Shown here: one piece after another, positions 1 through 64,000 of the stretch
Layout: every line of letters begins with the position of its first letter
Position numbering within the stretch: the first letter of the stretch is position 1
Source of the DNA: a virus
Lineage: Duplodnaviria; Heunggongvirae; Uroviricota; Caudoviricetes
Strand: one strand, 5' to 3'
DNA length: 64,000 bases
IMG/VR virus record: IMGVR_UViG_3300032245_000624
Notes under the pieces: generated by a model
The model's database searches: none
What the model was told of the DNA's origin: nothing
The model's input: the letters and a program-made list of their open reading frames with translations, nothing else
Position numbers and translations under genes: made by a program

Positions 1-1598
1 ACCGCTGCCTACTCCAGTTGCAACTGCGGTAGAGTTACTGGCAATCATTCCAGCGGCGTTGATGTTTTTAGCAACACCTAACCCGCCACTAACAACAAAC
101 GAACCAACAGTTGGTGCAGTAGATTCTGCAACAGAAGTCAATCCCATTGAACCACCAACGTTCAAGTTACCGCCAATACCAAGTCCGCCGGCAACAACCA
201 TGGAACCAGTTGTGGACGAATTACTGTCACTGGCCAATGAAACAGTCAGTGCTTTGTTTATTACCAATCGTTGACCACCACCTAGTGTGCCAACAGGATC
301 AGTGTGGAAGTATTCAATGTTAGCGTTTACGTTGTCAATGCTGATACCACCACCATTGGCTAGTGTACCAGTGGTTGCGCCTTTTGCAACAACAATCTGT
401 TTGTCTACAATGTTTAATACACTGGACTCGATGATTGCTGTAGCACCCTTAACATCCAAATTACCAAAAATTGTAACACCTTGGCTGCTGTCAATGACCA
501 TGGCTGGCTGAAGACCAGCGATACCATCTCTCTTGGTAGCAATTACAACATTACCACCAAGACCTGCGGTTGTATTAGTTCCGTTTGCATAAAACTGTAC
601 AGAGCCAAGTTGTTGGAATGCGCTGATGCCAACACCGGCACCAGCAAAGCCCATGGCATTATAGTAACCAATCAAGTCGCCATTGGCCACTCGCTCGGTG
701 TCACCTAGGGTAACTGCTACACCAGCAGTTGGGTCTGTTACTCTTGAGCGAGAAACTGTGTAACCTGCGCTCTTGAGGTTGGCTGAATTATTGTCACCGT
801 CTTCACTGCTTAGGTACGAAGTAACGGCACCACGTATGCTTAATGTATCTAGTCCGCTCTTGATACCATCAATGGTGTCAGACACAGAAAATATGTTACC
901 CCAGCCTAGTTTTAAGCTAGGTGTTTCATAACCTGTTTCATGCCCAGTGCCTGAAAGACCAGCACCAATGTTGGTAAAATAAAAATTAGGATCACGGAAT
1001 ACTGGATTACCTTTTGTGAGCTCTCTTACGAATACTGTTTGTCCTGAATCAGTACTGGAGAATTCAAAAATATAATTCCCTGTTTCGCCAAATGTAATTT
1101 CGTAACTGCCGGACTTGTTGCGTAGACCGGGGATAGCACTCAAGTCGGTTACAATGCTACTTGGCAGTTGCATTTTGTGTGTCAATGATGATACAGTAAC
1201 GTATACCAATACCCTTGACCATTGTAAGCTGGTTGGCCAGTTTTTAATAACTGAGTTAATACTAATAGTGTCAGATGTATAAATCTTATGCACGTTACCA
1301 AGAGCTAGGTCCAGTACAATGTCGCCTGAAGTAATACCCCAGTCGTACAAGGTTTCTGAATAGTTCTTTAACTGTACATTTTTGATCTGACTGCCCAAAA
1401 AGTTGTTGTCTAAGCTCAGGCCTGTCAGGGCAGATTTTAGAACAGCTTTGGACTGTAAATCTTCAACTTCTGTTTTGATAAACGTAAAGTTGTTGCGAAT
1501 ATTGGTAAAATTGTCGCGAAAACCTTGACTGTCATTGTCTTGGCCCGCAATCGGGAAATTACCGTTAATGTTTGATGGATTGACTAAACTTGCCATTA
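1..1598 (-). CDS. Tail fibre-like structural protein, C-terminally truncated by the window edge (start ATG at 1598-1596)
   Basis: Open minus frame runs from the ATG at 1598 to position 1. It is Gly/Asn/Thr-rich. The N-terminus (MASLVNPSNINGNFPIAGQDNDSQGFRDNFTNIRNNF) shares a module with the fibre genes at 11738 and 18553. Confidence 0.55.
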
Positions 1599-4500
1599 TG
1601 AATAAACTCCGGTCTGTGGAAACTTCAAGTATTTATCATAAGCGTCCGTATCGCTTACGTAAGCATCTCGAGGACTGCTAAATCTTGTGCTATTTGTATC
1701 AAACACAGTTGATGTGGTGCTAGCATTTAACTGTGTGGTTAATTGTGTATAGGTTGGAACGGTTTTTCCTGCCTGAATTGTGGGATTATATACCAACTTA
1801 TTGCCTTCTTCGATTACTGTAACGATTTGAGTTAGCTGTATTTGACGTACAAAATTCAATGATACAATATTGTTCTCATCAATATTTACTTGCCAAATAC
1901 CAGCACGTTTATTTGATATTGAGCCGTCAAGTTGGTTCTCAGTGAATCCTGGAACCACAGTATAGTTATCAAATAATCCAGCATCAAAACTAGCTTGTAA
2001 TTCAGCGGCGCCAAATGGAGTGGTATACAAGTTCCAGCCTTCATTGCTAAATTCACTGCCTCGGAACTGCGATGAGTCAAATCCTTCTTGCTGGGCAAAA
2101 ATCAGCTCATCGCCTTCTTCTACACCGTACCCTAGAACTTTTAGATCAGCAAGAGTTCTGTTATTGAACAATTCAAATGTAATGCCTCTAATAGCCCAAC
2201 GCACCGTGAAGTTACTGCTTTGGACTAAAATTGTACCCTTTACACCGACTGCTACTGGTTTTGCAGGCTGATGATTGATTGCTAACAGTGCAGTCTTGGT
2301 GTTACTGTCTCGACGATACCATTCGGTACCACTTTCACTGTCTAATATTGTGCCATTGTTGCCTACAGCAACATACTGGTTGTTTACATAGGTAACATCA
2401 TTGAGTGTGTCTGTAACACCACTGTCATATGATATCCATTCATCCCTGTCAGTGCTTAACAGCACTGTGCCTTTTTGCCCAACAGCAATCCATTGGCCTC
2501 CGGTGTATCGAACAGCCTTTAGATCTAATGTGGTAGGGGAATTGATGCGAGTCCATGTATTTCCATCTTGGCTTTCAATTATAAAACCGTTGTCGCCAAC
2601 TGCTACAAAGTATCCATCGTGATAGTCAATACTCTGCAAAATACCGCGAGCAGGAGTACCAATTGGTGGAGACCAATCACGTAAATTAGTTGATCTTGTT
2701 GCAACCCCTTCGCTTCCCACAGCTACATAATATGCACCGCCTTTGACAACAGCATATAGGTCACCATATGGAGTAGCTGTGATTTGTGTCCAGTTACCTT
2801 GGTCGTCTCTAGATACAACTAGTCCTCGACCACCAACTGCGACCCAAACACCTGAAGCATAGGTAATCCCGTTGAGCTCATTGGTGGCTAGGCCAAATCG
2901 CACTGCATCATCAAAGCCAATTTTAAGATCAGTTTTTAACGGCGAGCTTAGTGTTACACTGGTTGCAGTCTTGCTGGTAACAATAGTGCCAGGATAAACC
3001 ACATCATCCAAACGCATGGTCAACGAAGCTGGTGTGAGCAAGTTGATTATATCGCCGGGGTTGACTGACTGAACTGCGGTGTTCAAGAATACTCTGTTGT
3101 TTGCATATTTTCCAATTACTTGCACTCGGTCATTGAGAACAATGTTAGCACTGGTTACACGGTCATTGAGATAAATTTTGTCAATGTCGCTTACTGTCAA
3201 GCTGGTTATCTGTGCAGAGGATGTTGCTGTATTACTCCAGATAATCTCTGAAGTGATTGCACTAACCGTTCTAATAGGATTACCATACTTGGCATTCTGT
3301 ATAGCAACACTATCACCGTCGCTTACAATGTTTACGTTACTGTCAATAACAGGTCCTACTAGAATTGAGTTATTGCCGGTGAACTTGGTAATCACAGTTG
3401 TTTTATAATCAATGCTAATATTAGATGCAGTGACATAATCATTGACATTAACATTGGTCAAACTATCCAATGCAATCAGCATGGTGTTAGCAGACCCAAT
3501 AATATAAGAGCTATCTCCGGCCGCAGTTTTGACTTCTTGTGTTACTCCAACTGATGCGAATGAAACTTGAATATGTGTATTTGATCCAATGGACTCCACA
3601 GTGGTTATAACACTGTCTTTAGGGAGACTATTTGCATTAACAGTCATGCCAACAAATGGCCTGATACCCACAATATCTGCACTTGGTACAGTGATGTTTG
3701 CACTAGTGCCGGGATAATAGATGTCATTCCAGGAAGCAGAATCCAAGCTCACTGTTTCTTTTGACTCGCCGTATACAACACTACCAATACCAATTCGTTC
3801 AGTACTACTGAAATTGATCACAGTATCGTTTATTAAACTATCAGCTGTGATAACATTCTTAAAGAAAACTTCAAGTCCTTGAGGGTACTGTGTAGGAATA
3901 GACTGATTTAAATTTACAACAGTGTATAAAGATTGTACTCTTGTGCCTACTGCAATGTTACTCAGTGTAACAGCCCATCCACTCTTTACATTTCCGTTAG
4001 AGGCAAATACCAATGAACTAGTCCCGGCATTTGCCACAGAAGTGGTTATCAATGATACCACATTACCTGATAGATCATCAAATGTTACGCTGGTGCCTGA
4101 AGGAATAGCATTGCTCAAGGGTTTGGTTAATGTAATGGTGTTCACACCAACTACAGATGTTGCACAAGCATTTGCTGTGTCAATGCCCTTGATCTGCATG
4201 GTGTAACCACGAGACAGTGTAGCAATGTTGGCAAAAACCATGTTAGAGTTTCCAGTAGTCACAGTCTGCGCCAATGGTAAACTAAATCTAGTGCCAGTGA
4301 ATGTAATGAATTCAATTTGTGTTCCAGCCGGAACAGTGCCAACAACAGCCTCACTAGGAGTTATATAATAGCCCACTGAAGTAATATAGGTTTCTGGAGT
4401 ATAACTGTATGCCACAGTATAAACATCGTGATCAACTAGTTTATCCCCTGCTGAAAAGTCAGTACCATATGGGAACACCAATGCAGTTGACAGAAAAGAT

Positions 4501-7079
4501 GCTGTGTTGGCTAATGCGGCTTTGTATGACAATTGAGCGTATTGCTTGGCGCGAGTCCATGTTTCTCCGCTGCCGCTGGTAATAATAACAGAATTTTGTC
4601 CCACAGCAATGTATTCGTTATTGCCATAATCAATTGAACTAATTTGTTCTGTTACGTCAACATCTTGCGCTACCCATGGCCCTCTATCAATTTTACCAAT
4701 GCTTGGAATACGATCAAATGAAGTTGTTCTAGCACGAGCAAATTTTTCAGTATCAACATTGTAGTTCAATGTCATTGAGCGATCTAGTCTATAACGATCT
4801 GCTATAAACGAATATTGATTGATCAGTGCGTTAACGCCAAAGCCTGAAGTTGTTTGATTGGTCACATATCTAAATGCCAGTTGCTTACCGTAGCCTGGCT
4901 TACAGTAGGCCAATACCACTGCACGAGTGAATCCCAATGCCTGGCCGGTGTCGGGTTGAACACTTTCCATCCACTCAGGCAAGGCACCCTGGAACTCGTA
5001 GCCGATGCCTTGAATAAGTTCTTCGGTCATGTTACCAAAACTGTTTGAGCCACTTAAACTGGTTCCAGTAGTCAATGATTCAACTACAGTTCCGTAATCT
5101 TCGGCTGTGGTAACAAGTTCTCCTAGTTCAATTAAATCAACTGCACTGGTAGCAACGTTTCCTACACTACCGCGTTCTTCATAGCGAGACAGTGTGGCTT
5201 GTTTGCGACCACTACCGGCTGTGTTTTTAGCAGTGTTGTTGTAGTCGTTTACTTCAAAATAAACTACTTCGTACTTGGGATTATAATTTTCATCCAGTGC
5301 CACTGCCCACTTTAGATCATTGAATGTGATTTCTTTGTCTTTGTGGAATAGCACCATGTTCTGAATATACTCAGCTGGTGTGTTTGGTCTAAGTCCTACC
5401 ATGGCCAGGAACTTAAAGTCTTTGGGAATTCCAAACCACGGGTCGTCTGAGCGATAGATAACTTCTGTACCATCACCAATGGTGCTCACGCTGGATAACG
5501 CTGTACGGAATGTATCTCGCAGACGCTGTGGTAAGAATGCAGGGATATATAGATTTTCAAATGGTTTCTTATTAACATTACGAACAGTTAGAGTAAACTG
5601 TTTGAAGCCGTATATGTAACCATCTTCTGTTTCTGCGGTAACAGTAAATGTATAGAATGAATCAAATGTGGTTTTACCTAGATCAGTGGTTACTAGTCTA
5701 GCTTGTCGATCCATACTGAAATAATCAAATGTAGTACGACCTGCAATGTGTCCGGTGCTGAGTAGACTCAAGCCCTGCGGTAAACGACTGTACTCTCCAG
5801 ACCTGATGCTGTACTTTAATGGCAAGTCAACAGGCATGCCAGCTTTTAACACATGTGCTCTTATGTCCAAGGTGCTGATTCGCCCGTTATCAATGATACC
5901 AAGATTGGCCGCGGTATCCCACTCAATCATATCATTGACACTGTCAAGTATGTTTAGTTTAAATTGTACCGGGCGACTTTCGCGCACACTAACAGCAGTG
6001 GCACTGATAGGAACTTCTATATAGGCCACAACCTGGAACGTATACACATTGTTTCGAGCAAGTACTTCACCGATGGTTCCCGTTAACCATCCTGTTTCTT
6101 TGTCTAGTACTAGTCCGTTTGGTAAATTAAGATCGTCTTGATCGTAGCCAACAGTGTCAAATGGGATACCCATTTGATCAAAAGTTTCTCCATTGGAGTA
6201 ACTGCCTGGGTATGTGCGCCACTTGACCTTGACATTGGGATTTGGGTAGTAGTAATTAAATTTAAATGCGTAGTTTCTATTAGAACGCACTGGTACAAGA
6301 TCTGTTGGATCAGTTATCACCACTGGGTAAGTATAACCGTCTTGGTCAACTGTGAATTCTGAATCTGCTGTGATAGCAGAATTGTCAATTAAGAAATAGC
6401 TCTTGGCTGTGATTGTGATCTGATATTGTTTGTCTGTGTATAATATACCATCAAACAAACGCACTCGGAACTGATAGCTACGAGTAAGAGTAGCACCTTC
6501 AAAGTCCCAAGAATAGATATCATAGTCACCTACATCCCATGCGGCTGAGCCAGCAGGGCCACCAACCGGGGGTGCAAGTGCATAGCCTTGTATGATACCT
6601 TCTTGTGTAAGCTCAAGGCCAGCTGGTAATTTACCCGAAGCAATGCTCCATACCAAGCTGGATCCAGCGTTGGTGTCTGCATACAGTAGTCGAATTTTAA
6701 CTAGATCACTGTCATAGTATGCGCCAAGATCTTCTACGCCAAGTAACTGCGGTGGAATAATACTGTTGATGCGAATTGTAAATGTTCTGTCGGCCAATTG
6801 TCCACGTGCGTTGCTTGCACGTATTGTAAATGTAAACGGTCGCGCTGTGTCGGTGCCAGCTTCAAGAACGTTGGGAATGCCGTAGAGTCTTCCGTCCTGA
6901 TATAGTTGCACACCAGGAGGGAGTTTTCCAGTAATAACACGGAATATTAAAGCACCAGTGGCTGGGTTATTAGCCTGTAGATTCAGACTGAACTCTAAAC
7001 CTTCAGCGTAAGTGCCTAGGTCACCAGCTGGTGTTACCCAGCTGATTTTTCCACTTATTGTTGTACCATTAGTTGCCAT
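1596..7079 (-). CDS. Large virion structural protein (1827 aa) with BNR/Asp-box (S-x-D-x-G-x-T-W) repeats, likely a fibre or receptor-binding propeller
   Basis: Long ORF with repeated motifs SGSGETWTR, SRDDQGNWTQ, SQDGNTWTR, STDRDEW and SESGTEWYR, typical of sialidase-like beta-propellers. Confidence 0.75.
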   Translation of the reverse strand: MATNGTTISGKISWVTPAGDLGTYAEGLEFSLNLQANNPATGALIFRVITGKLPPGVQLYQDGRLYGIPNVLEAGTDTARPFTFTIRASNARGQLADRTFTIRINSIIPPQLLGVEDLGAYYDSDLVKIRLLYADTNAGSSLVWSIASGKLPAGLELTQEGIIQGYALAPPVGGPAGSAAWDVGDYDIYSWDFEGATLTRSYQFRVRLFDGILYTDKQYQITITAKSYFLIDNSAITADSEFTVDQDGYTYPVVITDPTDLVPVRSNRNYAFKFNYYYPNPNVKVKWRTYPGSYSNGETFDQMGIPFDTVGYDQDDLNLPNGLVLDKETGWLTGTIGEVLARNNVYTFQVVAYIEVPISATAVSVRESRPVQFKLNILDSVNDMIEWDTAANLGIIDNGRISTLDIRAHVLKAGMPVDLPLKYSIRSGEYSRLPQGLSLLSTGHIAGRTTFDYFSMDRQARLVTTDLGKTTFDSFYTFTVTAETEDGYIYGFKQFTLTVRNVNKKPFENLYIPAFLPQRLRDTFRTALSSVSTIGDGTEVIYRSDDPWFGIPKDFKFLAMVGLRPNTPAEYIQNMVLFHKDKEITFNDLKWAVALDENYNPKYEVVYFEVNDYNNTAKNTAGSGRKQATLSRYEERGSVGNVATSAVDLIELGELVTTAEDYGTVVESLTTGTSLSGSNSFGNMTEELIQGIGYEFQGALPEWMESVQPDTGQALGFTRAVVLAYCKPGYGKQLAFRYVTNQTTSGFGVNALINQYSFIADRYRLDRSMTLNYNVDTEKFARARTTSFDRIPSIGKIDRGPWVAQDVDVTEQISSIDYGNNEYIAVGQNSVIITSGSGETWTRAKQYAQLSYKAALANTASFLSTALVFPYGTDFSAGDKLVDHDVYTVAYSYTPETYITSVGYYITPSEAVVGTVPAGTQIEFITFTGTRFSLPLAQTVTTGNSNMVFANIATLSRGYTMQIKGIDTANACATSVVGVNTITLTKPLSNAIPSGTSVTFDDLSGNVVSLITTSVANAGTSSLVFASNGNVKSGWAVTLSNIAVGTRVQSLYTVVNLNQSIPTQYPQGLEVFFKNVITADSLINDTVINFSSTERIGIGSVVYGESKETVSLDSASWNDIYYPGTSANITVPSADIVGIRPFVGMTVNANSLPKDSVITTVESIGSNTHIQVSFASVGVTQEVKTAAGDSSYIIGSANTMLIALDSLTNVNVNDYVTASNISIDYKTTVITKFTGNNSILVGPVIDSNVNIVSDGDSVAIQNAKYGNPIRTVSAITSEIIWSNTATSSAQITSLTVSDIDKIYLNDRVTSANIVLNDRVQVIGKYANNRVFLNTAVQSVNPGDIINLLTPASLTMRLDDVVYPGTIVTSKTATSVTLSSPLKTDLKIGFDDAVRFGLATNELNGITYASGVWVAVGGRGLVVSRDDQGNWTQITATPYGDLYAVVKGGAYYVAVGSEGVATRSTNLRDWSPPIGTPARGILQSIDYHDGYFVAVGDNGFIIESQDGNTWTRINSPTTLDLKAVRYTGGQWIAVGQKGTVLLSTDRDEWISYDSGVTDTLNDVTYVNNQYVAVGNNGTILDSESGTEWYRRDSNTKTALLAINHQPAKPVAVGVKGTILVQSSNFTVRWAIRGITFELFNNRTLADLKVLGYGVEEGDELIFAQQEGFDSSQFRGSEFSNEGWNLYTTPFGAAELQASFDAGLFDNYTVVPGFTENQLDGSISNKRAGIWQVNIDENNIVSLNFVRQIQLTQIVTVIEEGNKLVYNPTIQAGKTVPTYTQLTTQLNASTTSTVFDTNSTRFSSPRDAYVSDTDAYDKYLKFPQTGVYS

Positions 7080-7124
7080 TATTGATCCACTTTTATGTAT
7101 TTAGTGGAGTAGCAATAAACGGTT

Positions 7125-10100
7125 TTACGCTTGAGCTTCTGCCCAACGTAGAGTCACAACTGAATTGCCCAGGAACGTAGTGGCAGGAAACGCCACGTTT
7201 GGACTTAATCTTAGGTTGATATACAAAGTATCAGATCCATTAGGGAAAGTACCTGTACCACCAATAGCACTTTGAGTAAGTTCTTTTACACCAAGTAAAG
7301 ACAGTTTGCCTTCTTGCCCTGGGGTAACCACGAATTCAAACAGTTTTTCGCCGCCGCTTGCAAATTGTCCGCTAGTAATAGTACCAGCTGGAGATCCTGG
7401 AATTGCGTTACCATTGGTATCATACGCAACAGTAAATGTTGGAGCTACCGCAACCTGTGTGAAGCTTGGCTGGCTACCCAGTGCAACTTGGTTTAGTGCC
7501 TGCCATGTTTCGCCTGGATAATAGTTACCGGGGTTTAGAATACCTTGCACTAGCACATGAGTGTTGGCTAGTACACTGGTTGACCCAGTAGCTTGATATG
7601 GTAAATTCAGTGAGATGTCTTGCAAAAGAATCTGCGCTCTGTTTAGTAGATCACGGAAACCAAGATCACCAATAACACCATGACTCACACTTGGTGCTAG
7701 TCTAATACCAAAACACGCAGTGGTATTAGATGTAATACTTAGGTTGCCTGTGTAGTTAAAACTGTAACCACGGTCGAAGTCAAAACCACCGTCCATGATA
7801 TACGAACTACCCCAGTGACTAATGTTCACAGTAGAAGTACAACTGACTAATTCTACGCCGGCACCAATATTATGCACTGAGGCATTTGCTCCTTGGAATT
7901 GACGATATGAACCACCAATATACACATTAGCCACTGCTTGACGAGTACACCCAGTTAACAGTGCAGGTACGTTGGTAGTGTTGATTCCGCTGTATCTAAT
8001 AAGTTCATTGTCGATGTATACAAATCCTGAACTTGGAAAAAATGTTGAATCAGTAATAGCAATAGTAGTATCGCCTGGTTGTACCGCAGAACCCGCGGTA
8101 CTAACACTGGTTACACCATTGGCCGCTTCGTTGTTAACTTCATATCGCACCGGCAAGTTAGCAGAGCGCATGGATGCAGTTGGGTTTACGTTGTTTTGTT
8201 TTATACGATGCAGGATAATAAAGTTTGCATCTGGTCCACGTACCATAAAGTCCATAAAACCAGCACCGTACCAGCTGAACTGAATACCAACCATCTGCAT
8301 GTGGTTTGGATCCATTTTGTAACCGCTTGGATTGTTAATATCTCCGGAGCCGTCTACAGTATCCATGTTAAAGTCTTTTTGTTGTATGCGTAGTTCATCA
8401 ACACGCCACACATAGTTGTTGGAAATAGATACGTTACCACGGAAGTCTGGCGCTACAGAAATCTGAGAATCACTGTTAATAAATGTAACACGATGCACCA
8501 TGCCTTTGAGTACCAGCTTGTCACCAATCTTTAATTGTTGTGTGTAAAGGCTGTTGGTGCCGTTGACAAAGTTGCTGTTAGGCGAGAAGCCGTGTGTTCC
8601 AGCAATTTGGCTGGTTGAAGTACGCTTACACACATTAAAACTTAGCCCGTCATATTCAAAGAACATACCATTGGCATCATCGTGCGGGCCTGTACGTATA
8701 CAAGCACCGTGCCAGTTGGTTACAAATAATTTTGGCAATGAAGTTAGTGCGCCAGTAGCTGAAGCCATTCCAACTCCGTTGTTTTGTGCAATACGAATGG
8801 TAACATCATCTTCAACCGTTAACACAGTGAATGTGCCATCATAGCCTGCGGTAGCAACACCACGAACACGCACTGTTGCACCAATTTGTAAACCATGTGG
8901 AACTTGTGTTTGAATACGTATGATACCATTGGCGGTGGTATTACCGTCCTCGGCAGTGATAGAATAGATATCATAGTTAGGAGCAAACATCACACCAGTG
9001 GTGTATAACATGCCCTTACCAGACTGATATCGGAAGTATTTTTTACTCTGACGAATAGTTGTTGCTCCGTGGATTGGAGAACCAGTGCCAAAGATAACAC
9101 CGCCATCGCCTGGTCTGTGCATGGTAAATCCATCATTGCGAGCATAGACAGATATTAAACTTGTACTGGTAGTGTATATGTTGCCAATGTTAGCACCACC
9201 TGCACCCCATACGCTGGCACGGGAGGTCATTTCATAGGTTAGTCCAGTTGGTGTTCCTGCTGAGGTTGCCAGTGCTGAACCACCTATTGATGCTGAAATT
9301 GTGAAACTACAGATTCCGTACAAGGAATAAGTAAGACCAGTTGGTGTTCCTGCGGTTGTTGTAATTGCTGTCCCACCAAAACTTGCAGACAATGTAAACG
9401 TTGTTGAGCCATTGGTAGCAATAATATAATAGTCTTTGGGATTTGTGTAGCCTGTAATAGTACCAGTTCCTCCCAGTGTGCCTGAGATTGTTAAACGTTG
9501 TCCAATATATAGTATTGAGTTAGCTGGAGCGGCGCACGTGAATTGCCCTGCTACGCCAGCAATAACAACAGTTGATAATGTGGTTGGTGCATACAATTGA
9601 GTGACTGGAGTGCCAATCAAATAATAAGTAGTTCCTGCAATATAGCCACCAAACGTACCAGTGCCTGTGGGTGTACCACTAATTTTCAAAGGCATGCCAG
9701 CGTACAATGTGGTCTGAGGTGCTTCCGCTTGCAGTGTACCAGAACTACCAGTGATTATCAGTGATGTTAGGTTTGTACTTGAAACTGTTGGGTTGATCTG
9801 CCCTCGCGCTTGAATAGTAATACGATAAGGATCATTGATAACATTGGCAAAGTAAGATCCGGATAAGGTTTGAGTTGTTATGTTTCCACCCCAGTTTGGG
9901 TTGTTGTTGATAACCAGTGGAAACCCAGGAGTCATTCCGTGCGGGGTGGCAAAAGTCAATACTAATTTGCTTGGATTGCCTTTATCTGTGTCAACCCAGG
10001 TAATTGGCAATGATGCTCCAGAATATATACCAGCACGACGAACGCTGGTTCTTGGAGTATCAATACTGGTCACTGTGGATCCTACCTGTCCTTTAGCAAA

Positions 10101-10835
10101 ATATGTAAAGAAATTGGCGTTGGCGGAAAATACCAAAAAGGATCCTTGAGCACGACTATAGCCAGTGGTGTTAATATCCAACTGCTGAACTGTGACAGGA
10201 CTACCAGCATTAAAACCGTGTGCAACTGAAAATACTGTGATAAGACTGATTGCATTGCCTTGTGTGACCACGTTACCAATGATAAGGTCTGGTGCTACCA
10301 GTTCGTAAATGCTAGGAACTTTGTTTACCAGTTCGTAGCCTTGCCACTTGGTAGGTTGCAATCCGTATTCAAAGTCAGCGTCAATCAGTGCCTGAGGAGC
10401 GGCAATACGAGTACGTTCAATGGCATCTGTACCAAAGTCGTTCCATGGACGAACCATTTGATATTGCTCTTCAACTAGAATACTCAATGAATCGTCGGCT
10501 GAATGACCATCTGCAAGTGCTGACTGGAGTGTGAAGGTTGTTTCACCAATGCCAGAAACAGAAGATTGAATAAGTGCAGTGCCATCATTACCAAAAATAT
10601 CTTTACCGTAGGTAACAACAGTGGTGTCAGAGGCGTTGGTTGGAACGTATCCAGGTTTGAAACTAACAGTTACTGGAGTATTAGCAACGTCAGCAAAGTT
10701 AAAGTAAATAACACCTCTGGTTACGTTAACTACTAACAGAAGTTTTTCCAGGGTGTGTTTTCCTGGAACAACAATGTTTGCTACTCCTGCGCCACCGGGA
10801 GTAAAATAATATTTTTTAATTTGCTTTTTTGCCAT
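7125..10835 (-). CDS. Virion structural protein (1236 aa), tail or fibre associated
   Basis: Long ORF, Gly/Thr/Ser-rich, with an internal duplication (AGTPTGLTY occurs twice). It sits between fibre genes. Confidence 0.7.
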   Translation of the reverse strand: MAKKQIKKYYFTPGGAGVANIVVPGKHTLEKLLLVVNVTRGVIYFNFADVANTPVTVSFKPGYVPTNASDTTVVTYGKDIFGNDGTALIQSSVSGIGETTFTLQSALADGHSADDSLSILVEEQYQMVRPWNDFGTDAIERTRIAAPQALIDADFEYGLQPTKWQGYELVNKVPSIYELVAPDLIIGNVVTQGNAISLITVFSVAHGFNAGSPVTVQQLDINTTGYSRAQGSFLVFSANANFFTYFAKGQVGSTVTSIDTPRTSVRRAGIYSGASLPITWVDTDKGNPSKLVLTFATPHGMTPGFPLVINNNPNWGGNITTQTLSGSYFANVINDPYRITIQARGQINPTVSSTNLTSLIITGSSGTLQAEAPQTTLYAGMPLKISGTPTGTGTFGGYIAGTTYYLIGTPVTQLYAPTTLSTVVIAGVAGQFTCAAPANSILYIGQRLTISGTLGGTGTITGYTNPKDYYIIATNGSTTFTLSASFGGTAITTTAGTPTGLTYSLYGICSFTISASIGGSALATSAGTPTGLTYEMTSRASVWGAGGANIGNIYTTSTSLISVYARNDGFTMHRPGDGGVIFGTGSPIHGATTIRQSKKYFRYQSGKGMLYTTGVMFAPNYDIYSITAEDGNTTANGIIRIQTQVPHGLQIGATVRVRGVATAGYDGTFTVLTVEDDVTIRIAQNNGVGMASATGALTSLPKLFVTNWHGACIRTGPHDDANGMFFEYDGLSFNVCKRTSTSQIAGTHGFSPNSNFVNGTNSLYTQQLKIGDKLVLKGMVHRVTFINSDSQISVAPDFRGNVSISNNYVWRVDELRIQQKDFNMDTVDGSGDINNPSGYKMDPNHMQMVGIQFSWYGAGFMDFMVRGPDANFIILHRIKQNNVNPTASMRSANLPVRYEVNNEAANGVTSVSTAGSAVQPGDTTIAITDSTFFPSSGFVYIDNELIRYSGINTTNVPALLTGCTRQAVANVYIGGSYRQFQGANASVHNIGAGVELVSCTSTVNISHWGSSYIMDGGFDFDRGYSFNYTGNLSITSNTTACFGIRLAPSVSHGVIGDLGFRDLLNRAQILLQDISLNLPYQATGSTSVLANTHVLVQGILNPGNYYPGETWQALNQVALGSQPSFTQVAVAPTFTVAYDTNGNAIPGSPAGTITSGQFASGGEKLFEFVVTPGQEGKLSLLGVKELTQSAIGGTGTFPNGSDTLYINLRLSPNVAFPATTFLGNSVVTLRWAEAQA

Positions 10836-10847
10836 TTTTTAACCTTT

Positions 10848-11738
10848 TTATCCGCCTAGTGCCACTGCAAAAGCGGCAACAATACTATTTACGTAACCCT
10901 TGTTGGTCACATGAAAATTTGATGGTGATGAGCTCACTGTGATGTTTGCAAAATCACCAACCGCTGCTCTTATATTACCTGCAACAACATTGCCTGAATA
11001 AACAGCTTGTCCAGTGGATGAAATATTTCCTACATTCAAGTTAGCGGCAATCACGTTGCCTTGAGCTTCAATTGGCCCGGTGGTCAAACTGCCTGAGGAC
11101 ATTGCTCCGGTGACTGCTAGACTTACCAATGTTCCAACTTGTGTAATACGTGTCTGACTGGCAGTTCTAATAGAACCTACCAGATTCTGACCATTGAACC
11201 AACTTGCACCTACGTTTGCTGTTGCGCCAACACCAGCGGTGATATCACCCTGTGTTGAAGCTGTGCCGTTGATAGTTAACTGACCAGTGCTCACTGGACC
11301 ATTCAATGTTGCAGCCGGTGCATTTATAGATGCCGCACTTAAACTTTCAGATAGCGTTATGGTTTTTGCCCAAACATCTGATAGATATGAGTTTTTCTGT
11401 ACTGCAAGACCACCGGATATTATAACTGCACCAGTAGTGGTTGAAGAAGAACTATCCGGAAATGTAAATTCAGTTTTGCCGCTAACAATACCGCCACCAA
11501 AACTGGTTCCAACAGTTGCAATTTCCTTACCATTGAGCAAGAACAGACCAGTTAGTTGACTGGGTGTTGTGGAATTGATAGTGACATTACTAGTGACTAC
11601 CAGATTTGATGTTGTTAGATTCTGACGTGCCGCATCCAAAAACGCAAAGTTTAAATTGGTTTTATTAAAAGCATCGCGGATGGAATCACCTGTTCCATCA
11701 TTTGGAGAGCCACCAGTACCTATTGTTAAAATTGCCAT
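10848..11738 (-). CDS. Fibre protein (296 aa) carrying the conserved N-terminal fibre module
   Basis: N-terminus GTGDSIRDAFNKTNLNFAFL resembles the other fibre N-termini. The rest is Gly/Asn/Thr-rich. Confidence 0.6.
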   Translation of the reverse strand: MAILTIGTGGSPNDGTGDSIRDAFNKTNLNFAFLDAARQNLTTSNLVVTSNVTINSTTPSQLTGLFLLNGKEIATVGTSFGGGIVSGKTEFTFPDSSSSTTTGAVIISGGLAVQKNSYLSDVWAKTITLSESLSAASINAPAATLNGPVSTGQLTINGTASTQGDITAGVGATANVGASWFNGQNLVGSIRTASQTRITQVGTLVSLAVTGAMSSGSLTTGPIEAQGNVIAANLNVGNISSTGQAVYSGNVVAGNIRAAVGDFANITVSSSPSNFHVTNKGYVNSIVAAFAVALGG

Positions 11739-11773
11739 GTTCTATTCTCTTGTTTCATCTATTTATTGGGTTT

Positions 11774-12118
11774 TTAAAACCCCCAGATTATACTTGCGGT
11801 GTCAACGTAGCTTTTGGAAATTGCCGCGTTACCATCATAAGCATAGTAACTTGTGTTCAAATAAATGTTTCCGCCTGTCATGGTTATATTGCCTACCACA
11901 GTGGCACTGCCTGTTAAAGTAGCATTGCCAGTGTTTAGATTTGCTGTAGTGATATTTCCAATGATGCTGGCTGTGGTACTAACCAAATTACTACTGATCA
12001 AATTTGCTTCTACATTGATGTTACCAACAATCGCATAATCTGGATCTTGATATGCAAGGCCGCCCAGATCCGCATTAGTTGGGACTTGGTTGGGTAGATT
12101 TCCTATTAGGTTACTCAT
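11774..12118 (-). CDS. Small fibre-associated protein (114 aa)
   Basis: ORF rich in GN-I-T-x-N repeats, between two fibre genes. Confidence 0.45.
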   Translation of the reverse strand: MSNLIGNLPNQVPTNADLGGLAYQDPDYAIVGNINVEANLISSNLVSTTASIIGNITTANLNTGNATLTGSATVVGNITMTGGNIYLNTSYYAYDGNAAISKSYVDTASIIWGF

Positions 12119-12127
12119 TTTTTATCC

Positions 12128-15100
12128 TTACTGCCTTGACAGATTTTCAATTTCACTTGTGCTCACCACTGTTGGCCAATATTGTATTCTGCTAATAGTT
12201 CCGTTTAAGTAGTTAGCACCAGGACCAGAACCAATAACTAATCTTGTTACACCAGATGGAATGTTAGCTATGTTATCTGTTATTGCGGCATTGGCATTCA
12301 AACTAAATCCTAGATAATTTAAACTATAGAATGCAGAAACTCTGCCGCTGTCGCCTGTTGCTAGGTTACCAGGGTTACCAAGATTGGATTGGAATACGCC
12401 GCCGGTAATAACCTGCAGATTGGCCCCGCGTAACAAACTTGGTGCAGTTTTATTCTCAGCTACCAGCTGAACACGATTGTCAGCAGTGCCATCATCAAAG
12501 CTCACAATAACATTACGAGTGTTTTGTAACAATGCACTGTTTAGGCGATAACCAACTTCAGCATCTGCCAGGATGGTTCCTCTGGTGTTGTAAACTCCAT
12601 TAAAGTTACTACCAGTCATTGTTAGTATTTCATTGTCACGTGTTACTGTGCTAACAGTTGTTGGAATATAGCTAGTTGGGTGTGTACCTTGTTCTAACTG
12701 CATTCCATAAACAAACGCACCTTTTGCTCCATCTCCGGTATAGGTATAACTGCCGGCAGCGGCCAACGAAATTGTTACATTACCTGATGTATTGGTTTTG
12801 GTAACAGTACTTGAACAGCGATACCAGCTGTTGGCATAAAGCTCCATTGATGATTGATAGTTGGTTCCCGGGCTAGCAACATTGCCAGTGCCTAGGTCAA
12901 ATACGGATGCTGTGCCTTCTCCATCAAATACCATGGTGATCTGACTACGAGTTCCTGACTTGGCAAAAATACTAACAGTATATGATGAACCACTGGTTAT
13001 TGCAGTTGGTGTGGTCACTGCAAAACCATGCTGATTTAAGTTGCTGTCTTCTTGAATAAAATACACACCATTGTTGCTGCCTTCGGGACCACGAACAGTT
13101 GTGGTTGCTACTGTAGATCCAATTGGGCTCCATGCGGCATTGTCAAACGCACTGGAGTAGGTAAAAATATTAGTCCTGGATTCTTCAATTATCAATCCCA
13201 TTGGATTGCCATCGTAATCGTGTGTGAAGCGTGGCTGGTTAGCGGACATAACCACTAGGTTACCAGAACGATCAACACGAGTACCAATACTGTTTCTTGT
13301 AAAGGTCAATCGTGGATCTAACTTTTGCATGTATGCAAAATTAAAGTTAAGTTTTGTTTGACTGCGTGGTCGTAGTGCTGTGGTACCAAGTGTGGTAAAG
13401 TTTCCTGATGACGGAATTGCATTACCAACCGGAGTGTTATTCAAACTAGCCTGTTGAATTGTTGGAATGGTTAGTGTACCGTCAACAATCAATCCACCTT
13501 TGATGTATGTGTCTCCGCCAACGTTTAGATTCTTGGCAATACCTGCACCACCCCAAACACGCAATGCACCACTTGGTATGGTATTGAATGTGGTTGGTGA
13601 CAACGACTCAACGGTACTAGAAATGTTTGCGGCACTTAGAACGTTAAGGTTGCCCTGAATACCAATACCGCCACGGAGTTGTAATGCTCCAGAATATGCG
13701 TTAACACTGTTCACGCTGTTGTTGATTATCAACCAGCTGTTGGCATTTGTGCCGTAACCAACGTTGATGTTACCAGTTACACCAGCGCCACCAAGCACTT
13801 GCAACGCACCTGTTGTGGCACTGGTACTTTGTGCCCAGGTTGGATTGGTTACTGAACCAACTGCAATATTGCCAATGTTACTATAGGAAGCATTTAAGTT
13901 TGCGGTTGTGGTGGTGTAATCAACTTTTAGATTACCGCCCACGCCTGTTAAAGTTGTAGGATTACCCAGGTTACCATAGATGTTACCCACCACGTTTAGG
14001 GCATTGAACACAGTGGTATTACCGCTTAGGCTACCGATGTTAACAGTTTGTGCCGCTAAACCAATATTGAGTGTGGTTGTGGTTGTGGTAAACAGTGCAA
14101 TGCAGGCCTGTGTGCTTAGGAATTCATCGCTTTCAAATACCACATCACTCTTGATGTATGTACGTCCATTGGTTCCGCCAATGTTGGCATTGCCCATGGT
14201 AACATTACCAAGAACAACCATGGTTCCAGTGATATTTGCATTGCCCCCAATATTGGCAATACCACCAATATTGATGTTACCACCAATACCAGTCCCACCT
14301 ACAACTGTGAATGCTCCTGTTGTGGTGCTTGTACTTGGTGTTGTGCCAGAAATGTCTACGTTGGTAGCATGTAGATTACCATATACGTCTCCTGCAGTCA
14401 ACGAACCAGATCCTAGGTTTACCGCACCAGATCCGGTAATACTAATAGTGCTAGCAGACAATTGACCAACTGCAATATTACCTGCGGTTACGTTGCCTGT
14501 TACAGTTGCGTCCCCTGCTGTAACCAAATTGCCTGTGTTGGTAGTGCCAGTGGTACTTATGTTGCCAGCACTGGCATTTCCAGTAACACTCAGTGTAGTC
14601 AAAGTACCAACACTGATAATATTTGGTTGTGCAGTGGTTAGTAGTGTACCTTGAACATTTGTAAACACACCAGTTGCACCGCTGACGTTGCCTGCTGATA
14701 GGTTACCTGTTGCAGTGATATTGCCTGTGGAGTAAACATTGCCAGTTTTAACAATATTTGCAACCACTAGACTTGCGTCAATTTGAGTGCTGGCTAGATT
14801 GCCAGTGGCAATGTTACCTGTTACGTTCAAGTTGGCTGTTGTAGCAATGTTACCAGAAACATCTAAACTGGTCAGTGTACCAACACTGTTTATGTTTGGT
14901 TGTGCATTGGTTTTGAGTGTACCGGTAACTTCGGTAAATGTTGCACCACCAGATGCCAGTACCCAACTAACTCCAGTGATATTACCGGTCATGGTCAGAC
15001 CAACCAGTGTACCTACTGTGTTGATGTATGGCTGGTTGCCATCTAGTACCTGACCACGTACACCATTGGTAAAGTATCCTCGGCTGGCTTGAACATCTGC

Positions 15101-18100
15101 TGTGGTAGAAATATTAGCAGTGGAAATAATCTTGCCAACTTCCAGTTGTCCTGCAGTCTTCAGATTTCCTGCAGAAATGTTTCCTGTGAAAGATGCACTA
15201 GACGGTAGTGCTAGATCTGAGAATGAAGCGTACCCGCCAGTGATATTGCCAACAGTGAGTGTGTTGGTTACACTAGCATTTCCTGACATCAGTACGTTGC
15301 CGGTCAGTGTTGGGGCATCTGTATTTGCTTTGGTTAGTATTGCACTGTTTGCCGCAGTGATGTTAGCACGTAGATCATTGATTTCAGTGCTTTGTCCGGC
15401 TGCATTGCTTTGCAATCCGCTGATAGCTAAATTAGCCGCAGTTATATTGGCATTAACAGTGTCAATTGCTGTGGACTGAGTGGCTGCATTTGAAGTTAGT
15501 GTGCTGATTACAATATTAGCCGCAGTGATATTGGCACGTAGATTAGCAACTTCAACATTGGCCGCTGTGATGTTTCCACGCAGGTTATCAATTTCAACAT
15601 TGGCCGCTGTGATGTTTCCACGCAACCCACTGATTTCTGAAGACAGTATGCCAGCGTTGCCATACAAGTTTACAATGCTTGCATTGGCTGCTGAGACATT
15701 TGCATTGATTATGGTAATTGCGTTGGCATTGTTTACAATGGCCGCATTTGCCGCTGCCACGTTGGCATTGGTTTCAGCAAAGCTACCACCCTCTAGGCTT
15801 TCCAGCGCAGAGTTGGCTAAAAAGAATAAAGCCTCAATGTTGCCGGTGATTGCTGCCAGGTTGCTGGCCACTGCTACATTAGCTGATTCAAGTTGACGAC
15901 TACCGTCACCAAATATCAAAGCCTGGGCAACTGTAATGTTGCTATCAGTGCTGATACTTCCTTTGACTTTTAAACTGTTTGGAGTTAGCCAACCATTGTC
16001 ATTTTGGTTGTAAATTAAATTAGCGTAAGAACCAGCGTCACCAACAAACACACCTGCACCAGATGCCAGTGTGGCAGTTGAAGCATTGTTTGCAAGAATA
16101 ATGTTTTTCTCAGCTGTTACAATTTGTTCAGTGTTGACTGTGGTAGTGTTACCGCCCACATATAAATTACCAGTTACGTAGAAATTATCGCTGACAATAG
16201 CATTGCCAGTTACCGATAGTCTACCTGTAACGTTTAGATCGTTTAGTGTTCCAACGCTGGTGATGTTAGGTTGTGCCGCAGTAATAACTGTACCTTGCAC
16301 ATTTGTAAAGGTACCTTTGGTTCCACTTACATTGCCAGTGCTCACATTGCCAGTTACATTCAATGTGGCTAGAGTACCAATGGCGGTGATATTTGTTTGG
16401 CTAGCATCAAGCAATGCGCCGCGAATATTTGTAAACGTACCAGTGGATCCACTGACGTTGCCGGTGAATACATTTCCTGTTACTGCCAGTGTTGCCAGGG
16501 TGCCTACACTGGTGATGTTTGGTTGAGCACTGGTTTGTATTAGGCCAGTAATATTACCAATCACTGCATTAGTAGCTGTGAGTGTACCACGAACAGTGCT
16601 GTTACCGCTGGTAAGATTTCCTGTGACATTGGCCAGTGGTGCAACAATACTTCCCAACACATATGGCACAGTAATGTTTCCAGCAAACTGAGCAGTATTG
16701 GCAGTGATATTTTGAATCACTGTCACATAGTTAGCTGTGGTTAGGTTGGCATTGATTTTGGAACTGGTAAATGTAGCAGTTGGATTGCTGGCTACAAAGT
16801 TACCAGTGACTGTGAGATTGCCACCTACATTTAATTGTGTGAGTGTACCAACACTGGTGATGTTTGGTTGAGCCGCTGTGGCCAATGTTCCAATTAGGTC
16901 AGTGAATCGTCCAATTGGAGCAATCACATTTCCAGTAGTACTAACGTTTCCGGTTACTGCCAATCCCAATAAGTTACCAACACTGGTGATATTTGGCTGA
17001 CCAGATGTGCGAATGATACCATATACTTTTAATGCAACCGCAGTGTCGGCAGTTACGTTTCCGCTGACAGTGAGGTTACCCAATGTACCAACACTGGTGA
17101 TGTTTGGTTGTGCGCTGGTTTGTAAAGTTCCAAACACATTGGTAAAGCGTCCGTTTGTGGCCGCAACATTGCTAGCAGATACATTGCCAGACACTGTGAC
17201 ATTGCCAGCAGTCACGCTAGGTGCTGTGACTGTGCCAGTGAAGGTCGGGTTTGCAACAGGAGCTCTTAATGCAATAGCCGCATTGGCCGCTGTGACATTG
17301 GCATTGACCTGAGCAATAGCCGCATTGGCTGCTGTGACGTTGGCATTAACCGCAGCCAAACTACCAATGCCTACTGCATTGATAGCCGCATTTGCCGCCG
17401 CAATGTTTGCACGTAGGCCACTGATTTCAGTTTCTTGTGTGGCAGCATTGGCGTTGAGTGTGTTCAATGATACAGCCTGCGTAGCCGCATTTGACTGTAA
17501 TTGAGATAGGGTGATAGCCTGCGCCGAAGCGTTGGCTATCAGTGTGGCAACATTAGATGAGAGGGTGGATATAACTGCGTTGGCCGCAGTAATGTTGGCA
17601 CGTAAACTGGTAGTAGCAGATTCAAGACTTGAAACATTGCCTTGAAGAATTGTAATCTTGGCATTTGCCGCCGCAACGTTTGCATTAACTGAAGTTAAAC
17701 TAGCAGGGTTGAGGTTGGCAATGATTGCGTTGGCCGCTGTGATATTGGCACGTAAACTGTTTATCTGAGTCTGTTGTGATAACGCATTTGAAAACAGAGT
17801 TGATACATTGGCATTGAGTGCATTGATCGATGATGCCTGCACACCAGCATTGGCAATCAAGTTATTGATTTGAGTACCTTGTGTGCCTGCATTGCTTTGT
17901 AGCGCAGCCACATTGGATCCGATGCCACTTAGATCTGGACCACCACCTATTAAGGCATTTGCGGCCGCAATGTTTGCACGTAGGCCAGCAATTTCAATTG
18001 ACTGGCTAGCGGCATTGGACAATAGACCATTGACCTGTCCGTTAATGGTATTTGCAGAATATAGAACACTGTTGTCTGGGAAACGCAATGCTCCGGACAC

Positions 18101-18553
18101 TGTCAACACGCCGCCAATCACTGCATTCTGAGCGACAGATAATGAATTTGTGGTGGTTGCACCAGCAACAGCCAAGTTGGTTAGAGAAGCATAGCTGGTA
18201 CCATAAATTTGTACATTTTGTATGGTACCACCGGTAATATCAGGATTGTTTGGATCAAATGAAACTGCTAGTATCGCAGAGTCTGTATAGTCTCGATCCG
18301 CGGCAGAGTTTGCTGCCATTGCCTGGCGAATCAAAGTTATTTCACCTTCGCCTACCGCGCCTAGTACGTCTTGAACTGCAATCTCTACATTGCCAACTCG
18401 TCCTGCTACACTATAAACAGCGATATTAGCGGCCAGCACGTTGCCGCTGTAGATCTCAGTGAAATTCTGATTTGTTTTATCGAATGCTGTGCGTAGGTCA
18501 TCACCATTGCCTGCGCCCGCGTCTGTGCCGATGTTAATTATTTGCTGAGACAT
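12128..18553 (-). CDS. Giant tail fibre protein (2141 aa) with tandem about 33 aa repeats and coiled-coil heptad arrays
   Basis: Nine copies of AQPNITSVGTLxxLxVTGN. Long runs of LRANITAANAxI. N-terminus GDDLRTAFDKTNQNFTEI. Confidence 0.75.
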   Translation of the reverse strand: MSQQIINIGTDAGAGNGDDLRTAFDKTNQNFTEIYSGNVLAANIAVYSVAGRVGNVEIAVQDVLGAVGEGEITLIRQAMAANSAADRDYTDSAILAVSFDPNNPDITGGTIQNVQIYGTSYASLTNLAVAGATTTNSLSVAQNAVIGGVLTVSGALRFPDNSVLYSANTINGQVNGLLSNAASQSIEIAGLRANIAAANALIGGGPDLSGIGSNVAALQSNAGTQGTQINNLIANAGVQASSINALNANVSTLFSNALSQQTQINSLRANITAANAIIANLNPASLTSVNANVAAANAKITILQGNVSSLESATTSLRANITAANAVISTLSSNVATLIANASAQAITLSQLQSNAATQAVSLNTLNANAATQETEISGLRANIAAANAAINAVGIGSLAAVNANVTAANAAIAQVNANVTAANAAIALRAPVANPTFTGTVTAPSVTAGNVTVSGNVSASNVAATNGRFTNVFGTLQTSAQPNITSVGTLGNLTVSGNVTADTAVALKVYGIIRTSGQPNITSVGNLLGLAVTGNVSTTGNVIAPIGRFTDLIGTLATAAQPNITSVGTLTQLNVGGNLTVTGNFVASNPTATFTSSKINANLTTANYVTVIQNITANTAQFAGNITVPYVLGSIVAPLANVTGNLTSGNSTVRGTLTATNAVIGNITGLIQTSAQPNITSVGTLATLAVTGNVFTGNVSGSTGTFTNIRGALLDASQTNITAIGTLATLNVTGNVSTGNVSGTKGTFTNVQGTVITAAQPNITSVGTLNDLNVTGRLSVTGNAIVSDNFYVTGNLYVGGNTTTVNTEQIVTAEKNIILANNASTATLASGAGVFVGDAGSYANLIYNQNDNGWLTPNSLKVKGSISTDSNITVAQALIFGDGSRQLESANVAVASNLAAITGNIEALFFLANSALESLEGGSFAETNANVAAANAAIVNNANAITIINANVSAANASIVNLYGNAGILSSEISGLRGNITAANVEIDNLRGNITAANVEVANLRANITAANIVISTLTSNAATQSTAIDTVNANITAANLAISGLQSNAAGQSTEINDLRANITAANSAILTKANTDAPTLTGNVLMSGNASVTNTLTVGNITGGYASFSDLALPSSASFTGNISAGNLKTAGQLEVGKIISTANISTTADVQASRGYFTNGVRGQVLDGNQPYINTVGTLVGLTMTGNITGVSWVLASGGATFTEVTGTLKTNAQPNINSVGTLTSLDVSGNIATTANLNVTGNIATGNLASTQIDASLVVANIVKTGNVYSTGNITATGNLSAGNVSGATGVFTNVQGTLLTTAQPNIISVGTLTTLSVTGNASAGNISTTGTTNTGNLVTAGDATVTGNVTAGNIAVGQLSASTISITGSGAVNLGSGSLTAGDVYGNLHATNVDISGTTPSTSTTTGAFTVVGGTGIGGNINIGGIANIGGNANITGTMVVLGNVTMGNANIGGTNGRTYIKSDVVFESDEFLSTQACIALFTTTTTTLNIGLAAQTVNIGSLSGNTTVFNALNVVGNIYGNLGNPTTLTGVGGNLKVDYTTTTANLNASYSNIGNIAVGSVTNPTWAQSTSATTGALQVLGGAGVTGNINVGYGTNANSWLIINNSVNSVNAYSGALQLRGGIGIQGNLNVLSAANISSTVESLSPTTFNTIPSGALRVWGGAGIAKNLNVGGDTYIKGGLIVDGTLTIPTIQQASLNNTPVGNAIPSSGNFTTLGTTALRPRSQTKLNFNFAYMQKLDPRLTFTRNSIGTRVDRSGNLVVMSANQPRFTHDYDGNPMGLIIEESRTNIFTYSSAFDNAAWSPIGSTVATTTVRGPEGSNNGVYFIQEDSNLNQHGFAVTTPTAITSGSSYTVSIFAKSGTRSQITMVFDGEGTASVFDLGTGNVASPGTNYQSSMELYANSWYRCSSTVTKTNTSGNVTISLAAAGSYTYTGDGAKGAFVYGMQLEQGTHPTSYIPTTVSTVTRDNEILTMTGSNFNGVYNTRGTILADAEVGYRLNSALLQNTRNVIVSFDDGTADNRVQLVAENKTAPSLLRGANLQVITGGVFQSNLGNPGNLATGDSGRVSAFYSLNYLGFSLNANAAITDNIANIPSGVTRLVIGSGPGANYLNGTISRIQYWPTVVSTSEIENLSRQ
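15560..15640 (-). repeat. Near-exact tandem DNA repeats inside the giant fibre gene (aacattggccgctgtgatgtttccacgca occurs twice). Many more degenerate repeats lie at 13.4-17.9 kb
   Basis: Direct repeat seen in the sequence. It corresponds to the coiled-coil ANITAANA protein repeats. Confidence 0.6.
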
Positions 18554-18631
18554 TATCCACCCTCATATTTGATATTTATGCGGACTGGATCATTAGCGAG
18601 TTTTGGATTTTTAATGTATGTAGTTAACGAG

Positions 18632-19189
18632 TCAACGTCCGGAGTAGATTCGACGATTTACGACTTCCCAATCAATGATTTTCCAGTGATTTTTGAGATA
18701 AGATTGCTTGTTCCATTTGTAGTCTAGTGCCCAGGCATGCTCCCACCAATCAATCAACAATGCAATGTCTTTTTTGATTGCGTGATTCTTGATTGTTTTG
18801 ATATCCCCTGATCGAGACAGATAAGCCCAACCTGAGCCCTGGATCTTCATGGCTTCTTCTTCAAATGCTTGCTGAAAATTTATATACGAACCAAACTTGC
18901 GATTGATCAAGTCTAAACTGGCACCATGCGGTGTATTTCCGCCAGCTGGTTTTTGTAATTGTGTGAAGTATATGTTATGCAAAAAAGCACCTGCTTCGTT
19001 GAAGTCGGGGTCGCCTTCGCCTGAATTAAAACGCTCTACATAGGTTTTATAAAGATGTCCGTAGTGATAGTCTACAGCATCTTTACTCAAACTAGGGGAC
19101 AGATCATCACGAGCATAGGGCAGTTTGGCCTGCTCAAGATTGTTTTTTGCTTTGCTTTCTACTAGATCAACTAGCTGTCGGAATTCCAT
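18632..19189 (-). CDS. Fe/Mn superoxide dismutase
   Basis: Motifs AVDYHYGHLYKTYV and DWWEHAWALDYK, and a length of about 185 aa, match Fe/Mn SODs. Confidence 0.85.
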   Translation of the reverse strand: MEFRQLVDLVESKAKNNLEQAKLPYARDDLSPSLSKDAVDYHYGHLYKTYVERFNSGEGDPDFNEAGAFLHNIYFTQLQKPAGGNTPHGASLDLINRKFGSYINFQQAFEEEAMKIQGSGWAYLSRSGDIKTIKNHAIKKDIALLIDWWEHAWALDYKWNKQSYLKNHWKIIDWEVVNRRIYSGR

Positions 19190-19193
19190 ACAG

Positions 19194-19415
19194 CTATTTA
19201 TTACGATATGTAATTCTGCCGCGGCTTAGATCATATGGGCTCATTTCCAACTCAACTGAGTCGCCCAACAAAACTTTGATGTTGTTCTGGCGCAGTTTGC
19301 CACCTAGATATGCTATTATTTTGTGCTCTGTTTCGTCGAGCACCACACGAAATGTGGCATTGGGTAGAACTTCTTCCACAACACCTTTCATTGTAATAAA
19401 ACCTTCTTTAGCCAC
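19194..19415 (-). CDS. infA: Translation initiation factor IF-1 homologue
   Basis: 73 aa. [28 protein letters not shown]...[21 protein letters not shown] aligns along its whole length with bacterial IF-1 (S1/OB fold). Confidence 0.85.
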
Positions 19416-19444
19416 AGTGGCATTTGTCCTTAAAAGTTATCCGT

Positions 19445-19825
19445 TTATCCACGGCGCATTTTACTTATGTCTTCAGCTTCTTGATTGCTGAACACAGGCA
19501 CCATGTTTGACTTGTGCATGGTGGCAATACCAACAATCTTGTCGCCGGTATAGACTTTGGGTGCAGACTTAGTGGCATTGCCTAGTCCACTGTCGCGACT
19601 GGGTATGTTGCGACTATTACGGTCTGCAGGAATGGATAATTGATAATCTAGCTTTTGCTTTCGAGGTGCAGGTGCAACTTTAGAAGGTCCGTACTTGGAC
19701 ATTAGAGCTTTCCAGCTTTCATCTAGCTCACGTGCTTTGGCCGCATGAGCTGCCGATGCAAACTTCTTCTTACCACGCTTTTTGCCAGTCAGACTTAAAC
19801 TAGGGTGTGCCAGGTGCATTGTCAT
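19445..19825 (-). CDS. Hypothetical basic protein (126 aa)
   Basis: ORF in the gene chain with a Lys/Arg-rich N-terminus. Confidence 0.45.
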   Translation of the reverse strand: MTMHLAHPSLSLTGKKRGKKKFASAAHAAKARELDESWKALMSKYGPSKVAPAPRKQKLDYQLSIPADRNSRNIPSRDSGLGNATKSAPKVYTGDKIVGIATMHKSNMVPVFSNQEAEDISKMRRG

Positions 19826-20019
19826 TGCTTGGGTCCTTTATGCCATTCATCTCGTGCTAGTTTAGCTTCTTCTATGATTTTTGTCAAGATCTTATAAAAG
19901 GGTATGAACAGCCAACCAACCAAAAACCCACACACAAACCAATCAAATTTAGACCATTCCATTAGTGCATACCTTGTTCTTCGTTGTAGATCATCCAGCG
20001 ACCTTCTTCGTGATTCCAA
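19822..20019 (-). CDS. Hypothetical small membrane protein (65 aa)
   Basis: ATGA-type overlap with its neighbour. One predicted TM helix (FVCGFLVGWLFIPFY). Confidence 0.4.
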   Translation of the reverse strand: MESRRRSLDDLQRRTRYALMEWSKFDWFVCGFLVGWLFIPFYKILTKIIEEAKLARDEWHKGPKQ

Positions 20020-20255
20020 TGACGATTGTCATAGATCTGCAAGGATACACTGTAACCAAATAATGCCAGCTCTAGATTAAGTCCAGCATGGCTCTGTCTT
20101 GTGGTGAATCTAAATTCAAAACCAATCAATTGACGAGTTTGTAGCAGTTCAACTTCCCAATGCTTGTGCTTGAATGGTGTATCGCCTGCCCGGTTCCATA
20201 GATTGGCAAACGGGCGGCCCCAGGGATTGCTCAACCCAAAGCTGATGTGAATCAT
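19962..20255 (-). CDS. Hypothetical protein (97 aa)
   Basis: ORF in the chain. The true start may be internal because it overlaps the downstream gene. Confidence 0.35.
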   Translation of the reverse strand: MIHISFGLSNPWGRPFANLWNRAGDTPFKHKHWEVELLQTRQLIGFEFRFTTRQSHAGLNLELALFGYSVSLQIYDNRHWNHEEGRWMIYNEEQGMH

Positions 20256-20656
20256 ATGCAGTCTTGTGTATCGTTGGCCAGCTTGCTAGCCACTTTGTTT
20301 GTCTTTGCAATGGTACGCTTGTTGCGAAATGCTTGTACATCCTTGCTGGCACTTTTCAGTACTTCGGAATAGTTGAGTGCGGTCTGTGGAGTCATGATGA
20401 TGGAGGCTTCATATTTGACATAGCCTTTTGTAAGTAGTCCCCAAATGACTTGCCATCGGTTTTTGCTCCACCAATTGGTTTTTTGTGTGGTGTATGTGGT
20501 GACTGTGATCCCTGTTTCATCTGCTTCGATGCAGACGTCGTGGGCGCAATCGGAGTTACAGCAGTCACACGGGACCGTATAGAATCGGGCATCTCCAAAA
20601 TCCTTGTGCAATAGAATCCCTTCAGCGGGCGTTTGAGCTTGTAATTTTGTTTGCAA
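20252..20656 (-). CDS. Hypothetical Cys-rich protein (134 aa)
   Basis: CDCCNSDCAHDVC cluster. Coupled to its neighbours. Confidence 0.45.
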   Translation of the reverse strand: MQTKLQAQTPAEGILLHKDFGDARFYTVPCDCCNSDCAHDVCIEADETGITVTTYTTQKTNWWSKNRWQVIWGLLTKGYVKYEASIIMTPQTALNYSEVLKSASKDVQAFRNKRTIAKTNKVASKLANDTQDCI

Positions 20657-20969
20657 GTTTAACCTCTATGTTTCCTTGAATTCCAGAAAATATGTTGTCT
20701 TTGAGTACAAACACTTTCTCTGGGAATCTTTCGATTATGCGTTTTTTAACTTCTTCTTCTGTAACACCCTGCCCTAGAAATTCATTGTTTTCTTTGTCAA
20801 ATGCAAGTATGGTTCCGGAGTCCAAAGATTCCAGTGCAACCACACGTATCATTTTGTCAGCATGTTCACGTAGCTTTTGTACGTTTTGGGTGTGTTCTTG
20901 CGCTCGCAAAAATATCCGTAGCATGAAAAACAAAGCCCACACAATTCCAATAACTGCAAATATGTCCAT
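20622..20969 (-). CDS. Hypothetical membrane-anchored protein (115 aa)
   Basis: N-terminal TM helix. Preceded by a consensus promoter at 20999-21027. Confidence 0.5.
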   Translation of the reverse strand: MDIFAVIGIVWALFFMLRIFLRAQEHTQNVQKLREHADKMIRVVALESLDSGTILAFDKENNEFLGQGVTEEEVKKRIIERFPEKVFVLKDNIFSGIQGNIEVKLANKITSSNAR

Positions 20970-20998
20970 TTTTATAATCTCTGGTTGTTACAGTAGTT

Positions 20999-21027
20999 AT
21001 TATATTACGGAAAAAACTTATAGTCAA
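20999..21027 (-). promoter_or_regulatory. Sigma70-type promoter TTGACT-17-TATAAT (minus sense)
   Basis: Plus agtcaa at 21022-21027 and attata at 20999-21004, with a 17 nt spacer. Confidence 0.55.
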
Positions 21028-21037
21028 CCGGCTCTAA

Positions 21038-21880
21038 TTAGGTCCAAAGCCCGTGACGCACTTTGATCAACCGAATCATCATGGCTTCGTCTTCTTTTTC
21101 AAAACCACGTTCCATGCTGTTGATCATTTTGTGAGCCTTGTCCATACGTTTACGCATGGAAGGATTTCTGTTGCCCAGCATGCCTATGCTTAGTTTGCCA
21201 CCAGCGGCCGCACGTTCTTCTTCGCAGAGCGCACTCCAACCCGAAACTTCGTAAGGGTCTGGACGATTTGGATAGATCTGAGTCCACCAGTTGTACAGGT
21301 CCAGAATTTCTTGTGCTTTTACTGCCTGTGGTGTTGGATCGTCGGCACGTTCTGGGTCAGTGCTCCAGCCTTCGTCACCTACTTTGAGACGACGTTGCCA
21401 TTCCAAGCTGTCCAGGCCTGCTTCTGCACAACGCCAGGTACGCCAACGGAACCATCCTTTAGCCCAGAACGGTGCGTTATACTTTGCAGTTTCTTCTTTG
21501 TCGCTCCAGGCAATGTGATGCCAGGCCAGTTCAATTTCCACAAAGTCTACCAGTTCATTGAACAAACATGGGAGAAAGCGATTACCAACGTCCATCCAAG
21601 TGCCAGGCTTGATATCACGAGGATGAGCAGTAAGCGCATGGGTGCGAGTGACCCAGCGATTATTAACATAGTACTTGATGGCATAGAGTTTGTCCACAGG
21701 CCAGTGAATAAAGTTTTGCAGTGCATCCAGTGCTTCTTCTGCAATCCAGTAGCGGATAGGATGTGCTCGTTGTGCTTCGTCGTTCCAGTCATTCCAACCT
21801 TGTGACGTGGCCGCAGACGGCTTGGCCATGCCTCGAACCCACTCAGCAAATTTTGTGTTACTCCAATAGAATGATCTCAT
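21038..21880 (-). CDS. Hypothetical Trp-rich protein (280 aa)
   Basis: Long ORF in the chain. Confidence 0.55.
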   Translation of the reverse strand: MRSFYWSNTKFAEWVRGMAKPSAATSQGWNDWNDEAQRAHPIRYWIAEEALDALQNFIHWPVDKLYAIKYYVNNRWVTRTHALTAHPRDIKPGTWMDVGNRFLPCLFNELVDFVEIELAWHHIAWSDKEETAKYNAPFWAKGWFRWRTWRCAEAGLDSLEWQRRLKVGDEGWSTDPERADDPTPQAVKAQEILDLYNWWTQIYPNRPDPYEVSGWSALCEEERAAAGGKLSIGMLGNRNPSMRKRMDKAHKMINSMERGFEKEDEAMMIRLIKVRHGLWT

Positions 21881-21881
21881 G

Positions 21882-22154
21882 TTAGTTATACTTCATCAAA
21901 AAATATGTTCGGGCGACTTCTGTGTAGAAATCAATGTGGATCACTGTTTCACCCCAATGGCCGCCATCCATTTTTGGAACCCATGGGCGATGCTCACGCG
22001 GCAGAAATCCCAGTTCGTCACGCATCTTGCTTCGTAGCATGACCATACTGGGTCCATGCTCTGCTCGAATCTGTTCGCGGATCTTGTTCCATTCTGCGTG
22101 AGTTAATTCCCAGTGTTTGATTGGATTTTCCATACTAGCACCATTTGAGTACAA
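21882..22154 (-). CDS. Small protein, distant member of the F-x-LKW paralogue family (ends ARTYFLMKYN)
   Basis: C-terminal similarity to the downstream paralogue array. Confidence 0.5.
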   Translation of the reverse strand: MYSNGASMENPIKHWELTHAEWNKIREQIRAEHGPSMVMLRSKMRDELGFLPREHRPWVPKMDGGHWGETVIHIDFYTEVARTYFLMKYN

Positions 22155-22350
22155 AGGCGGTTAGCTCTGCTTCTGTTTGGAATTTCCAAAGTTGAAAAGC
22201 CATCCGGACTCCAATTTGATTGTTCATTGTCCACTGCATTATAGCATCCGCTTCATCATCTGTCAATGATGATCCATCCAAATGATTTACTTCTATCCAA
22301 ATTGCACTTGGATATTTTTGGACATGAATACGTTTGTAGGCTATAGCCAT
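22135..22350 (-). CDS. Paralogue family small protein 1 (ends AFVLKWC)
   Basis: Shared motifs W-x-x-N-x-G near the N-terminus and F-x-LKW at the C-terminus. 10 nt overlap with the next gene. Confidence 0.55.
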   Translation of the reverse strand: MAIAYKRIHVQKYPSAIWIEVNHLDGSSLTDDEADAIMQWTMNNQIGVRMAFQLWKFQTEAELTAFVLKWC

Positions 22351-22658
22351 TTTAGGGTAAACATCATGGCATCTTCGCTGTTTTTGAACAAGAACAGCAT
22401 GTAGTCTTCTTTGGGATGGGTCATGTACTTGTCGCCGGGCAGTCCAAAGTTCTCCACAGCCCAGGCACAGGCTTCATTCCAAAAGTATGAAGTGTCTTTG
22501 CCTTTTTCCCATTTTAGTTCTACCAAATGCCAGTCTGGATTAGTTTCCATGATAATTTGCCATCCTATATCTTCTAGTATTTCGCGGTCAATTTGTTCAG
22601 CCAGTGCCCGGCCAGCCTGGTCCAGAAAGTCGTCTTGGATACTCTTGTTCACATCCAT
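22341..22658 (-). CDS. Paralogue family small protein 2 (ends MMFTLKWL)
   Basis: Family motifs AWAVENFG and FTLKWL. Confidence 0.55.
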   Translation of the reverse strand: MDVNKSIQDDFLDQAGRALAEQIDREILEDIGWQIIMETNPDWHLVELKWEKGKDTSYFWNEACAWAVENFGLPGDKYMTHPKEDYMLFLFKNSEDAMMFTLKWL

Positions 22659-22906
22659 TTTAGTGTAAACAACACTGCATCTGCATCTTCTGCAAAACAG
22701 AATTTATACAGTTCATACGCATCTTGACCGGCCCAAACGCAGGTCCATGCTCCATCACGATTGACAAATATGTCCCAACGTTTACCAATTTGACTGTTAC
22801 ACCATTGCATGGCATCCAAGTGCTTGGTCTTGTGAATAAACACGCTATGCTCTAGTTTCCGTAGACCGCGGCGTAGTTTGCGTTGTTGTGCTGAGTTCAT
22901 GACCAC
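22649..22906 (-). CDS. Paralogue family small protein 3 (ends AVLFTLKWM)
   Basis: Family motifs MQWCNSQIG and FTLKWM. Confidence 0.55.
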   Translation of the reverse strand: MVMNSAQQRKLRRGLRKLEHSVFIHKTKHLDAMQWCNSQIGKRWDIFVNRDGAWTCVWAGQDAYELYKFCFAEDADAVLFTLKWM

Positions 22907-23148
22907 CTCAATAAAAATACCAACAGATCTTTTTCTTCACGAAACCAAAACTTTGCATTGTTAACATACCAACGCTGACTAGGAGTAAACACGCCATCGC
23001 CACTGGTAGGACCAAATGTTTCAATCATCCAACCAATCATGTCATCCCACTTTTTATGATGTCCGTAGACCCAGTCATCTTCTAGTACAGGATGCACAGT
23101 CCAGTACCGGGCGCCAAATACTCGTCCTTCGGATCGTTCTATAACCAT
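22897..23148 (-). CDS. Paralogue family small protein 4 (ends LLVFLLRWS)
   Basis: C-terminal family motif. Confidence 0.55.
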   Translation of the reverse strand: MVIERSEGRVFGARYWTVHPVLEDDWVYGHHKKWDDMIGWMIETFGPTSGDGVFTPSQRWYVNNAKFWFREEKDLLVFLLRWS

Positions 23149-23321
23149 TTTAACTTAAACACCACAGCATCCTGCTCGTCTTCAAAGTAGTAGGCAACAT
23201 AAGCGCCGTCAATTTTAAATGTGCCAAATATTGTGCAAGACAAATAGCTTGCACAGTTATCTGCCGCCCAGTCTCTGGCTTCCCAGCTGTGCTCGTGTGG
23301 TAATGTTACAGTGTATCTCAT
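23139..23321 (-). CDS. Paralogue family small protein 5 (ends AVVFKLKWL). Likely starts at the internal ATG 23321, which is coupled as ATGA to the upstream stop
   Basis: tcat at 23318-23321 gives a stop/start overlap. The longer ORF 23139..23378 would overlap its neighbour by 61 nt. Confidence 0.5.
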   Translation of the reverse strand: MRYTVTLPHEHSWEARDWAADNCASYLSCTIFGTFKIDGAYVAYYFEDEQDAVVFKLKWL

Positions 23322-23536
23322 GACCAACGTAGTGCAAATAATGTTGCTTCTGCTTCGTCCCCAAAATATAAACCACAAGCTTCTTGTTCGCCTAGTGCAG
23401 TGGGATTACTTTTGATGTACACTTGATATGCACCGTACTCCGCTTCGAGCCAATCCCAAAAGTCATCATCGCAGTGATGTTGTTTATGATACTCTTGTAG
23501 CTTGTCCCAGAAAGGTTCAATGGGTATTGTTTTCAT
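23318..23536 (-). CDS. Paralogue family small protein 6 (ends ATLFALRWS)
   Basis: C-terminal family motif. Confidence 0.55.
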   Translation of the reverse strand: MKTIPIEPFWDKLQEYHKQHHCDDDFWDWLEAEYGAYQVYIKSNPTALGEQEACGLYFGDEAEATLFALRWS

Positions 23537-23748
23537 AGTTCTTTCATGGTCAGCATGGTGGCCCAGGCTTCTGAATCCCCATTGAACATGAATTGCAGTT
23601 CACGTTTGTTTTGATCCACACGCCAGGTGTAGTCTCGGCCCATAACAATACCCTGTTCCTTGAGCCAGCGTGAGATTGTCACACCGCGGTGTGTTTCTTG
23701 TTCTGATGTTCCTTCACGGAATGGTAGAGTAACAGTTTTCATGCCCAT
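23533..23748 (-). CDS. Paralogue family small protein 7 (divergent, ends ATMLTMKEL)
   Basis: Position and size within the array. Weaker motif. Confidence 0.45.
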   Translation of the reverse strand: MGMKTVTLPFREGTSEQETHRGVTISRWLKEQGIVMGRDYTWRVDQNKRELQFMFNGDSEAWATMLTMKEL

Positions 23749-23951
23749 TTTAATTTAAACAACATAGCATGTTTGTCTTCCCGGAATTTAAACCAGGTGT
23801 TCCCAAACATACTATACACGCACCACACACCTTCCACATCGTCGATGGTGTGTTCCCACCCGCCGGGTCCTATATTCTCCCGACACCATTTAATCATTTC
23901 ATCTTGTTGATGATACTGACGTTTGTCAAATCCTACTTCTGTTCTTGCCAT
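23739..23951 (-). CDS. Paralogue family small protein 8 (ends AMLFKLKWA)
   Basis: Motifs IKWCRENIGPGGW and FKLKWA. Confidence 0.55.
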   Translation of the reverse strand: MARTEVGFDKRQYHQQDEMIKWCRENIGPGGWEHTIDDVEGVWCVYSMFGNTWFKFREDKHAMLFKLKWA

Positions 23952-24402
23952 TTTCTTCTCTATCGTGCATGGTTATTCCATCCAGGTGATCCAACTCATG
24001 TTGGTAACACACAGCGGCCATACCTTCTAGTTCTTCCTCGCGCCACTCGCCTTCGATTGTTTGATAACGTGCCCAGATTTTTCTTGGACGGTGTGTTTGC
24101 ACATATTCATCCGGAAAGCTCAAACAACCTTCTTGACACTCAAACAGTTGATCTGTGGTGGCATCGGAGAACTCTGGATTAAAACAAGTTCTAGCAATAC
24201 CATCTACATTTATCACAAACACTCGGCGACTGATTCCCACTTGTGGCGCAGCCAGCCCGATTGCACCTGCACGATCCATGAATTCGTGCATCATAGTGCT
24301 CAGGCGCATGAGTGGGCGAGCATCTTCAAACGTAACCAGCTTGGCTACATTTTTCAGCACTCGATGAGTGAGCTTGAGTTTATTAGGAATGATCATAGCC
24401 AT
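23926..24402 (-). CDS. def: Peptide deformylase
   Basis: Three PDF motifs are present: GIGLAAPQVG, EGCLSFP and HELDHL. Confidence 0.85.
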   Translation of the reverse strand: MAMIIPNKLKLTHRVLKNVAKLVTFEDARPLMRLSTMMHEFMDRAGAIGLAAPQVGISRRVFVINVDGIARTCFNPEFSDATTDQLFECQEGCLSFPDEYVQTHRPRKIWARYQTIEGEWREEELEGMAAVCYQHELDHLDGITMHDREENGKNRSRI

Positions 24403-24581
24403 TTTAATGAAAATAACACAGCGTCTTTGCTTCGGGTGAATATGAATTCATAGCGTGGGGTTTTACTGAACAGTGCCTCGGGCGGAACATTCAAGGTCCA
24501 GTACTTGTAGCCAATGTTTTTCACAGCCCAGGCGCCGGCCTCGGTTGCACGTTCTGGATCAGTTAGGGTTATGGTTTGCAT
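24393..24581 (-). CDS. Paralogue family small protein 9 (ends AVLFSLKWL)
   Basis: Motifs AWAVKNIG and FSLKWL. Confidence 0.55.
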   Translation of the reverse strand: MQTITLTDPERATEAGAWAVKNIGYKYWTLNVPPEALFSKTPRYEFIFTRSKDAVLFSLKWL

Positions 24582-24612
24582 AACTTATTATAGCATAATA
24601 TAACAATTTATG

Positions 24613-24813
24613 TCAATCGTTCCATTTTAGAACAAACCAAGCCGCATGGGATTCGCGGTGGAATATAAAGCAGGTGCTGCCGATAGTATTGTCCAATTCG
24701 CCCCAGTGCCCAGCCCAGATACTCCAGCACCATTCCAATCTTTCGGCAATTTGGTCACGTGTTATTCTTCCACAATTCACGTGCCATTTGTCATTTTTTC
24801 TTATCAGTTTCAT
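24613..24813 (-). CDS. Paralogue family small protein 10 (ends AAWFVLKWND)
   Basis: C-terminal family motif. Confidence 0.5.
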   Translation of the reverse strand: MKLIRKNDKWHVNCGRITRDQIAERLEWCWSIWAGHWGELDNTIGSTCFIFHRESHAAWFVLKWND

Positions 24814-25273
24814 CTATGCACAGGGCTTCTAGTACTTTGTAGTGTTCGTATGCTTGTTTAAGTGCTTCGTATTTTTCCAAACGGGCAGGATCGGGTACCA
24901 GGATAGCTAGACGGTCTTGGATCTTGGCCAACAGGTCAGTTATGTTTACTCCACCCACTTTTAGGGTACCTTCTACCTCAGCATCGCCTGAAACCTTCAA
25001 TGCCGAGTTAGATGTAGCGCCAACGGTTACCATTGGGCTGGTTGCAGTGGTCCAAGTAGGACCACTGCCATTGCTGGTATAGTAGGATCCTGATCCACCT
25101 GTGCCAGTCAAAGTGCTATACGTGTAACAGCCAGTGGCACTGGTGGTTAATGTGATGTTCCCTGTTGGAGCTACGTTTGCGGTTGGGTAAAGATTGCCAA
25201 CTGAAATATTATATGCCATATTGTTGTCCAAAGATTCTGGCAGGTAAGGAGCAAAGCTGAGTAAGCTGGACAA
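24791..25273 (-). CDS. Hypothetical protein (160 aa), Gly/Thr-rich with a C-terminal coiled coil
   Basis: ORF. The start may be the internal MAYNIS. Confidence 0.45.
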   Translation of the reverse strand: MSSLLSFAPYLPESLDNNMAYNISVGNLYPTANVAPTGNITLTTSATGCYTYSTLTGTGGSGSYYTSNGSGPTWTTATSPMVTVGATSNSALKVSGDAEVEGTLKVGGVNITDLLAKIQDRLAILVPDPARLEKYEALKQAYEHYKVLEALCIDETDKKK

Positions 25274-25490
25274 TTGACATCAGACAATTATCAACATACA
25301 AATTACAGAGGACCTAATATTGCCTGGGAACAATAGACAAAGTTTTTGCCCAGGAGCACTAGATCACGAGGCGTTAGCCATTAAGTTCGGTGTCTTTTAT
25401 GAAGACTCCTGTGTGCTTATCATGCTTCCTCTTCTTACCATCACGCCAAGGACAGGCAAGCCTGCCCCACTAAGGGACCAGCCCTTAGAT

Positions 25491-26069
25491 TTATAGCAGT
25501 GCCTCGCGGACGAGAACTGCTTCAACATCTGGAGTTAACTGGATCTCGGTACGAATATTGAGTTCCAGGATTTCGTCGTTGAGTCTTTGCTTCTGCTTCT
25601 TGAGATCACGGATCACACTACGGATGCCGTCAATCTGTTCACTGGACAAAACACCAGTGCTGATTTCATCGCTGTAACCATATAGGTGACCGCGAGCATC
25701 AGCTGGCCGATTGCGAATTTTATCTAACTTACCAGATACAATCGTGATCTCGGTGATTAGATTATCTGCAACAGCCATTGCTTCCAGTTGAGCAATGCGC
25801 TTGTCAACATAGGCAGCGTGACTGAGTTTGTCAGCAATGCCAGACTGTGCATTGCCCTGGCCCACAAGACTACGCAGGCTATAGATGCTCATCAACAGAT
25901 CATTTCTGCGACTATCGTTGGCCAACAAACGACTGTTGGCAGTGGCAATGGCTTCAGCAGGATCTTGAAACTCTGACAGTGCCAGAGTGCATTTAACATC
26001 AATTGATGCCATTAAATCTTGTAGAGATTTTTGCAGGGCAGAAGCTTTGCGAAGTGTAATTTGTGCCAT
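25491..26069 (-). CDS. Hypothetical protein (192 aa), predicted alpha-helical/coiled coil
   Basis: ORF with a consensus promoter directly upstream (26103-26131). Confidence 0.55.
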   Translation of the reverse strand: MAQITLRKASALQKSLQDLMASIDVKCTLALSEFQDPAEAIATANSRLLANDSRRNDLLMSIYSLRSLVGQGNAQSGIADKLSHAAYVDKRIAQLEAMAVADNLITEITIVSGKLDKIRNRPADARGHLYGYSDEISTGVLSSEQIDGIRSVIRDLKKQKQRLNDEILELNIRTEIQLTPDVEAVLVREALL

Positions 26070-26102
26070 GATATATTTCCTTTGTAAGTGAATATTATAA
26101 AA

Positions 26103-26139
26103 TACACAAGGCTGTTTTGCAACCTTGTGTTTTACCGTT
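26103..26139 (-). terminator. Intrinsic terminator hairpin ACACAAGG...CCTTGTGT plus a U-tract. It embraces the -35 of the next promoter (TTGCAA-17-TATAAT)
   Basis: 8 bp inverted repeat at 26113-26139 followed (minus sense) by AUUUUAUAAU. -35 plus ttgcaa at 26126-26131. -10 plus attata at 26103-26108. Confidence 0.55.
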
Positions 26140-26963
26140 TAGATATCGAATCCAATACGAGGATCAAAATCTTTGGCCTGTTGCTCGTATCCGTAGTAGC
26201 CACGTGGGTTGGCAATAACATTGCATTCACCAATCATGTAGTTGCTAGGGTCGTGCATGTGACCATGTGTCCAGAACTTGATCTGTGGACGATCTAAGAT
26301 GAACTCGCTGAGGTCTGACGCATAGCCGCCATTCATGTGATGATCATGTTTGTAATGCTCATGCACACTCATGAAGCTGGGTGCGTGATGTGTACACACC
26401 ACAACATCCTTGCCTGGATGTTTGTCAATTTCATTGCTGAAAAACTCCTTGGTACGCATATGAGTTTCCATAGTGTCTTGTGGAATCAGCTTGCGATACA
26501 CACCATTCTTCATGTGTGTGATAGCACGATAGTCGTTCATGCCATGCTTCAAGGTCTGAATAGTCAGCGGATCGCCTTTGTTGCAGTCAGTCCACAGCGT
26601 GGCACCCAGGAACAGTACATTGTCAATAACCAGGCTTTGATCTTCAAGAACCTCTACATTATCAGGCATTTCCGCACAGATTTCGTGCCAGGTCTTGCTG
26701 TATTTTGTATGATAGTGCTCGTGGTTGCCCATCACATAGATAACCTGACGATACTTGGTACATTCTTCAATGAAGAAACGGATAGCACGATCCAGGCGCT
26801 TGCCTTCGTTGCCGTTGTCACCTAACAGGTTGTTTGGATCATACTTGTACTTGCGTAGGGTACGACTCTCACACGCATCGCCGGAGATCACTAGAACATC
26901 GCCACCTGGTAGATAAAGGTCGCGGAATTCAAGGTGAAGATCAGAGATTACGTTTACACGCAT
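26139..26963 (-). CDS. Calcineurin-like metallophosphoesterase
   Basis: N-terminal MRVNVISDLHLE plus GNHE/GHxH-type motifs. Confidence 0.75.
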   Translation of the reverse strand: MRVNVISDLHLEFRDLYLPGGDVLVISGDACESRTLRKYKYDPNNLLGDNGNEGKRLDRAIRFFIEECTKYRQVIYVMGNHEHYHTKYSKTWHEICAEMPDNVEVLEDQSLVIDNVLFLGATLWTDCNKGDPLTIQTLKHGMNDYRAITHMKNGVYRKLIPQDTMETHMRTKEFFSNEIDKHPGKDVVVCTHHAPSFMSVHEHYKHDHHMNGGYASDLSEFILDRPQIKFWTHGHMHDPSNYMIGECNVIANPRGYYGYEQQAKDFDPRIGFDI

Positions 26964-26992
26964 AATATATCCATTTCAAGGTTGAGCTAGTA

Positions 26993-27385
26993 TTATAGCA
27001 GAGGTTTTGTGTTTTGGTCGACCAGTATCCAGCCTAGTTTTTCCAAATCTTTTTCAATGATAGGAACTACAAAACTTTCAGGCACAAAGTCTGGGTTGAG
27101 CAGTTGTACTCCAGAGCAGTACCAGGTGTCTAACTGGTCTTCGCGTATTTCTGCTACAATATTGGCTGCATAGCGCCAGGTGCAATCCCAAGTTACATTT
27201 TTGAGTATGGCCCACACATCGTATGGTCCGTAGGTGTTATTACACAGGGCGGCATAGAAATTTTGAGCATACACCTGATCATGCCGGATGCGATCCATCA
27301 TCCACCAGGTTTTTTTGACATCCCGTTCAAGATTAAAAACAGGATTGAACAATTCATAATCCATACTAGTATTTAATATGGACAA
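26993..27385 (-). CDS. Hypothetical protein (130 aa)
   Basis: ORF in the chain. Confidence 0.5.
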   Translation of the reverse strand: MSILNTSMDYELFNPVFNLERDVKKTWWMMDRIRHDQVYAQNFYAALCNNTYGPYDVWAILKNVTWDCTWRYAANIVAEIREDQLDTWYCSGVQLLNPDFVPESFVVPIIEKDLEKLGWILVDQNTKPLL

Positions 27386-27410
27386 AAGAAAAGGCGCCCG
27401 AAAGCGCCTT
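27381..27410 (-). terminator. Rho-independent terminator (GGCGCUUUCGGGCGCC plus UUUUCUUUUG)
   Basis: GC hairpin at 27391-27410 with a U-tract at 27381-27391, downstream of gene 27429..27725. Confidence 0.65.
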
Positions 27411-27428
27411 TGTTTAATTCAAATTGAA

Positions 27429-27725
27429 TTAAACTGTGATGCCCAGGCTCTGTGCTTTGTATGCCAAAGCAACCATCTTGCGACTTGCTTCGCCATGACG
27501 GTATTCTGTTACTGTAACGCCATTGCCAGCTTTACGGGTGTTTGCGTAGATCGCATAACCACGTTGGCGAATGTTGCTGATAGTAGCAGTTGGGTTTTTA
27601 ACGCCAAAACGCTTGCTGATTTCAGCGGCGCTCATTGTTTCGCCTTTGCGGACGATTGCGTTGAAGACCTTACCAGTTTTGGTTTCTAGGTCAAAGTTAC
27701 GAATTGATTTCGTTGCATGTGTCAT
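27429..27725 (-). CDS. Putative small DNA-binding protein (98 aa), a candidate autoregulated transcription factor
   Basis: HTH-like segment MSAAEISKRFGVKNPTATISNIRQRGYAI. A perfect palindrome overlaps its own promoter. Confidence 0.45.
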   Translation of the reverse strand: MTHATKSIRNFDLETKTGKVFNAIVRKGETMSAAEISKRFGVKNPTATISNIRQRGYAIYANTRKAGNGVTVTEYRHGEASRKMVALAYKAQSLGITV

Positions 27726-27770
27726 TTTTAAGTTTCCTCTATAAAGTAGCTGTAATCACAGCATGGTCTA

Positions 27771-27821
27771 AGTATAGCTGAAACTTAGTACACAAGCAAG
27801 ACTATTTGGTAATCTTGCTTG
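27771..27821 (-). promoter_or_regulatory. Promoter (-10 TATACT) whose -35 region is overlapped by the perfect palindrome CAAGCAAGA-N11-TCTTGCTTG (27793-27821)
   Basis: Plus agtata at 27771-27776. The inverted repeat has 9 bp arms. The same arm sequence recurs at 29866-29887. Confidence 0.5.
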
Positions 27822-27835
27822 CGGTTTATTAACCG

Positions 27836-28063
27836 TTATGCTTGGTCAACAAACTTCTTCAGTTCCTCGGCCTTGGCCACAATATCCGTACTGGTTGGAA
27901 AGTCTGGCATGGTTGGATAAGGAAGGGTTCCACGGTTAGCATCGGTCAGCTTGGAATGATATTCATCATTGAGGCATACTCGCTTTTGGTGGATTGGCGT
28001 CACAAGAATTTCGTTAGCCATTTTCAAGAGTTCGAGACGGATCTCGTAAGGTGTTTTGCTCAT
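27836..28063 (-). CDS. Hypothetical protein (75 aa)
   Basis: ORF. Confidence 0.45.
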   Translation of the reverse strand: MSKTPYEIRLELLKMANEILVTPIHQKRVCLNDEYHSKLTDANRGTLPYPTMPDFPTSTDIVAKAEELKKFVDQA

Positions 28064-28149
28064 ATTTTTCTCCTTTGTGTGTATGTGTGTTAAACACGAG
28101 CTGTAGCTGTTGCTACAAAAATATTTATAAAGCCTACGGTAGTGGTAGA

Positions 28150-29160
28150 TTATTTTTGTTCAAGATATCTTGCCGAATTCAGTTGCTCTGCTAGTCTTCT
28201 TATAGCATCAGTTCTAGTTAGACGAGTTCGAGCAAGCTCTTGTGCATTGTTGATGATATAGGATTCCAGGGCCGGATCGTTTTTAATCATGTCCACATAA
28301 TCCACAAGATCCGACAAATCTGATTTGATAGGCACATAGTGTACCCAAGGCTTGAGCCATTGGTAAAAATCTTCTTGGTAGGTTCTTGGTTCCATGAAAA
28401 GAACTCTGGGTGCATGTAGTAGAATTTTTGTACGACCAGAATATCCCCAGCCTTCTAGGTCTATTAGGAATCTCCAACGCAACACCTGATCCTTGATACT
28501 GAGCCAGTCAGCTGGAGATTCTACAATTTTGCAATCGTAATCGTGCTGAGCAGACAGAGTACAGAGATCTTTTCTACGTTGAATGATATTGGAGCCACGC
28601 CAGCCCAGAGTGTCATGCAATGCAGGAGTATCCAGTTGCTGGAGCCAATTGGTCAGTTCATCAAAGCTGTCAATATGAGCGCCACCCCATGAATCATAAA
28701 CAAAATCAGGAATACACTCATTCCATTTACTTGATCGGGTTGATGCGGAAAACACTGGGTATTTGATGTCACGAACTGAGTTGTCCGTGACTAGATTGCA
28801 TTCAGGATCCTGATATATGCCAGTACTGGCCACATCATTGGTGTAGGATCGCCAGTCTTGATCATCGTAGCAGATCATTATCCAGGAAAAGTCTGGCACT
28901 AGATATATTTTCACAGCCTGTTCAATCATGAGCTTCATGCTGTCTATACGAGATAGGATAGTAGTATCTCTAGGCACAGGCACATGATACTCCAATTGGT
29001 CATTGATCTTTCTCACGCTGAAAAAGCAACTAGCATTAGGAATAACATGCGGCGGAAGGTCTGGGTCTGGTGTTTGTAGATATAAAAAATTATCTGGCGT
29101 GCCTGCCATTGCTTCTAGATTTTTATATCCTTGTTTAGTATCGGAATGCCATTTGAACAT
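28150..29160 (-). CDS. CAP10/GT90-family glycosyltransferase-like protein
   Basis: Segment WRFLIDLEGWGYSGRTKILLHAPRVLFMEP...HYVPIKSDLSDL resembles the Glyco_transf_90 (CAP10) core. Confidence 0.6.
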   Translation of the reverse strand: MFKWHSDTKQGYKNLEAMAGTPDNFLYLQTPDPDLPPHVIPNASCFFSVRKINDQLEYHVPVPRDTTILSRIDSMKLMIEQAVKIYLVPDFSWIMICYDDQDWRSYTNDVASTGIYQDPECNLVTDNSVRDIKYPVFSASTRSSKWNECIPDFVYDSWGGAHIDSFDELTNWLQQLDTPALHDTLGWRGSNIIQRRKDLCTLSAQHDYDCKIVESPADWLSIKDQVLRWRFLIDLEGWGYSGRTKILLHAPRVLFMEPRTYQEDFYQWLKPWVHYVPIKSDLSDLVDYVDMIKNDPALESYIINNAQELARTRLTRTDAIRRLAEQLNSARYLEQK

Positions 29161-29169
29161 GCGAGTACT

Positions 29170-29194
29170 TATAACAAAGCCCCTTACGGGGCTA
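29170..29194 (-). terminator. Hairpin AGCCCCGUAAGGGGCU plus UUGUUAU (weak terminator or attenuator)
   Basis: Inverted repeat at 29177-29194. Confidence 0.4.
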
Positions 29195-29199
29195 AGTTT

Positions 29200-29394
29200 T
29201 TATTTCTTTTTAGTGTCTTTTTTTGGTTCAGGGTCCGTTGGGTTACCAGTGGTAACTTTATCTGCTTTTTTGTGAACCTTGATAGTTTTGCAAACCTGCT
29301 TGCCGTCTTTTTCGTGGCAAACTTTTTTCATTTCTGCTTCTGCGTTTGCGCCTAATGCAAACATCATGGCAATAACTGCAACTAGATATTTCAT
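29200..29394 (-). CDS. Small secreted Lys-rich protein (64 aa) with a Sec signal peptide
   Basis: Signal peptide MKYLVAVIAMMFALGANA. RBS AGGAGA 6 nt upstream. Confidence 0.55.
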   Translation of the reverse strand: MKYLVAVIAMMFALGANAEAEMKKVCHEKDGKQVCKTIKVHKKADKVTTGNPTDPEPKKDTKKK

Positions 29395-29589
29395 GGTAAT
29401 TCTCCTGGAAAGATTATGTACTAGTATTTACACCAATAAGAAAAATGGAGCTTGTTAGCCCCATTTCTCGTCGTACTTTCTAAGTGCAAGTTGCCTTGCT
29501 AACCACAATCTAAACTTCACATGGTCTGATAGTTCAGGATCTTGATCTACTATCTTACCAAATTCGCTAGCTTTTCGATTACGGCCAAA

Positions 29590-29617
29590 TGTGACCTCAT
29601 CGTCTATTATGAGGTCA
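29590..29617 (-). other. Perfect 10 bp inverted repeat GTGACCTCAT-N8-ATGAGGTCAC, just downstream of gene 29636..29851
   Basis: Seen in the sequence. Candidate RNA stem-loop, terminator or binding site. Confidence 0.45.
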
Positions 29618-29635
29618 CTGTCGTCTAGCCCAAAA

Positions 29636-29851
29636 TTACTTCGCTGGGGTAGTAGCGGCTTTTGCGTCTGCTTTAGGTGCGTCTTTCTTTGCAGACTCAC
29701 TTTTTGCAGGCTTCTTCTCGTCTTTTTTAACCTCTGCTTTAGCAGGTGCGGCTGACGCAGCCGGTGCTGGAGTTGCAGGTGCCTTGGCTGGCTCTGCGGC
29801 AAAAGCGGATAGTGCAAATGTTGTAGCAATCAATGCGATAAGTTGTTTCAT
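29636..29851 (-). CDS. Small secreted Ala/Lys/Pro-rich low-complexity protein (71 aa)
   Basis: Signal peptide MKQLIALIATTFALSAFA. RBS GGAGA. The overlapping ORF 29455..29829 in another frame is judged spurious. Confidence 0.6.
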   Translation of the reverse strand: MKQLIALIATTFALSAFAAEPAKAPATPAPAASAAPAKAEVKKDEKKPAKSESAKKDAPKADAKAATTPAK

Positions 29852-29865
29852 GTTAATCTCCTATG

Positions 29866-29887
29866 TTAGATTTGAAACTCAAGCAAG
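29866..29887 (-). promoter_or_regulatory. Second copy of the CAAGCAAG/CTTGCTTG inverted repeat (6 nt spacer), in the 5' region of the secreted-protein gene
   Basis: caagcaagaacttacttgcttg lies adjacent to a TATATA -10-like element. Confidence 0.45.
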
Positions 29888-29917
29888 AACTTACTTGCTT
29901 GTATATACAACGCCTTA

Positions 29918-30100
29918 CTACGTTCCTGCGTTGACTTGTTTGGATAAACTGATTTCGCCTGCGCCATCAATCTTCCATGTTAGTGTATCGCCGATAACCC
30001 AGCCTAGATCTTTGAGCATTTCTGGGGGTAATGGCATCATTAAATCTCCAGTGTCTGGATCTTCTTCTAATTCCACAATCCAATGCGTTTGTTTTGTCAT
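29918..30100 (-). CDS. Hypothetical protein (60 aa)
   Basis: ORF in the coupled chain. Confidence 0.4.
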   Translation of the reverse strand: MTKQTHWIVELEEDPDTGDLMMPLPPEMLKDLGWVIGDTLTWKIDGAGEISLSKQVNAGT

Positions 30101-30426
30101 TCCACTACCTTTAATTTTGGCTTGCCTTTTTTAGGTTCCGGGGGAGCAGTGTCAAGTGGAATAGATCTTTCCAACAAGGTAATTGGAAAAACAAAACTGT
30201 TTTCATTAGAGTCATCCTCAACACCAAAGTAACGCTCAAGAATTCGCCGACCAAACCATTTGTGATTGCGTATTGGCACCACTACCATGCGACTCAAAAG
30301 GTCATTTGTAGTGGCCTCATTGAGATAACCATGACGAAATAACCAATAAATGGTTTGATGCGTTTGCTCAGTTAACTGGCCCGCATGTTCGTCAATGCTA
30401 AATCGAAATGATTCAATCTTTGTCAT
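30097..30426 (-). CDS. Hypothetical protein (109 aa)
   Basis: ORF with ATGA coupling. Confidence 0.5.
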   Translation of the reverse strand: MTKIESFRFSIDEHAGQLTEQTHQTIYWLFRHGYLNEATTNDLLSRMVVVPIRNHKWFGRRILERYFGVEDDSNENSFVFPITLLERSIPLDTAPPEPKKGKPKLKVVE

Positions 30427-30849
30427 TTACTTTGTTTTTTCATAGGTTTGATTGAAGATATCTATCTTAACCACACCATAGTCGCTAGGACCGTGTCGTA
30501 CAAGAACGTCTTCTCCACTGCGGTAGTATAGCGTTTCTCCCCAACTGGTGTCAACTGATCCATCGTGGTCAGCAATCTTGGCCAACTTCACAATCTTTTT
30601 AGGATAGCACACACCCTTGCCAGCATCGTCTTTGAGTTCACGAAATTTGTTAGGGGGGATTGGATATTGTTCGCCTTTGGGTCCTGTTAGGATATAAAAG
30701 CCTTTGCGGTAGTTGACCGGACCTTCTAGAGTGTTAATAGTACCGTCTTGTTGTGCTATTTCATAGTGTTCGGGATTGGGCTTCTTGTATGCTTTGAAAC
30801 CATTACGAAACCAATCGTCATCGATTGCCGCGATCTCGTTTATTCTCAT
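30427..30849 (-). CDS. Hypothetical protein (140 aa)
   Basis: ORF. Confidence 0.5.
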   Translation of the reverse strand: MRINEIAAIDDDWFRNGFKAYKKPNPEHYEIAQQDGTINTLEGPVNYRKGFYILTGPKGEQYPIPPNKFRELKDDAGKGVCYPKKIVKLAKIADHDGSVDTSWGETLYYRSGEDVLVRHGPSDYGVVKIDIFNQTYEKTK

Positions 30850-30862
30850 AATCTTGTTACCT

Positions 30863-31153
30863 TCACTCCTGTTTTAAAACATACAATGTTACCAAGTGCG
30901 GGTCCACTGCAACCATGTCCATTGGATACTTGAGATATCCGTCACCGCGATATTTAGGACGTACTGGTTGCACCCGCAACATCTTAGGGTTTATCTTTGT
31001 TATCTGGCAGATCTGCATTCCGTGATGGCTCACTGCTACAGTCGTCCCGATCTCCAAAGGGTTTCCTAGCACATCGAAGTGTAGAGGTATCTCTTTTGTC
31101 TTGCTCATTCTTCTTTGCCTTCTTTTCAATTGGATCAGGGAAATGTGGCTCAA
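30863..31153 (-). CDS. Hypothetical protein (96 aa). Alternative to the overlapping ORF 30984..31223, and only one of the two is likely real
   Basis: Two ORFs in different frames overlap by 170 nt. Confidence 0.3.
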   Translation of the reverse strand: MSHISLIQLKRRQRRMSKTKEIPLHFDVLGNPLEIGTTVAVSHHGMQICQITKINPKMLRVQPVRPKYRGDGYLKYPMDMVAVDPHLVTLYVLKQE

Positions 31154-31223
31154 TCACATAATGATTAGCACTCCACCATCCAAACGCACTTATGAATCCA
31201 TATAAAAATATCTCAGCTACCAC
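30984..31223 (-). CDS. Hypothetical membrane protein (79 aa). Alternative to 30863..31153
   Basis: N-terminal TM helix. An 11 nt overlap with the upstream gene fits the coupling pattern of this operon. Confidence 0.35.
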   Translation of the reverse strand: MVAEIFLYGFISAFGWWSANHYVIEPHFPDPIEKKAKKNEQDKRDTSTLRCARKPFGDRDDCSSEPSRNADLPDNKDKP

Positions 31224-31413
31224 AATCCATCCTCCATGGGCATTGGCTCAACATAATTGTACTACAATCATCCTCACCAAAGCAATGAGGTTGGGAAAAT
31301 TCACTGCGCTTCAACCGGATAATGGTGTGCAGTTCTGCTCGTTCTTTTGAGTCGCCACGCCCTGTGTTAGAGAGCATGGCTTCCTCGTTAAGTAGACTCT
31401 GAATCTCTGTCAT
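31213..31413 (-). CDS. Hypothetical protein (66 aa)
   Basis: ORF. Confidence 0.4.
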   Translation of the reverse strand: MTEIQSLLNEEAMLSNTGRGDSKERAELHTIIRLKRSEFSQPHCFGEDDCSTIMLSQCPWRMDCGS

Positions 31414-31591
31414 CTTCTAGTGATTCATCAATACTAGTTGGTGGAACTTCGCTTGCCGGTGGTCTACCTGCTTTACGAGGAGCACCCCAGGGAGTAAATG
31501 ACCCACCTTCCGGTATGCCGCTTACTCCTGGTTTGATTTGCTGTATAACTCCACCATTGGCTAGAAACTCTTTAATTGCTTCATCTGTCAT
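31388..31591 (-). CDS. Hypothetical protein (67 aa)
   Basis: ORF. Confidence 0.4.
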   Translation of the reverse strand: MTDEAIKEFLANGGVIQQIKPGVSGIPEGGSFTPWGAPRKAGRPPASEVPPTSIDESLEDDRDSEST

Positions 31592-31594
31592 ATA

Positions 31595-32395
31595 TTATTT
31601 GCCATTTGTAGTCACAGTAGGAGTAACCACACCATTGATCACCAAGGTCTGCCCTTTGAACTCTGCAATAGCACGGGGCAATGCACGAACAGCGTCTGCT
31701 TCAGCTTCTGCTTTGAGCAAAGGAATTGCCATTGGGTTGGCCTGCATTGACTCATTGCGCTTCTTGGCAGTGGCCACTTTAACTTCTTCGGTCTTGAATT
31801 CGTTTTTAGCCTTAACCAATTCGTTAGCACTTTGCACAACACTGTCAGCCGGTTCAATGTTACGAATCAACACTTGGCTGATAATGATGGTGCCGTCTAG
31901 TTTTTCTTCTGCTAGTGTTTTGATCACTTGCTCTTTGATTTCAGTTTCCATGGCTTGACGAGCATCGCCCATTTCCAATGCTTCAAACTTACGTGCTGAC
32001 TTGTAGATAGCATTACGTGTGGCATTGAACACATAGTTGTACATCAAGTACACATCGCCATCATGTTTGGCGTGAAAACTCTTGTTCTTGGTGTTATAGA
32101 TCTCAGCCACTTGTGCCTGATTGATGTTGTAGGTAATCAAGGCATCAAAGTCTTTCATGGTGCTGTTGTCTTTGGCCAGCGGCGTCATGTTTTCAACTTT
32201 AACAGAGATCTCTTTGGTTGGGAATGTGATAACATCACCAATGATAGTTTGATTAAAACTACCAGGTAGCAGTTCATCGGTTTTGACCTGCTTGTCAAAG
32301 CCCACACGAAGTCCAACCTCACCTGTTTCAATACGAGTACAACCTGTAGCTAGAACAGCGGCGGCGAGAATAGACAGAGTAAAAATACGTTTCAT
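31595..32395 (-). CDS. SPFH/band-7 (prohibitin-like) domain lipoprotein
   Basis: Lipobox LATGC after the signal peptide. The GEVGLRVGF...SPFH-like region. Confidence 0.65.
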   Translation of the reverse strand: MKRIFTLSILAAAVLATGCTRIETGEVGLRVGFDKQVKTDELLPGSFNQTIIGDVITFPTKEISVKVENMTPLAKDNSTMKDFDALITYNINQAQVAEIYNTKNKSFHAKHDGDVYLMYNYVFNATRNAIYKSARKFEALEMGDARQAMETEIKEQVIKTLAEEKLDGTIIISQVLIRNIEPADSVVQSANELVKAKNEFKTEEVKVATAKKRNESMQANPMAIPLLKAEAEADAVRALPRAIAEFKGQTLVINGVVTPTVTTNGK

Positions 32396-32404
32396 TTGTG
32401 TTCC

Positions 32405-32581
32405 TTAAAATAAAATTACAAGAATGGTCATTACCAGCAGAGCCAGCAACGAAACAAGTATACTATACGCAATGGATTTTGTCAAGGTCCATCGTTCCTT
32501 GCCTTCCAACTTTCTCCAGGTTGTGATGCCTAAATGTATCAACACAGCCAATATGGCGAACACTAGCCAAAGTCTAATCAT
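32405..32581 (-). CDS. Unlisted small membrane protein (58 aa, MIRLWLVFAILAVLIHLGITTW...)
   Basis: TAATG overlap with the upstream stop. Two hydrophobic helices. Below the ORF-track size cutoff. Confidence 0.45.
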   Translation of the reverse strand: MIRLWLVFAILAVLIHLGITTWRKLEGKERWTLTKSIAYSILVSLLALLVMTILVILF

Positions 32582-32844
32582 TAGTAATTCCTTGTTAATG
32601 CGTGATAGGTTAAAAACTCTTTAAAAGCATTATAAACGATTTCTGCTTCTCGGTCATCCTGTTTCACAGGAATCCCACGAACATAAAATCCCGTTTTGGT
32701 AATCTTGAGCATTTCGCTTTTTTCAAGGTCGGGGCCAGCATGGAACACAATATTACCAGCTTCGGGCTCGTTTCCTCGCAGTACATACTTGGTATCCGGA
32801 AAGCTAGGATCGCGACTGGCACTGAGCAGTTTCTTTTTGTTCAT
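32581..32844 (-). CDS. Hypothetical protein (87 aa)
   Basis: ORF. Confidence 0.5.
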   Translation of the reverse strand: MNKKKLLSASRDPSFPDTKYVLRGNEPEAGNIVFHAGPDLEKSEMLKITKTGFYVRGIPVKQDDREAEIVYNAFKEFLTYHALTRNY

Positions 32845-33002
32845 TTGGCCATGATCCTGGCTAGAACTTCGTTGGCTTCTTTGAAGTCCTTGTAGTCTAG
32901 CACACGCTCTACAAGATCTTCTTTGAGCTGTTCCATTTGTTTAATAATAAGATTTCCGTCCCACATTGTATAGGGCTGTGTCCATTTGATCTTGTAGTTC
33001 AT
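32841..33002 (-). CDS. Unlisted small protein (53 aa, MNYKIKWTQPYTMWDGNLIIKQ...)
   Basis: ATGA overlaps at both ends (32841-32844 and 32999-33002). Confidence 0.45.
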   Translation of the reverse strand: MNYKIKWTQPYTMWDGNLIIKQMEQLKEDLVERVLDYKDFKEANEVLARIMAK

Positions 33003-33199
33003 ACTGCATCCTCAATTCCAAAGTGAATATCGTGTAGACACTGTGCCGCATCATCGTATCCATTGCTACGGAGTGTACGGATACATTGTTGGATCAATAA
33101 CTCTGCAAAACGCTGTTCAGCCTTATAACTAAAAAAGCCAAGACCAGCATCAGTTTCTTTTCGTGCCTGTAGTAATAGTTCTCTAAATTGTTCGTTCAT
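32999..33199 (-). CDS. Hypothetical protein (66 aa)
   Basis: ORF. Confidence 0.45.
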   Translation of the reverse strand: MNEQFRELLLQARKETDAGLGFFSYKAEQRFAELLIQQCIRTLRSNGYDDAAQCLHDIHFGIEDAV

Positions 33200-33444
33200 T
33201 CTTCAACTCCAAACTTGTGTTTGATTTCTGCCACACAATCCCTGCGAAAAGCATCTTCAATTTGATCACGATAATCCTTGTATCCTGGCTCTATGCCTTC
33301 TACGATGGTTACACACCGTTGCACAATCAACTTGGCAAACTTTTCATGATCAAAGTTGCTGTAGGGATTATAGCACTCTAAGGCTAGTTCTTTAATTTGT
33401 TGGTTCATCAGTTGTCCTCTGTGGATAATAGTAGGTGCAGTCAC
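33196..33444 (-). CDS. Hypothetical protein (82 aa)
   Basis: ORF. Confidence 0.45.
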   Translation of the reverse strand: MTAPTIIHRGQLMNQQIKELALECYNPYSNFDHEKFAKLIVQRCVTIVEGIEPGYKDYRDQIEDAFRRDCVAEIKHKFGVEE

Positions 33445-33613
33445 TACGGCGTATGTCCCAACTGCTGCCTAGGCCGCCCAGATGTTGTAGGCACCATCTA
33501 GCACGGTCATGTGCTTGCGGCACAGCCATGGGCCAAGGCGTGTTGTTGCGGCACTGTATGTACTGCTTGAGATAAACATAACTTTGTTCACGAGCCCACA
33601 TGATCAACTTCAT
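33392..33613 (-). CDS. Hypothetical protein (73 aa), uncertain
   Basis: Overlaps both neighbours. Confidence 0.3.
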   Translation of the reverse strand: MKLIMWAREQSYVYLKQYIQCRNNTPWPMAVPQAHDRARWCLQHLGGLGSSWDIRRSDCTYYYPQRTTDEPTN

Positions 33614-33875
33614 CTATGGGTTGATCAGGGATATTCTCAGTGTCTCCGTCCTGTGCCAACACAAAGCCCAGGTGCAACATGTCTCGCATCTGAGCCACGG
33701 TGATGCTACCACGGAAAACAAACAGTCGGCAGGTGAGATTGTCCTGGCTGTAGTAGACTCTATAGCTCACACGCTCAACACCCAGCAGGTCAGCGACCTC
33801 TTGTAGTGTAACACCGTCAGGCCAGTCTTCGGTCACGCTGTGTCGTGTTTTCTCGTAGTAGAAATCCTGCATCAT
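33588..33875 (-). CDS. Hypothetical protein (95 aa)
   Basis: ORF. Confidence 0.45.
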   Translation of the reverse strand: MMQDFYYEKTRHSVTEDWPDGVTLQEVADLLGVERVSYRVYYSQDNLTCRLFVFRGSITVAQMRDMLHLGFVLAQDGDTENIPDQPIDEVDHVGS

Positions 33876-34090
33876 AGTTCAACTCCTAACAGCCTGGCAC
33901 GATTGGTTTCGTAGATCTCGTTGAACACAATCCTAGCACTGGCGTGACTGATGGTGCCATCTTCCACTCGCTGAATTATCGTGGCCAACTCTGCAGGCGG
34001 CACCAACAAGGTCATCAACTGCCAACGCTGTGTGTCGTTCATTGTGTACGCACAATCCGTGTTACATTGGCTACACGGAAACTGCGCCAT
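33872..34090 (-). CDS. Hypothetical protein (72 aa)
   Basis: ORF. Confidence 0.45.
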   Translation of the reverse strand: MAQFPCSQCNTDCAYTMNDTQRWQLMTLLVPPAELATIIQRVEDGTISHASARIVFNEIYETNRARLLGVEL

Positions 34091-34341
34091 TCCATTTTGT
34101 CCATGCAGAACACACTTAGCGTCTCGGGCTTGTACACACGGGTTTCATGAAACTCTTTGAGTGGCTGTGGTGGTAGCAGTGTGCTATCCAGTGTACAGGG
34201 CATGGTGCGAACTTCTCCATTTACTTTAGTAAAGGTTACCTCACACACGCCGTGGTGTAACATGCTACGGATCTCACGGTTGCGACTGTCCACATCCAGA
34301 TCATCTGGTGCTTGGTTATATACAATTTCCATGCTACTCAT
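34039..34341 (-). CDS. Hypothetical protein (100 aa)
   Basis: ORF. Confidence 0.45.
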   Translation of the reverse strand: MSSMEIVYNQAPDDLDVDSRNREIRSMLHHGVCEVTFTKVNGEVRTMPCTLDSTLLPPQPLKEFHETRVYKPETLSVFCMDKMEWRSFRVANVTRIVRTQ

Positions 34342-34579
34342 TTTCTAATTCCTTTTCTACTTTTCGTATCCACACACTTACATCTTCCATGATTTCAATT
34401 ATTTCATGGCTGTCGTATTCTGCGGCATTATCAAATTCTTCGCAAGCCTCAATAAACGCATGAGCCGCTTGTTGCATCTTTTCAAATGCCCGACTAGGGT
34501 TTTTCATATTATCTCCAGATCCTGTGTTTTTCCGCAACCCACTCAGCGCCATCATACTCATCAATTTCCCAATCAACAT
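34334..34579 (-). CDS. Hypothetical protein (81 aa, likely starting at an internal Met near 34507)
   Basis: ORF. Confidence 0.4.
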   Translation of the reverse strand: MLIGKLMSMMALSGLRKNTGSGDNMKNPSRAFEKMQQAAHAFIEACEEFDNAAEYDSHEIIEIMEDVSVWIRKVEKELENE

Positions 34580-35000
34580 TGGCAGGGATTTCTACAACCT
34601 TGAGTTCTGCGTGACGTCCGTTTGCCGCATTGCCCAGTTCTTCGACCACTGCCACAAGATACGGATCGTCACGTGCTAGATCGCGATCAGTGAACACGGT
34701 GCGGCTGTATGCCGCATTCCATGCTTGACGCTGTGCTAGGCTCATGCTGTGCCAATCCTCTGGGTCGCCTTTGATCTGTTCTTCTGGTGGTACCAAGTAG
34801 TAGATAAATGGAATTAGTCCGGCAAACTTGTCATTGGCTTCGGTCCACACTGGTGTGCCACACTTGTCAAGATATGCCAAGATACCTTCGTGACTGAGTC
34901 CAAAGCCACCGTGGCAGTTGTTGATCACAACCTTACGGATACCTTTAAGATGTGCAATAGTGCGATCGTATTCTTTTAGTACTACATCATTCATACTCAA
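34509..35000 (-). CDS. Hypothetical protein (163 aa)
   Basis: ORF. Confidence 0.5.
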   Translation of the reverse strand: MSMNDVVLKEYDRTIAHLKGIRKVVINNCHGGFGLSHEGILAYLDKCGTPVWTEANDKFAGLIPFIYYLVPPEEQIKGDPEDWHSMSLAQRQAWNAAYSRTVFTDRDLARDDPYLVAVVEELGNAANGRHAELKVVEIPANVDWEIDEYDGAEWVAEKHRIWR

Positions 35001-35188
35001 TCTCCAAAATGGCCACGAATTGCTTTAACAGCGTCTTCCATTGTAGCATCTTTTGGTAGCATGTCAATCACATACAATGTTTCATCTACCACAAGATCAC
35101 CAAAGCTCTGTTGCAGTTTAGAATTAACATTTGGGTAGAGACTACCGCCAGCCATTAGACTGAGTCGTTGTTGTATTTCAGTTTTCAT
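34997..35188 (-). CDS. Hypothetical protein (63 aa)
   Basis: ORF. Confidence 0.45.
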   Translation of the reverse strand: MKTEIQQRLSLMAGGSLYPNVNSKLQQSFGDLVVDETLYVIDMLPKDATMEDAVKAIRGHFGD

Positions 35189-35190
35189 GC

Positions 35191-35466
35191 TTACACCTCA
35201 AAAATATTAGACCAGGTTTTCAATTTCTCACGTTTGGCTTCTGCGGCTTTTTCAATGTTGGTCCAGCTCACAATATCCAATTCCTGCAGGATATCAATCA
35301 TGGCATACAAGTCACCCAGTTCTTCTTCCAGGTGCTCACGGTTGGTCTTGGGCTTGCCGGGCTTGACGTTGTCAATACCAAAGCGCCGAATCTTGCTCAC
35401 TGCTTGGATCACTTCTGCACACTCTTCTTGTAGAATGTCCATCACTTCACTTGTTGTTTTGTTCAT
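35191..35466 (-). CDS. MazG-like nucleotide pyrophosphohydrolase
   Basis: EECAEVIQA...EELGDLYAMIDIL matches the all-alpha NTP-PPase (MazG) fold. Confidence 0.65.
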   Translation of the reverse strand: MNKTTSEVMDILQEECAEVIQAVSKIRRFGIDNVKPGKPKTNREHLEEELGDLYAMIDILQELDIVSWTNIEKAAEAKREKLKTWSNIFEV

Positions 35467-35671
35467 GTTCGTCCTCTAGTTCATCTTCATAGCATTTCAC
35501 AGTACCATTGCAACAATGGAAACAGGTGTAGGGCCGGCCACTTTCGTCCAGGTCCATAAACCAGCCACCACCGCATCGAGGGCAGTCTATTTCTGTGCGT
35601 TCAGCTGTCACAATTTTTCTCCAGGTGCAAATCCACGGAAGCCTTTGAATCGGGGGAAACGCAGGCTCCAT
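35447..35671 (-). CDS. Small zinc-ribbon protein (74 aa)
   Basis: CPRCGGGW...CFHCCNG. Confidence 0.45.
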   Translation of the reverse strand: MEPAFPPIQRLPWICTWRKIVTAERTEIDCPRCGGGWFMDLDESGRPYTCFHCCNGTVKCYEDELEDEHEQNNK

Positions 35672-36936
35672 TCGCCTTCACTGTCTTGATTCTGTGTAGC
35701 GGCATCTGCTCGCACTTCCACTACCTGCCCAATCACAGCCGCCTGGTCTGCCCAAATAGCATCACGCTGTGCATCAGTTAGACCCGAGCCTACGTTGGTG
35801 CGAATAGTTTTACCGTCATCCACACCTTCTACAATCAAGGCACCTAGACGTCCTGCATTTTTGCCTGTGCCTTCTTCCAAGCCTACCACAGTAAGCGATA
35901 CTTCAATAAAGGGCTTTTGCTTGAGCCAGGCCACTGTGCGTTTGGTTTCGTACTTGGCTTCTGGATCCTTGATCATAATGCCTTCATAGCCACGCTTGAT
36001 TGCAGTTTTGTTGATGTCTGCAAACAGCGCACGGCCTTCAGGCTCGTCTAAATCGACCAATTGACGTCCTACCACAGCCACATTAGGCATGTGATCTTTG
36101 ATAGCCGCATACCATACGTCCAGTGTGTGACTGCGATCCAGCTGGCGATGCTCACCACGGCCTGCTTGGAACTCACGCAGAGTCAATATGTCAAACAAGT
36201 GCAACACCGCATCACTGGCAGATACATCACTTTTACGATGCACCTGCTTCATCAAGTCTTGGAATGTGGCACTCATGATCTCGCCATCCAGTACAGTGGG
36301 TTCTGCAAAGAACACGGCATGCTTGGCAATTTGTTTTGCAATGTGATCAAAGTTTGCCAGTACCTTGCCATTGCGACTGTACATTTCAACAGAGTTGGTA
36401 GCAGGATATATCACTGTGATCACACGCACACCATCTAGTTTTACTTCAACTAGTTTTTGTCCAGTGACCTTGCTCTCGTGGTTGGCACCATCGTGTGCCA
36501 GCTGACAGCTAAACACAGGAACCGCAAAATCAGGATGTGACTTGGATACCACACTGTTTACAGTTTTTTCACTCACACCACAGCGCAGGTCCTTGATTAG
36601 AATACGTCGATACCAGTTGTTCCATTCTGTTTCTGTTGCATTAGAACGCAGAGTGTTGATAGTAAACAGAGCTTGATTACCCGTTAGTTTGCGTTCTGCC
36701 AGTTCTTGTGCAATACGCCAGAATGTTTCTGCTTTGATTCCTTTGCCGTCACCAGTCTTGGGTTCCACTTGTTTGACACCAAATGTGATCATTGAATCCA
36801 GTGCGGCACGACAGCCACGAAAGAATTCCGTGTTGCCTGCTTCCGCTTCGTTGCGGATAATCATTTCTTTTGCCAGGCGACTGTTATCTGCTTCTAGTTG
36901 AGCAATAATGTCCCATGGATCATTTAGCTTGTTCAT
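35608..36936 (-). CDS. ATP-dependent DNA ligase
   Basis: Motif I KLDGVR, motif IV EGIMIKD and motif V LKQKPF. Confidence 0.8.
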   Translation of the reverse strand: MNKLNDPWDIIAQLEADNSRLAKEMIIRNEAEAGNTEFFRGCRAALDSMITFGVKQVEPKTGDGKGIKAETFWRIAQELAERKLTGNQALFTINTLRSNATETEWNNWYRRILIKDLRCGVSEKTVNSVVSKSHPDFAVPVFSCQLAHDGANHESKVTGQKLVEVKLDGVRVITVIYPATNSVEMYSRNGKVLANFDHIAKQIAKHAVFFAEPTVLDGEIMSATFQDLMKQVHRKSDVSASDAVLHLFDILTLREFQAGRGEHRQLDRSHTLDVWYAAIKDHMPNVAVVGRQLVDLDEPEGRALFADINKTAIKRGYEGIMIKDPEAKYETKRTVAWLKQKPFIEVSLTVVGLEEGTGKNAGRLGALIVEGVDDGKTIRTNVGSGLTDAQRDAIWADQAAVIGQVVEVRADAATQNQDSEGEWSLRFPRFKGFRGFAPGEKL

Positions 36937-37324
36937 TTTCTACCTCAGTTACATGACGGCATGCGCCACGAAATTTGAATCCAGCACATGTACAATTATA
37001 CACGGAACCATCTTTTTCTACAACATATTTGGCGCCTTTGCTACCCGCAATGATCCAGGTAGTTTCGGCCACTGCTTGTTCTGGGTCAATCCAGTCGTAG
37101 ATGTCATTGCGTACTTCTTCAAACTTTCGGCCACGTGCATCAATTGAAATGGGCTTGCTGAATGTTTGGGTATCTTTGGGATTGCCAAAACGAGCATACG
37201 CATACATCTTGTTTTTGGCATCGTCCATCCAGTACACATGATTGCAGTTGAACTGGGTGTCCGCCCACTCAGTGGTTTCCAAAAATGCTTTCATTACTTG
37301 ACCAATGCGTAGTTCTTGTTCCAC
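36920..37324 (-). CDS. SWIM zinc-finger protein (134 aa)
   Basis: CTCAGFKFRGACRH matches CxCxnCxH. Confidence 0.5.
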   Translation of the reverse strand: MEQELRIGQVMKAFLETTEWADTQFNCNHVYWMDDAKNKMYAYARFGNPKDTQTFSKPISIDARGRKFEEVRNDIYDWIDPEQAVAETTWIIAGSKGAKYVVEKDGSVYNCTCAGFKFRGACRHVTEVENEQAK

Positions 37325-37677
37325 GCACCAATGCTGAGGTGAGTGTAGAAGGCAGTGTGGAAGTAGTCAGTCATTGCGTCTGACTCATCAAAGTAAACAC
37401 GACCGCCTGCACGACCCGGAGCATTGTGCATGATCTCATTGATCTTGATCAGTGCTTCGCAAGCCACAGCATCTTTCCAGTGATCCTTGATCCAGTACTG
37501 GTTTACCTGACAGTAGCCATTGTGCAGATTTTCGCTGAAGTCTGCATCACCTTGCAGGATAGTAACATCAACTGACAAGGAGCCAGCACCTTTGCGAACG
37601 CCAAACTTCCAATTTGGAAAAGCGGCTTTGAGTTCGGTGCGGATTGCTTTAACGTCTTCTGCGGAAATGTATGCCAT
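37294..37677 (-). CDS. Hypothetical protein (127 aa)
   Basis: ORF directly downstream of promoter cassette copy A. Confidence 0.5.
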   Translation of the reverse strand: MAYISAEDVKAIRTELKAAFPNWKFGVRKGAGSLSVDVTILQGDADFSENLHNGYCQVNQYWIKDHWKDAVACEALIKINEIMHNAPGRAGGRVYFDESDAMTDYFHTAFYTHLSIGAWNKNYALVK

Positions 37678-37708
37678 TTGCTTGCTCCTTTTGTTTAACT
37701 TAGCCTAT

Positions 37709-37737
37709 AGTATAGCAAAATGGGTAGATTTGGTCAA
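37709..37737 (-). promoter_or_regulatory. Phage promoter cassette copy A: TTGACC-17-TATACT followed by the conserved leader ATAGGCTAAGTTAAACAAAAGGAG
   Basis: Plus ggtcaa at 37732-37737 and agtata at 37709-37714. The cassette is repeated near-identically at 46.06, 50.82, 53.65 and 53.98 kb. Confidence 0.7.
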
Positions 37738-37751
37738 CCGTTTTTTCCATA

Positions 37752-37780
37752 AAAAAACCCTTGATTTACAAGGGTTTTTT
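37752..37780 (-). terminator. Rho-independent terminator (AACCCUUGUAAAUCAAGGGUU plus UUUUUUA)
   Basis: Hairpin plus U-tract immediately upstream of promoter A. Confidence 0.65.
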
Positions 37781-37800
37781 GTAGTACTTTTGTTAACAGA

Positions 37801-37875
37801 TTAACGATTTGCAATGTACATGGTGATTTCAAAACCATAACGCATTTCTGTTGCACTTGGTGTGGTCCATTTCAT
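37801..37875 (-). CDS. pqqA: PqqA-like peptide (24 aa: MKWTTPSATEMRYGFEITMYIANR)
   Basis: RBS AAGGAG 7 nt upstream of the ATG. Matches the PqqA signature W-x-x-P...R-x-G-F-E-[VI]-T-x-Y, including the Glu and Tyr that form PQQ. Close to Pseudomonas-type PqqA. Confidence 0.5.
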   Translation of the reverse strand: MKWTTPSATEMRYGFEITMYIANR

Positions 37876-37984
37876 AATTTTCTCCTTGAATGATTAAATG
37901 ACATACTTAGGTGATGTCCTAGTATGTATCTCTATTGTACAGGCAAAAATGGTCAAATCATATCCAGGAAATCATGATTGTTGG

Positions 37985-38001
37985 CTAGTGAAATTCACTA
38001 G
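37985..38001 (-). promoter_or_regulatory. Perfect palindrome CTAGTGAA-A-TTCACTAG, upstream of a TTGACC -35-like box (37951-37956) ahead of the pqqA-like ORF
   Basis: 17 nt palindrome seen in the sequence. The loop is too small for an RNA hairpin, so it looks like an operator. Confidence 0.4.
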
Positions 38002-38003
38002 GC

Positions 38004-38201
38004 CTATTGTTCAGATCTGCCACTGGTGCAACTGTCGTTCCAAAGGCCCTGGGCTTGCTTCTTGTACTCGTAGAGCTCAAGTTCATTCTTGTACTCGTCT
38101 TCGGTCAGGCCATGCCATCCACAGCAGTAGCCTGTGGGACTGCGACCACAACCACATCGTCCAATGTCACTGGAGTTTTCTTTTACTCGCACCTGCATCA
38201 T
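38004..38201 (-). CDS. Small Cys-rich protein (65 aa, GRCGCGRSPTGYCCGWHG)
   Basis: ATGA overlap with the upstream gene at 38198-38201. Confidence 0.45.
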   Translation of the reverse strand: MMQVRVKENSSDIGRCGCGRSPTGYCCGWHGLTEDEYKNELELYEYKKQAQGLWNDSCTSGRSEQ

Positions 38202-38599
38202 TTTCCTTTCGTGTCTTGGGCTATTTTTTTATAGCCCGACCAGCTGGGATGAACCTTGTCTGGTTGTAATCCAGTAATGGGTACCACGGTGTCATTGTGC
38301 TGTTCAGCAACTATCTTGACCATGTTTTGAATGTCGGGCTTGATAGCTGGCATGATCCAGTACACTCGATCTGCTTGTACACGAGCTCGTAGTTGTTGCA
38401 ACTCCCATATGGTTCGTACACCAGCATGATCGTTTGATCCAAGGCTAATGATAACTGTTTGACCAGTTAGTTCTTTATTGGCATATCGTTGATTCCAATC
38501 GCGACTGTTGATACCGCCTTTGCTATAACTCACACACTCAGGACGAACCTGTGCTGTGCCTACTGCTATTGAATCTCCAAGTATCAAACAATCTAACAT
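38198..38599 (-). CDS. SGNH/GDSL-family hydrolase
   Basis: Blocks LGDSIAVG, GSND and DKVHPS. Confidence 0.55.
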   Translation of the reverse strand: MLDCLILGDSIAVGTAQVRPECVSYSKGGINSRDWNQRYANKELTGQTVIISLGSNDHAGVRTIWELQQLRARVQADRVYWIMPAIKPDIQNMVKIVAEQHNDTVVPITGLQPDKVHPSWSGYKKIAQDTKGK

Positions 38600-38610
38600 T
38601 TTGTCTCCGA

Positions 38611-39117
38611 TTAACTGTTAAGAACTTTGGCAACACTATTCATAACACTGGCAATGCGGCCAATGTCACGAAGCTGTTCCACAGTGTAGCCTTCTGTCTT
38701 CAATGTTTCGTAATGTGCTTTCACACAGAAGTGACATTTGCCCACAATACTTGCGGCAAGACTAAAAGCTTCAAAGTTTGACTTTGTAGTTCCGCCATGA
38801 CTTGCGATTGCGTTCATACGCAGACCTGCTGGCAGGCCTTTAAGAGCAGGATCATCAGCCATTTCAACATAAGGATACCATACATTGTTTTGGGCCATGA
38901 TCGAGGCCGCTGTCATTGCTGACTCTGCATGTACAGGTGCGTCTGCTAGTATGACTGATAGGATTTTACCGTTGCCAGTTGCAGCCAATGACGCTACAGC
39001 ACAACCCATAGCAACATCAGCATCCAATGTACTACGCAAAAGAACAGCATCAAGATTTAACTTGGTATCTTTTGCGTAGTCTGGCAACGCTGATTTAACT
39101 GCGTCGATGAATGCCAT
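38611..39117 (-). CDS. ahpD: AhpD-like carboxymuconolactone decarboxylase-family protein (alkylhydroperoxidase)
   Basis: CHFCVKAH CxxC-H signature. Adjacent to ahpC. Confidence 0.65.
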   Translation of the reverse strand: MAFIDAVKSALPDYAKDTKLNLDAVLLRSTLDADVAMGCAVASLAATGNGKILSVILADAPVHAESAMTAASIMAQNNVWYPYVEMADDPALKGLPAGLRMNAIASHGGTTKSNFEAFSLAASIVGKCHFCVKAHYETLKTEGYTVEQLRDIGRIASVMNSVAKVLNS

Positions 39118-39656
39118 TACAATGTCTCCCCGCCTACTGTACGGTTACAAGCACATAGTTCGCCAGTTTGTAGCGCATCCAACACACGAAGTGTTTCTTC
39201 TGGGCTACGACCAACGTTCAAGTTGTTCACAGTTACGTGCTGGATAACGTTGTCTGGATCAACGATGAATGTTGCGCGAAGTGCCGCACCTGCTGGAGCA
39301 TAGAATACGCCCAACTGTTCAATCAAACTCAACTCACCACGCTGTGTGTCAGCAAACTGGTTGTGTGTGATCTTCTTCAAGTCAGCGTGGGCATTTTGCC
39401 AGCTAACCTTACAGAACTCATTGTCAGTGCTACCTGTGAGCAATACTGCGTCACGGTCGGCAAAGTCGCCTGTTAGTTTGTCGTAGGCTACAATTTCTGT
39501 AGGGCAAACAAATGTAAAGTCCTTTGGATAGTAAACAATTACTTTCCATTTACCAGCAAAGCTCTCATCTGTGATTTCAAAGAAAGCATCTTCTGGTTGT
39601 CCAGGCTTGACACCTGTGACTGCGAATTTTTCTAATTTGTGTCCAACGGTTTTCAT
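39117..39656 (-). CDS. ahpC: Peroxiredoxin (AhpC/TSA family)
   Basis: Peroxidatic motif FTFVCPTEI. 179 aa. Confidence 0.85.
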   Translation of the reverse strand: MKTVGHKLEKFAVTGVKPGQPEDAFFEITDESFAGKWKVIVYYPKDFTFVCPTEIVAYDKLTGDFADRDAVLLTGSTDNEFCKVSWQNAHADLKKITHNQFADTQRGELSLIEQLGVFYAPAGAALRATFIVDPDNVIQHVTVNNLNVGRSPEETLRVLDALQTGELCACNRTVGGETL

Positions 39657-39689
39657 ATGATTCTCCTTAAAGTAAAAAATTTATTGTAA

Positions 39690-39719
39690 ATTATAACGCA
39701 AACGCACTGATATAATCAA
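39690..39719 (-). promoter_or_regulatory. Putative promoter TTGATT-18-TATAAT for ahpC-ahpD
   Basis: Plus aatcaa at 39714-39719 and attata at 39690-39695. Confidence 0.45.
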
Positions 39720-39734
39720 ATGTTTTGGTTAAAT

Positions 39735-39830
39735 AAGTTTGTCGGGTGATTAACTGGTATGGAAGGATGCTGATCTTAACGGTTTTACCAGTTTCTCGTT
39801 AAGCCCGTCGAAAGCCAAATTCCCACCCGA
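39735..39830 (-). other. Structured intergenic RNA element with nested helices GUCGGGUG/CACCCGAC and CUUAACG/CGUUAAG, plus loop-to-downstream pairing ACUGGUA/UACCAGU (pseudoknot-like)
   Basis: Three independent inverted repeats arranged as a nested/pseudoknot topology between gene 39833 and the ahpC promoter. Confidence 0.4.
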
Positions 39831-39832
39831 CA

Positions 39833-40477
39833 TCAACGTTTCATTAGGTCATTAACAAAGTCTAGCAACAACTGATGGTGATAGCCGTTGTGATAATAAG
39901 GCTTCATGTAGTTGTGCATGTCATACCACCACTGTTCACTCTCAGGATGGCACCCCATAATTCCAATACGGTCTTGGAATATGGCCATTGGGTCACCGTT
40001 TGCATAACGGGCAACAGTGTCAAACTTACTCTCATCACCTGCTAGAGCACAGCCATCGTAGAAGTACATACGCATGTCTTCCCCCTGCCAGTTCACTGTA
40101 CAGGCCTTGGCATGTGGACGGCGTGTGTCTGTGTTTGGTTGTGTGATATACTGTACAGCATCCACACCGTCTAGAATATCAAAATAGTGCGACCCTGCCC
40201 AATAGGCACCCATGCAAATGCCTAGATAGCGGCCGCCGTCTGATATGAAGTTTTTGATTCTTTGTTCGTGATGCTTCATTAGAAAATGATAGCTTTCGCT
40301 GTCCCCATCGCCACCAGGGAAAGCCACAATGTCCACATCGTCAAAGAAATTCTTTTCCATTTCCTGCTTGGTAAAGATTTTGAATTTGTAGTACTCGCTC
40401 AGTGCCTGCATCATTCCGTTTCCACACTGTACACTTGCACGAGGCTGATAGAAAAACAAAGCAATGGTAGGTTTCAT
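39833..40477 (-). CDS. Class I glutamine-amidotransferase-like (BPL_N-like) domain protein
   Basis: VAFPGGDG...GGRYLGICMGAYWAG. Confidence 0.45.
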   Translation of the reverse strand: MKPTIALFFYQPRASVQCGNGMMQALSEYYKFKIFTKQEMEKNFFDDVDIVAFPGGDGDSESYHFLMKHHEQRIKNFISDGGRYLGICMGAYWAGSHYFDILDGVDAVQYITQPNTDTRRPHAKACTVNWQGEDMRMYFYDGCALAGDESKFDTVARYANGDPMAIFQDRIGIMGCHPESEQWWYDMHNYMKPYYHNGYHHQLLLDFVNDLMKR

Positions 40478-40485
40478 AACAGTAT

Positions 40486-40782
40486 TTACTCAGCTCTGAT
40501 TTCGCGCTTTTTTAGTTTCATTCCTGCATAGGTTCCGCAGAATGCTCCTATCACAGCAGGTATAACCAACCAGTGATTTGTGGTGTAGCTGATAACTGCC
40601 ACACTGCCCAAGATATAACAAGCCACGCTCCAAAAACTGGCACCCAGCACGTTGTCATTTGCAACACATCGCAGATAGTAGGTGTACACTATGTCCAGCA
40701 AAAATATAGATAAAAACGTTACTAGGTAGTCCATATTGGTTTTCCTTGTATAAAGAAAGGCCCCGGGGGGCCTTTGTACCAA
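40486..40782 (-). CDS. Small polytopic membrane protein (GtrA-like size; likely starts at MDYLV)
   Basis: 3-4 predicted TM helices. Confidence 0.4.
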   Translation of the reverse strand: MVQRPPGAFLYTRKTNMDYLVTFLSIFLLDIVYTYYLRCVANDNVLGASFWSVACYILGSVAVISYTTNHWLVIPAVIGAFCGTYAGMKLKKREIRAE

Positions 40783-40793
40783 TCATATTATGA

Positions 40794-41348
40794 TTAGAAG
40801 CGGTGAATATAACCAACCTTGGTGATGTTCTGCTCGCTATCGCCACGTTGACGATCGTAACCTAGGTACACAGTACTGGTCTTGTTGATATCGTAACCAA
40901 TCTTGGCACGCCAGGTACGTGTGGTATCGTTTTGACTATCTTTGAAAGCGTCTTGGAAACGATAGCCTAGTCCTGCGCTAAAGCCTAGACCCAGTCCAGC
41001 TGTAACACCTGGCTCAACTGAGTAGTAGCTATAACCTGCGCTACCACTAGAGTAATTCTCGCCGACTGCTACACGAGTGTAAACGCCAACTGGTCCAACT
41101 GGCACTGCGCCAGTAACACCTGCTTCATAGCGAGTTGCTAATGCGTTGGTGCCTTCTGTGCGATAGTTCTTGACCACGATATCGCCAGCAAAGCTGTTGT
41201 TGATTGCTTGCTTGACGCCTAGCTCGTAAACACGTTGATCAGCGGTACCATTAACGCCATTGGCGTTTTGACCTTCTAATCGTACTTCAGCGGCTGACAC
41301 GCCCAATGCGGCCATGGCTAGTAGAGTTGCTAATGCAAATTTTTTCAT
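40794..41348 (-). CDS. Outer-membrane beta-barrel protein (Ail/Lom/OmpX-like)
   Basis: Signal peptide. Alternating amphipathic strands. C-terminal YIHRF ends in Phe. Confidence 0.6.
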   Translation of the reverse strand: MKKFALATLLAMAALGVSAAEVRLEGQNANGVNGTADQRVYELGVKQAINNSFAGDIVVKNYRTEGTNALATRYEAGVTGAVPVGPVGVYTRVAVGENYSSGSAGYSYYSVEPGVTAGLGLGFSAGLGYRFQDAFKDSQNDTTRTWRAKIGYDINKTSTVYLGYDRQRGDSEQNITKVGYIHRF

Positions 41349-41370
41349 TTAATTTCCTTTATTGAAAAAC

Positions 41371-41422
41371 AGTGATTGAGATCACTAGAGCAAGTATATA
41401 TGTTGTGCCCTAGTAAAGTCAA
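41371..41422 (-). promoter_or_regulatory. Promoter TTGACT-18-TATACT with the palindrome AGTGAT-TGAG-ATCACT (41371-41386) between -10 and the RBS
   Basis: Plus agtcaa at 41417-41422 and agtata at 41393-41398. Perfect 6 bp arms. Confidence 0.5.
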
Positions 41423-41424
41423 AA

Positions 41425-41452
41425 GAAAGACAACCGAAGTTGTCTTGCCTGC
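41425..41452 (-). terminator. Rho-independent terminator (AAGACAACUUCGGUUGUCUU plus UCUUUUG)
   Basis: Hairpin plus U-tract downstream of the GT1 gene. Confidence 0.65.
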
Positions 41453-41526
41453 TGGTTACGAGTTCCAGCGCCACTCCATCTTTGTGGTCGATTAAAATTA
41501 TTTATCTTTAAGTGGGTAGTTAATTG

Positions 41527-42531
41527 TTACGACTTTGTTACAAGATTGTCTCGGAAGATTTCCCAGGCCCGTTCCCAACTCCATCTGGCACTGCCTTCCC
41601 AAACACGTTGTCGGTCCAGCATGAGTGCATCTTTCACAGCCTGCTTTAGGTCATCATTCAAACAGCCAGTAACACCTTCGTCCACAACATCCAGCGGCCC
41701 CTGTACAGGAAAAGCCGCTACTGGTGTACCGCATGCCATGGCTTCGACCATCACAAGGCCAAATGTTTCCCATTGGCTAGGAAACACAAATACTTCTGCA
41801 TTGGCATAGTAACGTGCTAGGTCCACACCTGTTTTATAGCCGGTGAAATGCACATCAGGGTATTGCTTGCGATAGGTCTCGAGCATAGGGCCATCGCCTA
41901 CCATGACTTTGAGATATCCAGGGTAGTCTAATTCAAAGAACTTTTCAAGATTCTTTTCTTTGCTCACACGACTCACGCACAGCAGATATCTGCTCACAGT
42001 TTCTACTCTGTGGGTAGGATTAAAAATGTCACGGTCAACACCACGAGTCCACGGAATCACTTCGCCGTCGAATCCATGTGCTTGTAATTCATCAACCATG
42101 GAGTCAGTGGTGGTCAACACCTTGCCCGAGTGCTTGTGGAACCAGCGCACTAGAGGCCAAGTAAGAGCCTCAGGTATTCCAAACAGCTTTCTAATTCCTT
42201 CTGGAAACTTAGTATGATAAGCAGTGTTGTAGCGATAACCGTGTTGGTCAAGATATTGTCTAGCACACAGACCCAAAGGACCTTCTGTGGCGATATGGAT
42301 ATGATCCGGATTGATCTCCTCAAATATCTTGCCCACCGTGCGTTTCCTGGTAAGGGTAATCTTGACTTCGTTGTAGCGAGGGCAATCAACATAGCGGAAC
42401 CGCCCGGGATCAAGATATACAACACGATAGTTGTCGCGAATCGCAAGCGCCTCAATATTTTTGTAGGTCGTAACCACACCATTGATCTGATCCTTTAGGT
42501 TATCTGTTACGATTAAGATTGTTTTTGACAT
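41527..42531 (-). CDS. Group 1 (GT4-like) glycosyltransferase
   Basis: EAMACGTPVAAFPVQGPLDVVDEGVTGCL matches E-x7-E. Confidence 0.75.
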   Translation of the reverse strand: MSKTILIVTDNLKDQINGVVTTYKNIEALAIRDNYRVVYLDPGRFRYVDCPRYNEVKITLTRKRTVGKIFEEINPDHIHIATEGPLGLCARQYLDQHGYRYNTAYHTKFPEGIRKLFGIPEALTWPLVRWFHKHSGKVLTTTDSMVDELQAHGFDGEVIPWTRGVDRDIFNPTHRVETVSRYLLCVSRVSKEKNLEKFFELDYPGYLKVMVGDGPMLETYRKQYPDVHFTGYKTGVDLARYYANAEVFVFPSQWETFGLVMVEAMACGTPVAAFPVQGPLDVVDEGVTGCLNDDLKQAVKDALMLDRQRVWEGSARWSWERAWEIFRDNLVTKS

Positions 42532-42731
42532 TTTGATACTACCTTGAATGATTCAAATTTTAACCAGTATTTTAGACTGCTACGAGCTTGTTCGCAAGCC
42601 TGCTGGCTTTCAAACTCCAGAGTCACTTGTCCTGGATTGTCCTTTGGATCGTTTACGTGTACTGCTAGGATTATCAATAACCACATTGTCACTCTCCTTG
42701 GTCCAGGTAACGATCTCCCAACGACCGTCAT
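42513..42731 (-). CDS. Hypothetical small exported protein (72 aa), uncertain
   Basis: Overlaps the LpxH-like gene in another frame. Confidence 0.3.
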   Translation of the reverse strand: MTVVGRSLPGPRRVTMWLLIILAVHVNDPKDNPGQVTLEFESQQACEQARSSLKYWLKFESFKVVSKCQKQS

Positions 42732-43440
42732 GATGTTCTACCAGTGCTGTGCATGATTCAACCCAGTCGCCGTCATTCATGTACACAATACCGTCTATGA
42801 GTTTTATTTCTGCGTGGTGTATATGACCGCAGACCACGCCATCAAATCCTCGCTTTTTGCAATAGGCTGCGAGGTTCCGTTCAAATTGGAAAATAAAGTC
42901 AACTGCTTTTTTGACCCTACCTTTAAGATACTGGCTAAGACTCCAATAACCAAAACCCATACGATGGCGGATCCAATTAAATTTATTATTAAGTGATAGG
43001 ATAAAATCATACGCTTTGTCTCCCAAAAAGCTGAGCCAAGGTGCTAGTCTGGTAATGCCGTCAAACATGTCACCGTGCGTGACCAGATAGTGCTTGCCGT
43101 CTGCGCCTATGTGCTCGCATTGATTACACACTTCAATCAGACCAAAGCCAATGCCCAGGGGTATAAGCGGTCTTAGGAATTCATCATGGTTGCCTGCAAC
43201 ATAAACCACACGGGTGCCGCGCTTGGCATGACCCATGACTCTGCGTACCACATTGGTATGTGATTGTTTCCATCGCCATTTGTTTTGTTGTATGCGCCAT
43301 GCGTCAATTATATCCCCTACCATGTAGAGTGTTTCGCATGTGTTGTGTTTGAGAAAGTTGTTGAGTTGTTCCGCCTTGCAGTCTCTAGTGCCAAGGTGGA
43401 CATCACTGATAAAGATTGAGCGGTAAGTTTTAGCTGTCAT
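42610..43440 (-). CDS. LpxH-like (UDP-2,3-diacylglucosamine hydrolase-like) metallophosphoesterase
   Basis: IFISDVHLG...GNHDE. Confidence 0.7.
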   Translation of the reverse strand: MTAKTYRSIFISDVHLGTRDCKAEQLNNFLKHNTCETLYMVGDIIDAWRIQQNKWRWKQSHTNVVRRVMGHAKRGTRVVYVAGNHDEFLRPLIPLGIGFGLIEVCNQCEHIGADGKHYLVTHGDMFDGITRLAPWLSFLGDKAYDFILSLNNKFNWIRHRMGFGYWSLSQYLKGRVKKAVDFIFQFERNLAAYCKKRGFDGVVCGHIHHAEIKLIDGIVYMNDGDWVESCTALVEHHDGRWEIVTWTKESDNVVIDNPSSTRKRSKGQSRTSDSGV

Positions 43441-43485
43441 TCTAATATTTACCGCCCAATCCGTTAAAAAAGTGTTACAGTTACG

Positions 43486-43644
43486 TTACACTCTGACAAG
43501 AATCCACTTGGCTGTAAATGGTTTACCTTCGGCCTTATGTTTCAGTATCTTAGAGAACTCTTTTTTACGGAGCTCAGAAATTGTTTCTGTATCATGGTCG
43601 ACGCAAGCCCTGTACAGTTTAGCGAGTAGCTTTTTCTGTTTCAT
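43486..43644 (-). CDS. Unlisted small protein (52 aa, MKQKKLLAKLYRACVDHDTE...)
   Basis: Strong RBS AAGGAGG. Confidence 0.45.
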   Translation of the reverse strand: MKQKKLLAKLYRACVDHDTETISELRKKEFSKILKHKAEGKPFTAKWILVRV

Positions 43645-43668
43645 GGTTGTGTCCTCCTTGACAAATAT

Positions 43669-44253
43669 TTACCAGATTTTTTTGATTCTTTCAAGAATTA
43701 GTTCTACCACACGATTACTAATTACCACTTCGTAGTGATTGAGTTCTAGTTCTACTAGCTCAAAGTCTAGCCTAGCTCTCATGCTTTCCAGTGTGACTAC
43801 TCCATCATTGGGTTCGTGAATCCATGGACTGCCGCCGCGGGTAGTCACAACATTGGTCCAGTTTGGCGGTGCTGATAGTCGTTTGGCTTCTGCCATGGGC
43901 TTGGCCTGCGGACCAATGTCCTTCATCAATTGATTAAATGGTAGAAAGTATTTGGCAAAGTCTGCTTGTCTACTTCCACCGTAGGGTGTGCTAAGACTTA
44001 TACCACCCACTGTGCGATCTTTGTAATAGTTTGCCAAATGCAATGCGTAGATGCCACCCAGGCTGTGACTGATAAAGAACAGTTGTTCTGCGTCATCCAG
44101 TTGTCCTTTCATCTCAGCTAGGTTATAATCAAACCCATCCGCACTGTTGTACTCAAATGCAATGTCTGGAACTTCCACATGATCTCTTACAAACTGTCGA
44201 ATGTGTGTGAAACTTTCTGATGTGGCGCTGGCACCATGTATGTAGACTATCAT
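43669..44253 (-). CDS. Alpha/beta-hydrolase (esterase/lipase-like)
   Basis: Nucleophile elbow ISHSLGG (GxSxG). Confidence 0.6.
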   Translation of the reverse strand: MIVYIHGASATSESFTHIRQFVRDHVEVPDIAFEYNSADGFDYNLAEMKGQLDDAEQLFFISHSLGGIYALHLANYYKDRTVGGISLSTPYGGSRQADFAKYFLPFNQLMKDIGPQAKPMAEAKRLSAPPNWTNVVTTRGGSPWIHEPNDGVVTLESMRARLDFELVELELNHYEVVISNRVVELILERIKKIW

Positions 44254-44265
44254 GCCAATATTTAG

Positions 44266-44294
44266 TGCAAAAAGAAACCCGCCGAAGCGGGTTC
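44266..44294 (-). terminator. Rho-independent terminator ending the tmRNA precursor (CCCGCUUCGGCGGG plus UUUCUUUUUG)
   Basis: GC hairpin plus U-tract. Confidence 0.65.
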
Positions 44295-44547
44295 TGGTTG
44301 TTTAGGTTACAAGGTAAGTCCTACCCCGTGGTGTTCGGTTTTTAAGCGAACGCTGCCTCAGTTGCAGCCACTTTGCTTCCGCCGAAACGGAAACCTTTAG
44401 CGACTGTTACTTTGACACCAGTTTGTGTATTTGCTTTTGCATTTACGTTTTTTGCGTCTACGGCCGGGAATCCCCAACCCTACGGTTTCTGCCTTACCGT
44501 GCTGTCCACTTATCTACTCTTTGCCCTGTCGAAACCAGGTCACCCCC
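44270..44547 (-). ncRNA. ssrA: tmRNA coding piece (5' acceptor strand GGGGGUG, ACCUGGUUUCGACAGGG, tag reading frame)
   Basis: RNA GGGGGUGACCUGGUUUCGACAGGGC resembles the E. coli tmRNA 5' end GGGGCUGAUUCUGGAUUCGACGGG. The tag ORF starts GUAGAC-GCA and ends AAFA-UAA. Confidence 0.7.
44345..44455 (-). other. Putative tmRNA tag reading frame (resume codon GCA at 44455-44453, stop UAA at 44344-44342). It encodes AKNVNAKANTQTGVKVTVAKGFRFGGSKVAATEAAFA
   Basis: Frame chosen by alignment to the E. coli resume context UAGUC-GCA. It is unusually long (37 aa), so the end point is uncertain. Confidence 0.4.
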
Positions 44548-44628
44548 ATCATAAGAAGACATGTATACATATTACAGTTATTAGTGATACTATACAAATA
44601 AACTCATATGCTTTCATAATATCTCCTT

Positions 44629-44694
<66 letters not shown>

Positions 44695-44700
44695 ACTTAC

Positions 44701-44729
44701 AGTATATATTTATTGGCTATCGTCGTCAA
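44701..44729 (-). promoter_or_regulatory. Promoter TTGACG-17-TATACT for the tmRNA precursor
   Basis: Plus cgtcaa at 44724-44729 and agtata at 44701-44706. Confidence 0.5.
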
Positions 44730-44942
44730 GTCTAGGGAAGCCCAAAGTAAATTTTGTCAATGGATCCACCTTCTTCAACATCACAGCGCCTGACGTGGTT
44801 TTGCACACTTGCAAAAGATCACCTTCCTCAAACCGGATCTTCTCTAACGGAAGCTCTTCGTCTAAGATAATGTACTGTCCGTATTCAATGTCAATGATGT
44901 AGTCGAAGTGTTTCATGCAAGTATTTACACACTTGCAAAATT

Positions 44943-44975
44943 TGGTCAAAAGAAAGCCCGCATGTAAGCGGGCTT
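44943..44975 (-). terminator. Rho-independent terminator (GCCCGCUUACAUGCGGGC plus UUUCUUUUG)
   Basis: Hairpin plus U-tract after gene 44996..45325. Confidence 0.65.
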
Positions 44976-44995
44976 TCAGTTGCGTATGTAAACGC

Positions 44996-45325
44996 TTAGG
45001 CAGTTGCTTTGGCCTTGGTAGTAACAGCAGGCTTAGCAGGCGCCTTAACCTTAACACCGGCAACCTTAACAGTTGCGGAACCGTTGTACTTCTCGTCAGC
45101 GGCATCAATTGCCTGCTTGAACTCTGCACGGTTGTAGAGCTCAGAAGTTTTTAAGAACGTAACCAGCTCAGGCTTGGTCATTGCTTGTGGCAGGTCCATG
45201 AGTTCAATCTCAGTGTGACCAGTTTTAGCCAGCACCTTAACACGGGTCATATCATTCGCAAAGCGAACTTTGTATGAACCGGCAAGTTTAGAAACACCAG
45301 CAATTTTAAAAGTTTTATCAGACAT
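44996..45325 (-). CDS. Small protein with a Lys/Ala-rich C-terminal tail (histone H1-like; possible DNA-binding protein)
   Basis: The C-terminus VKAPAKPAVTTKAKATA is low complexity and basic. Confidence 0.5.
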   Translation of the reverse strand: MSDKTFKIAGVSKLAGSYKVRFANDMTRVKVLAKTGHTEIELMDLPQAMTKPELVTFLKTSELYNRAEFKQAIDAADEKYNGSATVKVAGVKVKAPAKPAVTTKAKATA

Positions 45326-45353
45326 ACTAACTCCTGTTTAGATTTAAAAAGTA

Positions 45354-45406
45354 CGGTACACCGTGTACCATACCATTAGTGTACTGCCTTTTTGGAATGG
45401 AGTCAA
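45354..45406 (-). promoter_or_regulatory. Promoter TTGACT-17-TACACT with the perfect palindrome GGTACAC-C-GTGTACC (45354-45368) over the predicted transcription start
   Basis: Plus agtcaa at 45401-45406 and agtgta at 45378-45383. Dyad at +3 to +17. Confidence 0.5.
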
Positions 45407-45437
45407 CCATTATTTGGCGGCAGTTTTACCAAATCTT

Positions 45438-45575
45438 TTACTTGGACGGCTCAGCGTTCAAACGGATAGCTTCCTGTTTGACGAAGTTGACGCCATGGTC
45501 TACATACCGAGCCACGCCAGCCACACCAATTGTTGAAATCACAATACCTGTAATCACACCAGTTAAGAAGTTCAT
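45438..45575 (-). CDS. Unlisted small membrane protein (45 aa, MNFLTGVITGIVISTIGVAGVARYV...)
   Basis: RBS GGAGG. One TM helix. Confidence 0.4.
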   Translation of the reverse strand: MNFLTGVITGIVISTIGVAGVARYVDHGVNFVKQEAIRLNAEPSK

Positions 45576-45576
45576 T

Positions 45577-46026
45577 TTAAGCCTCCACAGTTTCAGTTTC
45601 AAGTGCTTCACTCAACAGTACCAAACGGTTCTTGAATATACCGCTTGTGCTACCACAGTACCATTGACCATTTTCCATCACATAGTAGTACTCGCCGAAG
45701 CAGTTTTCTACACGATCCAGAAATTCTTCAAAGGAGTGGTCCACTTGCCATTCAGTGCCTTCTTCATCACGGTCACGGCCGTAAAAGCGACACTGGGTAG
45801 CAATGTCATCCTCGTCATAAGTGAGACGCTCGTTGAAGTCAATCTTCTCGCCAATGTCTTTGCCAACCATGGAGCAGTCGCCCTGTGCAATCAAAAAGTT
45901 GGCTTTGGTGCTGTCGTAGTAACGGTTGAGCACTTTTCCCAGATAGCCTAAATAACCATCGGAATGCACATAAATTGATTTGCAAACATTACCGTGCATT
46001 ACTGCAACACGAGAACGAGTAGACAT
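45577..46026 (-). CDS. Hypothetical protein (149 aa)
   Basis: ORF downstream of promoter cassette copy B. Confidence 0.5.
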   Translation of the reverse strand: MSTRSRVAVMHGNVCKSIYVHSDGYLGYLGKVLNRYYDSTKANFLIAQGDCSMVGKDIGEKIDFNERLTYDEDDIATQCRFYGRDRDEEGTEWQVDHSFEEFLDRVENCFGEYYYVMENGQWYCGSTSGIFKNRLVLLSEALETETVEA

Positions 46027-46058
46027 TGTTGAGCTCCTGTTTGTTTAACTTAGCCTAT

Positions 46059-46087
46059 AGTATAGCAAAATGGGCCATAATGGTCAA
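46059..46087 (-). promoter_or_regulatory. Phage promoter cassette copy B (TTGACC-17-TATACT plus conserved leader)
   Basis: Plus ggtcaa at 46082-46087 and agtata at 46059-46064. Confidence 0.7.
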
Positions 46088-46099
46088 CCGTTTTTTGTC

Positions 46100-46145
46100 A
46101 GAAAAAACCCCTGCAAAACTGTTGATTTTACAAGGGTTTTTTGTT
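46100..46145 (-). terminator. Terminator-like hairpin(s) with a U-tract upstream of promoter B
   Basis: aaaaacccctgcaaaactgttgattttacaagggtttttt. Confidence 0.5.
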
Positions 46146-46174
46146 GCTTTTTTACAACAGTTGCTAAACTGCTG

Positions 46175-47251
46175 TTAAAAGGCGTAGTAGTTGAAGGGTT
46201 TTTCCTTGTCACGTACCAACACCAGCTGATCGCCTTTAGCGTTGACAAACACAAACTTGCCTTCAGCTGGATCAACCTTCTTCAAGTCGCGCTGGTTGAA
46301 GCGCATGTCGTACCACTCACCGTCGGCGTTATCTGGCTCAGGGTCGTAACCGTAGGTCCAGTTGCGTTCAGTCATTGGATTGCCTTTCCACTGCATACTG
46401 CCTTCCAACTGACGCTCAGACAGTGGTGCGGTTTGACCAACAGGCACCACAGTGACCTTGTACAAGCTACCATCGTCAAACTCAGGCTTGGCGTTGAGCA
46501 TCTGCATGGCTTCTTGTGCAGACTCGTTGTAGCGGTTCATTTCTTCAACTAGAGCTTTGAGCATGTCAAAGTTGAACTCAGCAAACAATGAGCCCACAGT
46601 GCAAACACCATCGATGTTTTTCAAGCTGGCATCTTTGAGATTGTCCATGCAGTACTCGCGGATGAACTCTTGGTCCAGGCCCTTGAAGTCCAGCAGATAG
46701 AAGATACGACCCGGACGATTACGCATGTGAGTGTTCACACGCCACTTGTCATTACAGGTGATCAAGAACAGCTTCTTGCTAGGGAACACACCGTCCAACA
46801 AGGTCAGCATTTCTTCCTGCTCGTCACTGCCGTAGACTTTTTCGAACTCATCAAACAAGATCATGCAGGGCTGGCTGATGTCTTGTAGCAGGCTGTTGAA
46901 GGCCTCGCCGCGCCATGGAGCATTGATCAGCAGGGTTGGAATACCTGCTTCTGCACACTTGACGCTCAAGCTCTTGGCCAGCATGGTTTTACCTGAACCC
47001 TTCTCTCCTGTGAGCATGACGCCTGTACTGACATCGCGATCTTCAAAGGTGCTGAAGATACGATCACGATGGCGTAGTGCATCACCGTAGACCTTGCCCT
47101 TAATCTCAAAAGAATCCACAACCTCCAAGAAGAAGTTACCAAATTGATCCTGTTTCACAATGTAGTTGCCCACTGGCAAACGATCCTGGATATCCAATGC
47201 GTCCTTGTCAGCAACCTTGAATGTGTTGCCAGATTTAATAAAGTAAGACAT
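46175..47251 (-). CDS. AAA+ ATPase
   Basis: Walker A GEKGSGKT and Walker B ILFDEFE. Confidence 0.75.
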   Translation of the reverse strand: MSYFIKSGNTFKVADKDALDIQDRLPVGNYIVKQDQFGNFFLEVVDSFEIKGKVYGDALRHRDRIFSTFEDRDVSTGVMLTGEKGSGKTMLAKSLSVKCAEAGIPTLLINAPWRGEAFNSLLQDISQPCMILFDEFEKVYGSDEQEEMLTLLDGVFPSKKLFLITCNDKWRVNTHMRNRPGRIFYLLDFKGLDQEFIREYCMDNLKDASLKNIDGVCTVGSLFAEFNFDMLKALVEEMNRYNESAQEAMQMLNAKPEFDDGSLYKVTVVPVGQTAPLSERQLEGSMQWKGNPMTERNWTYGYDPEPDNADGEWYDMRFNQRDLKKVDPAEGKFVFVNAKGDQLVLVRDKEKPFNYYAF

Positions 47252-47308
47252 TTTACAACTTTCTGGGACTTCGTAGTCCCTTGCGGGGGCAATGCCCCCT
47301 GGATTTAA
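47252..47308 (-). other. Twin GC hairpins (GGGGGCAUUGCCCCC and GGGACUACGAAGUCCC) between rIIB and the AAA ATPase gene
   Basis: Two adjacent perfect inverted repeats with no U-tract. Possible processing or regulatory structure. Confidence 0.4.
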
Positions 47309-48154
47309 TTACTTGTTGTCAGCTTGTGCGGCCAATGCTGCCTTTACTGCGGCTTCCACAGCAACACGGATCAAGTCAGCAGTTGCGGTATCAGTTGCGG
47401 CTTCTACTTGCACAGGTGCAATAAAAGCCTCGTCCGGATGCACACCCAATTCACCAATAACTTCGTATCGGCAAGTGCGACCCTTCGTTGCGTTGTAGTC
47501 TGCAGGAATGCTTACAACATCTTTAGGATTGATCTTAAGGATCACTGTGCGGCTATCATGCCCACCAAAGTGATTCAAGTACTCCTTGGAGCAGAAGTGC
47601 AGGCCTGTGGAACATGTGTTATTCATGTTGTCATCCACTGCATTGCGTTCCATTTCCACCACAGTGCCAGGAGCATTGCTCATGGTACCTGAGTGGATAT
47701 CCAAGAAGTCAGCACGTACTTTCTTGTAGGCCAAAAAGTGACCATCTGGAGTCAAGGGCAGGTTGCCCTTTTCCAAGAAGCCGTAGAGTTCTTCAACTGC
47801 TCGCTTGGAGGGGTTCTGCATCAAGTTCTCCATGAACAAGATCAGTGGCTCAACTGGAAAGCCTTCTTGGTACATGTCAATCAAGCGAGCAGTGAGCACA
47901 CCTGACATTTCACGTTCTTTGTAGAACACCTTGGAGCCTTGCACAGCCACATGGCCTGCACCATAGCCGAGGATCTCTTTAGCAGGATCCACAACCTGTT
48001 TAACAGTATCCCAGTCATTGTCCTTGATAGCTTGTTTCAGCTTCTCATATCCAATGTGAGTGGATGTTACAGTATAGGGCTGGTTGTCAATGATAACAAC
48101 AATGTTCTTGCCCTGAATCAAATATGGAAATGCCATTTTAAGCCTCTTTGTCAA
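47309..48154 (-). CDS. rIIB: rIIB-like protein
   Basis: C-terminal half (NPSKRAV...TCSTGLHFCSKEY...KDVVSIPADYNATKGRTCRYEV) aligns with T4 rIIB. Confidence 0.85.
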   Translation of the reverse strand: MTKRLKMAFPYLIQGKNIVVIIDNQPYTVTSTHIGYEKLKQAIKDNDWDTVKQVVDPAKEILGYGAGHVAVQGSKVFYKEREMSGVLTARLIDMYQEGFPVEPLILFMENLMQNPSKRAVEELYGFLEKGNLPLTPDGHFLAYKKVRADFLDIHSGTMSNAPGTVVEMERNAVDDNMNNTCSTGLHFCSKEYLNHFGGHDSRTVILKINPKDVVSIPADYNATKGRTCRYEVIGELGVHPDEAFIAPVQVEAATDTATADLIRVAVEAAVKAALAAQADNK

Positions 48155-50315
48155 TCAAGTTGATGTACTGTGCTACTGCCAACGCATTGATGTCGTAGTC
48201 ACGCAAACTGCTCAAGAGTGGATAACGATTACGGATGGCAGTCATTTCACCTGTAATGTTTTGGACAACCGAGTCTACGTCAACTGGTGTTGCATAGTCA
48301 CGGCACAAACGTTCTAAACTGTGTTTCTCAACTTTGACATTTTCGATGCCTCTGAACTGAGTCAAAAACTTCGAGAATGGGCTGTTGCTGTCTACAAGTT
48401 TTACAATATCGCTATTGTAGCGGAAAACTTTATTCACGTCAAGCTGTTTCAGCGCACAATTACGCACAACGGACACATCCAATTTTGCCAAAACTGTGCG
48501 AATGTGATCTTGTACATTGATCCAGTTCTTCTGTGTCTTGATAAACTCGATATCCGATTTACGCACACCGTAGATTGTGATACCATGCAAACCAGGAATG
48601 CCTGACTCAGTAACCATGTCGCTGAACTGACGCAGGTTGTGAATTGAAACGCTGTCAGTGATAACTTCAAAACCTTTGAGTGGCAGGTAGTAGTAGGTTT
48701 CAGTGTCGTCAAAGCTGTCGGCCTTGCCTGCGTCCTTCCACACCAGCTCACGCTCTTTGTGATAGCCACCGTAACCACGACGTTGCAAGCTCATGATACT
48801 AACATTAGCACCCATACCAGTACCGGTGTTCTTGCGTTCTTTTTCAATCAAGTCGCTGGCCAACATGCGTTGGGCCGCAGGCGGTTCACGTAGTTCTGCA
48901 AAGAAGCCCAGCGTGTCCATAGCATGGCCCTTGGTAGCAGGACTTATCACATACACTGTGGTGCTATAACCTGCACCAGGCAATTTGCTACCTTTGCTTT
49001 CTGCATTGCGCCAGTGGTACTTGGCACGGCTCAATGCACCAACTCGGGTATTGTTGGTAATAAAAACATTCTGACCATTGATGTTGAATTCCCACACTTG
49101 TTCAAAGTTGGTGTGAGTCTTGTCGTACACACGGCCGGGCTTGACTTCTGAGCAGGTGGCCGCACTACGACCTTTGTTGAAGGCCAGGATCTCAATGTTA
49201 TAGCGAGAGGCCAAGTCTTTGAGATTGATCTTAAACGGCACTGAGTGCATGTAATTGCCGCGGCTGTTAGGGTCAATCAAATCAAAGCCAGTGTCTTTCA
49301 CATACTTGTGAGCGGCCTGATTCCACAGCATCTCATTGGCTTTCTTCTGCAGGAACTCTACCTTTTCCCAGTCATTGGTGATAGCGCCTGCTTCCATGCC
49401 CAGGTGTACTGCCAACTGTGCATTCAATGCCTCTAGCTTGGCACGAATGGCATTCACAGTCTGTGGAATATAGCTCAAGCCCTCGCGACTTGCTTGGAAG
49501 TCCAACTCGCCAATGTCAAAGTGCATCTCCAAGCCACAGCTCAACAAGTTGGCAAGTTCACCAATTTGGTCTTGGTTAGGCAAGTCAATTGGGTATGCAA
49601 TATTACCCATCACAGCACGACTAGAACGACCACCAGTGTAATGCACACCTGGAATGATGTTCTTGTCCTTGTACTCAACATCACGGAACTTGAACTCACC
49701 GTCACCGCCTGATACCACAGGACGCAGGGCAAAGTAGGTGTACACATGTCGAGCTTCTTCTTCAAACTTGTAGAAGTCGCCACGGCTGTCTACTGCAAAC
49801 TTGACTTCAACACCTGCGGGTTGATCAGTGGGTTCTGAGTGCATGAGCACAATGCTAGGCACGCCTTCGCCGTTGATGAAAGCAGAGTACACTCCACGCA
49901 CACCATCACGGATGGCAGTCACAGTAAAATTGTCTGTGTAACTGAAAGGTGACTTGGAACCCAAGCCCAGGGCACCAATGAACGCATTGGATTCTGTCTT
50001 GGTAGATTCAAAGTAAGTGGTGTAGATGCTTTGCACCTGTTCGTGAGTAAGGCCAGTGCCATAGTCACGGATGCTGAATGTAGGATCAATAGTGTTAGGC
50101 AAGTGTACATCAAACGGTGTTGCCTGCTTGCCTGCGGCAGTATGGCTGTCAACTGCATTGCAAGAAAGCTCGCGGATGATAGCGCGGATCTTGTTTGCGT
50201 ACAAGCCTGAGGAAAGAATGTTAAAGGCCTTAGCAGAATTGCGAATACGGAACTCGCCAATTTCGCCTACGTTAGACAGAACAGCTTCGTGGGCTGGTGC
50301 ATTGTTGATGATCAA
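48138..50315 (-). CDS. rIIA: rIIA-like protein with an N-terminal GHKL ATPase domain
   Basis: 725 aa. YANKIRAIIRELSCNAVDSH...GLGSKSPFSYTD matches the T4 rIIA N-terminus. Confidence 0.85.
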   Translation of the reverse strand: MIINNAPAHEAVLSNVGEIGEFRIRNSAKAFNILSSGLYANKIRAIIRELSCNAVDSHTAAGKQATPFDVHLPNTIDPTFSIRDYGTGLTHEQVQSIYTTYFESTKTESNAFIGALGLGSKSPFSYTDNFTVTAIRDGVRGVYSAFINGEGVPSIVLMHSEPTDQPAGVEVKFAVDSRGDFYKFEEEARHVYTYFALRPVVSGGDGEFKFRDVEYKDKNIIPGVHYTGGRSSRAVMGNIAYPIDLPNQDQIGELANLLSCGLEMHFDIGELDFQASREGLSYIPQTVNAIRAKLEALNAQLAVHLGMEAGAITNDWEKVEFLQKKANEMLWNQAAHKYVKDTGFDLIDPNSRGNYMHSVPFKINLKDLASRYNIEILAFNKGRSAATCSEVKPGRVYDKTHTNFEQVWEFNINGQNVFITNNTRVGALSRAKYHWRNAESKGSKLPGAGYSTTVYVISPATKGHAMDTLGFFAELREPPAAQRMLASDLIEKERKNTGTGMGANVSIMSLQRRGYGGYHKERELVWKDAGKADSFDDTETYYYLPLKGFEVITDSVSIHNLRQFSDMVTESGIPGLHGITIYGVRKSDIEFIKTQKNWINVQDHIRTVLAKLDVSVVRNCALKQLDVNKVFRYNSDIVKLVDSNSPFSKFLTQFRGIENVKVEKHSLERLCRDYATPVDVDSVVQNITGEMTAIRNRYPLLSSLRDYDINALAVAQYINLIDKEA

Positions 50316-50347
50316 TTCTAGCTCCTGTTTTTACTTACTAAGCCACT

Positions 50348-50376
50348 ATTATAGCGGTGTTGAACAAAACGGTCAA
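50348..50376 (-). promoter_or_regulatory. Promoter TTGACC-17-TATAAT for rIIA-rIIB, with AAAACGG/CCGTTTT arms directly flanking the -35
   Basis: Plus ggtcaa at 50371-50376 and attata at 50348-50353. Confidence 0.65.
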
Positions 50377-50382
50377 CCGTTT

Positions 50383-50784
50383 TTACACTTCCTGATTGTA
50401 TTCTTTACGCAACACTTCCAGGCATTGCTCTTTGGTACGTTTGGTCACAACAACCTTGCCGCCAAAGAAGCCCACGTACAGATTGCGGTGCTCCACAAAT
50501 TTTACTTCGCCATCAGCACCGGTATGCTTTTGACGCATAGGAGCCTTAACAACCACTTTTTTGGCCACTGTCTTTTTAACAGCAGGCTTGATGCCCAGCG
50601 GAGTCATACCTGCCAGTGCAGGCACTTGAGGTGTTGCAGGCTTTGCAGGAGGATTGTTGAAGCTGTGCTTCTTGTCGTATTTTGCAATCTGCTCTGGAGT
50701 GAAACCCCAAGTAGCAATCAGTCGCTTGGTTTCAGTGCCAGTGAGTGAATTCCAGTTGATGCAAGAGTCTGTCCAGTTTTTCAT
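50383..50784 (-). CDS. Hypothetical protein (133 aa)
   Basis: ORF after cassette copy C. Confidence 0.5.
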   Translation of the reverse strand: MKNWTDSCINWNSLTGTETKRLIATWGFTPEQIAKYDKKHSFNNPPAKPATPQVPALAGMTPLGIKPAVKKTVAKKVVVKAPMRQKHTGADGEVKFVEHRNLYVGFFGGKVVVTKRTKEQCLEVLRKEYNQEV

Positions 50785-50815
50785 TGCGAGCTCCTTTTTG
50801 TTTAACTTAGCCTAT

Positions 50816-50844
50816 AGTATAGCAAAAACGGGTATTTGGGTCAA
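50816..50844 (-). promoter_or_regulatory. Phage promoter cassette copy C
   Basis: Plus ggtcaa at 50839-50844 and agtata at 50816-50821, with conserved leader and RBS. Confidence 0.7.
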
Positions 50845-50861
50845 CCGTTTTTTTGTTGCTT

Positions 50862-51150
50862 TTATGCAACATTTTGAGCTTGCAAAAACTTTAATACTTT
50901 GGGTTGTATTTTTACAGCAACAGATTGGCTGTTATTTTGCACACGAAATTGCTCAATTTTTGCTTGCACTAGTGCTAGAGTAGTGCTTGGGTGGCAAGGA
51001 AGCTCCGAATAATACAGGGCTTTGTTTACAGGGCACGATTCAAAATTATGGGCACTTATGCGAATAGCAACGGGCGCATTTGAATAGGGAGTTGTTTTAA
51101 TACTAACATTTGCAAAGAGGCGATTGCTTGCTTTTGTAGTAAAATGCACG
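50862..51150 (-). CDS. Hypothetical protein (about 96 aa), probably starting at GTG 51150 rather than the listed ATG 51188, which lies inside the promoter
   Basis: The listed start overlaps the -10 of cassette F. GGAGC lies 5 nt upstream of the GTG. Confidence 0.4.
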
Positions 51151-51178
51151 TTGAGCTCCTTTTTGTTATTGAGCTCAT

Positions 51179-51207
51179 AGTATAGCAAAACGGGTGTTTT
51201 CGGTCAA
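51179..51207 (-). promoter_or_regulatory. Phage promoter cassette copy F (divergent leader)
   Basis: Plus ggtcaa at 51202-51207 and agtata at 51179-51184. Confidence 0.6.
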
Positions 51208-51210
51208 CCG

Positions 51211-51456
51211 TTAGAGATACCCGCGGTCGAAATTTGCGTGGATAGCATACCACTGGAAAAATATGGGTTCATATTCTGCCCAATTGCATACCGCCCATTC
51301 TTCTTCGCGTTCTACTTCCCACGGCCTGAGGCTGTTGCTCAGCAGGGCCATCACGAGCTTTTTGTTGTGCCGTGTGGCCTGGCCCTTGGCCGAGCTCTCC
51401 TTGCCATACATGCCAATCAATTGGCCTGATCCTTTTTTATAAACTACAAATCTCAT
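51211..51456 (-). CDS. Hypothetical protein (81 aa)
   Basis: ORF. Confidence 0.45.
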   Translation of the reverse strand: MRFVVYKKGSGQLIGMYGKESSAKGQATRHNKKLVMALLSNSLRPWEVEREEEWAVCNWAEYEPIFFQWYAIHANFDRGYL

Positions 51457-51852
51457 CTACCAACTCGAATTATAAAACACTTTCATGCCTTGTGTGAGCT
51501 CAGAGCGAGCCTGTTTAATAAAATCCAGATCCTGGGTCCGGTAATGGTCGTCTGAATCATTGCCAAAGAAAAAGCCTGTGGTTCCGGGCAGTTCCTTGCG
51601 CTTGACCACGTACTCTAGTCTATCCAGATCTTCAAAGGTCAACTCCAGCTCATCGCCATTAAAGTCACCAGTATGACCACGTTCATTCCAGAGCTTGTGC
51701 ATCCAGCCATGCAGGTTAGGATGCTTGCGCCAGTAGGCGATTTCACGAGGTTTTTCTACAGGACCCGAATCTGTTTTGTAGTCATAGCTTTCGTAGTAGT
51801 CTCTCATTTGGCCTTCTTTAGCGGCCACGTAAGCATACATGTCTAGTCCCAT
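51457..51852 (-). CDS. Hypothetical protein (131 aa)
   Basis: ORF. Confidence 0.5.
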   Translation of the reverse strand: MGLDMYAYVAAKEGQMRDYYESYDYKTDSGPVEKPREIAYWRKHPNLHGWMHKLWNERGHTGDFNGDELELTFEDLDRLEYVVKRKELPGTTGFFFGNDSDDHYRTQDLDFIKQARSELTQGMKVFYNSSW

Positions 51853-51854
51853 GT

Positions 51855-52139
51855 TTAATCTCCTGAATCAATTTGATAACTATCACCACAATGCACACAC
51901 TTGTAGTTGGTAAGACATCTACCAGCGTTGCTACTTTCATACACATGAACACAGGGCATACCACTGTAGTCTATGTTCACCACACCCTTAGGGCGACCGT
52001 ACATGTACTGGCCACCGCAGTTGCGGCATTCCAGTGTATCGGTATTTGCATCATATCCTGCCAGCACATTCTTGTACTGATTATCTCCAGCAGGCACACG
52101 CCCACTGCCACTGCATACAGGACACGTTCCTTTTTCCAT
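51855..52139 (-). CDS. Cys-rich zinc-ribbon protein (94 aa)
   Basis: CPVCSG...CRNCGG...CVHCG. Confidence 0.5.
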   Translation of the reverse strand: MEKGTCPVCSGSGRVPAGDNQYKNVLAGYDANTDTLECRNCGGQYMYGRPKGVVNIDYSGMPCVHVYESSNAGRCLTNYKCVHCGDSYQIDSGD

Positions 52140-52140
52140 C

Positions 52141-52356
52141 TTAACTCCTTACAACCAATCCAACAATATAAATCAACAAGAGCCCTGCATTGATTGTGAC
52201 CAGGCTCCATTCACGAATACGCACACTCCAAATCAAATACAACAGAGCACCACCATTCAACAACCAGATGTTCAGTGGATCAATCTGCAGGCTTGTACAA
52301 AGTGCGCCACTCAGCGTCACAGCACAGGCTATCCATTTCAGTATTGTATCAGTCAA
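52141..52356 (-). CDS. Small membrane protein (71 aa, 2 TM)
   Basis: Hydrophobic ORF. Confidence 0.45.
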   Translation of the reverse strand: MTDTILKWIACAVTLSGALCTSLQIDPLNIWLLNGGALLYLIWSVRIREWSLVTINAGLLLIYIVGLVVRS

Positions 52357-52439
52357 GGTGTACTCCTGACATCGGGCGTTTGCCCAGCCAGTGGTCTTTG
52401 GTGATACAAACCGATTGTGGAATCAGGTGCTCCTGTTTT

Positions 52440-52763
52440 CTAATTTCTCTTTTTGCGGCCACGCACACTGACTCGCTTGGCATCGGGACTGCTATTTTGT
52501 CCACGAACTGTCCTCTGCTTGTGGTGAGCATGATCAATAGTATCCAATCCATTATTAACTCCAAATTCTCGTTCTACATAAAATTTAACTAGACTACGCT
52601 GAATCATTGTAATCAAGTCACCGTGATCGTCTGCAACAACAAATCTCACAGGACAATGGCCCCAGGTCCGTGAATGCACAAACTCTGCATACCAACGTCT
52701 ATGGTCTTTGTTTCGTGGGTCAAATACCACCCACGGCCGGGCCAAGAATTCCAGTTGTGACAT
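52440..52763 (-). CDS. Hypothetical protein (107 aa) with a basic C-terminus
   Basis: ORF. The overlapping ORF 52349..52564 in another frame is judged less likely. Confidence 0.45.
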   Translation of the reverse strand: MSQLEFLARPWVVFDPRNKDHRRWYAEFVHSRTWGHCPVRFVVADDHGDLITMIQRSLVKFYVEREFGVNNGLDTIDHAHHKQRTVRGQNSSPDAKRVSVRGRKKRN

Positions 52764-52765
52764 AA

Positions 52766-52886
52766 TCTATACGATCTCCCAGGTAATTGCAGTAGGGTGC
52801 ATTGCCTTGCGATTCTGCCAGTAAGGCAATGCCCAGGTTAAATCGGTTTCAACCACAATCAGTCGCTTGTTGAAGTAGACTTTCAT
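52766..52886 (-). CDS. Unlisted small ORF (39 aa, MKVYFNKRLIVVETDLTWALPYWQNRK...)
   Basis: ATGA overlap with the upstream stop at 52883-52886. Confidence 0.3.
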
Positions 52887-53077
52887 GACAACTCCAATTC
52901 CAGTTCTTTGTCAAGTTCACCCAACATGTCATGTAGGCTTTCTACAAATTGTGGCAAGTTGACATCGGTAGGTTCGTAGAATGTACGGAACTTGAGAATT
53001 TCTTTTTCCAGTGCCAGCGCCGCGGACACCAGCTGATTGTATTGTGCATCAATCATTTCTTGCTTCTCTTTCATCAT
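52883..53077 (-). CDS. Hypothetical protein (64 aa)
   Basis: ORF. Confidence 0.45.
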   Translation of the reverse strand: MMKEKQEMIDAQYNQLVSAALALEKEILKFRTFYEPTDVNLPQFVESLHDMLGELDKELELELS

Positions 53078-53334
53078 ACTGCCTCCGCTGTTTTAGGAAA
53101 ACGACTGGTTGCTTCACTGTACCCATCACAAGAGAACTTGCTAGAACCAAATTGGTTGATCACATGCACAAGAATGTCATCATAAGCGGCCCACTCAATG
53201 CACTCTTTGCGAGCTGTTTGAAAGTTGTTGGTAGTCAACAACACTTGTCGACCCAAGAAGTCAACATCTGCATCTTCCTTGGAAGACACCTCAGTGACCA
53301 CTCGGTATTTGTAAGGCATGTTACCGTATCTCAT
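53074..53334 (-). CDS. Hypothetical protein (86 aa)
   Basis: ORF. Confidence 0.45.
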   Translation of the reverse strand: MRYGNMPYKYRVVTEVSSKEDADVDFLGRQVLLTTNNFQTARKECIEWAAYDDILVHVINQFGSSKFSCDGYSEATSRFPKTAEAV

Positions 53335-53615
53335 TATGCAGACTCCAACATGTTAGCAGGCACCTTCCACAGACCCTGCTGAGTGGCCACTGTGACATAC
53401 TTGATAGCAACCTTGCTCACGGTACCAGTCATTGTCACACCACGCTTGGTGCTGTGGAACTTGACCGCATCACCTTTGGTGAACGCACGGATCTTGGTTG
53501 CACGAAGCTGGGCACGAGCATAGTTCACGGCATCGCTGATGCTATTCAGTTGCTCGTTGGTAAAGTTGCTGAACATGATTGAAGTGTTAACTTCTTGAAT
53601 GGTTGCGTATGACAT
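53334..53615 (-). CDS. Hypothetical protein (93 aa)
   Basis: ORF after cassette copy D. Confidence 0.5.
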   Translation of the reverse strand: MSYATIQEVNTSIMFSNFTNEQLNSISDAVNYARAQLRATKIRAFTKGDAVKFHSTKRGVTMTGTVSKVAIKYVTVATQQGLWKVPANMLESA

Positions 53616-53645
53616 GATGTGCTCCTTTTGTTTAACTTAGCCTAT

Positions 53646-53674
53646 AGTATAGCAAAACGGGAATTTCTGGTCAA
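53646..53674 (-). promoter_or_regulatory. Phage promoter cassette copy D
   Basis: Plus ggtcaa at 53669-53674 and agtata at 53646-53651. Confidence 0.7.
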
Positions 53675-53680
53675 CCGTTT

Positions 53681-53947
53681 TTATTCGGAAAATTCGTACA
53701 TGAATTGGACCGTGCTAGGATCCAACTTGATCAGATCACGGGCGGCGCCAGTCAGCGCACGATAGCGAGCTTGTACTTGACTACGAGGCAATTCACCATC
53801 ACAGCTCAAGTTCTCTGGGCTGAGTGCGGCATCAATGCTCTGTGCCACACGTTTGCGACCCTGGGCAGTTTTAACTTCAAACTGCTCGCCCTTGAAGATT
53901 GCGTTCCATTTGTTCTGTTGTTCAATGTATGCTTGAAGTGCTTTCAT
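53681..53947 (-). CDS. Hypothetical protein (88 aa)
   Basis: ORF after cassette copy E. Confidence 0.5.
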   Translation of the reverse strand: MKALQAYIEQQNKWNAIFKGEQFEVKTAQGRKRVAQSIDAALSPENLSCDGELPRSQVQARYRALTGAARDLIKLDPSTVQFMYEFSE

Positions 53948-53977
53948 TGCTGGCTCCTTTTGTTTAACTTAGCCTCT

Positions 53978-54006
53978 AGTATAGCAAAACGGGTAGATTT
54001 GGTCAA
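53978..54006 (-). promoter_or_regulatory. Phage promoter cassette copy E
   Basis: Plus ggtcaa at 54001-54006 and agtata at 53978-53983. Confidence 0.7.
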
Positions 54007-54032
54007 CCGTTTTGTTTGTTGCGAAAAACCCA

Positions 54033-54065
54033 CAAAAAACCCCTGTAAAAACAAGGGTTTAAAAG
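54033..54065 (-). terminator. Rho-independent terminator upstream of promoter E
   Basis: aaaaacccctgtaaaaacaagggttt hairpin plus U-tract. Confidence 0.55.
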
Positions 54066-54088
54066 TAGTACTTTTGTTAACAAAAATG

Positions 54089-55531
54089 CTATTTTTTAGA
54101 TCTGCCGGATTTCATGTTAGCACACCAGTGGTACATTTTTGCCCGTTCTCCACTGGCACGTTTGGCCTTGGCTCTGAGTGATGTTACGGATCCGTCACAG
54201 CTGGCGCCTGCACGGCTTACTCTGCCCGGACGACTCTTGCCTTTGACCTTGCCGTCATGGAAGTTTTCCCACACACGCTCTTCTTCACCGCGGTGCTTGT
54301 CCCAGAAGCCTTTGCCTGCATCTGTTTGATCCCAACTACGATGTATCTCATAGCCCAGTTTCTTAACAAAGTCGTACATGGTACGAGCAATGCCTTGCCC
54401 TTGGTACTTGTCATCCACACGCAGATCCTGTGGGTCTAGTTCTTTACCATCACCGATGTTGAATTCAACGTAGCCTAGTACTTTGTTACCCCAGTCGTTT
54501 AGTGCTTCAACCTTGAGCTTGTATGATTCTTTGCTTACTCGTATGTTCAGCCCTTCAAACTCAACCATCTTGGATTCTGCCAAGCCTCGTCCTAGTCTGC
54601 TTAGTTCGTATATAACTATGTCACCATTGTCGGCACGGAAGGCTCGATATCCCCAAGCACGAGCATAACGCTGTACCAGTCTGTCGTACAGTTTAGCACG
54701 GCTTTCTGGATTGAAGTGTTCAACATTGTCTGCGTCCATGTCCACTTGTTTGCTGGCCGAGAAACTTAGTCGTTGTGGTTTGTATTTTTTGATGTATTTT
54801 TGTATAGCATCTAGTACTGTAGCAAAAATACGCTGTGCATCGCCCTCGCCTGTGACTTCTTGACTGTTGTTTCTATGGAACTCAACTTGCGTGACTTCTT
54901 CGCCTTCGTCACCATACTCCTGATTAAACATGATGTTGAGGTATGTGCCGTCTGGTAATTTTGCGTTTACATCAACGTCACCGTAGTCTGATTTTTCCCA
55001 CTTGCCCTTGTAAGGGTTGTCAAAGGCTTCTGCTAGTTCTTCATCATCTAAAAATGTATCTGCAAATGATTTGCACAGATCACGTATGCTACCATTTTCA
55101 GTTTCCATGATGTTGAAGTCACGATGTTCTTCTTCTTGAGTAGGATCAATATAACCACAGTAGACTTTCTTTACGCCCACTTGGTCAATTAGTTCTGTAC
55201 AGTCAATACCAAAACGTTCGCTCATGTGTTCACTGCATGGACTACATGTTGTGATAATAATACTGCCCTCAGGTATATCGCCATGTGCCTCTTGGTACTT
55301 TTCAATAGCCACACGCTCGGCATGCTTGCGAGTGTCTGTGGCATCATCAAATGTGTTTAGTCCTGCTATAATGCGATTGTCAGGGTCTACCACTGCCGCG
55401 GCCACCATGCCATAAAGTCCTTCACGAGGATCTTTCATGCCTTGCACAACCATGTGACACAACCGAACTAGAATTCGATCTAGTTTTTTATAGTTGTGTA
55501 TCTCTGTGTTGCTGATGTCGCTGTAGCGCAT
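54089..55531 (-). CDS. Fusion protein: N-terminal cytidine/dCMP-deaminase-like zinc domain and C-terminal GNAT acetyltransferase-like domain
   Basis: HAERVAIEKY...TTCSPCSEHM (H-A-E ... PCxxC). C-terminal DKYQGQGIARTMYDFVKKLGY (GNAT motif A). Confidence 0.65.
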   Translation of the reverse strand: MRYSDISNTEIHNYKKLDRILVRLCHMVVQGMKDPREGLYGMVAAAVVDPDNRIIAGLNTFDDATDTRKHAERVAIEKYQEAHGDIPEGSIIITTCSPCSEHMSERFGIDCTELIDQVGVKKVYCGYIDPTQEEEHRDFNIMETENGSIRDLCKSFADTFLDDEELAEAFDNPYKGKWEKSDYGDVDVNAKLPDGTYLNIMFNQEYGDEGEEVTQVEFHRNNSQEVTGEGDAQRIFATVLDAIQKYIKKYKPQRLSFSASKQVDMDADNVEHFNPESRAKLYDRLVQRYARAWGYRAFRADNGDIVIYELSRLGRGLAESKMVEFEGLNIRVSKESYKLKVEALNDWGNKVLGYVEFNIGDGKELDPQDLRVDDKYQGQGIARTMYDFVKKLGYEIHRSWDQTDAGKGFWDKHRGEEERVWENFHDGKVKGKSRPGRVSRAGASCDGSVTSLRAKAKRASGERAKMYHWCANMKSGRSKK

Positions 55532-55532
55532 A

Positions 55533-57458
55533 TTAGTGGAACATTAAAAACTGTCTGCTCACGTCCAAGCGACTTGCGCCTAGATCGCCGTGGCCTGCAG
55601 GGAACACTACCACGTTCCACTTGGGCTTAGGACCTTCTGGAATACGCAACATCTGATCATAAGTGATAATAGTGTCTGGATCAATCTTGTATGCAGAAGC
55701 CAACTTTTGCTTGAACTGATTCCAGTCGTCTTCGCTCTTGACCTGTGTGCGACCTTTTTCATCTTTTACATACTTGCCTTTGGCATCTGTAACAAACAAT
55801 TCACGGAACATGTCTTTAGGCAATGTAACTGCATCTTTAACATGCTTGCCAGCACCACGTTGGAATTCAACTTTTTTGACTTCGCGGTTCTGAGAACCAC
55901 TGGAGAACTGTCCAACTACATTAGGCGGAGCACCTGCATCGGCAGCAAGGTCACCCATCTTGGTATAGAAGTAGAACTTGGCGCCTGGGTTGTTGCGAGC
56001 AACATTCATGGCTAGGTCATAATAGTCCTTGCTGAAGAAATCGCCTGCATCGTGAATACGAACTAGTAGTTTAATGCCTGCTTTGTCTGTGCGTTTTTGT
56101 GCTGCCTTGACCTCACGATCAAACATTGCCATATAGCCTTCTGGATCATTGACCAAGAAGTTCAGTGCCTGTGCCGCGCTCATTGAGCTGGCAGGGAACA
56201 TACGATATCCGCCCTTGCGAGCATAACAGAATATTTGGCATTCGCCTGCGCCCGGGCAGGTCTTGATTTCCACAAAGTCGCCTGTTTCTTCATCCACCAC
56301 AATGCCTGAAAGTGCTGGTAGCGTTAAATCGTACGTCATCGCACCTTCTTCTTTGCTCTTGGCCATTTTAGCGTTGGTGCCAAGAATTTGACTAGGGCGA
56401 GTTGTGATCTGTCTTGCTAGGTCATCCAGGTCCCACTTGTTGTTTGGGTCGTCGCTTTGTATGATTGCCTTGACGTTACTACCATGGATAATAGGCTTGA
56501 ATTTGTCTGATTTGGTCTTTGTGTCTGTTTGGATACGGTCAACATAGCTGTGTAGTTCGTCACGGCTCCACTTCTGTTGTGGTGCATCAAGTTTTAATGC
56601 TTCATCAACTTCTAGGCTTTCATTGGGCACACAGTTACGTACCTGTCCGCCATTCTTGCCCTTTTTAGTGCCTTCTGCGTGTTTGCCTGGCCAGCACTTG
56701 GTATAACCGTTGCTGTCCTTTTGTCCTTTTTTGATTTCATTGAGATTGCCGTGTGATTGGCACATGCCACAATCCGGGCAAGTCATTTCCATCTCAATGC
56801 TTTTGTTGTGTTTTTTCTTGCCAGCACAATGTGCCTTTTGTGAGAATCCTTTTGGATGTGAGCAGTTGATACTTTTCTTGTACTTCTGACTCCACTCTTC
56901 TGCTATTGGCTCGTCATCCACTGTGCCAATATAGTGATGGTCATGTACTTTGTAACCCTTGCGGCGATAGTGTGCAATGGCTTGGTTAATGGCTGCTTCA
57001 CGATTAGAAACGTTTTGTGTGATACGAATTGATTTCTGAATAGTTTCTTTGCGCTTGCTGACCATTGGGTGGTTTGGATCTGTTACTGTCACACCAATGC
57101 GGTGTGTAACCGGCCCCACAGACTCGTCGACACCAACTCCAAATGCTTCTGGTGGGTTTTCCTTTAGCATACGTTCCACTTGGTTAACCCATCCACTAAC
57201 ATCGCTGGAGCCAATTTCTTCTACATCGCCAACCCAGTCAGCAACATCATCAATTGCGGCCATAACTGCTTCTGGACCATACTTGAGTAGGTCATGACGC
57301 TGGCCCATGATGCGACGAGTAATAGCACTGGCTACTGGACTGGGTTCTCCAAATCCTTCAGCAACAGGATCTTTGCTTCCAGACTGTTCAATATCTAGAG
57401 GCTGGACTGCAAATCCGCCTAGCGTCTTGCCTTCTTTAATTAGTTCGGTGTATCTCAT
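55533..57458 (-). CDS. Large hypothetical protein (641 aa) with Cys/His clusters
   Basis: Long ORF with no family recognised by eye. Confidence 0.55.
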   Translation of the reverse strand: MRYTELIKEGKTLGGFAVQPLDIEQSGSKDPVAEGFGEPSPVASAITRRIMGQRHDLLKYGPEAVMAAIDDVADWVGDVEEIGSSDVSGWVNQVERMLKENPPEAFGVGVDESVGPVTHRIGVTVTDPNHPMVSKRKETIQKSIRITQNVSNREAAINQAIAHYRRKGYKVHDHHYIGTVDDEPIAEEWSQKYKKSINCSHPKGFSQKAHCAGKKKHNKSIEMEMTCPDCGMCQSHGNLNEIKKGQKDSNGYTKCWPGKHAEGTKKGKNGGQVRNCVPNESLEVDEALKLDAPQQKWSRDELHSYVDRIQTDTKTKSDKFKPIIHGSNVKAIIQSDDPNNKWDLDDLARQITTRPSQILGTNAKMAKSKEEGAMTYDLTLPALSGIVVDEETGDFVEIKTCPGAGECQIFCYARKGGYRMFPASSMSAAQALNFLVNDPEGYMAMFDREVKAAQKRTDKAGIKLLVRIHDAGDFFSKDYYDLAMNVARNNPGAKFYFYTKMGDLAADAGAPPNVVGQFSSGSQNREVKKVEFQRGAGKHVKDAVTLPKDMFRELFVTDAKGKYVKDEKGRTQVKSEDDWNQFKQKLASAYKIDPDTIITYDQMLRIPEGPKPKWNVVVFPAGHGDLGASRLDVSRQFLMFH

Positions 57459-57835
57459 TCTATAATCTCCGGGTATTCTTTTCCATATAGTTTCATTAGG
57501 TAACCTGCTTCTGCATCTGCTTCACGTTCTAGTTTACTGCCAGGAGGACTATGTCCATGAATGCGACCTTGGGTGCCTTGCTTGACGTGCTTTAGTTCAT
57601 GCGCCACTGTGCGTAGTATATCAATTAGATTTCTATTGCCAGTGTACACATACATGGTATTCTCTTGATGATTGAACCAACCAGTATGGTGCATGTCTTC
57701 TGTTTCTTTTTCAGAACTAAAAGTGATTGTGGGCAACGGACCACGAATGTTTTCTTTTTGGTATACCCATTCAATGAAATGAGCTATCCTGTCTTCGTGG
57801 TTGTTGGGGGCATTGATAATTTCTTCTATTAACAT
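57455..57835 (-). CDS. Hypothetical protein with an HExxH motif (possible small metallopeptidase)
   Basis: TVAHELKHVKQG. Confidence 0.4.
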   Translation of the reverse strand: MLIEEIINAPNNHEDRIAHFIEWVYQKENIRGPLPTITFSSEKETEDMHHTGWFNHQENTMYVYTGNRNLIDILRTVAHELKHVKQGTQGRIHGHSPPGSKLEREADAEAGYLMKLYGKEYPEIIE

Positions 57836-59124
57836 TATTGCCCCTGTTGATTTTGTGAAAGCTGTTTTAGTGCATCTCTAAGACCATCTATTACCACATT
57901 CAAACTGTCTTCATCTGCTTGGTATTTAATGCCAATGCCGCCTTTGGATCTCCAGCTCACAATGTTGGTTCCACGATCGTCAATCAGGATGTTTGGAGTA
58001 CCGTCAGGCTGAGTGGCGTGTTTTTCTTTTCGTGACGTAATGATAATGTCGCGTGGTTGAATACTGAGATTCTGTTGCAACCAGATACGTTTGTGTTCTT
58101 CGCTGTTTGCATGATCACCACGCAGTGGACTTGAGCAGATATTGTAGTGACCAAATAATTTTGTCACTGTGCTTACCAGTGCATCTGTGGTGGGAAACTT
58201 TGGCAAGCGAGAAAAGAAATCTGTTCCTATCATACGATTCAATGTAGGATCAGTCTTGGCAGAAGGAATATTTCTATAATTGTAGCGGCCACTACCATCT
58301 GGTGGAACACCTGCTAGCTTGGCGTACTCTGAGAAGAAGTCGCACAGCACACCGTCCATGTCTAAAAAGATTTCTGGTTTGCTTTTGTTTTCTGGAGGTG
58401 ATGGTAAGCCAGGAGTGTCATCATCTTCGTCTATGCTGAGGTCTCTGTCAGTTAACCCTGTTAGGTGTATACGAATCTTGTCAAGATAACCTTGGGCACG
58501 TAGCAGTTTAAATGCTAGATTCTCAGGACTAAATTCGCCTGCTGTTTCTAGCCCTGTTTTACGCATGGCCTTGACATCGCTCCACACAGCAGTTGCACGA
58601 TCAAGATCTTGACTTATGATTGCTTGATCAATTCTATGCTTCATGTTACTGTACTTTTCACGCACATCCATGTCATCAATGTCTGCACGTTGGCGCTTGG
58701 GCTTGCTTACCCAACGGTCTTCTTTGACACTGTAGATACCCATGCTGTGATGTGCTTGCTCAACGTCCTGGACATAAAGCTCAACATCAAAACCACGCAC
58801 CTTGATATCATGTGTGTCATTGTACTGATACTTTTTGGCATCAAACAGCTGACGTAATTCATCCTCGTGTGCATCAGGAATCATAACCACAAGATGTAGA
58901 TCAATGTCACTGCTGGGTGTATAAGTGTAAGCGGCATTGCTACCCGAAATAGTAATATCCACTAGATCGTAGTTGTCAATGCCCAGAAATTCTTTGAAGT
59001 GATCTGCAATACGCAACAATGCGCGGCGCACTTCTGTTTGCAGACGCTCGTTTTTCCAAAGAGCTGGGTTTAGCTCATCGTGAAACTGTACCGCCTGACT
59101 TAGTTCAAATTCGTTTAATCGCAT
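57835..59124 (-). CDS. Fusion protein: Pol-beta-like nucleotidyltransferase domain plus HAD-family 5'(3')-deoxyribonucleotidase/phosphatase domain
   Basis: GSNAAYTYTPSSDIDLHLVV (NTase G-S...D-x-D) and IFLDMDGVLCDF (HAD DxDGxL). Confidence 0.6.
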   Translation of the reverse strand: MRLNEFELSQAVQFHDELNPALWKNERLQTEVRRALLRIADHFKEFLGIDNYDLVDITISGSNAAYTYTPSSDIDLHLVVMIPDAHEDELRQLFDAKKYQYNDTHDIKVRGFDVELYVQDVEQAHHSMGIYSVKEDRWVSKPKRQRADIDDMDVREKYSNMKHRIDQAIISQDLDRATAVWSDVKAMRKTGLETAGEFSPENLAFKLLRAQGYLDKIRIHLTGLTDRDLSIDEDDDTPGLPSPPENKSKPEIFLDMDGVLCDFFSEYAKLAGVPPDGSGRYNYRNIPSAKTDPTLNRMIGTDFFSRLPKFPTTDALVSTVTKLFGHYNICSSPLRGDHANSEEHKRIWLQQNLSIQPRDIIITSRKEKHATQPDGTPNILIDDRGTNIVSWRSKGGIGIKYQADEDSLNVVIDGLRDALKQLSQNQQGQ

Positions 59125-59224
59125 GTCTGCATCCTGATCAAGTATTTATTGCAAGGTGCAAATGCGGGTACAGTTAGAGATTGCCGGGCTATGAACCCGG
59201 CAATTCCATTGATATCAATGCTGA

Positions 59225-59815
59225 TCAGCGTTTGTCAACCACTGAATCTGCTAGACCGTACGCCACTGCTTCTTGTGCGCTCATGAAAAAGTCGCGTTCC
59301 ATGTCTGGTGCAATTTCATCAAAGGTACGACCCACACTGTTGTGTTTAACATAAACATCTGTTAGATTGCGCTTCATTTTAAGGATTTCACGCACCTGGA
59401 TTTCCATGTCTGTGGCTTGGCCACCAGCACCGCCTGATGGTTGGTGAATCATATGTCGTGCATTGGGTAATATTAGCCGTTTACCCGGTGCACCTGCTTG
59501 TGCTAGTAAACTGCCCATGGAGCAGGCTTGACCCATAACAATGGTACTTACATCAGGTTTAATAAACTGCATGGTATCGTAGATTGCCATTCCAGCGGTA
59601 ACAACACCGCCAGGAGAATTGATGTAGAACAGGATGTCTGCATCTGGGTTTTCGCTTTCTAAAAATAGCAGTTGCGCTACCACAAGGCTGGCACTATGCT
59701 CGTTGACGTCTGTGTCTAAAAGTACAATACGATCTTTGAGCAAGCGGCTATAGATATCATAGGCTCGCTCGCCGTGTGAAGTTTTTTCTAGTACTGTGGG
59801 TACAAAATTTGGCAT
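59225..59815 (-). CDS. clpP: ATP-dependent Clp protease proteolytic subunit
   Basis: Full-length similarity. [10 protein letters not shown] (Ser nucleophile) and MIHQP (His). Confidence 0.9.
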
Positions 59816-59841
59816 ATATGCTCCTAGTTAATCTATAGTCA

Positions 59842-59870
59842 ATTATAGACAACTATAGAGCATTTGTCAA
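59842..59870 (-). promoter_or_regulatory. Consensus sigma70 promoter TTGACA-17-TATAAT upstream of clpP
   Basis: Plus tgtcaa at 59865-59870 and attata at 59842-59847. Confidence 0.65.
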
Positions 59871-60406
59871 CATTTAAATAGATCTTGATGGCGGAACCAG
59901 CGTTTCTGTCCGTGAGCAATTTTTAGGCTAATTCCCCATTCAGCCATGTCAGGGCGCCAATGGTGGAAACTAGGGCCGTGGGCACCTGAATCCCAGTACA
60001 TCTCTCTTCCAAATTCTCTTATGTGGTCCCAGCGATAAATGTCCCATTGCCACTGGTGTACCATCTCGTGTGCTAGTGTGGTACAAAACCACTGTGGGCA
60101 AAACCATTTGTCGTATAGCTCTATTCTACAGTAGGTGCCAGGTTGACCGCGTTTTTGTTTGGTTTCAAGCCAGTTACAACGACCCCAGCATTTTTTTAGT
60201 GTGCCCAGAATAATATCAGGCTGTGTTAGAGCATTGTTGAATATGTGCTTGTTGAGAGCACGGTACAGTGCGTCAACTTCTTCTGGGTGCGGGCGGAATG
60301 GAAGCCGTTTTTGGGTACTGATGTTGGGCAACTCAGCGTTCATGTACTGTGTTATCAAGTGTGGTCTGGCCATAAGAAAACCCTCCGCTAGCGTATTTAC
60401 ATACAC
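59867..60406 (-). CDS. SprT-like zinc metalloprotease domain protein
   Basis: TLAHEMVHQWQW (HExxH inside a SprT-like context). Confidence 0.55.
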   Translation of the reverse strand: MYVNTLAEGFLMARPHLITQYMNAELPNISTQKRLPFRPHPEEVDALYRALNKHIFNNALTQPDIILGTLKKCWGRCNWLETKQKRGQPGTYCRIELYDKWFCPQWFCTTLAHEMVHQWQWDIYRWDHIREFGREMYWDSGAHGPSFHHWRPDMAEWGISLKIAHGQKRWFRHQDLFKC

Positions 60407-60430
60407 TAGGGAGGGCTTAAACTGTAGCGA

Positions 60431-61183
60431 TTATTGCACAGTTGTTTGCCCGATTACAGCACCGGGCTTTTGAAGGGCGGCATCCCGCCGAGCCTTGTAT
60501 TCTTCGTTATCAACGGGCATCAGTGTAATACCTTCTACCTTGCTAACGGGTTTTACTTCTGTAACGCTCTTGCCCTTGTTCATTTCACGATCAAGTTCAT
60601 TCATGCCTGCATCAATAGCATCTTCTTTGAGTTGACGCTCACGTTGCAGTTTGTCTTTGAGCATACGATTAGCATCGCCCATTGGGTAGCGCACCAGCAC
60701 AAAGGTACGATAGCCACGATTTTCGGCTAGCACACGGGTATCTTCCAAGTGCATGCCTGTAACAGCGGTGTCAACAATCACCTTTTTAACGATCAACTGT
60801 GTGCGGTCTGTGCCCACAGTGCCTGCATCATCCTTGCGGTTTTGCTTGACTAGTGCGTTGATAACACCGTTAATCTTGTCCGCTAACTGTACTTGTGCAT
60901 CCAACAGTGCCTTTTGACGGCTCATTGCTAGATCGCTGGACACAGCGGTTCCTGCAATATACACATAGTCTTCGGTGCTAGCAGGTGCCTTGATGTACCA
61001 AGCGGGTAGATCAATTGTTGCGGCATTTTCCACACGACCTTGTGCGGCTAAAGTTTGATCTTTAGTAACAGCAGGCGTTGGGCTGGGCAGTGGTGCCTCG
61101 GCCTTTTTCTGTGACATGCTAGAACAGCCGGTTAAGGCAGTTAAGATACTTGCAGTGATAATCAGACGTTTCATTTTTTTCAT
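60431..61183 (-). CDS. Lipoprotein (likely start MKKMKRLIITASILTALTGCSS)
   Basis: Lipobox LTGC. The listed longer ORF (to 61408) has no signal peptide at its N-terminus. Confidence 0.5.
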   Translation of the reverse strand: MKKMKRLIITASILTALTGCSSMSQKKAEAPLPSPTPAVTKDQTLAAQGRVENAATIDLPAWYIKAPASTEDYVYIAGTAVSSDLAMSRQKALLDAQVQLADKINGVINALVKQNRKDDAGTVGTDRTQLIVKKVIVDTAVTGMHLEDTRVLAENRGYRTFVLVRYPMGDANRMLKDKLQRERQLKEDAIDAGMNELDREMNKGKSVTEVKPVSKVEGITLMPVDNEEYKARRDAALQKPGAVIGQTTVQ

Positions 61184-61223
61184 CCTTTTAAAGGTTACGA
61201 CAGTTGTTATAGTAGCAGTTAAT

Positions 61224-61787
61224 TTAGAATTTGTCAACCACTTGCCACTCTTGATTTCGAACCAAACAAGCGATACCTTGCCATTGGTACAATTGAGTGC
61301 CTTGTGCATCCGTTTCAATAAACCAGCGACATGTGGTATTTTTATAACGGAATGGCTCCGGGTGCTGTGGGTCAATTTGGACTTCACTTTCTTTAATGAT
61401 GTCACCAATTTTCACAGCGGCTCGAACTTTTGGAATGGGTTGATCAGTACACACCATGCTTTGGTCCATGGTAATTTTGGATCCACCCACTGAATCTAGT
61501 AAGTGTGCTTTACCGGCATCCATTGCGCCTGCACAGATCTGTTCTTCACCTAGGCCTCTATCACCTTCATTTACCGCTTCTCCGGTATGCCATTGGTTTT
61601 TGATCTGAGCACGGAATGTTACCACGCACCTTAGTTGATTTCTGGGTAGAGGAACAACACTGCGCTCTACGTCAACAATGCGTTGAATTTTAACAGGCAG
61701 TTGTTTGATTGCCGCACTGCGGCTATAACATTCTGCATGAGCAGAACCAACAGCAAACAGTGCCAGTAAGAGAGCAGTTTTTTTCAT
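61224..61787 (-). CDS. Periplasmic or secreted protein (187 aa) with a signal peptide
   Basis: MKKTALLLALFAVGSAHA. Confidence 0.55.
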   Translation of the reverse strand: MKKTALLLALFAVGSAHAECYSRSAAIKQLPVKIQRIVDVERSVVPLPRNQLRCVVTFRAQIKNQWHTGEAVNEGDRGLGEEQICAGAMDAGKAHLLDSVGGSKITMDQSMVCTDQPIPKVRAAVKIGDIIKESEVQIDPQHPEPFRYKNTTCRWFIETDAQGTQLYQWQGIACLVRNQEWQVVDKF

Positions 61788-62104
61788 CGACAGTACTTGA
61801 GTAGATAATCAATTTTGCCACGGATTATCGCAGTGTTCACACCACGATAGCTTTTGTAACGTTCTGCATAGGTACCATCTGCCATGGTAAGCAAGGTACC
61901 ACTAACACCTGTCATCGCCAGTGCATTGGTCCAGCGGTCCTGTCTGTCAGGCAGTTGCATTTGTAAAAATTCAACCTGTTCCCACTTGCGGTTGCAATCC
62001 AACTTGTAGTTGTCTAGCTCTTCCACTGTGAGATGATTGGTTGTACCCCAGGCCATTGCTAGACCTGGAACTATCAACGATAGACTTGCAATGTAGGATC
62101 GCAT
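61784..62104 (-). CDS. Exported protein (start at the internal Met, MRSYIASLSLIVPGLAMA)
   Basis: Signal peptide begins at residue 7 of the listed ORF 61784..62122. Confidence 0.45.
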   Translation of the reverse strand: MRSYIASLSLIVPGLAMAWGTTNHLTVEELDNYKLDCNRKWEQVEFLQMQLPDRQDRWTNALAMTGVSGTLLTMADGTYAERYKSYRGVNTAIIRGKIDYLLKYCR

Positions 62105-62334
62105 TGTGACCTCAATGTCCAAATTAGATTTTTAGCACGAGCTTGATATTCACGATCGCCGTCGTTGCCGGGCAATCGCATTTGTCTTTCTAAGTATGCA
62201 ATCTGCAATCTTGCATTGCCGCAGTCAGGGCGCATACGTGAAAGATCCTGCATGGGCAAACGTGATTCTGTTGCACAGCCTACTAGTGTAACCAACAGGC
62301 CTGCGAGAGCAAAGACTTTCATGTCAGTCCTCAA
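62074..62334 (-). CDS. Small lipoprotein (86 aa)
   Basis: Lipobox LVGCAT. Confidence 0.5.
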   Translation of the reverse strand: MRTDMKVFALAGLLVTLVGCATESRLPMQDLSRMRPDCGNARLQIAYLERQMRLPGNDGDREYQARAKNLIWTLRSQCDPTLQVYR

Positions 62335-62488
62335 GTTTGTTAGGATGTTTGGGTTTACGCACGTAGGTGCCTCGTTTGTTCTTTACCGTTTTTGGACGAA
62401 ATGGTGAATTTTCGGCAAACAGCACAAAGTGAGCACGAGTACGAGCACGTGGTACTTCAAATCGAATTGTAGTGTTCTTATTCATCAT
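62324..62488 (-). CDS. Small highly basic protein (about 54 aa, MMNKNTTIRFEV...KNKRGTYVRKPKHPNK), probably leaderless
   Basis: The listed start at 62524 lies inside the -35 of the promoter. The first ATG after the -10 is at about 62488, about 7 nt downstream. Confidence 0.4.
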   Translation of the reverse strand: MMNKNTTIRFEVPRARTRAHFVLFAENSPFRPKTVKNKRGTYVRKPKHPNKLED

Positions 62489-62495
62489 AGTCCAA

Positions 62496-62524
62496 ATTAT
62501 ACATGTAAATGGATTATTGGTCAA
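62496..62524 (-). promoter_or_regulatory. Promoter TTGACC-17-TATAAT
   Basis: Plus ggtcaa at 62519-62524 and attata at 62496-62501. Confidence 0.6.
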
Positions 62525-62715
62525 CCGTGTTTGTTTACAGTGACGTTGCTTTTAAACAAACCACCAATCACAACCACTGCCGCCCAGGTTTCCCAAGTGT
62601 AAGGAATAGCCAAGGTTGGGAACAGAGTGTTCATGGACCAAATGGTCAACAACGGGCCTAAAACAATCAGCGCCAATACAAATACCGCAACAGAAACAAT
62701 CTTAATCATTACCAA
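62521..62715 (-). CDS. Small membrane protein (64 aa)
   Basis: Two hydrophobic helices. Confidence 0.45.
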   Translation of the reverse strand: MVMIKIVSVAVFVLALIVLGPLLTIWSMNTLFPTLAIPYTWETWAAVVVIGGLFKSNVTVNKHG

Positions 62716-62912
62716 CTCCTATAAGTTCTTGGGTGGCCGTACAAATTAGGGTTCACCCCATTGTTGTTTTTGTACGACTGGTTGAAACAAACTTCACCGC
62801 CTTGGTCAGCATAGCAACTGCGAGTGCCTGCTAGATCCTGGCTCACTAGAGCCGGGCGTTGACTGGCGCACCCAGTGAGTGCAACCAGCACGAGAACAAT
62901 TAAACTTTTCAT
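62709..62912 (-). CDS. Small lipoprotein (internal start MKSLIVLVLVALTGCAS)
   Basis: Lipobox. The listed longer ORF to 63047 uses a GTG start and overlaps the upstream gene. Confidence 0.45.
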   Translation of the reverse strand: MKSLIVLVLVALTGCASQRPALVSQDLAGTRSCYADQGGEVCFNQSYKNNNGVNPNLYGHPRTYRSW

Positions 62913-63328
62913 TACCAGCGCCTCAATCCACCACCATGATAGGTAGGATGGCTGGGTTGCTGATAAATTATCACTGGCGGAGGTGGTGCATACACTATCT
63001 GTGGCACGGCTTGATAGCAACCTGTACAACAAACAGTATTCCCCCACTGGTCAATGTAACACCCACGTGGTTGGGGCTGTACATACACCTCACGACGTTG
63101 TTCATATGTGTAGCCAAAAGGACGACGAGCTTCTGCTTGACGCTCACCCATCTCATATCCGATCACTGCACCAATTGCAGTGGTTGCGGCTTTACCGTTA
63201 CCTTGTCCAAACTGATTACCAATTGCGGCACCAATCACCGCACCCATCACTGGTTCTATCTCCACAGCCTGAGCAACAGGCGCGGTTAATGCGACCAGCA
63301 TTGACAGGGCTAACAGTTTACGTTTCAT
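62912..63328 (-). CDS. Glycine-zipper (GxxxG array) exported protein
   Basis: Signal peptide plus GAVIGAAIGNQFGQGNG...IGAVIGY. RBS AAAGGAG. Confidence 0.55.
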   Translation of the reverse strand: MKRKLLALSMLVALTAPVAQAVEIEPVMGAVIGAAIGNQFGQGNGKAATTAIGAVIGYEMGERQAEARRPFGYTYEQRREVYVQPQPRGCYIDQWGNTVCCTGCYQAVPQIVYAPPPPVIIYQQPSHPTYHGGGLRRW

Positions 63329-63381
63329 TTTGCACTCCTTTAAGGCAATTTACAGTTCTATTTACTTAACTGTTACCCACA

Positions 63382-63410
63382 GTATATACAAAACGGGCAT
63401 TTGTGTCAAC
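63382..63410 (-). promoter_or_regulatory. Promoter TTGACA-17-TATACT
   Basis: Plus tgtcaa at 63405-63410 and agtata at 63382-63387. Confidence 0.6.
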
Positions 63411-63412
63411 CG

Positions 63413-63442
63413 TAAAAAACGGGCAAAAAGTGCCCGTTTTTC
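63413..63442 (-). terminator. Rho-independent terminator (ACGGGCACUUUUUGCCCGU plus UUUUUUA)
   Basis: Hairpin plus U-tract. Confidence 0.65.
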
Positions 63443-63463
63443 AAGAGGTTAGCAGTTACTAAC

Positions 63464-63622
63464 TTAGTAAGAATCGCGAAATTGCTTATAAGTCCACTGC
63501 TTGTACAGGTGCTCCAAATCCACTGCATTTTGTGGGTTATGGCTTATAACCCAACTTTCAAAGTCAGATGGTTGGCGGAACATTTCCTGTACTCGCTCCC
63601 ACATTTCTTTTACTGTGATCAT
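63464..63622 (-). CDS. Unlisted small protein (52 aa, MITVKEMWERVQEMFRQPSDFESW...)
   Basis: ATGA overlap with the upstream small ORF. Confidence 0.35.
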   Translation of the reverse strand: MITVKEMWERVQEMFRQPSDFESWVISHNPQNAVDLEHLYKQWTYKQFRDSY

Positions 63623-63735
63623 TTGTACAACTCCCGGGCACCCTTGACGTTGCCAGTACGAGCCATGTAAGCCGCGGCTCTAGCGGTACCCCAGGATTCG
63701 CACAGCGACCATATGGTTGCCAAAAATTGTTTCAT
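63619..63735 (-). CDS. Unlisted small ORF (38 aa)
   Basis: Sits between the partial gene and the 52 aa ORF, coupled to both. Confidence 0.25.
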   Translation of the reverse strand: MKQFLATIWSLCESWGTARAAAYMARTGNVKGARELYK

Positions 63736-63737
63736 GA

Positions 63738-64000
63738 TTACTTGGCCTTTGCTGTGGTAGCTGGCTTGAATGCTTCTTTCCAGAAATTGGTGTAGTATTC
63801 TGTAGCCTGGGTAATGTAGTCAGCTTTGGCAGCTTCTTGAGCGGCTTTGGCCACTTCTTTGCCAATTGTGGTTGCTGTGTCAGTTGACACCTTCACTGCA
63901 TCCTTGGCGATTGTTGTTTCTGTATCAACCCAATTTGTCAGGCTTTCGGCGATTGCCTCATGCTTGATAAAAGTCTTGATTGCTTGCTTCTTTGCGGTTT
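63738..64000 (-). CDS. Partial CDS (C-terminal part only; the start is beyond the window), Ala/Lys-rich helical protein
   Basis: Open minus frame to the window end. It ends in KPATTAKAK and a stop at 63738-63740. Confidence 0.4.
   Translation of the reverse strand, partial: TAKKQAIKTFIKHEAIAESLTNWVDTETTIAKDAVKVSTDTATTIGKEVAKAAQEAAKADYITQATEYYTNFWKEAFKPATTAKAK

Follow-up and report, generated by a model that had tools for sequence, protein, structure and literature searches.

Extended tmRNA tag family beside ClpP, IF-1 and peptide deformylase genes in a large T4-like phage

Two-piece tmRNAs are known in aquatic phages. The OM43 phage Melnitz and the pelagimyophages, which are T4-like aquatic myoviruses, carry a complete permuted ssrA with an early-type promoter and no reported phage smpB, and ribosome maintenance or tagging for amino-acid recycling was proposed as its role (PMC9004378). 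In huge phages, IF-1, peptide deformylase (PDF), tmRNA and SmpB are known separately, and the first three have been read as a means to take over host translation or keep it going (Al-Shayeb et al. 2020, PMC7162821). Short-form PDF is also carried by T4-like aquatic cyanophages, according to the citation of Frank et al. 2013 in PMC7162821, and a freshwater phage has clpP among its auxiliary genes (PMC5964084). True ClpP is likewise encoded by PA5oct and by the jumbo phages Phosso (of Sinorhizobium) and Atu_ph07 (of Agrobacterium). Published ideas on the role of phage-encoded tmRNAs are speculative. As for the tags, 10 aa is the most frequent length in the tmRNA database (PMC11915505), LAA being a common ending (PMC9382460). 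The ssrA tags of Mollicutes (for example Mesoplasma florum) are far above 10–11 aa, end in NYAFA and go to Lon, which is a precedent for a tag sequence that can switch protease specificity (PMC9382460).

Here, we analysed 64,000 nucleotides of viral DNA (IMG/VR record IMGVR_UViG_3300032245_000624; "the window" below) from a large T4-like phage, whose source contig is at least 99 kb long and whose relatives have contigs of up to 371 kb. Among cultured phages, T4-like cyanomyoviruses come closest to it, with an amino-acid identity of about 40%. The homologues in Sinorhizobium phage Phosso show 69.5% (ClpP), 55% (IF-1) and 43% (PDF) identity. The window resembles Melnitz in its complete permuted ssrA. 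However, Melnitz has a tmRNA of the alphaproteobacterial type, accompanied by a glutamine riboswitch, whereas the window tmRNA scores as the betaproteobacterial type (RF01850) and Rfam found no riboswitch in the window. Huge phages often add SmpB, which was not seen in the window, and their published translation set is without ClpP, which the window phage has. Since phage-borne IF-1, PDF, tmRNA and ClpP have each been published, the set of these four in a large phage is of an already known kind, and our reading of IF-1 and PDF is that of published ideas for huge phages and cyanophages (PMC7162821). What is new is the unusually long tag, its family, and its location between clpP and groES-groEL in related phages. 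The Melnitz paper (PMC9004378) contains neither the 28–35 aa VKV...GFRFG tag nor the clpP/groESL linkage of the window family, and neither the extended tag family nor a clpP-ORF110-tmRNA-groESL island was reported for huge or jumbo phages (PMC7162821).

Four genes in an early-type phage region

A preliminary description of this DNA placed infA, def, ssrA and clpP in one phage region, and ARAGORN, Rfam and Pfam recovered all four where it had located them (Table 1). They lie on the minus strand of one co-directional early-type region, 4 to 20 kb apart, and all are intact with family-defining motifs and a sigma-70-like promoter upstream. The range given for the set (18632–59815) does enclose the four genes, but its start is occupied by a superoxide dismutase. 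Phage genes of the window include a virion structural protein (phrog_5838, E 5e-191), a tail protein, rIIA and rIIB, and the structural genes are located at 1.6–18.5 kb.

Table 1. Features located in the window (nucleotide positions; aa, amino acids)
Feature	Position	Strand	Evidence and remarks
Fe/Mn superoxide dismutase	18632–19189		Pfam; outside the gene set
infA-like IF-1, 73 aa	19194–19415	-	PF01176, 74.9 bits (cut-off 30.2); phrog_30201
Promoter heading the infA unit	19887–19859		sigma-70-like, TTGACA-17-TAAACT
Peptide deformylase, 158 aa, short form	23926–24402	-	PF01327, 128.9 bits; phrog_2890 "peptide deformylase"
Promoter upstream of def	24616–24587		perfect, TTGACA-18-TGnTATAAT; then a 62-aa ORF, then def
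Two-piece (circularly permuted) tmRNA gene	44251–44722	-	ARAGORN tmRNA*; Rfam RF04321, RF01850
Intrinsic-terminator-like hairpin ending the tmRNA gene	44275–44294	-	8-bp stem, 5 GC pairs, then CTTTTTGCAC
Tag reading frame	44342–44440	-	resume codon GCA, 32 codons, stop UAA; encodes AKANTQTGVKVTVAKGFRFGGSKVAATEAAFA
tmRNA coding piece	from 44547	-	starts with GGGGGUG
tmRNA intervening sequence	44629–44548	-	
tmRNA acceptor piece	~44691 to 44630	-	ends in encoded CCA
Promoter of the tmRNA gene	44701–44729	-	sigma-70-like, TTGACG-17-TATACT, 10/12 consensus matches
109-aa ORF, no assigned function	44996–45325	-	conserved upstream neighbour of this tmRNA type
AAA protein	46175–47251		p97/Msp1-like, not ClpX-like
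clpP, canonical ClpP proteolytic subunit, 196 aa, no propeptide	59225–59815	-	PF00574, 264.6 bits
Promoter directly upstream of clpP	59842–59870	-	perfect sigma-70 consensus, TTGACA-17-TATAAT, 12/12 matches

The PF00574 match of ClpP spans profile positions 2–181 of 182. The protein has the mature length of E. coli ClpP (family S14), with 62% identity over the full length and an aligned Ser-His-Asp triad (S99 in CSMG, H124 in MIHQP, D175 in ERDFF). Among the residues that we take to form the ClpX-docking pocket, Y62, F82, I90, M92 and L114 are identical, while Y60 and F112 are replaced by Leu. Compared with bacterial ClpP, the window ClpP is phage-encoded, has no propeptide and belongs to a large viral clade, with relatives in more than 600 viral IMG/VR stretches (76–90% identity for the best 80). 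Its neighbours in the window are a SprT-like protease and a nucleotidase. No ATPase adjoins it except in one relative (L069), in which a clpX homologue lies 5 kb from clpP. None of ClpX, ClpA and SmpB was found in the window or in the about 18 kb of flanks seen, and tblastn with E. coli SmpB as query gave no match in the window, where the best E was 5, nor in the loci fetched. As there is no partner ATPase in the window, the phage ClpP would have to use host ClpX or ClpA, and every step proposed below relies on host factors.

In IF-1, the PF01176 match covers residues 7–71 of 73, and IF-1 homologues occur within 10 kb of clpP in 24 of 80 related viral loci. PDF contains the motifs AIGLAAPQ (the first Gly of G-x-G-x-A-A-x-Q is changed to Ala), EGCLS and HELDH, and its best phage matches include S-CAM7 and S-SSM7 (36–38% identity). 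In contrast to the cyanophages, the window phage probably infects something other than a cyanobacterium, since its tmRNA is beta-type and no photosynthesis genes lie in the window; the activity of its PDF is predicted.

The permuted tmRNA and its extended tag

The ssrA gene proved to be a complete tmRNA gene, with the correction that it is made in two pieces: the acceptor/T-arm piece ending in CCA lies upstream of GGGGGUG. It matches tmRNA_permuted (RF04321) over the full length (positions 1–213) at 112.1 bits (gathering score 47, E 4.7e-21). The pass for beta_tmRNA (RF01850) is marginal (86.5 bits vs gathering score 84), with a 102-nt insertion in the alignment at the site of the tag extension, and the tmRNA of a relative (L026) scores 127.3 bits with the same model. 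The promoter-like 5′ part of the beta_tmRNA model aligns where the promoter of Table 1 is found. A 7-bp acceptor stem (GGGGGUG/CACCUCC) with G·U as third pair (G3·U70), the T-arm GGGUUCGACUCCC and an encoded ACCA are present, and the sequence also shows UGGUUUCGAC. Phage genes flank the tmRNA on both sides. As judged from its sequence, this tmRNA is intact and has the features needed for alanine charging and trans-translation.

The tag was earlier described as altered, with the ending AFA rather than LAA. This ending is correct, but the bigger differences are the length of 32 codons and a conserved internal motif, so that the tag departs from the canonical ssrA degron (ANDxxxALAA type, about 10 aa, LAA end) in more than its last residues. 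Three parts can be distinguished in it: an AN/AK-type start, the module G[TA]VKVxxx[KR]GFRFG, and the apolar C-terminal end AAFA. The resume context GUAAAU|GCA is common to the relatives, before short and long tags alike.

We collected 53 distinct peptides of this family (28–35 aa; core V-K-V-x3-[KR]-G-F-R-F-G), which come from viral or metagenomic contigs only. The tag motif probe gave 12 viral matches, one of them truncated by a contig end and the other 11 identified by Rfam as permuted tmRNAs; of 70 metagenome matches, about 66 belong to this tag family. Among 185,579 species genomes only one real tag was found, on a 2-kb contig binned into a MAG. No record of the GenBank phage collection matches the tag, and the VKV...GFRFG motif was not found in the literature searched.

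Codon comparison shows the tag module to be under selection at the peptide level. For example, a relative (L093) encodes the same 32-aa tag as the window although 8 nucleotides differ, every change being synonymous and an AGC-to-TCC serine switch among them, whereas the ungapped flanks differ at about half of the bases (31/60 and 49/81). In a sample drawn without regard to the tag, V, V, F, R and F of the core never change, whereas 10 of 12 third codon positions do. Constraint is nearly absent from the rest of the tag (pN/pS 0.5–0.9).

In the tag-independent sample, the tags of related phage tmRNAs have either 9–14 aa (canonical) or 23–33 aa (extended), with none between, and a full canonical tag forms the end of several long ones, for example ...RGAANESKFALAA or ...SKAANDSSVLLAA. 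These bimodal lengths and canonical tails suggest that the extension is a discrete insertion. Besides VKV...GFRFG, several distinct conserved insert families exist among the extended tags (FDFTAMSFTGNTV, FEYFTVEGF and FKFYEVDV).

Many apolar endings occur across the VKV...GFRFG family (AFA, VAA, ALA, ALV, LAA, VAV and others). The last residue but one is most often F (22 of 53), AAFA is the end of the window subclade, and some tags of the family (L088) have the near-canonical tail ANDxxxLLAA. Because AFA is just one of many apolar endings, the C-terminus looks like an ordinary apolar degron, as which the window tag may still act; the unusual part of the tag is the internal module.

Gene order in related phages

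The gene order in relatives is clpP, a 110-aa ORF (ORF110), tmRNA, groES and groEL. Searches with ORF110 gave no functional clue. Of 14 loci with the VKV...GFRFG tag type, 6 also contain clpP, against 0 of 105 with other types (Fisher p = 9e-7, a value that ignores relatedness and possible duplicate contigs). In loci with both genes, clpP is always upstream of the tmRNA and on the same strand. Directly downstream of the tmRNA are groES (32 loci) and groEL (20 loci), almost only with the VKV...GFRFG tag type.

The distance between clpP and tmRNA ranges from 0.85 kb (L026) to 14.5 kb (the window), and with such variation the two genes may be linked by inherited synteny and not because they act together. 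Seen from the clpP side, the tmRNA or ORF110 lies within 10 kb in only a few of 80 loci, so the association may reflect common descent in one phage lineage. That the tag and ClpP are functionally coupled is plausible but not proven, as the linkage could also stem from shared ancestry. The earlier proposal that the tmRNA and the phage's own ClpP reroute ribosome rescue and proteolysis gains from the linkage of clpP and groES-groEL in relatives, but rerouting itself does not follow from a canonical ClpP that has no ATPase in the window.

Proposed mechanism and alternative explanations

On balance we favour, as a somewhat probable explanation, a proteostasis and translation set in the early region of a T4-like phage, in which ribosome rescue with a phage tag would be followed by Clp degradation. 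Host RNA polymerase would transcribe the genes early; the tmRNA would be processed by host RNase P, charged by host AlaRS and assisted by host SmpB, and would, in infected cells, release ribosomes that broken or non-stop mRNAs have stalled, so that truncated products receive the phage tag. Degradation of the tagged products could fall to a Clp protease in which host ClpX or ClpA is docked with phage ClpP or with a mixture of phage and host ClpP, and ribosomes and amino acids would be freed for phage synthesis. The conserved module may act as an additional recognition element ahead of the C-terminal degron, either as a tether or as a site for an adaptor, by which phage-tagged proteins would be handled as a separate class. 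Two-part recognition by ClpX, with a tether to its N-domain and a C-terminal signal, is a precedent (PMC3983244). No partner for the VKVxxx[KR]GFRFG module was identified in this analysis, and an AF2 model of the tag alone was uninformative (pLDDT 66). With translation under heavy load during infection, IF-1 and PDF would keep up initiation and N-terminal processing.

The four genes could instead be independent auxiliary genes captured from hosts, topping up limiting functions in slow-growing aquatic hosts, with the clpP-tmRNA-groESL order as inherited synteny and the long tag as tolerated variation before an ordinary apolar degron. The separate records of these genes in huge (PMC7162821), aquatic (PMC9004378) and freshwater (PMC5964084) phages and of true ClpP in the three phages named above fit this explanation, as do the wide spacing in the window, the variable clpP-tmRNA distance and the pN/pS outside the tag core. 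However, a neutral spacer would not be expected to keep its core so strictly across 53 tags under heavy synonymous change, and the bimodal lengths, the several distinct insert families, and the finding of clpP only, and groESL almost only, beside the VKV...GFRFG type in the tag-independent sample also speak against independent genes, which we consider possible but rather doubtful. It is less probable still, and in our view improbable, that rescue proceeds without ClpXP degradation, the tag leading to Lon, FtsH, Tsp, phage GroEL or stable products while phage ClpP has other substrates, such as host regulators or defence proteins. Mollicutes tags, which largely escape E. coli proteases (PMC9382460), share the AFA end with the window subclade, the frequent penultimate F points the same way, and groES-groEL adjoins the tmRNA in relatives. 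Nevertheless, Mollicutes have no ClpXP while the window phage adds ClpP, the tag bodies have no sequence similarity, and tags of the window family also end in VAA, LAA, ALA and VAV or in the L088 tail. Such endings resemble LAA, LVA and AAV, tags for ClpXP-dependent targeted degradation (PMC9382460), and ALA, VAA and VAV are among those of the loci in which clpP adjoins the tmRNA.

Misassignment, with ClpP as a prohead maturation protease and the tmRNA as a host fragment from an integration site or assembly contamination, is most improbable and effectively refuted by the sequence. PHROGs does file ClpP-like proteins as "head maturation protease" (phrog_94, 163 bits), the RefSeq label of the Atu_ph07 homologue is the same, and prophages commonly integrate at tmRNA genes (PMC9004378, PMC11915505). 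We rejected the prohead role for the window ClpP, which lies about 40 kb from the structural genes in early-type surroundings, has no scaffold fusion, is close to E. coli ClpP and is preceded by a perfect sigma-70 promoter. The tmRNA is complete with promoter and terminator between phage genes, the Pfam scan, which took in 70 ORFs of the window, showed no integrase, and the tag type is absent from the species genomes save for the one MAG-binned contig.

A bolder and unlikely version of the favoured explanation is that the module is a built-in beta-strand-type tether to an unfoldase N-domain, an adaptor, ClpP or phage GroEL. Such a two-part tag would open a phage-controlled route, for example phage ClpP with host ClpX, separate from the host ssrA/SspB route. 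If the idea is true, the FDFTAMSFTGNTV, FEYFTVEGF and FKFYEVDV families would be parallel solutions, and phages would have repeatedly re-engineered the trans-translation tag. The 12-residue module, viral and metagenomic only, offers a concrete experimental handle on phage tmRNA function and could tell whether phages merely boost ribosome rescue or build their own degradation channel. The clpP-tmRNA-groES-groEL order suggests a portable phage proteostasis island, and extended tags with new specificity could serve synthetic biology as orthogonal degrons.

The four genes on a phage genome

The window is phage DNA: it encodes a virion structural protein (phrog_5838, E 5e-191), a tail protein, rIIA and rIIB, and the minus strand carries nearly all of its genes. 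The closest cultured relatives, which share about 40% of their amino acids with it, are the T4-like cyanomyoviruses S-CAM3 and S-CAM1, and among GenBank phages no near-identical DNA was found, only short matches to the tmRNA T-arm. The sequence was found within a 99-kb metagenomic contig, and the contigs of its relatives reach up to 371 kb.

The preliminary description had named genes for IF-1, peptide deformylase (PDF), tmRNA and ClpP, and all four were recovered by ARAGORN, Rfam and Pfam (Table). The range ascribed to them began at 18632, where a superoxide dismutase ORF lies that is not part of the set. In the PDF translation, the motifs AIGLAAPQ, EGCLS and HELDH were found. Of 80 related loci, 24 have an IF-1 gene no more than 10 kb from clpP, so IF-1 recurs in this lineage, and PDF was seen in none of the related loci examined. 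As a concept, the gene set is already known, since IF-1, PDF, tmRNA and SmpB have been described in huge phages (PMC7162821); moreover, homologues of ClpP, IF-1 and PDF occur together in phage Phosso. The interest of the find lies in the tag family rather than in the list of four genes.

Features of the window with their positions
Feature	Position	Strand	Remarks
Fe/Mn superoxide dismutase	18632-19189	-	Pfam
IF-1	19194-19415	-	Pfam PF01176, 74.9 bits; intact
Peptide deformylase (def)	23926-24402	-	Pfam PF01327, 128.9 bits; intact
SPFH/Band 7 protein	31595-32395	-	PF01145, 63 bits
CMD/AhpD-like protein	38611-39117	-	
AhpC/TSA peroxiredoxin	39117-39656	-	
Permuted tmRNA	44251-44722	-	ARAGORN; sole RNA gene called in the window
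Terminator hairpin of tmRNA gene	44294-44275	-	
Tag frame	44440-44342	-	32 codons, stop UAA
tmRNA intervening sequence	44629-44548	-	82 nt
Small ORF in intervening sequence	44549-44617	-	
Promoter of tmRNA gene	44729-44701	-	sigma-70-like, TTGACG-17-TATACT
ORF110	44996-45325	-	109 aa
AAA ATPase	46175-47251	-	358 aa, phrog_2376
Protein with NT5C 5'-nucleotidase domain	57835-59124	-	429 aa
ClpP	59225-59815	-	Pfam PF00574, 264.6 bits
SprT-like metalloprotease	59867-60406	-	
clpP promoter	59870	-	perfect TTGACA-17-TATAAT, just upstream

Besides the promoters of the tmRNA gene and clpP, the def unit has a perfect extended -10 promoter (at 24616) and the infA unit a 10/12 promoter, and a scan of 18.5-26 kb gave a further perfect consensus promoter at 22266. 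An early-promoter form, TTGACC-17-TG-TATACT, is repeated on the minus strand at 54006, 53674, 51207, 50844 and 46087. On this strand, 38 sigma-70-like sites were counted in 44000-62000 (25.5 +/- 5 in shuffles), while the count in 18.5-26 kb was 12 (13 in shuffles).

The two-piece tmRNA gene

The gene matches Rfam tmRNA_permuted (RF04321) over the full model length with 112.1 bits (gathering score 47, E 4.7e-21), and beta_tmRNA (RF01850) with 86.5 bits against a gathering score of 84. In the acceptor piece, the T-arm reads GGGUUCGACUCCC; CACCUCC forms the 3' strand, and the ACCA encoded after it ends at 44630 (-). The coding piece begins at 44547 with GGGGGUG, followed by UGGUUUCGAC and a resume context in which GUAAAU precedes GCA. 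When GGGGGUG pairs with CACCUCC, the third pair is G.U, which is the alanine identity element of tmRNA and tRNA-Ala. The defining features of a functional two-piece tmRNA gene, so far as they can be read from sequence, are present in the window, and an integration-site remnant or contamination was rejected as its origin. Whereas the tmRNA of phage Melnitz is accompanied by a riboswitch (PMC9004378), Rfam detected none in the window. SmpB had no match in the window (tblastn, best E = 5), and neither SmpB, ClpX nor GroEL was found in the window or its flanks.

Additional ORFs and tRNAs accompany some of these genes. The small ORF in the intervening sequence, 22 codons long and hydrophobic (MKAYEFICIVSLITVICIHVFL), starts with ATG after an SD-like TAAGGAGAT. 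Among 25 distinct intervening sequences from related tmRNAs, 4 (the window and loci L253, L267 and L270) contain a small ORF preceded by an SD, and these four ORFs are mutually unrelated and absent in the nearest relatives. In locus L210, the phage tmRNA gene harbours a 133-aa HNH endonuclease ORF (3983-4492) that separates the stop codon of the tag from the conserved RNA element on its 3' side, with 509 nt between the two instead of the usual 13 nt or so. The arrangement is the same in L234 and L260, and may represent a homing endonuclease invading the tmRNA gene. Directly downstream of the tmRNA, the relatives L082 (4585-4661, minus strand) and L088 (1039-1113, minus strand) contain tRNA genes with the anticodon CTA (amber-suppressor type), which ARAGORN labels 'tRNA-Pyl' and Rfam agrees are tRNAs.

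A family of extended tags

According to ARAGORN, the window tag is AKANTQTGVKVTVAKGFRFGGSKVAATEAAFA. In the related locus L026, a permuted tmRNA located 850 bp downstream of clpP has the tag AEKTSKFETVKVSMGKGFRFGSADRAVALA, and the two tags have VKV...KGFRFG in common with different synonymous codons. Using this motif, back-translated, as a probe, we obtained 12 matches in viral contigs; 11 of them, all those that a contig end does not truncate, are permuted tmRNAs according to Rfam. In metagenomes 70 contigs matched, about 66 of which contain tags of the same family, while 185,579 species genomes gave 3 matches only, two by chance inside long ORFs and one on a 2-kb contig binned into a MAG, with a tag identical to that of the window. 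The 53 distinct tag peptides of the window type (28-35 aa) have the consensus A[KN]x[ST]..G[TA]-V-K-V-x-x-x-[KR]-G-F-R-F-G-[GS].., followed by an apolar end (AFA in 18, VAA in 11, ALA in 7, ALV in 4, LAA in 3 and VAV in 3), and the window is a typical member.

The window tag peptide has no match in GenBank phages (tblastn, E up to 10), and extended-tag motifs appear in no paper within the literature searched. The tmRNA database holds only 79 phage sequences, with 10 aa as the commonest tag length (PMC11915505). Within the searched literature and the GenBank phage collection, we found neither an extended, peptide-conserved tag family in phage two-piece tmRNAs nor an extended tag within a clpP-tmRNA-groESL island.

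Because the probe forces the motif, a second sampling relied instead on a conserved RNA element that lies on the 3' side of the tag, CGGGGTAG-N3-8-ACCTTGTNACC. This tag-independent sample includes at least 120 viral loci; among those listed, 88 have a permuted tmRNA according to ARAGORN. Among these, 47 distinct tags show a bimodal length distribution, with 20 at 9-14 aa, 27 at 23-33 aa and none between. The short tags are canonical (ANENFALAA, ANDEVFALAA, ANDNYAPEMALAA), and the long tags fall into discrete families: the window type, ANADTFDFTAMSFTGNTV...ALAA, ANASTFEYFTVEGFTADNGLVAA and AKSAFKFYEVDVAVNDSKFALAA. Since several long tags finish in an apparently complete canonical tag, such as ...RGAANESKFALAA and, in L088, ...SKAANDSSVLLAA, the extension looks like a module inserted before an ordinary degron.

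In this sample, the window-type core is V-[KT]-V-x3-[KR]-[GN]-F-R-F-[GA]; the third codon position is variable in 10 of 12 codons, and V, V, F, R and F are invariant. The related locus L093 encodes the same 32-aa tag as the window through a sequence that differs at 8 nucleotides, always synonymously and including an AGC-to-TCC serine switch, while about half of the bases differ in the ungapped flanks (31 of 60 and 49 of 81). Judged by its codons, the core module is under peptide-level selection, as the peptide stays constant despite synonymous change, and this implies that the tag frame is translated. Outside the core, pN/pS values of 0.5-0.9 indicate weak constraint, and we therefore restrict the claim of conservation to the core. 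RNA-level pairing was rejected as the cause of this conservation, since the window and L026 share no conserved complementary segment and the wobble positions are freely variable. An AF2 model of the 32-aa tag alone has no secondary structure (pLDDT 66), and a beta-hairpin would be an idea drawn solely from the alternating hydrophobic pattern. The tag can be likened to the GroES mobile loop or the ClpX IGF loop, but this similarity is compositional only and was not used as evidence.

Gene neighbourhood, ClpP and the possible fate of tagged proteins

ORFs were clustered across 204 tmRNA-bearing loci, which are only 5-20 kb long. ORF110, an ORF of about 110 aa, is located directly upstream of the tmRNA on the same strand in 60 loci, 58 with the window tag type. 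Directly downstream, also on the same strand, are groES (32 loci) and groEL (20 loci; Pfam agrees for both genes in L026), and clpP, again on that strand, lies upstream with a median distance of 3.2 kb, each almost only with this tag type. The ancestral order was likely clpP, ORF110, tmRNA, groES, groEL, loosened later by cassette insertions; groES/EL are absent from the window and about 18 kb of its flanks. ORF110 has 555 homologues, all hypothetical, and belongs to no family; its predicted fold is small, of alpha/beta type and without structural match, and its basic tail is disordered.

The window ClpP is 62% identical to E. coli ClpP over the whole length, with catalytic Ser, His and Asp aligned, and it starts at about the mature N-terminus, hence without propeptide. 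Its viral clade counts over 600 IMG/VR stretches, of which the best 80 share 76-90% identity with it, and jumbo phages contain true homologues (Phosso, 69.5%; Atu_ph07, 63.7%; PA5oct, 52%). A prohead protease was rejected, because the gene is far from the structural module, without scaffold fusion, and its product is too similar to cellular ClpP. The 64%-identical homologue in Atu_ph07 (NC_042013.1, 463653-464231) is a 'head maturation protease' in RefSeq and an ATP-dependent Clp protease proteolytic subunit in GenBank, and our evidence favours the latter name for this clade. Neighbours of clpP in the window are the NT5C-domain protein and the SprT-like metalloprotease, which also adjoins clpP in 10 related loci.

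The window encodes neither ClpX nor ClpA. In L069, one relative from this lineage, a distance of 5 kb separates clpP from a homologue of clpX whose product shares 45% identity with E. coli ClpX. The AAA ATPase, which adjoins rIIB and rIIA, belongs to the classic clade with weak similarity to p97 D2, Msp1 and YjoB (E = 7e-8); lacking the Clp signature, it was rejected as a ClpX substitute, and may be a protein remodeller.

From intact phage genes behind early-type promoters, a tag module selected as a peptide and synteny in relatives, we infer, leaning modestly towards it, a coupling of ribosome rescue with degradation. Host RNA polymerase would transcribe the genes early, and host RNase P, AlaRS, EF-Tu and SmpB would make the phage tmRNA work. 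The tmRNA would rescue ribosomes stalled in infection and append Ala plus 32 residues, whose apolar C-terminus would be the degron for a Clp protease of phage ClpP and host unfoldase, while the conserved module would act as a second recognition element. Two-part ClpX recognition, by N-domain tether and terminal signal, is known for the SspB XB peptide (RGGRPALRVVK), lambda O and FtsZ (PMC3983244). The initial interpretation is partly supported: the quality-control set proposed at the outset is retained here, and the 'rerouting' attached to it is conjectural.

The genes could also be independent auxiliary genes with inherited synteny, which we consider rather unlikely. In the tag-independent sample, clpP (>50% identity) occurs in the same locus in 6 of 14 window-type loci and in 0 of 105 others listed (Fisher p = 9e-7, which ignores phylogeny and possible duplicate contigs); counted from the clpP side, few loci have a tmRNA or ORF110 within 10 kb, and the clpP-tmRNA distance in the window is 14.5 kb. 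Another alternative keeps the tagging and gives the tagged proteins a fate other than ClpXP. Mollicutes provide a case in which protease specificity can be switched to Lon by a long tag with an AFA end (PMC9382460), so this fate keeps a small probability for phage-tagged proteins as well. A misassignment of the features is extremely improbable.

On the same phage, the superoxide dismutase, the CMD/AhpD-like protein and the peroxiredoxin make up an oxidative-stress set, and homologues of AhpC and AhpD are found repeatedly close to tmRNAs with several types of tag (ORF clusters 10 and 11). HflK, HflC and other cellular SPFH proteins act as modulators of the FtsH protease, and the SPFH/Band 7 protein of the window may be part of the proteostasis theme. 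Outside the window, the right flank of the same phage contig contains an unusual auxiliary set, namely a CHASE2-guanylate/adenylate cyclase protein, an S11 D-Ala-D-Ala carboxypeptidase-like protein and a UvdE endonuclease.

Follow-up and report, generated by a model that had tools for sequence, protein, structure and literature searches.

The window, a stretch of 64,000 nucleotides, is part of the genome of an uncultivated jumbo phage from fresh water, and it encodes a superoxide dismutase (SOD) and an AhpC-AhpD peroxidase pair. We consider it likely that these represent two separate, long-resident oxidative-stress modules, with electrons supplied by the host. As had been predicted, sod, ahpC, and ahpD are real, intact genes at the coordinates given for them, and all three are encoded by the phage (Table 1). 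The viral nature of the window is indicated by rIIA, an ATP-dependent DNA ligase, and open reading frames (ORFs) of 1236-2141 aa, one of which has a counterpart in a relative that matches a tail-fibre PHROG; all genes lie on one strand, and the phage is of the lytic, jumbo type. The window also matches the Rfam permuted-tmRNA model, at 112 bits. The betaproteobacterial tmRNA model was matched barely over its gathering score, a clue that the host is probably betaproteobacterial.

The GC and GC3 values of sod, ahpC, and ahpD fall inside the phage's own range and therefore none of the three is a recent transfer. Their top NCBIfam matches are superoxide dismutase [Fe], AhpC, and ahpD, respectively. 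All three scores are under the equivalog or trusted cut-offs, which makes the proteins divergent members of their families.

Table 1. Location and supporting evidence for the oxidative-stress genes and adjacent features of the window.
Feature	Coordinates	Strand	Description	Evidence
sod	18632..19189	-	Divergent Fe/Mn-family superoxide dismutase, 185 aa	Pfam Sod_Fe_C 5.3e-22 and partial Sod_Fe_N 9.6e-10
infA	19194..19415	-	Translation initiation factor IF-1 homologue	TIGR00008 infA, 92.3 bits (cut-off 61)
SGNH/GDSL-like gene	38198..38599	-	Small hydrolase, 133 aa	Weak Pfam Lipase_GDSL_2 3.6e-05, under cut-off
ahpD	38611..39117	-	M. tuberculosis-type alkylhydroperoxidase D, 168 aa, predicted AhpC disulfide reductase	Pfam CMD 8.6e-10
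ahpC	39117..39656	-	Three-cysteine 2-Cys peroxiredoxin, 179 aa	Pfam AhpC-TSA 5.7e-20
ahpC Shine-Dalgarno	39663..39668	-	AAGGAG	Read straight from sequence
ahpC promoter	39690..39719	-	Sigma-70-like	TTGATT (39719-39714), 18-nt spacer, TATAAT (39695-39690)

The ahpC-ahpD pair and its promoter

The top solved structure for AhpC is that of M. tuberculosis AhpC (2BMX, 1.7e-41), in which 'ELCA(S)N' stands opposite the phage 'ELCACN'. The peroxidatic C51 lies within P44-x3-T48-x2-C51 and is accompanied by R127 and the resolving pair C168/C170, and these six residues show little or no variation across 121 homologues. For AhpD, the profile search returned the CMD family together with TIGR00777 (ahpD), the latter at 125 bits across residues 4-167 and under its cut-off. 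The only PDB sequence matches were to M. tuberculosis AhpD (1GU9/1KNC, 2.8e-26). The catalytic residues align gap-free, with E116, C128-H-F-C131, and H135 corresponding to M. tuberculosis E118, C130, C133, and H137, and the catalytic Glu...CxxC...His set is present. None of 121 homologues departs from C128, C131, or H135, and 120 of them have E116. The AlphaFold model of AhpD is of only moderate confidence (pLDDT 72, falling below 50 in the loop of residues 77-104). A Foldseek search with this model returned M. tuberculosis AhpD alone as its top 12 matches (TM 0.77), followed by a wide gap to other CMD-family proteins.

Both genes are under purifying selection (dN/dS 0.057 in ahpC and 0.059 in ahpD, with dS ~0.9-1.1), and they are intact rather than pseudogenised in relatives. 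Because dN/dS is ~0.06, dS is ~1, and the base composition is phage-like, the pair was acquired long ago. The ahpC stop and the ahpD start overlap by one base (TAATG). Among AhpC-anchored viral loci with room for a neighbour, ahpD lies 3' of ahpC in 72 of 75, and the remaining three had ≤1.2 kb of flank. In related phages, the two genes persist as a pair even where insertions of 0.2-3.5 kb of other genes separate them. The SGNH/GDSL-like gene starts 11 nt downstream of ahpD and is probably co-transcribed with it. In 33 of 76 related loci a gene of this kind lies close to the pair, either after, between, or before ahpC and ahpD, and it is a loosely linked neighbour rather than an established component of the peroxidase.

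The prediction that ahpC has its own TTGATT-18-TATAAT promoter, which ends 33 nt 5' of the ATG, is supported by the class to which this promoter belongs. A loose scan of the upstream region was not above chance (10 found versus 7.5 ± 3.1), but the stricter class TTGAYN-N17/18-TAYAAT occurs eight times in the window, always on the coding strand, versus 0.37 expected, and none of 100 shuffles reached eight. In related phages, TTGnnn-16..19-TAnnnT was counted by hand 60-95 nt 5' of the ahpC start in ~65 of 85 distinct upstream sequences, and the matches persist despite divergent flanks. As judged from these motifs, the putative promoter is conserved in most related phages. All 85 of the distinct upstream sequences listed contain (A)AGGAG or AAGGAA 5' of ahpC.

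The closest characterized systems are those of M. tuberculosis (2BMX, 1KNC/1GU9) and Burkholderia thailandensis; in the latter, electron flow from NADH through Lpd, SucB, and AhpD (C131xxC134) to AhpC (C57, C171, C173) was shown biochemically (PMC6626918). The phage pair shares with both the gene order (ahpC, then ahpD), an AhpC with three cysteines, a PxxxTxxC peroxidatic site, and a C-terminal CxC, and an all-helical AhpD of ~170 aa with the Glu...CxxCxxxH signature. It differs in being encoded by a jumbo phage, in scoring under the TIGR00777 and TIGR03137 cut-offs, in a promoter class that would drive phage genes, in that no reductant gene was found in the window, and, in many related phages, in the presence of other genes between ahpC and ahpD.

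A phage-type superoxide dismutase

Alignments to 8AVM, 1QNN, and 1B06 place the SOD metal ligands at H42, H71, D147, and H151 and the gate residue at Y50. The AlphaFold model has a pLDDT of 91 and its top Foldseek matches are all Fe/Mn SODs (TM ~0.8). Like the Sulfolobus acidocaldarius SOD (1B06) and the cambialistic Aeropyrum pernix SOD (3AK2), the phage protein has the two-domain fold, the four ligands, and the tyrosine known as Tyr34, and its 'NH' stands opposite the archaeal 'ENH', which puts a His (His136) at the MnSOD Gln146 position. In contrast to these enzymes, with which it shares ~30% identity, it has an N-terminal extension of ~16 aa, an alpha-hairpin ~19-20 residues shorter than usual, and an invariant Leu (Leu46) in place of the usual His30. 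The ligands and the family-specific residues, including Leu46, are invariant in 121 homologues. Since the usual His30 and the outer-sphere Gln are missing, the rate and metal specificity of the enzyme are uncertain.

On sequence grounds, the protein belongs to a jumbo-phage-specific SOD family that also occurs in Vibrio and PA5oct-like jumbo phages. Its members in cultured phages are PA5oct gp261 (annotated 'hypothetical'), Vibrio phage 2.275.O gp049, and the sodB products of MIJ3 and Callisto. They have the ligands, Leu46 and His136 as well as the short hairpin in common with the phage SOD described here, with 40% identity and gaps of no more than 1-3 residues in the catalytic regions; biochemical characterization of these four was not found in the searchable literature. 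Unlike the phage described here, these cultured phages are without ahpC-ahpD, and their SOD genes have different neighbors (ClpS, Hsp20, and BI-1-like genes). In the window, infA ends 4 nt 5' of sod and the two are probably on one transcript. This adjacency is retained only in the closest relatives, and infA is context that lies outside the ROS system. An IscA/ErpA-like Fe-S carrier gene lies 0.3-2.6 kb downstream of the SOD gene in 62 of 80 related loci.

The original prediction treated SOD and AhpC-AhpD as one set, which does not hold. The sod gene lies 19.4 kb from ahpCD, belongs to another transcription unit, and has had a different evolutionary history. The two have been shown together only in this window and in one other contig, IMGVR_UViG_3300023174_000045.

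The SOD could instead be mainly virion-associated, packaged with the DNA or protecting the particle rather than serving as a cytoplasmic auxiliary enzyme, which we regard as unlikely. Packaged Cu/Zn SODs have been reported for some giant viruses, and sod lies directly beside a giant fibre-like ORF in the window and in relatives. In addition, GenBank annotates the PA5oct homologue EST35_0261, which is 40% identical and shows the same family signatures, with 'ESI-MS/MS', a technique that was applied to PA5oct virion particles (PMC7318152). However, the PA5oct detections include 'virion-unrelated enzymes' (PMC7318152) and are thus no proof of packaging, and sod closes an operon of infA and small ORFs that is not obviously a late structural operon. 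A virion role would also be compatible with the two-module explanation rather than exclusive of it.

Proposed working and beneficiary

In the working that we propose, ahpC-ahpD would be read from the host-sigma70-type promoter, perhaps early in infection. AhpC Cys51 would reduce H2O2, organic hydroperoxides, or peroxynitrite, and the resulting sulfenate would be resolved by Cys168 or Cys170. AhpD, through C128-x-x-C131, H135, and E116, would then re-reduce AhpC and would itself be recharged by the host by way of dihydrolipoamide on E2 (SucB/DlaT), Lpd, and NADH. SOD, encoded at the end of the infA operon, would convert superoxide to H2O2 at an Fe or Mn center with an archaeal-type His as second-sphere residue. 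The route from superoxide to peroxide to water had been called complete, which goes too far: no gene for an Lpd, lipoyl-protein, or thioredoxin that could reduce AhpD was found among the ~40 window ORFs scanned, so the host presumably supplies the electrons, and function would depend on it. The net effect may be that the infected cell keeps its metabolism working over a long jumbo-phage infection despite ROS from photochemistry, respiration, or grazers.

Superoxide crosses membranes poorly, and a cytoplasmic SOD therefore could not reach external superoxide. This argues against a primary role in surviving the oxidative burst of protist food vacuoles, with ambient and metabolic ROS secondary, which we consider improbable. 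Such a role was put forward for freshwater phages with SOD, peroxidase, and redoxin genes (PMC6802176), and AhpC homologues also act on peroxynitrite, which is present in phagolysosomes (PMC6626918). A protist burst would, however, look the same in sequence as photochemical or respiratory ROS.

We attach a similarly low probability to AhpC and AhpD serving host takeover or anti-defence, either by holding H2O2 under an OxyR or ROS-linked abortive-infection trigger or by protecting radical and Fe enzymes such as ribonucleotide reductase. The host-RNAP-type promoter may mean early expression, ahpCD in relatives adjoins ribonucleotide reductase and glutaredoxin or NAD-salvage genes (NAMPT, NMNAT-Nudix), and the IscA/ErpA-like gene near SOD in most relatives points the same way. 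However, the ahpCD neighborhoods are highly mosaic among relatives, and this role overlaps with the one we propose, as the chemistry is identical and only the beneficiary differs.

Origin and spread of the pair

That the genes are host DNA, whether through chimeric assembly, from the flank of a prophage, or by mis-binning of a bacterial contig, is effectively refuted. In favor of this reading, the sole GenBank 'phage' entry that has the pair is a Ralstonia record labelled UNVERIFIED_ORG in which the genes lie close to an end, and several 'bacterial' MAG contigs have homologues at 54-92% identity. However, the pair is flanked on both sides by same-strand phage genes with phage-class promoters and matching GC, and at least ~600 IMG/VR contigs were matched, among them phage contigs of 340-358 kb in which phage genes surround the pair. 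The MAG contigs (36-45% GC) are mis-binned phage: both of those checked carry phage-family matches, and one (a 'Hydrogenophaga' MAG) has virion and tail-fibre genes.

The pair had been described as unusual on a phage. This is true of cultured phages, which lack the pair, but not of IMG/VR, where 597-598 of 600 among the matches listed encode it, and the pair is a common, long-kept trait of this lineage of uncultivated freshwater phages. The genes and SOD fit the published idea of phage-borne ROS defence (Kavagutti et al. 2019, PMC6802176), a study of the same habitat that reported Fe/Mn SOD domains in 13 and Redoxin domains in 6 freshwater phage genomes. AhpD/CMD was outside its surveyed domains, and it does not describe the AhpC-AhpD coupling, the promoter, the Burkholderiales affinity, or how common the pair is in phage contigs of up to 358 kb. 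The label 'actinobacterial-type' for AhpD is apt for where the system was first characterized but not for its origin, as, among the cellular AhpD homologues found, those from Burkholderiales come closest (49-56% identity), ahead of those from Rhodococcus and Tsukamurella (36-37%). AhpC is 62-66% identical to its Burkholderiales homologues.

The phage and the distribution of its ROS-defence genes

The superoxide dismutase (SOD) gene and the ahpC-ahpD pair named in the original prediction were recovered intact as three open reading frames (ORFs) on the minus strand, which carries every sizeable ORF of the window. Other genes encode rIIA, an ATP-dependent DNA ligase, glycosyltransferases, and fibre-like proteins of 1236-2141 aa. 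A megablast search of GenBank phages with both the sod and ahpCD regions returned no match. The phage has no close cultured relative; its rIIA is only ∼32-45% identical to those of T4-like phages. Identical or near-identical genes are found in freshwater metagenomes, on contigs of 340-358 kb that have the gene content of phages. Judged by its own phage genes and by these contigs, the window is a fragment of an uncultivated freshwater jumbo phage. It also encodes IF-1, peptide deformylase, ClpP, an SPFH/Band-7 protein, and a tmRNA, a set suggesting that the phage bolsters protein synthesis and quality control in its host. The tmRNA also scores slightly over the gathering score of Rfam beta_tmRNA (86.5 bits, gathering score 84), a match that hints at a betaproteobacterial host. 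The porin-like and BPL_N-like genes just upstream of ahpC are found close to ahpCD in a few relatives as well, inconsistently.

Coordinates of genes and promoter-class sites in the window
Feature	Position	Strand	Length or evidence
sod	18632-19189	-	185 aa
IF-1 (infA)	19194-19415	-	over equivalog cut-off
Promoter class TTGAYN-N17/18-TAYAAT	20999-21027	-	pattern match
Promoter class TTGAYN-N17/18-TAYAAT	22238-22266	-	pattern match
Peptide deformylase	23926-24402	-	1.7e-37
Promoter class TTGAYN-N17/18-TAYAAT	24587-24616	-	pattern match
SPFH/Band-7 protein	31595-32395	-	
ahpD	38611-39117	-	168 aa
ahpC	39117-39656	-	179 aa
Promoter class TTGAYN-N17/18-TAYAAT	39690-39719	-	pattern match
Porin-like protein	40794-41348 or 39833-40477	-	Porin_4, 1.2e-06
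BPL_N/class-I glutamine-amidotransferase-like domain protein	40794-41348 or 39833-40477	-	1e-11
tmRNA gene	44273-44743	-	ARAGORN, permuted tmRNA; Rfam tmRNA_permuted, 112 bits
Promoter class TTGAYN-N17/18-TAYAAT	48414-48442	-	pattern match
Promoter class TTGAYN-N17/18-TAYAAT	50348-50376	-	pattern match
ClpP protease	59225-59815	-	5.9e-79
Promoter class TTGAYN-N17/18-TAYAAT	59842-59870	-	pattern match
Promoter class TTGAYN-N17/18-TAYAAT	62496-62524	-	pattern match

The view that an AhpC-AhpD pair is unusual on a phage holds for GenBank phages, where ahpD was found in a single UNVERIFIED_ORG Ralstonia record, and fails for IMG/VR, where the pair matched at least ∼600 contigs. Among the IMG/VR matches listed for each protein, at least 597 of 600 encode an AhpD relative, at least 598 of 600 an AhpC relative, and 444 of 446 a SOD relative. 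The GenBank record, "Ralstonia phage YO375_1", was rejected as a phage precedent; it is unannotated, carries ahpC and ahpD near one end, and is probably host DNA. Protein databases hold thousands of homologues at 86-99% identity, with single 90%-identity clusters of up to ∼3,300 sequences. In PHROGs, AhpC matches one unnamed family only, and no family matches SOD or AhpD. The sod gene sits at the end of an operon with infA, 19.4 kb from ahpCD, and has a different phylogenetic spread; SOD and ahpCD were seen together on a single further contig among the matches listed and the loci with up to 10 kb of flank.

Phage-mediated ROS defence has been proposed for freshwater phages by Kavagutti et al., whose domain survey recorded Fe/Mn SOD in 13 phage genomes and Redoxin in 6 but did not include AhpD (PMC6802176). 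Our literature searches found no paper on a phage AhpC-AhpD pair and nothing specific on phage AhpD, jumbo-phage peroxiredoxins, or the SOD of the jumbo phage PA5oct. With intact reading frames in a bona fide phage genome, purifying selection, and phage-type expression signals, SOD and AhpC-AhpD are a genuine, well-conserved addition to the known phage ROS-defence genes, albeit a mechanistically unsurprising one. They provide concrete candidates for this proposed defence, whose basis so far has been domain counts, and add AhpD, a lipoamide-dependent reductase, to the phage auxiliary genes. Provided that the enzymes are active, freshwater jumbo phages of a widespread group would be equipped to deal with superoxide and peroxide themselves. 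The known workings of SOD, AhpC, and AhpD are unchanged by the finding, and its use lies in freshwater viral ecology, where the near-invariant ahpC and ahpD could serve as marker genes for the phage lineage in lake metagenomes.

Active sites and family assignment of SOD, AhpC, and AhpD

The phage SOD has the two-domain architecture of its family (N-terminal alpha-hairpin, C-terminal alpha/beta domain), with both Pfam domains (PF00081 and PF02777) over their gathering cut-offs, and the Sod_Fe_N match is confined to positions 5-40 of 82, the first half of the hairpin profile. In alignments, the tip of the alpha-hairpin is ∼19-20 residues shorter than in solved SODs and the N terminus is extended by ∼16 residues. 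A structural model (pLDDT 91) returned Fe/Mn SODs for all of the top 50 Foldseek matches (TM 0.76-0.84). The ligands H42, H71, D147, and H151 and the gate residue Y50 align to the motifs of 8AVM, 1QNN, and 1B06 and do not vary among 121 homologues; their counterparts in E. coli FeSOD are His26, His73, Asp156, His160, and Tyr34, respectively. The second sphere is nonstandard. Leu46, also invariant in the 121 homologues, replaces the usual His30, and Ala68, likewise invariant, occupies the position of the outer-sphere Gln69 of FeSOD. An invariant Asn135-His136 aligns to the "ENH" of Sulfolobus SOD 1B06, which places His136 at the position of MnSOD Gln146. A His at the outer-sphere Gln position is a known natural variant of archaeal SODs, so this substitution does not preclude activity. 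Scores against the SodB and SodA equivalog profiles fell below the cut-offs (NF007832, 90.6 bits versus 348; NF008177, 54.3 versus 363), and by these profiles the phage SOD is a family member, not an equivalog of the bacterial enzymes. We regard the phage SOD as probably an active Fe or cambialistic enzyme.

Pseudomonas phage PA5oct and Vibrio phage 2.275.O encode SOD-like proteins that share the signatures of the window SOD at 40% identity, which delineates a jumbo-phage SOD family. The PA5oct homologue (locus L453 of our comparison, MK797984 172979-173527) is annotated as "hypothetical protein" with the note "ESI-MS/MS," which is mass-spectrometric detection in virion preparations; its neighbours encode Hsp20, ClpS, and an FtsH-interacting (BI-1-like) membrane protein. 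Among related loci (L087-L166 and L368/L369), 62 of 80 encode an IscA/ErpA-like A-type Fe-S carrier (PF01521, with a C-terminal CGCG motif) 0.3-2.6 kb downstream of sod. This neighbour hints that the purpose of the SOD module is Fe-S cluster protection. The carrier gene is absent from the window (between 18553 and 18632), where an ORF for a 2141-aa fibre-like protein directly follows sod.

AhpC matches Pfam AhpC-TSA (5.7e-20), and its best solved structure is Mycobacterium tuberculosis (Mtb) AhpC (2BMX, 1.7e-41). The PxxxTxxC active site is present as P44-x3-T48-x2-C51, together with R127, and the segment DFTFVCPTEI is identical to that of 2BMX. None of T48, C51, and R127 varies among 121 homologues, and P44 is found in 120. 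The pair C168/C170, within ELCACN, is retained in 121/121 homologues and aligns to the C terminus of the Mtb enzyme, in which the resolving cysteines are Cys174 and Cys176. Such a C-A-C pair is typically seen in three-cysteine AhpC proteins from mycobacteria and Burkholderia, and the roles of the resolving Cys171 and Cys173 have been described for Burkholderia thailandensis AhpC (PMC6626918). The equivalog level of TIGR03137 was not reached (111 bits versus a cut-off of 272), a shortfall that may reflect an AhpD-coupled rather than AhpF-coupled type.

The CxxC-H geometry of AhpD, whose loss on closer alignment the original prediction had named as evidence against its proposal, is retained: E116, C128, C131, and H135 align gap-free to Mtb E118, C130, C133, and H137 (NFE...GCSHCLVAH). 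The three catalytic CxxC-H residues are present in 121/121 homologues and E116 in 120/121; between the cysteines, the phage protein reads C-H-F-C whereas the Mtb protein reads C-S-H-C. Residues 4-167 align to positions 2-169 of 177 in the NCBIfam ahpD profile TIGR00777 with 125.1 bits, under the trusted cut-off of 191.95, and the core-domain profile TIGR00778 is passed (29.4 versus 27.8). The only PDB matches by phmmer were to Mtb AhpD (1GU9, 1ME5, and 1LW1, ∼3e-26, best 2.8e-26). With a model of moderate confidence (pLDDT 72), the top 12 Foldseek matches were all Mtb AhpD (TM 0.77), and the next CMD-family proteins followed at TM ≤0.51 and E ≥0.03. By profile coverage and predicted fold, the phage AhpD is of the full-length, all-helical type of ∼170-177 aa, set apart from the short CMD/PA0269-type proteins.

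Origin of ahpCD and electron supply

Coupling of AhpC to AhpD had been described as an actinobacterial-type arrangement, which does not hold as a statement of origin. The nearest cellular homologues found are in the Burkholderiales, where the AhpC/AhpD/SucB/Lpd/NADH system of B. thailandensis has been characterized (PMC6626918), and the label is thus a historical one. In a pattern-seeded scan with one genome per species, bona fide cellular AhpD homologues were almost confined to Burkholderiales (47-56% identity), and the phage AhpC is 62-66% identical to Burkholderiales proteins. An unseeded tblastn search of plasmids and chromids with AhpD placed Cupriavidus (52.9%) and Ralstonia (48.8%) on top, with Tsukamurella and Rhodococcus (36-37%) and Alphaproteobacteria (35-37%) well behind. 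AhpD homologues at 54-92% identity, encoded by phage-type ahpCD, were also found on five contigs (L168-L172) binned as Haliscomenobacter, Hydrogenophaga, Beijerinckiaceae, Acidimicrobiaceae, and Fischerella. These were rejected as host evidence: the contigs are short and have 36-45% GC, and the two that were checked against PHROGs carry phage-family genes, including virion and tail-fibre genes in L169. All five are probably of phage origin and were mis-binned into public MAGs.

Within the phage lineage, the nucleotide sequences of ahpC and ahpD differ by ∼16-19%, with dS ∼0.9-1.1, dN 0.06-0.07, and dN/dS ∼0.06, such that amino acid identity is ∼92% at dS ∼1. Their GC and GC3 match the remainder of the phage. 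A recent transfer from a high-GC host was rejected, as it conflicts with both this composition and dS ∼1. The acquisition of ahpCD is old, and both genes are under strong purifying selection.

In the favoured mechanism, AhpC would reduce peroxides at C51, C168 or C170 would resolve the sulfenate, and, by analogy, the C128/C131 dithiol of AhpD would re-reduce AhpC; SOD would supply the chemically upstream step. The original prediction took these enzymes to form a complete route on the phage. Of the ∼40 window ORFs scanned, none was seen to encode Lpd, a lipoyl-domain protein, or thioredoxin, so electrons for the route would have to be supplied by the host. By homology, host dihydrolipoamide on the E2 protein (SucB/DlaT), together with Lpd and NADH, would recharge AhpD, and host thioredoxin may offer an alternative, partial recharge of AhpC as in B. 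thailandensis (PMC6626918).

A bolder reading, which we regard as unlikely, is that freshwater jumbo phages (contigs to ∼350 kb) deploy a two-stage ROS shield, in which a virion-packaged SOD is followed by early AhpC-AhpD running on host E2 and Lpd. The phages would be an abundant uncultivated lineage whose host is probably in the Burkholderiales. A phage-specific SOD would act from injection onward, its packaging being read from the "ESI-MS/MS" note of the PA5oct homologue, and AhpC-AhpD would tie peroxide removal to host NADH and central metabolism. Were this two-stage shield real, the conservation of AhpC and AhpD would reflect a need to dock onto conserved host partners, and the system would be the first known in a phage to take reducing power from the lipoamide pool.

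The ahpC promoter and the ahpC-ahpD junction

The ahpC gene is preceded by an AAGGAG ribosome-binding site, and the ATG of ahpD overlaps the TAA of ahpC by one base. The promoter proposed for the pair, TTGATT-18-TATAAT (39719-39690), ends 33 nt upstream of the ahpC start codon. Scanned with a loose sigma-70 pattern, the ahpC region gave nothing above chance. The stricter class TTGAYN-N17/18-TAYAAT occurs eight times in the window, all on the coding strand, versus 0.37 expected, and none of 100 shuffles contained eight matches. Judged by position, several of the sites immediately precede ORFs, those for rIIA, ClpP, and peptide deformylase among them. In ∼65 of 85 distinct upstream sequences of relatives, a TTGnnn-16..19-TAnnnT match is located 60-95 nt before the ahpC start despite divergent flanks. 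This enrichment and conservation show that the promoter is real and of a phage class recognized by a sigma-70-type polymerase. The related jumbo phage PA5oct likewise has TTGAC/TATAATA promoters and uses host RNA polymerase (PMC7318152). We infer an early timing for the ahpCD promoter.

In most relatives (e.g., L010, L373, and L014), the -10 box is immediately followed, in the ahpC 5' UTR, by a short hairpin, which looks like a 5'-terminal mRNA stem-loop. The stems vary in sequence and keep their self-complementarity (TCAGTACAAACACTGA, GAACAAACAGTTC, and GCAGAACAACTTCTGC), and a conserved CACACACAAGGAGA leader follows. The hairpin is absent from 39657-39689 of the window, whose ahpC leader is shorter.

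Downstream of ahpC, ahpD is present in 72 of 75 AhpC-anchored loci with room for it, and the other three have ≤1.2 kb of flank. The one-base overlap is found in only 25 of the 72, the rest having 0.2-2.4 kb of inserted genes between the pair; one lineage retains ahpD even with an insert of 3.5 kb. An apparent loss of ahpD in a lineage with an HNH endonuclease gene after ahpC was rejected when longer flanks placed ahpD 3.5 kb downstream. In related phages, the junction (equivalent to 39117 of the window; L376-L450 and L370/L451) is a hot spot for insertions, which range from 197 nt to 3.5 kb.

Except for Pfam matches to NUMOD3/I-TevI, the insert labels are readings of translated sequences. They include a hydrophobic-looking 65-aa peptide, an SGNH hydrolase, a class-II-aldolase-like-looking protein of ∼207 aa, BI-1/YccA-like and TerC-like membrane proteins, an alternative-oxidase/PTOX-like protein (L416), and HNH/NUMOD3 homing endonucleases (L414 and L370). 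In L370/L451, positions 11607-14184 between ahpC and ahpD hold a tandem array of ∼10 small paralogous genes (50-90 aa), most of whose products start with MNERI, contain FAELIV(K/R)EC, and end in HFGVEE.

What the first reader, a model, noticed from the sequence alone, without database searches (positions are those of the whole stretch)
21882..24813. Translationally coupled tandem array of at least 10 paralogous small genes (C-terminal F-x-LKW motif) with peptide deformylase embedded
Eleven consecutive 60-105 aa ORFs share an N-proximal W-[CA]-x-x-N-[IF]-G...W segment and a C-terminal [DE]-x-x-[AL]-x-x-F-x-L-[KR]-W-[LMSAC] end. Examples are AVLFTLKWM, AVVFKLKWL, AMLFKLKWA, AVLFSLKWL and ATLFALRWS. 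They are chained by ATGA or 10 nt overlaps. The def gene sits inside the array at 23926-24402. Such diversified tandem paralogue families in phages are often counter-defence or host-takeover factors, with each copy tuned to a different host target. The family is not one I recognise.
Basis: seen in the sequence. Interest (0 to 1): 0.7.

Follow-up and report, generated by a model that had tools for sequence, protein, structure and literature searches.

The report
Early-gene array of novel small phage proteins
A T4-like phage from a metagenome carries a chain of about ten diverged copies of a small, previously undescribed protein domain, switched on early in infection; the same arrays occur in many uncultured large phages, and their function is unknown but is most likely binding of host factors.

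Summary
On the minus strand of 21882-24813 lie 11 consecutive small genes with a peptide deformylase gene among them. Eight are robust paralogues, two are probable (p4, p10) and one is doubtful (p11).

They share a ~55-residue domain, W…G…F-x-F…D-A-x-x-F-x-L-[KR]-W. AlphaFold2 predicts it at pLDDT 91.5 as a β-α-β-β-α sandwich. Only core residues are conserved, with no catalytic signature.

The family has no match in Pfam, PHROGs, NCBIfam, PADLOC, PDB sequences, GenBank phages or 185,579 prokaryotic genomes. It does have at least 1,252 cluster representatives in metagenomes. In IMG/VR contigs it forms same-strand tandem arrays of 1-19 copies, often just downstream of a metallophosphoesterase gene.

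In this window the paralogues are old: 33% identity to each other, 60% to orthologues in other phages, dN/dS 0.1-0.45. Consensus σ70 promoters drive the array, so it is an early unit. The last codons (AGG/AAA-TGG-nnA-TGA) also supply the Shine-Dalgarno sequence or start codon of the next gene. The deformylase gene is absent from two syntenic relatives.

Function is untested. Host-directed binding (takeover or anti-defence) is the best guess, not a demonstrated result.

The parts
24613..24813 (-). p1, 66 aa, family member (…AAWFVLKWND). Its stop codon lies inside the -35 hexamer of the promoter that follows.
   Evidence: Leave-one-out HMM E = 5.6e-4; broad HMM 1e-6; orthologues in L002, L005, L007, L009 and L010.
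24587..24616 (-). Perfect σ70-type promoter TTGACA-N18-TGnTATAAT. The -10 hexamer ends 5 nt before the p2 ATG.
   Evidence: 3 perfect sites in the window against 0.02 expected. Conserved at the same place in 4 of 5 relatives and degenerate in L010.
24393..24581 (-). p2, 62 aa, the minimal family member (…AVLFSLKWL).
   Evidence: Leave-one-out E = 3.4e-8. AF2 pLDDT 91.5, β-α-β-β-α.
23926..24402 (-). Peptide deformylase, 158 aa, embedded in the array. It overlaps p2 by 10 nt and p3 by 26 nt.
   Evidence: PF01327 E = 1.7e-37. GLAAPQ, EGCLS and HELDH motifs in the translation. Absent from syntenic L009 and L010.
23739..23951 (-). p3, 70 aa, family member (…AMLFKLKWA).
   Evidence: Leave-one-out E = 5.4e-11.
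23533..23748 (-). p4, 71 aa, probable divergent member (…WATMLTMKEL). Its orthologues are the best conserved in the array.
   Evidence: Leave-one-out E = 1.2; broad HMM 2e-3; hhalign E = 4e-4 in register; 91% identity to L005 with dN/dS 0.10.
23318..23536 (-). p5, 72 aa, family member (…ATLFALRWS), acidic (pI 4.4).
   Evidence: Leave-one-out E = 2.7e-5; many 72-aa orthologues.
23139..23321 (-). p6, 60 aa from the ATG at 23321 (ATGA overlap with p5) (…AVVFKLKWL).
   Evidence: Leave-one-out E = 3e-7. Start taken from the junction analysis and from the 60-aa gene call in L001.
22897..23148 (-). p7, 83 aa, family member (…LLVFLLRWS). Its end, AGG TGG TCA TGA, forms a Shine-Dalgarno sequence plus an ATGA start for p8.
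   Evidence: Leave-one-out E = 1.9e-7; junction.
22649..22900 (-). p8, 83 aa from the ATG at 22900 (…AVLFTLKWM), basic (pI 9.2).
   Evidence: Leave-one-out E = 2.9e-10. The database protein P0003 starts at this ATG.
22341..22658 (-). p9, 105 aa: a long N-terminal helix (residues 3-39, …AEQIDREILEDI…) plus the core domain carrying WNEACAWAVENFGLPG. This is the most widespread subtype.
   Evidence: Leave-one-out E = 3.1e-8; AF2 pLDDT 82; about 90 orthologue clusters.
22135..22350 (-). p10, 71 aa, probable member (…LTAFVLKWC).
   Evidence: Leave-one-out E = 1.5e-3; above E = 0.01 with the broad HMM.
22238..22266 (-). Second perfect σ70-type promoter, inside p10 and about 100 nt upstream of p11.
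21882..22133 (-). p11, 83 aa from the ATG at 22133 (…ARTYFLMKYN). Conserved last gene of the cluster; family membership doubtful.
   Evidence: Found by neither HMM; hhalign P = 0.004, probability 8%; orthologues in all five syntenic loci.
21038..21880 (-). Conserved 280-aa Trp-rich protein that closes the cluster in all syntenic relatives. It is a flank, not a family member.
   Evidence: No Pfam or PHROG hit; 48-62% identical orthologues directly after the array.
26139..26963 (-). Metallophosphoesterase, the upstream syntenic anchor of the array (flank).
   Evidence: phrog_1649 E = 1.9e-51. A Metallophos gene precedes the arrays in L002-L010, L045, L062 and L065.

Best explanation
The locus is an old, vertically inherited early-gene cassette of an uncultured T4-like myovirus.

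Shown:
- It encodes about ten diverged paralogues of one previously undescribed ~55-residue α/β domain (β1-α1-Gly turn-β2-β3-α2).
- The conserved residues are the hydrophobic core (Trp in α1; F-x-F in β3; F, L and W in α2), a Gly turn and a helix-capping D-A.
- Consensus σ70 promoters on the coding strand sit before p2 and before p11.
- The genes are chained by stop/start overlaps. The codons of the conserved C-terminal [KR]-W-x also form the next gene's Shine-Dalgarno sequence (AGGTGG) and/or its start codon (AAATGG, nnATGA).
- Each paralogue has orthologues in related phages and is under purifying selection.
- def is an optional insertion.

Inferred:
- Host RNA polymerase transcribes the cassette at the start of infection.
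- Ribosomes pass from one cistron to the next by coupled termination and reinitiation.
- The proteins are non-enzymatic binding modules. The shared core is a scaffold; the variable β2-β3 loop, the N-terminal extensions and the surface charge (pI 4.4-9.2) give each copy a different macromolecular partner.
- The partners are most likely host proteins that are neutralised or redirected early in infection, meaning host takeover or inhibition of defence and abortive-infection factors.
For: - Real family: leave-one-out HMM; 129 and 1,654 database homologues; 1,252 representatives in a full HMMER scan.
- Early expression: perfect promoters at 24616-24587 and 22266-22238. There are 3 in 64 kb against 0.02 expected, and 2 of the 3 lie in the array. 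The p2 promoter is conserved in 4 of 5 relatives and degenerate in L010. Every perfect consensus promoter in the 36 fetched loci that have one lies on the + strand, to which the family-bearing loci are oriented. No T4 late motif TATAAATA in the array.
- Coupling: overlaps. Across 190 copies in 32 loci, 85% end W-x-stop and 54% have ATGA overlaps. The Arg codon before the terminal Trp is AGG in 68 of 119 cases, against 84 of 997 Arg codons elsewhere in the same ORFs (odds ratio 14.5).
- Age and selection: nearest relative of every window copy is an orthologue (mean 60% identity) against 33% for the best paralogue. Conserved order p1-p2-…-p4-p5-…-p9-p11-280aa. dN/dS 0.07-0.45.
- Virus-only: tandem arrays in 56 IMG/VR loci; none in GTDB genomes with the p9-type pattern.
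- Binder rather than nucleic-acid protein: the family is acidic (median pI about 5, 69-84% below 6) and Trp-rich at 5.3%.
Against: - No partner, phenotype or expression data exist. The functional step is inference from context and from the absence of enzyme features.
- Strong purifying selection and deep orthology are not the pattern expected of fast arms-race effectors. The copies could equally act on conserved phage or host housekeeping processes.
- Promoter calls are consensus matches, not mapped transcription start sites.
- Copies in the codon test are phylogenetically related, so its P-value is overstated.
- No member was found in any cultured phage, so nothing can be transferred from a model system.
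Confidence: 0.45

Rival explanations
1. The domain is an RNA- or ribosome-associated module (KH-, RRM- or ACT-like α/β sandwich), and the array tunes translation or mRNA fate during infection. This would fit the translation-related genes nearby: def inside the array, then IF1, a phage tmRNA, and S21, ClpX and Hsp70 in other carriers.
For: - A G-L-P-G (GxxG-like) loop follows α1 in most family members.
- Neighbours include def, IF1 at 19194-19415 and a tmRNA at 44273-44743.
- L065 carries S21, ClpX, Hsp70, Hsp20 and ClpS around its copy.
Against: - The topology lacks the second helix that follows GxxG in KH domains.
- The family is mostly acidic (median pI about 5), and the most conserved subtype, p9, has net charge -11.
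- def is absent from two syntenic arrays.
- Large phages scatter such auxiliary genes throughout their early regions.
Confidence: 0.15
2. The proteins act on the phage's own morphogenesis, as assembly chaperones or capsid-associated or internal proteins. The p9 subtype would dock through an N-terminal helix that resembles a helix of the T4-type major capsid protein.
For: - Orthologues of p9 hit Pfam Gp23 (PF07068) at 26-29 bits, above the 24.4 cut-off, with residues 3-46 against model positions 166-209.
- hhalign places the p9-type helix on the homologous helix of T4 gp23 (GMDADAELSGILATEIMLEINREVVDW, P = 0.02) and of gp24 (FLEDLLATEMADEINKDILQSLI, P = 0.0017).
Against: - The match covers less than 10% of the capsid model.
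- The window's own p9 gives no Gp23 hit at E ≤ 0.1.
- The p9 profile finds no capsid protein in PDB sequences at E ≤ 1.
- The array has early-type promoters and no late-promoter motif.
- The other subtypes lack this helix.
- The N-termini are not conserved, so there is no shared capsid-targeting sequence.
Confidence: 0.1
3. The C-terminal motif is conserved mainly for nucleotide-level reasons, as the ribosome-binding site and start codon of the next cistron. On this view the ORFs are not a true protein family.
For: - The final codons double as a Shine-Dalgarno sequence or start codon.
- AGG is 14-fold enriched as the Arg codon before the terminal Trp.
Against: - Homology extends over the whole ~55-residue domain.
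- AF2 folds it confidently, with the terminal F-x-L-x-W in helix α2.
- The Trp is kept in 65 of 146 representatives where it is internal or followed by a C-terminal extension.
- dN/dS is well below 1.
- The nucleotide constraint is therefore an added layer, not the cause.
Confidence: 0.03

Closest known systems
Clusters of small early 'host-takeover' or accessory genes in large virulent phages (T4 early small ORFs and hyperplastic regions; the SPO1 host-takeover module). Comparison from my own knowledge; the T4 'hyperplastic region' concept is also described in PMC2147016.
   Same: Dense same-strand runs of 60-100-aa genes, strong σ70-type early promoters, overlapping stops and starts, unknown or non-enzymatic products, and gene content that varies between related phages.
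   Different: Those clusters are mostly unrelated genes. Here one domain family fills the cluster (up to 19 copies elsewhere), keeps a conserved gene order with orthologues across phages, and has no homologue in T4-type cultured phages examined.
T-even internal-protein (IP) polymorphic loci (from my own knowledge)
   Same: A polymorphic tandem locus of small proteins in T4-like phages. At least one IP (IPI*) is an anti-restriction factor.
   Different: IPs share only an N-terminal capsid-targeting sequence and are packaged in the head. Here the N-termini vary, the conserved part is the folded core and the C-terminus, and the promoters are early type.
Tandem arrays of immunity genes next to polymorphic toxin loci (SUKH, Imm families; Zhang et al. 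2012, PMC3482391, seen only as a search hit)
   Same: Tandem arrays of diverged small α+β paralogues that are thought to each bind a different protein.
   Different: No sequence match to any Pfam Imm or SUKH family, no toxin gene nearby, and the arrays are in viruses rather than cells.
Multigene families of large eukaryotic DNA viruses (poxvirus and ASFV MGFs) (from my own knowledge)
   Same: Virus-specific paralogue arrays whose copy number varies between lineages. L048, L045 and L047 show recent in-array duplicates.
   Different: Bacterial virus, much smaller proteins, polycistronic coupling. In this window the copies are ancient rather than recently amplified.
Pfam PF07068 (Gp23, T4 major capsid protein)
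   Same: A helix of about 30 residues in p9-type members (…A-x-E-I-x-x-E-I-D-R-E-I…) resembles one helix of gp23 and gp24.
   Different: Less than 10% of the model is covered, no HK97 fold is present, and the window's p9 does not reach E = 0.1.

Membership tests
The family defined here (W…G…F-x-F…D-A-x-x-F-x-L-[KR]-W domain) | Significant match to a family HMM built without the sequence itself | tested here: met
   p1, p2, p3, p5-p10 score E = 5e-11 to 1.5e-3. p4 is met only with the broader HMM and hhalign. p11 is not met.
The family defined here | β-α-β-β-α fold with the conserved aromatic residues in α1, β3 and α2 | tested here: met
   AF2 for p2 (pLDDT 91.5) and p9 (pLDDT 82) gives the same core topology. 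The other copies were not modelled.
Peptide deformylase (the embedded gene) | Full-length PF01327 match and the three catalytic motifs G-[IL]-A-A-P-Q, E-G-C-L-S and H-E-x-x-H | tested here: met
   E = 1.7e-37, model positions 6-152 of 156. GLAAPQ, EGCLS and HELDH are in the translation.
Pfam Gp23 / T4-type major capsid protein | Match along the HK97-like capsid domain (376 model positions) | tested here: not met
   Only positions ~166-209 are matched, in orthologues, at 26-29 bits. The window's p9 has no hit at E ≤ 0.1. No PDB capsid hit.
T-even internal proteins | Shared N-terminal capsid-targeting sequence | tested here: not met
   The N-terminal regions of the 11 ORFs do not align; only Met1 is invariant before the core.
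T-even internal proteins | Packaged in the head and injected with the DNA | not testable with these tools
   Needs virion proteomics. The early-type promoters argue against it.
Known anti-defence proteins / anti-CRISPR loci | Homology to a characterised inhibitor, or an adjacent HTH (aca-type) regulator | tested here: not met
   No Pfam, PHROG or PDB match for any copy. No HTH family in the flanking genes scanned. No dedicated anti-defence library was available.
Known anti-defence proteins / anti-CRISPR loci | Demonstrated inhibition of a defence system | not testable with these tools
   Requires experiments.
Polymorphic-toxin immunity arrays (SUKH/Imm) | Match to an Imm or SUKH family and linkage to a toxin gene | tested here: not met
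   No such Pfam hit in the 10 window copies or in 100 diverse members. The neighbours are def, a metallophosphoesterase and unknowns.
KH domain | β-α-α-β-β-α topology with GxxG between two helices, and nucleic-acid binding | tested here: inconclusive
Anti-phage defence proteins (PADLOC) | Match to a defence-system model | tested here: not met
   0 families for the 10 copies.

The most novel reading that the evidence does not exclude
The domain is a phage-exclusive, evolvable binding scaffold. The arrays would be the bacterial-virus counterpart of the multigene families of large eukaryotic viruses: a battery of early inhibitors, each disabling a different host defence or housekeeping protein, kept expandable by a gene end that carries the ribosome-binding site of the next copy. 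In the boldest version, the p9 subtype displays a mimic of a major-capsid-protein helix as an early decoy for host immunity that senses capsid protein.
Probability: 0.12. Interest if true: 0.8.

Novelty: new variant of a known kind. Interest (0 to 1): 0.5.

Why it matters
- The family is large (at least 1,252 clusters at 50% identity) and was found here only in viruses, in uncultured phages, yet it is invisible to Pfam, PHROGs and NCBIfam.
- It occupies a conserved early locus in many large T4-like phages, in up to 19 copies.
- Families of this kind are where new host-takeover and anti-defence proteins have usually been found. A defined HMM, a confident fold and a list of orthologous subtypes make it directly testable.
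- The gene-end design is a clear example of dual coding: the conserved C-terminal codons double as the Shine-Dalgarno sequence or start codon of the next cistron. It may explain how such arrays expand without losing expression.

Tried and rejected
Searches that found nothing:
- Megablast of 21000-26000 and tblastn of the 280-aa protein, p9, P0074 and a family consensus against GenBank phages.
- Pfam, PHROGs, NCBIfam and PADLOC on the window copies and on 25-100 diverse members. Only scattered, non-recurrent weak hits.
- PDB sequence searches with two family profiles.
- GTDB genomes with the p9-type patterns.
- Literature searches for a description of the family, the phage lineage or the samples.

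Structure searches:
- BFVD returned only uncharacterised 'uncultured Caudovirales' proteins.
- afdb50 was unavailable.

Cultured phages checked for members, none found:
- the def neighbourhoods of Stenotrophomonas phage DLP_6 and Synechococcus phage S-CAM7;
- the metallophosphoesterase neighbourhoods of Synechococcus phages B23 and S-CRM01.

Technical failures:
The narrower A6 worked.

Dismissed as spurious:
- the 5,048-aa hit P0150 and the 401-aa hit P0248. Both are repeat proteins that match only the α1-Gly segment many times.
- No fusion of the domain to a domain of known function was seen among the longer hits.

Ideas rejected:
- internal-protein locus, because there is no shared N-terminus;
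- immunity-gene array, because there is no Imm or SUKH match and no toxin gene;
- KH domain, because the topology and charge do not fit;
- a purely nucleotide-level cause of the C-terminal motif.


Full report
**Context.** All long ORFs of the window lie on the minus strand. They include RIIA (48138-50315), an ATP-dependent DNA ligase (35608-36936), a clamp-loader-like ATPase and a metallophosphoesterase (26139-26963). The best RIIA matches are T4-like phages at about 40% identity. Neither the DNA of 21000-26000 nor the flanking 280-aa protein matches any GenBank phage. The window is therefore part of an uncultured, distant T4-like myovirus. The same proteins occur on metagenomic contigs of 100-360 kb.

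**The observation.** ORF listing and junction analysis give this order on the minus strand:
- a 142-aa gene
- p1 (24613-24813)
- a 31-nt spacer
- p2 (24393-24581)
- def (23926-24402)
- p3 (23739-23951)
- p4 (23533-23748)
- p5 (23318-23536)
- p6 (23139-23321)
- p7 (22897-23148)
- p8 (22649-22900)
- p9 (22341-22658)
- p10 (22135-22350)
- p11 (21882-22133)
- a conserved 280-aa gene (21038-21880)

The multiple alignment shows W…G…F-x-F…D-A-x-x-F-x-L-[KR]-W. In leave-one-out HMM searches against all 1,151 stop-to-stop ORFs of the window, nine left-out members came back at E = 5e-11 to 1.5e-3. The best unrelated ORF never scored better than E = 0.06. p4 and p11 failed that test.
- p4 is recovered by a broader HMM (E = 2e-3) and by hhalign in register (E = 4e-4).
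- p11 is only weakly similar (P = 0.004, probability 8%).
- That gives eight robust members, two probable (p4, p10) and one doubtful (p11).

def is a genuine peptide deformylase (PF01327, E = 1.7e-37), with the GLAAPQ, EGCLS and HELDH motifs visible.

**The protein.** AlphaFold2 models the minimal member p2 at mean pLDDT 91.5:
- β1 (2-6)
- α1 (9-22)
- Gly turn
- β2 (28-31)
- short helix
- β3 (44-48)
- α2 (51-61)

p9 has the same core behind a 37-residue N-terminal helix (pLDDT 82).
- The conserved residues are the Trp of α1, the Gly after it, F-x-F in β3, the D-A cap and F/L/W on one face of α2. From the residue pattern I infer that this is a hydrophobic core plus turns. No polar constellation suggests catalysis.
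- The copies differ widely in charge (pI 4.4-9.2) and are Trp-rich.
- Family-wide, the median pI is about 5 and Trp makes up 5.3% of residues.

**The family elsewhere.**
- There is no match in Pfam, PHROGs, NCBIfam, PADLOC or PDB sequences, either for the window copies or for 25-100 diverse members.
- The word-indexed search found 129 and then 1,654 homologues, all unnamed or 'hypothetical' apart from one stray regulator label.
- The exhaustive HMMER scan of 1.84 billion representatives found 1,252 at E ≤ 1e-3.
- The family consensus is V-x-I-x-W…W-x-E-[IA]-C-x-W-A-x-E-x-F-G-L-P-G-x-R-[YF]…M-x-F-x-F…E-x-D-A-x-x-F-x-L-[KR]-W.
- BFVD returns about 19 'uncultured Caudovirales phage' proteins as the best structural matches (best E = 1.2e-3, TM 0.81-0.90).
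- No relative of the p9-type pattern exists in 185,579 species-representative prokaryotic genomes.
- No member was found in GenBank phages by tblastn, nor in the def or metallophosphoesterase neighbourhoods of four cultured phages.

**Arrays are the rule.** In 56 IMG/VR loci recovered with the p9-type alignment, an HMM scan of all six frames found family members only on the strand of the query match. There were 1-19 copies within 16 kb:
- L045: 19
- L062: 14
- L047: 12
- L048: 10

L048 shows 13 consecutive genes, each ending …L-R-W-x. The last one carries a p9-like N-terminal helix. A metallophosphoesterase precedes the array in the syntenic relatives and in L065. It does so also in the distant L045 and L062, and a DNA ligase lies nearby in L045 and L048.

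**History of the window's array.**
- Five syntenic relatives (L002, L005, L007, L009, L010) keep the order Metallophos-192aa-142aa-p1-p2-…-p4-p5-…-p9-p11-280aa.
- p3, p6, p7, p8 and p10 come and go or move.
- def is absent from L009 and L010.
- Every window copy has its nearest relative in another phage (mean 60% identity). The best paralogue in the same array is at 33%.
- Orthologue pairs give dN/dS of 0.07-0.45, with dS near saturation.
- The array here is therefore an ancient, maintained set of subfunctionalised genes. L048, L045 and L047 also contain recent in-array duplicates, so the family evolves by birth and death.

**Expression signals.**
- Two perfect TTGACA-N17/18-TATAAT promoters with an extended -10 TG lie on the coding strand, at 24616-24587 (between p1 and p2) and at 22266-22238 (inside p10).
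- The window holds three perfect sites against 0.02 expected.
- The first promoter is conserved in four of five relatives and degenerate in L010. In all six sequences the -10 element ends 5-7 nt before the p2 ATG.
- Among all 70 fetched loci, 36 carry perfect consensus promoters, and every one is on the + strand, to which the family-bearing loci are oriented.
- The T4 late motif TATAAATA is absent from the array.
- I infer host-σ70-dependent early transcription.

**Translational chaining.** In the window most junctions read AAA-TGG-nnn-TRR, so the K-W codons contain the next ATG. Several also read nnA-TGA. Across 190 copies in 32 non-redundant loci:
- 85% end W-x-stop
- 54% have an ATGA overlap
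- 37% have AGGTGG, a Shine-Dalgarno sequence made by the R-W codons
- 18% have AAATGG

The Arg before the terminal Trp uses AGG in 68 of 119 cases. Elsewhere in the same ORFs AGG accounts for 84 of 997 Arg codons (odds ratio 14.5; the copies are related, so the P-value is inflated). The gene end is thus dual-coding. This cannot be the whole reason for the motif, for three reasons:
- The Trp is also kept where it is internal.
- The Trp lies in helix α2.
- Homology spans the whole domain.

**Interpretation.** What is shown is a real, old, virus-restricted paralogue family of a small non-enzymatic α/β domain, at a conserved locus, with early-type promoters and coupled translation. What is inferred is that the copies are binding modules with different partners, most likely host proteins targeted early in infection (confidence about 0.45).

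Rivals:
- RNA- or translation-related function. The KH/RRM-like fold, the GxxG-like loop and the neighbours def, IF1 and tmRNA favour it. The acidity of the family and the generic fold scores count against it.
- A role in morphogenesis. This is suggested by a short resemblance of the p9-type N-terminal helix to one helix of T4 gp23 and gp24. Pfam Gp23 scores 26-29 bits in orthologues, and hhalign gives P = 0.02 and 0.0017 on the homologous helices. The match is short, it is absent for the window's own p9, and it conflicts with the early promoters.

**Comparison and novelty.** The locus works like the early small-gene clusters of large virulent phages. It resembles in form the immunity-gene arrays of bacteria and the multigene families of large eukaryotic viruses. 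It belongs to none of them by sequence (see the membership tests). The protein family appears undescribed, while the kind of locus is familiar. The extra feature is the gene-end ribosome-binding site embedded in conserved codons.

Noticed in passing
window 44273-44743 (-): The phage encodes a two-piece (permuted) tmRNA. ARAGORN calls a permuted tmRNA with tag peptide AKANTQTGVKVTVAKGFRFGGSKVAATEAAFA. Rfam matches tmRNA_permuted (112 bits) and beta_tmRNA (86.5 bits against a gathering score of 84). The betaproteobacterial type hints at a betaproteobacterial host.
   Followed up: partly
window 24576-24616 (-), and the same place in L002, L005, L007, L009 and L010: The promoter before p2 ends its -10 hexamer only 5-7 nt before the ATG, with no room for a Shine-Dalgarno sequence. 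The transcript may therefore start at or next to the AUG, giving a leaderless mRNA. The stop codon of p1 lies inside the -35 hexamer (GAT TGA CA).
   Followed up: partly
window 19194-19415 (-) and 18632-19189 (-): The phage encodes a translation initiation factor IF1 homologue (PF01176, E = 3.8e-21) and an Fe/Mn superoxide dismutase (PF02777/PF00081) just downstream of the cluster. In relatives an IscA-like Fe-S protein follows.
   Followed up: partly
window 21038-21880 (-): A 280-aa Trp-rich protein with no Pfam or PHROG match closes the array in every syntenic relative (48-62% identity). A 281-aa ORF also follows the array in distant L062 (12768-13613). It may be functionally linked to the array.
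   Followed up: partly
orthologues of p9 (P0058, P0067, P0072, P0087, P0119); window 22545-22658 (-): The N-terminal helix of p9-type proteins passes the Pfam gathering score for Gp23, the T4 major capsid protein, over about 30-64 residues. It aligns to the homologous helix of T4 gp23 and gp24. This is either a short mimic or a chance amphipathic similarity.
   Followed up: partly
P0037, P0074, P0045, P0061, P0080 (p9 orthologues from other contigs): Several gene calls of p9 orthologues begin with …(K/R)G(R/K)GL(I/V)Q(I/L)TGR…, a motif I recall from lysozyme- or chitinase-type glycoside hydrolases. In those phages the ORF may run on from, or overlap, an upstream lysozyme-like gene.
   Followed up: no
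window 12128-18553 (-), 7125-10835 (-), 1596-7079 (-): Three giant ORFs of 2,141, 1,236 and 1,827 aa. The first is full of …LRANITAANA… and …QPNITSVGTL… repeats and looks like a fibre protein. The third has a He_PIG Ig-like domain.
   Followed up: no
window 59842-59870 (-): The third perfect TTGACA-N17-TATAAT promoter of the window, far from the array, just upstream of the gene at 59225-59815.
   Followed up: no
L065 (ENA contig of 253 kb), 1-16249: Another large phage carries the abundant 82-aa subtype of the family. Its copy sits between a metallophosphoesterase and Hsp70, near ClpX, ribosomal protein S21, Hsp20, ClpS, heme oxygenase and a bilin reductase. That is an unusually rich proteostasis and pigment gene set.
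   Followed up: no
L048 5674-8646 (+): A 13-gene array in which nearly every gene ends …F-x-L-R-W-x and the next begins (G/A)TG-Gnn-ATG-A. It ends with a p9-like member carrying the …EIQQEIDW… helix, the same position this subtype has in the window's array.
   Followed up: partly
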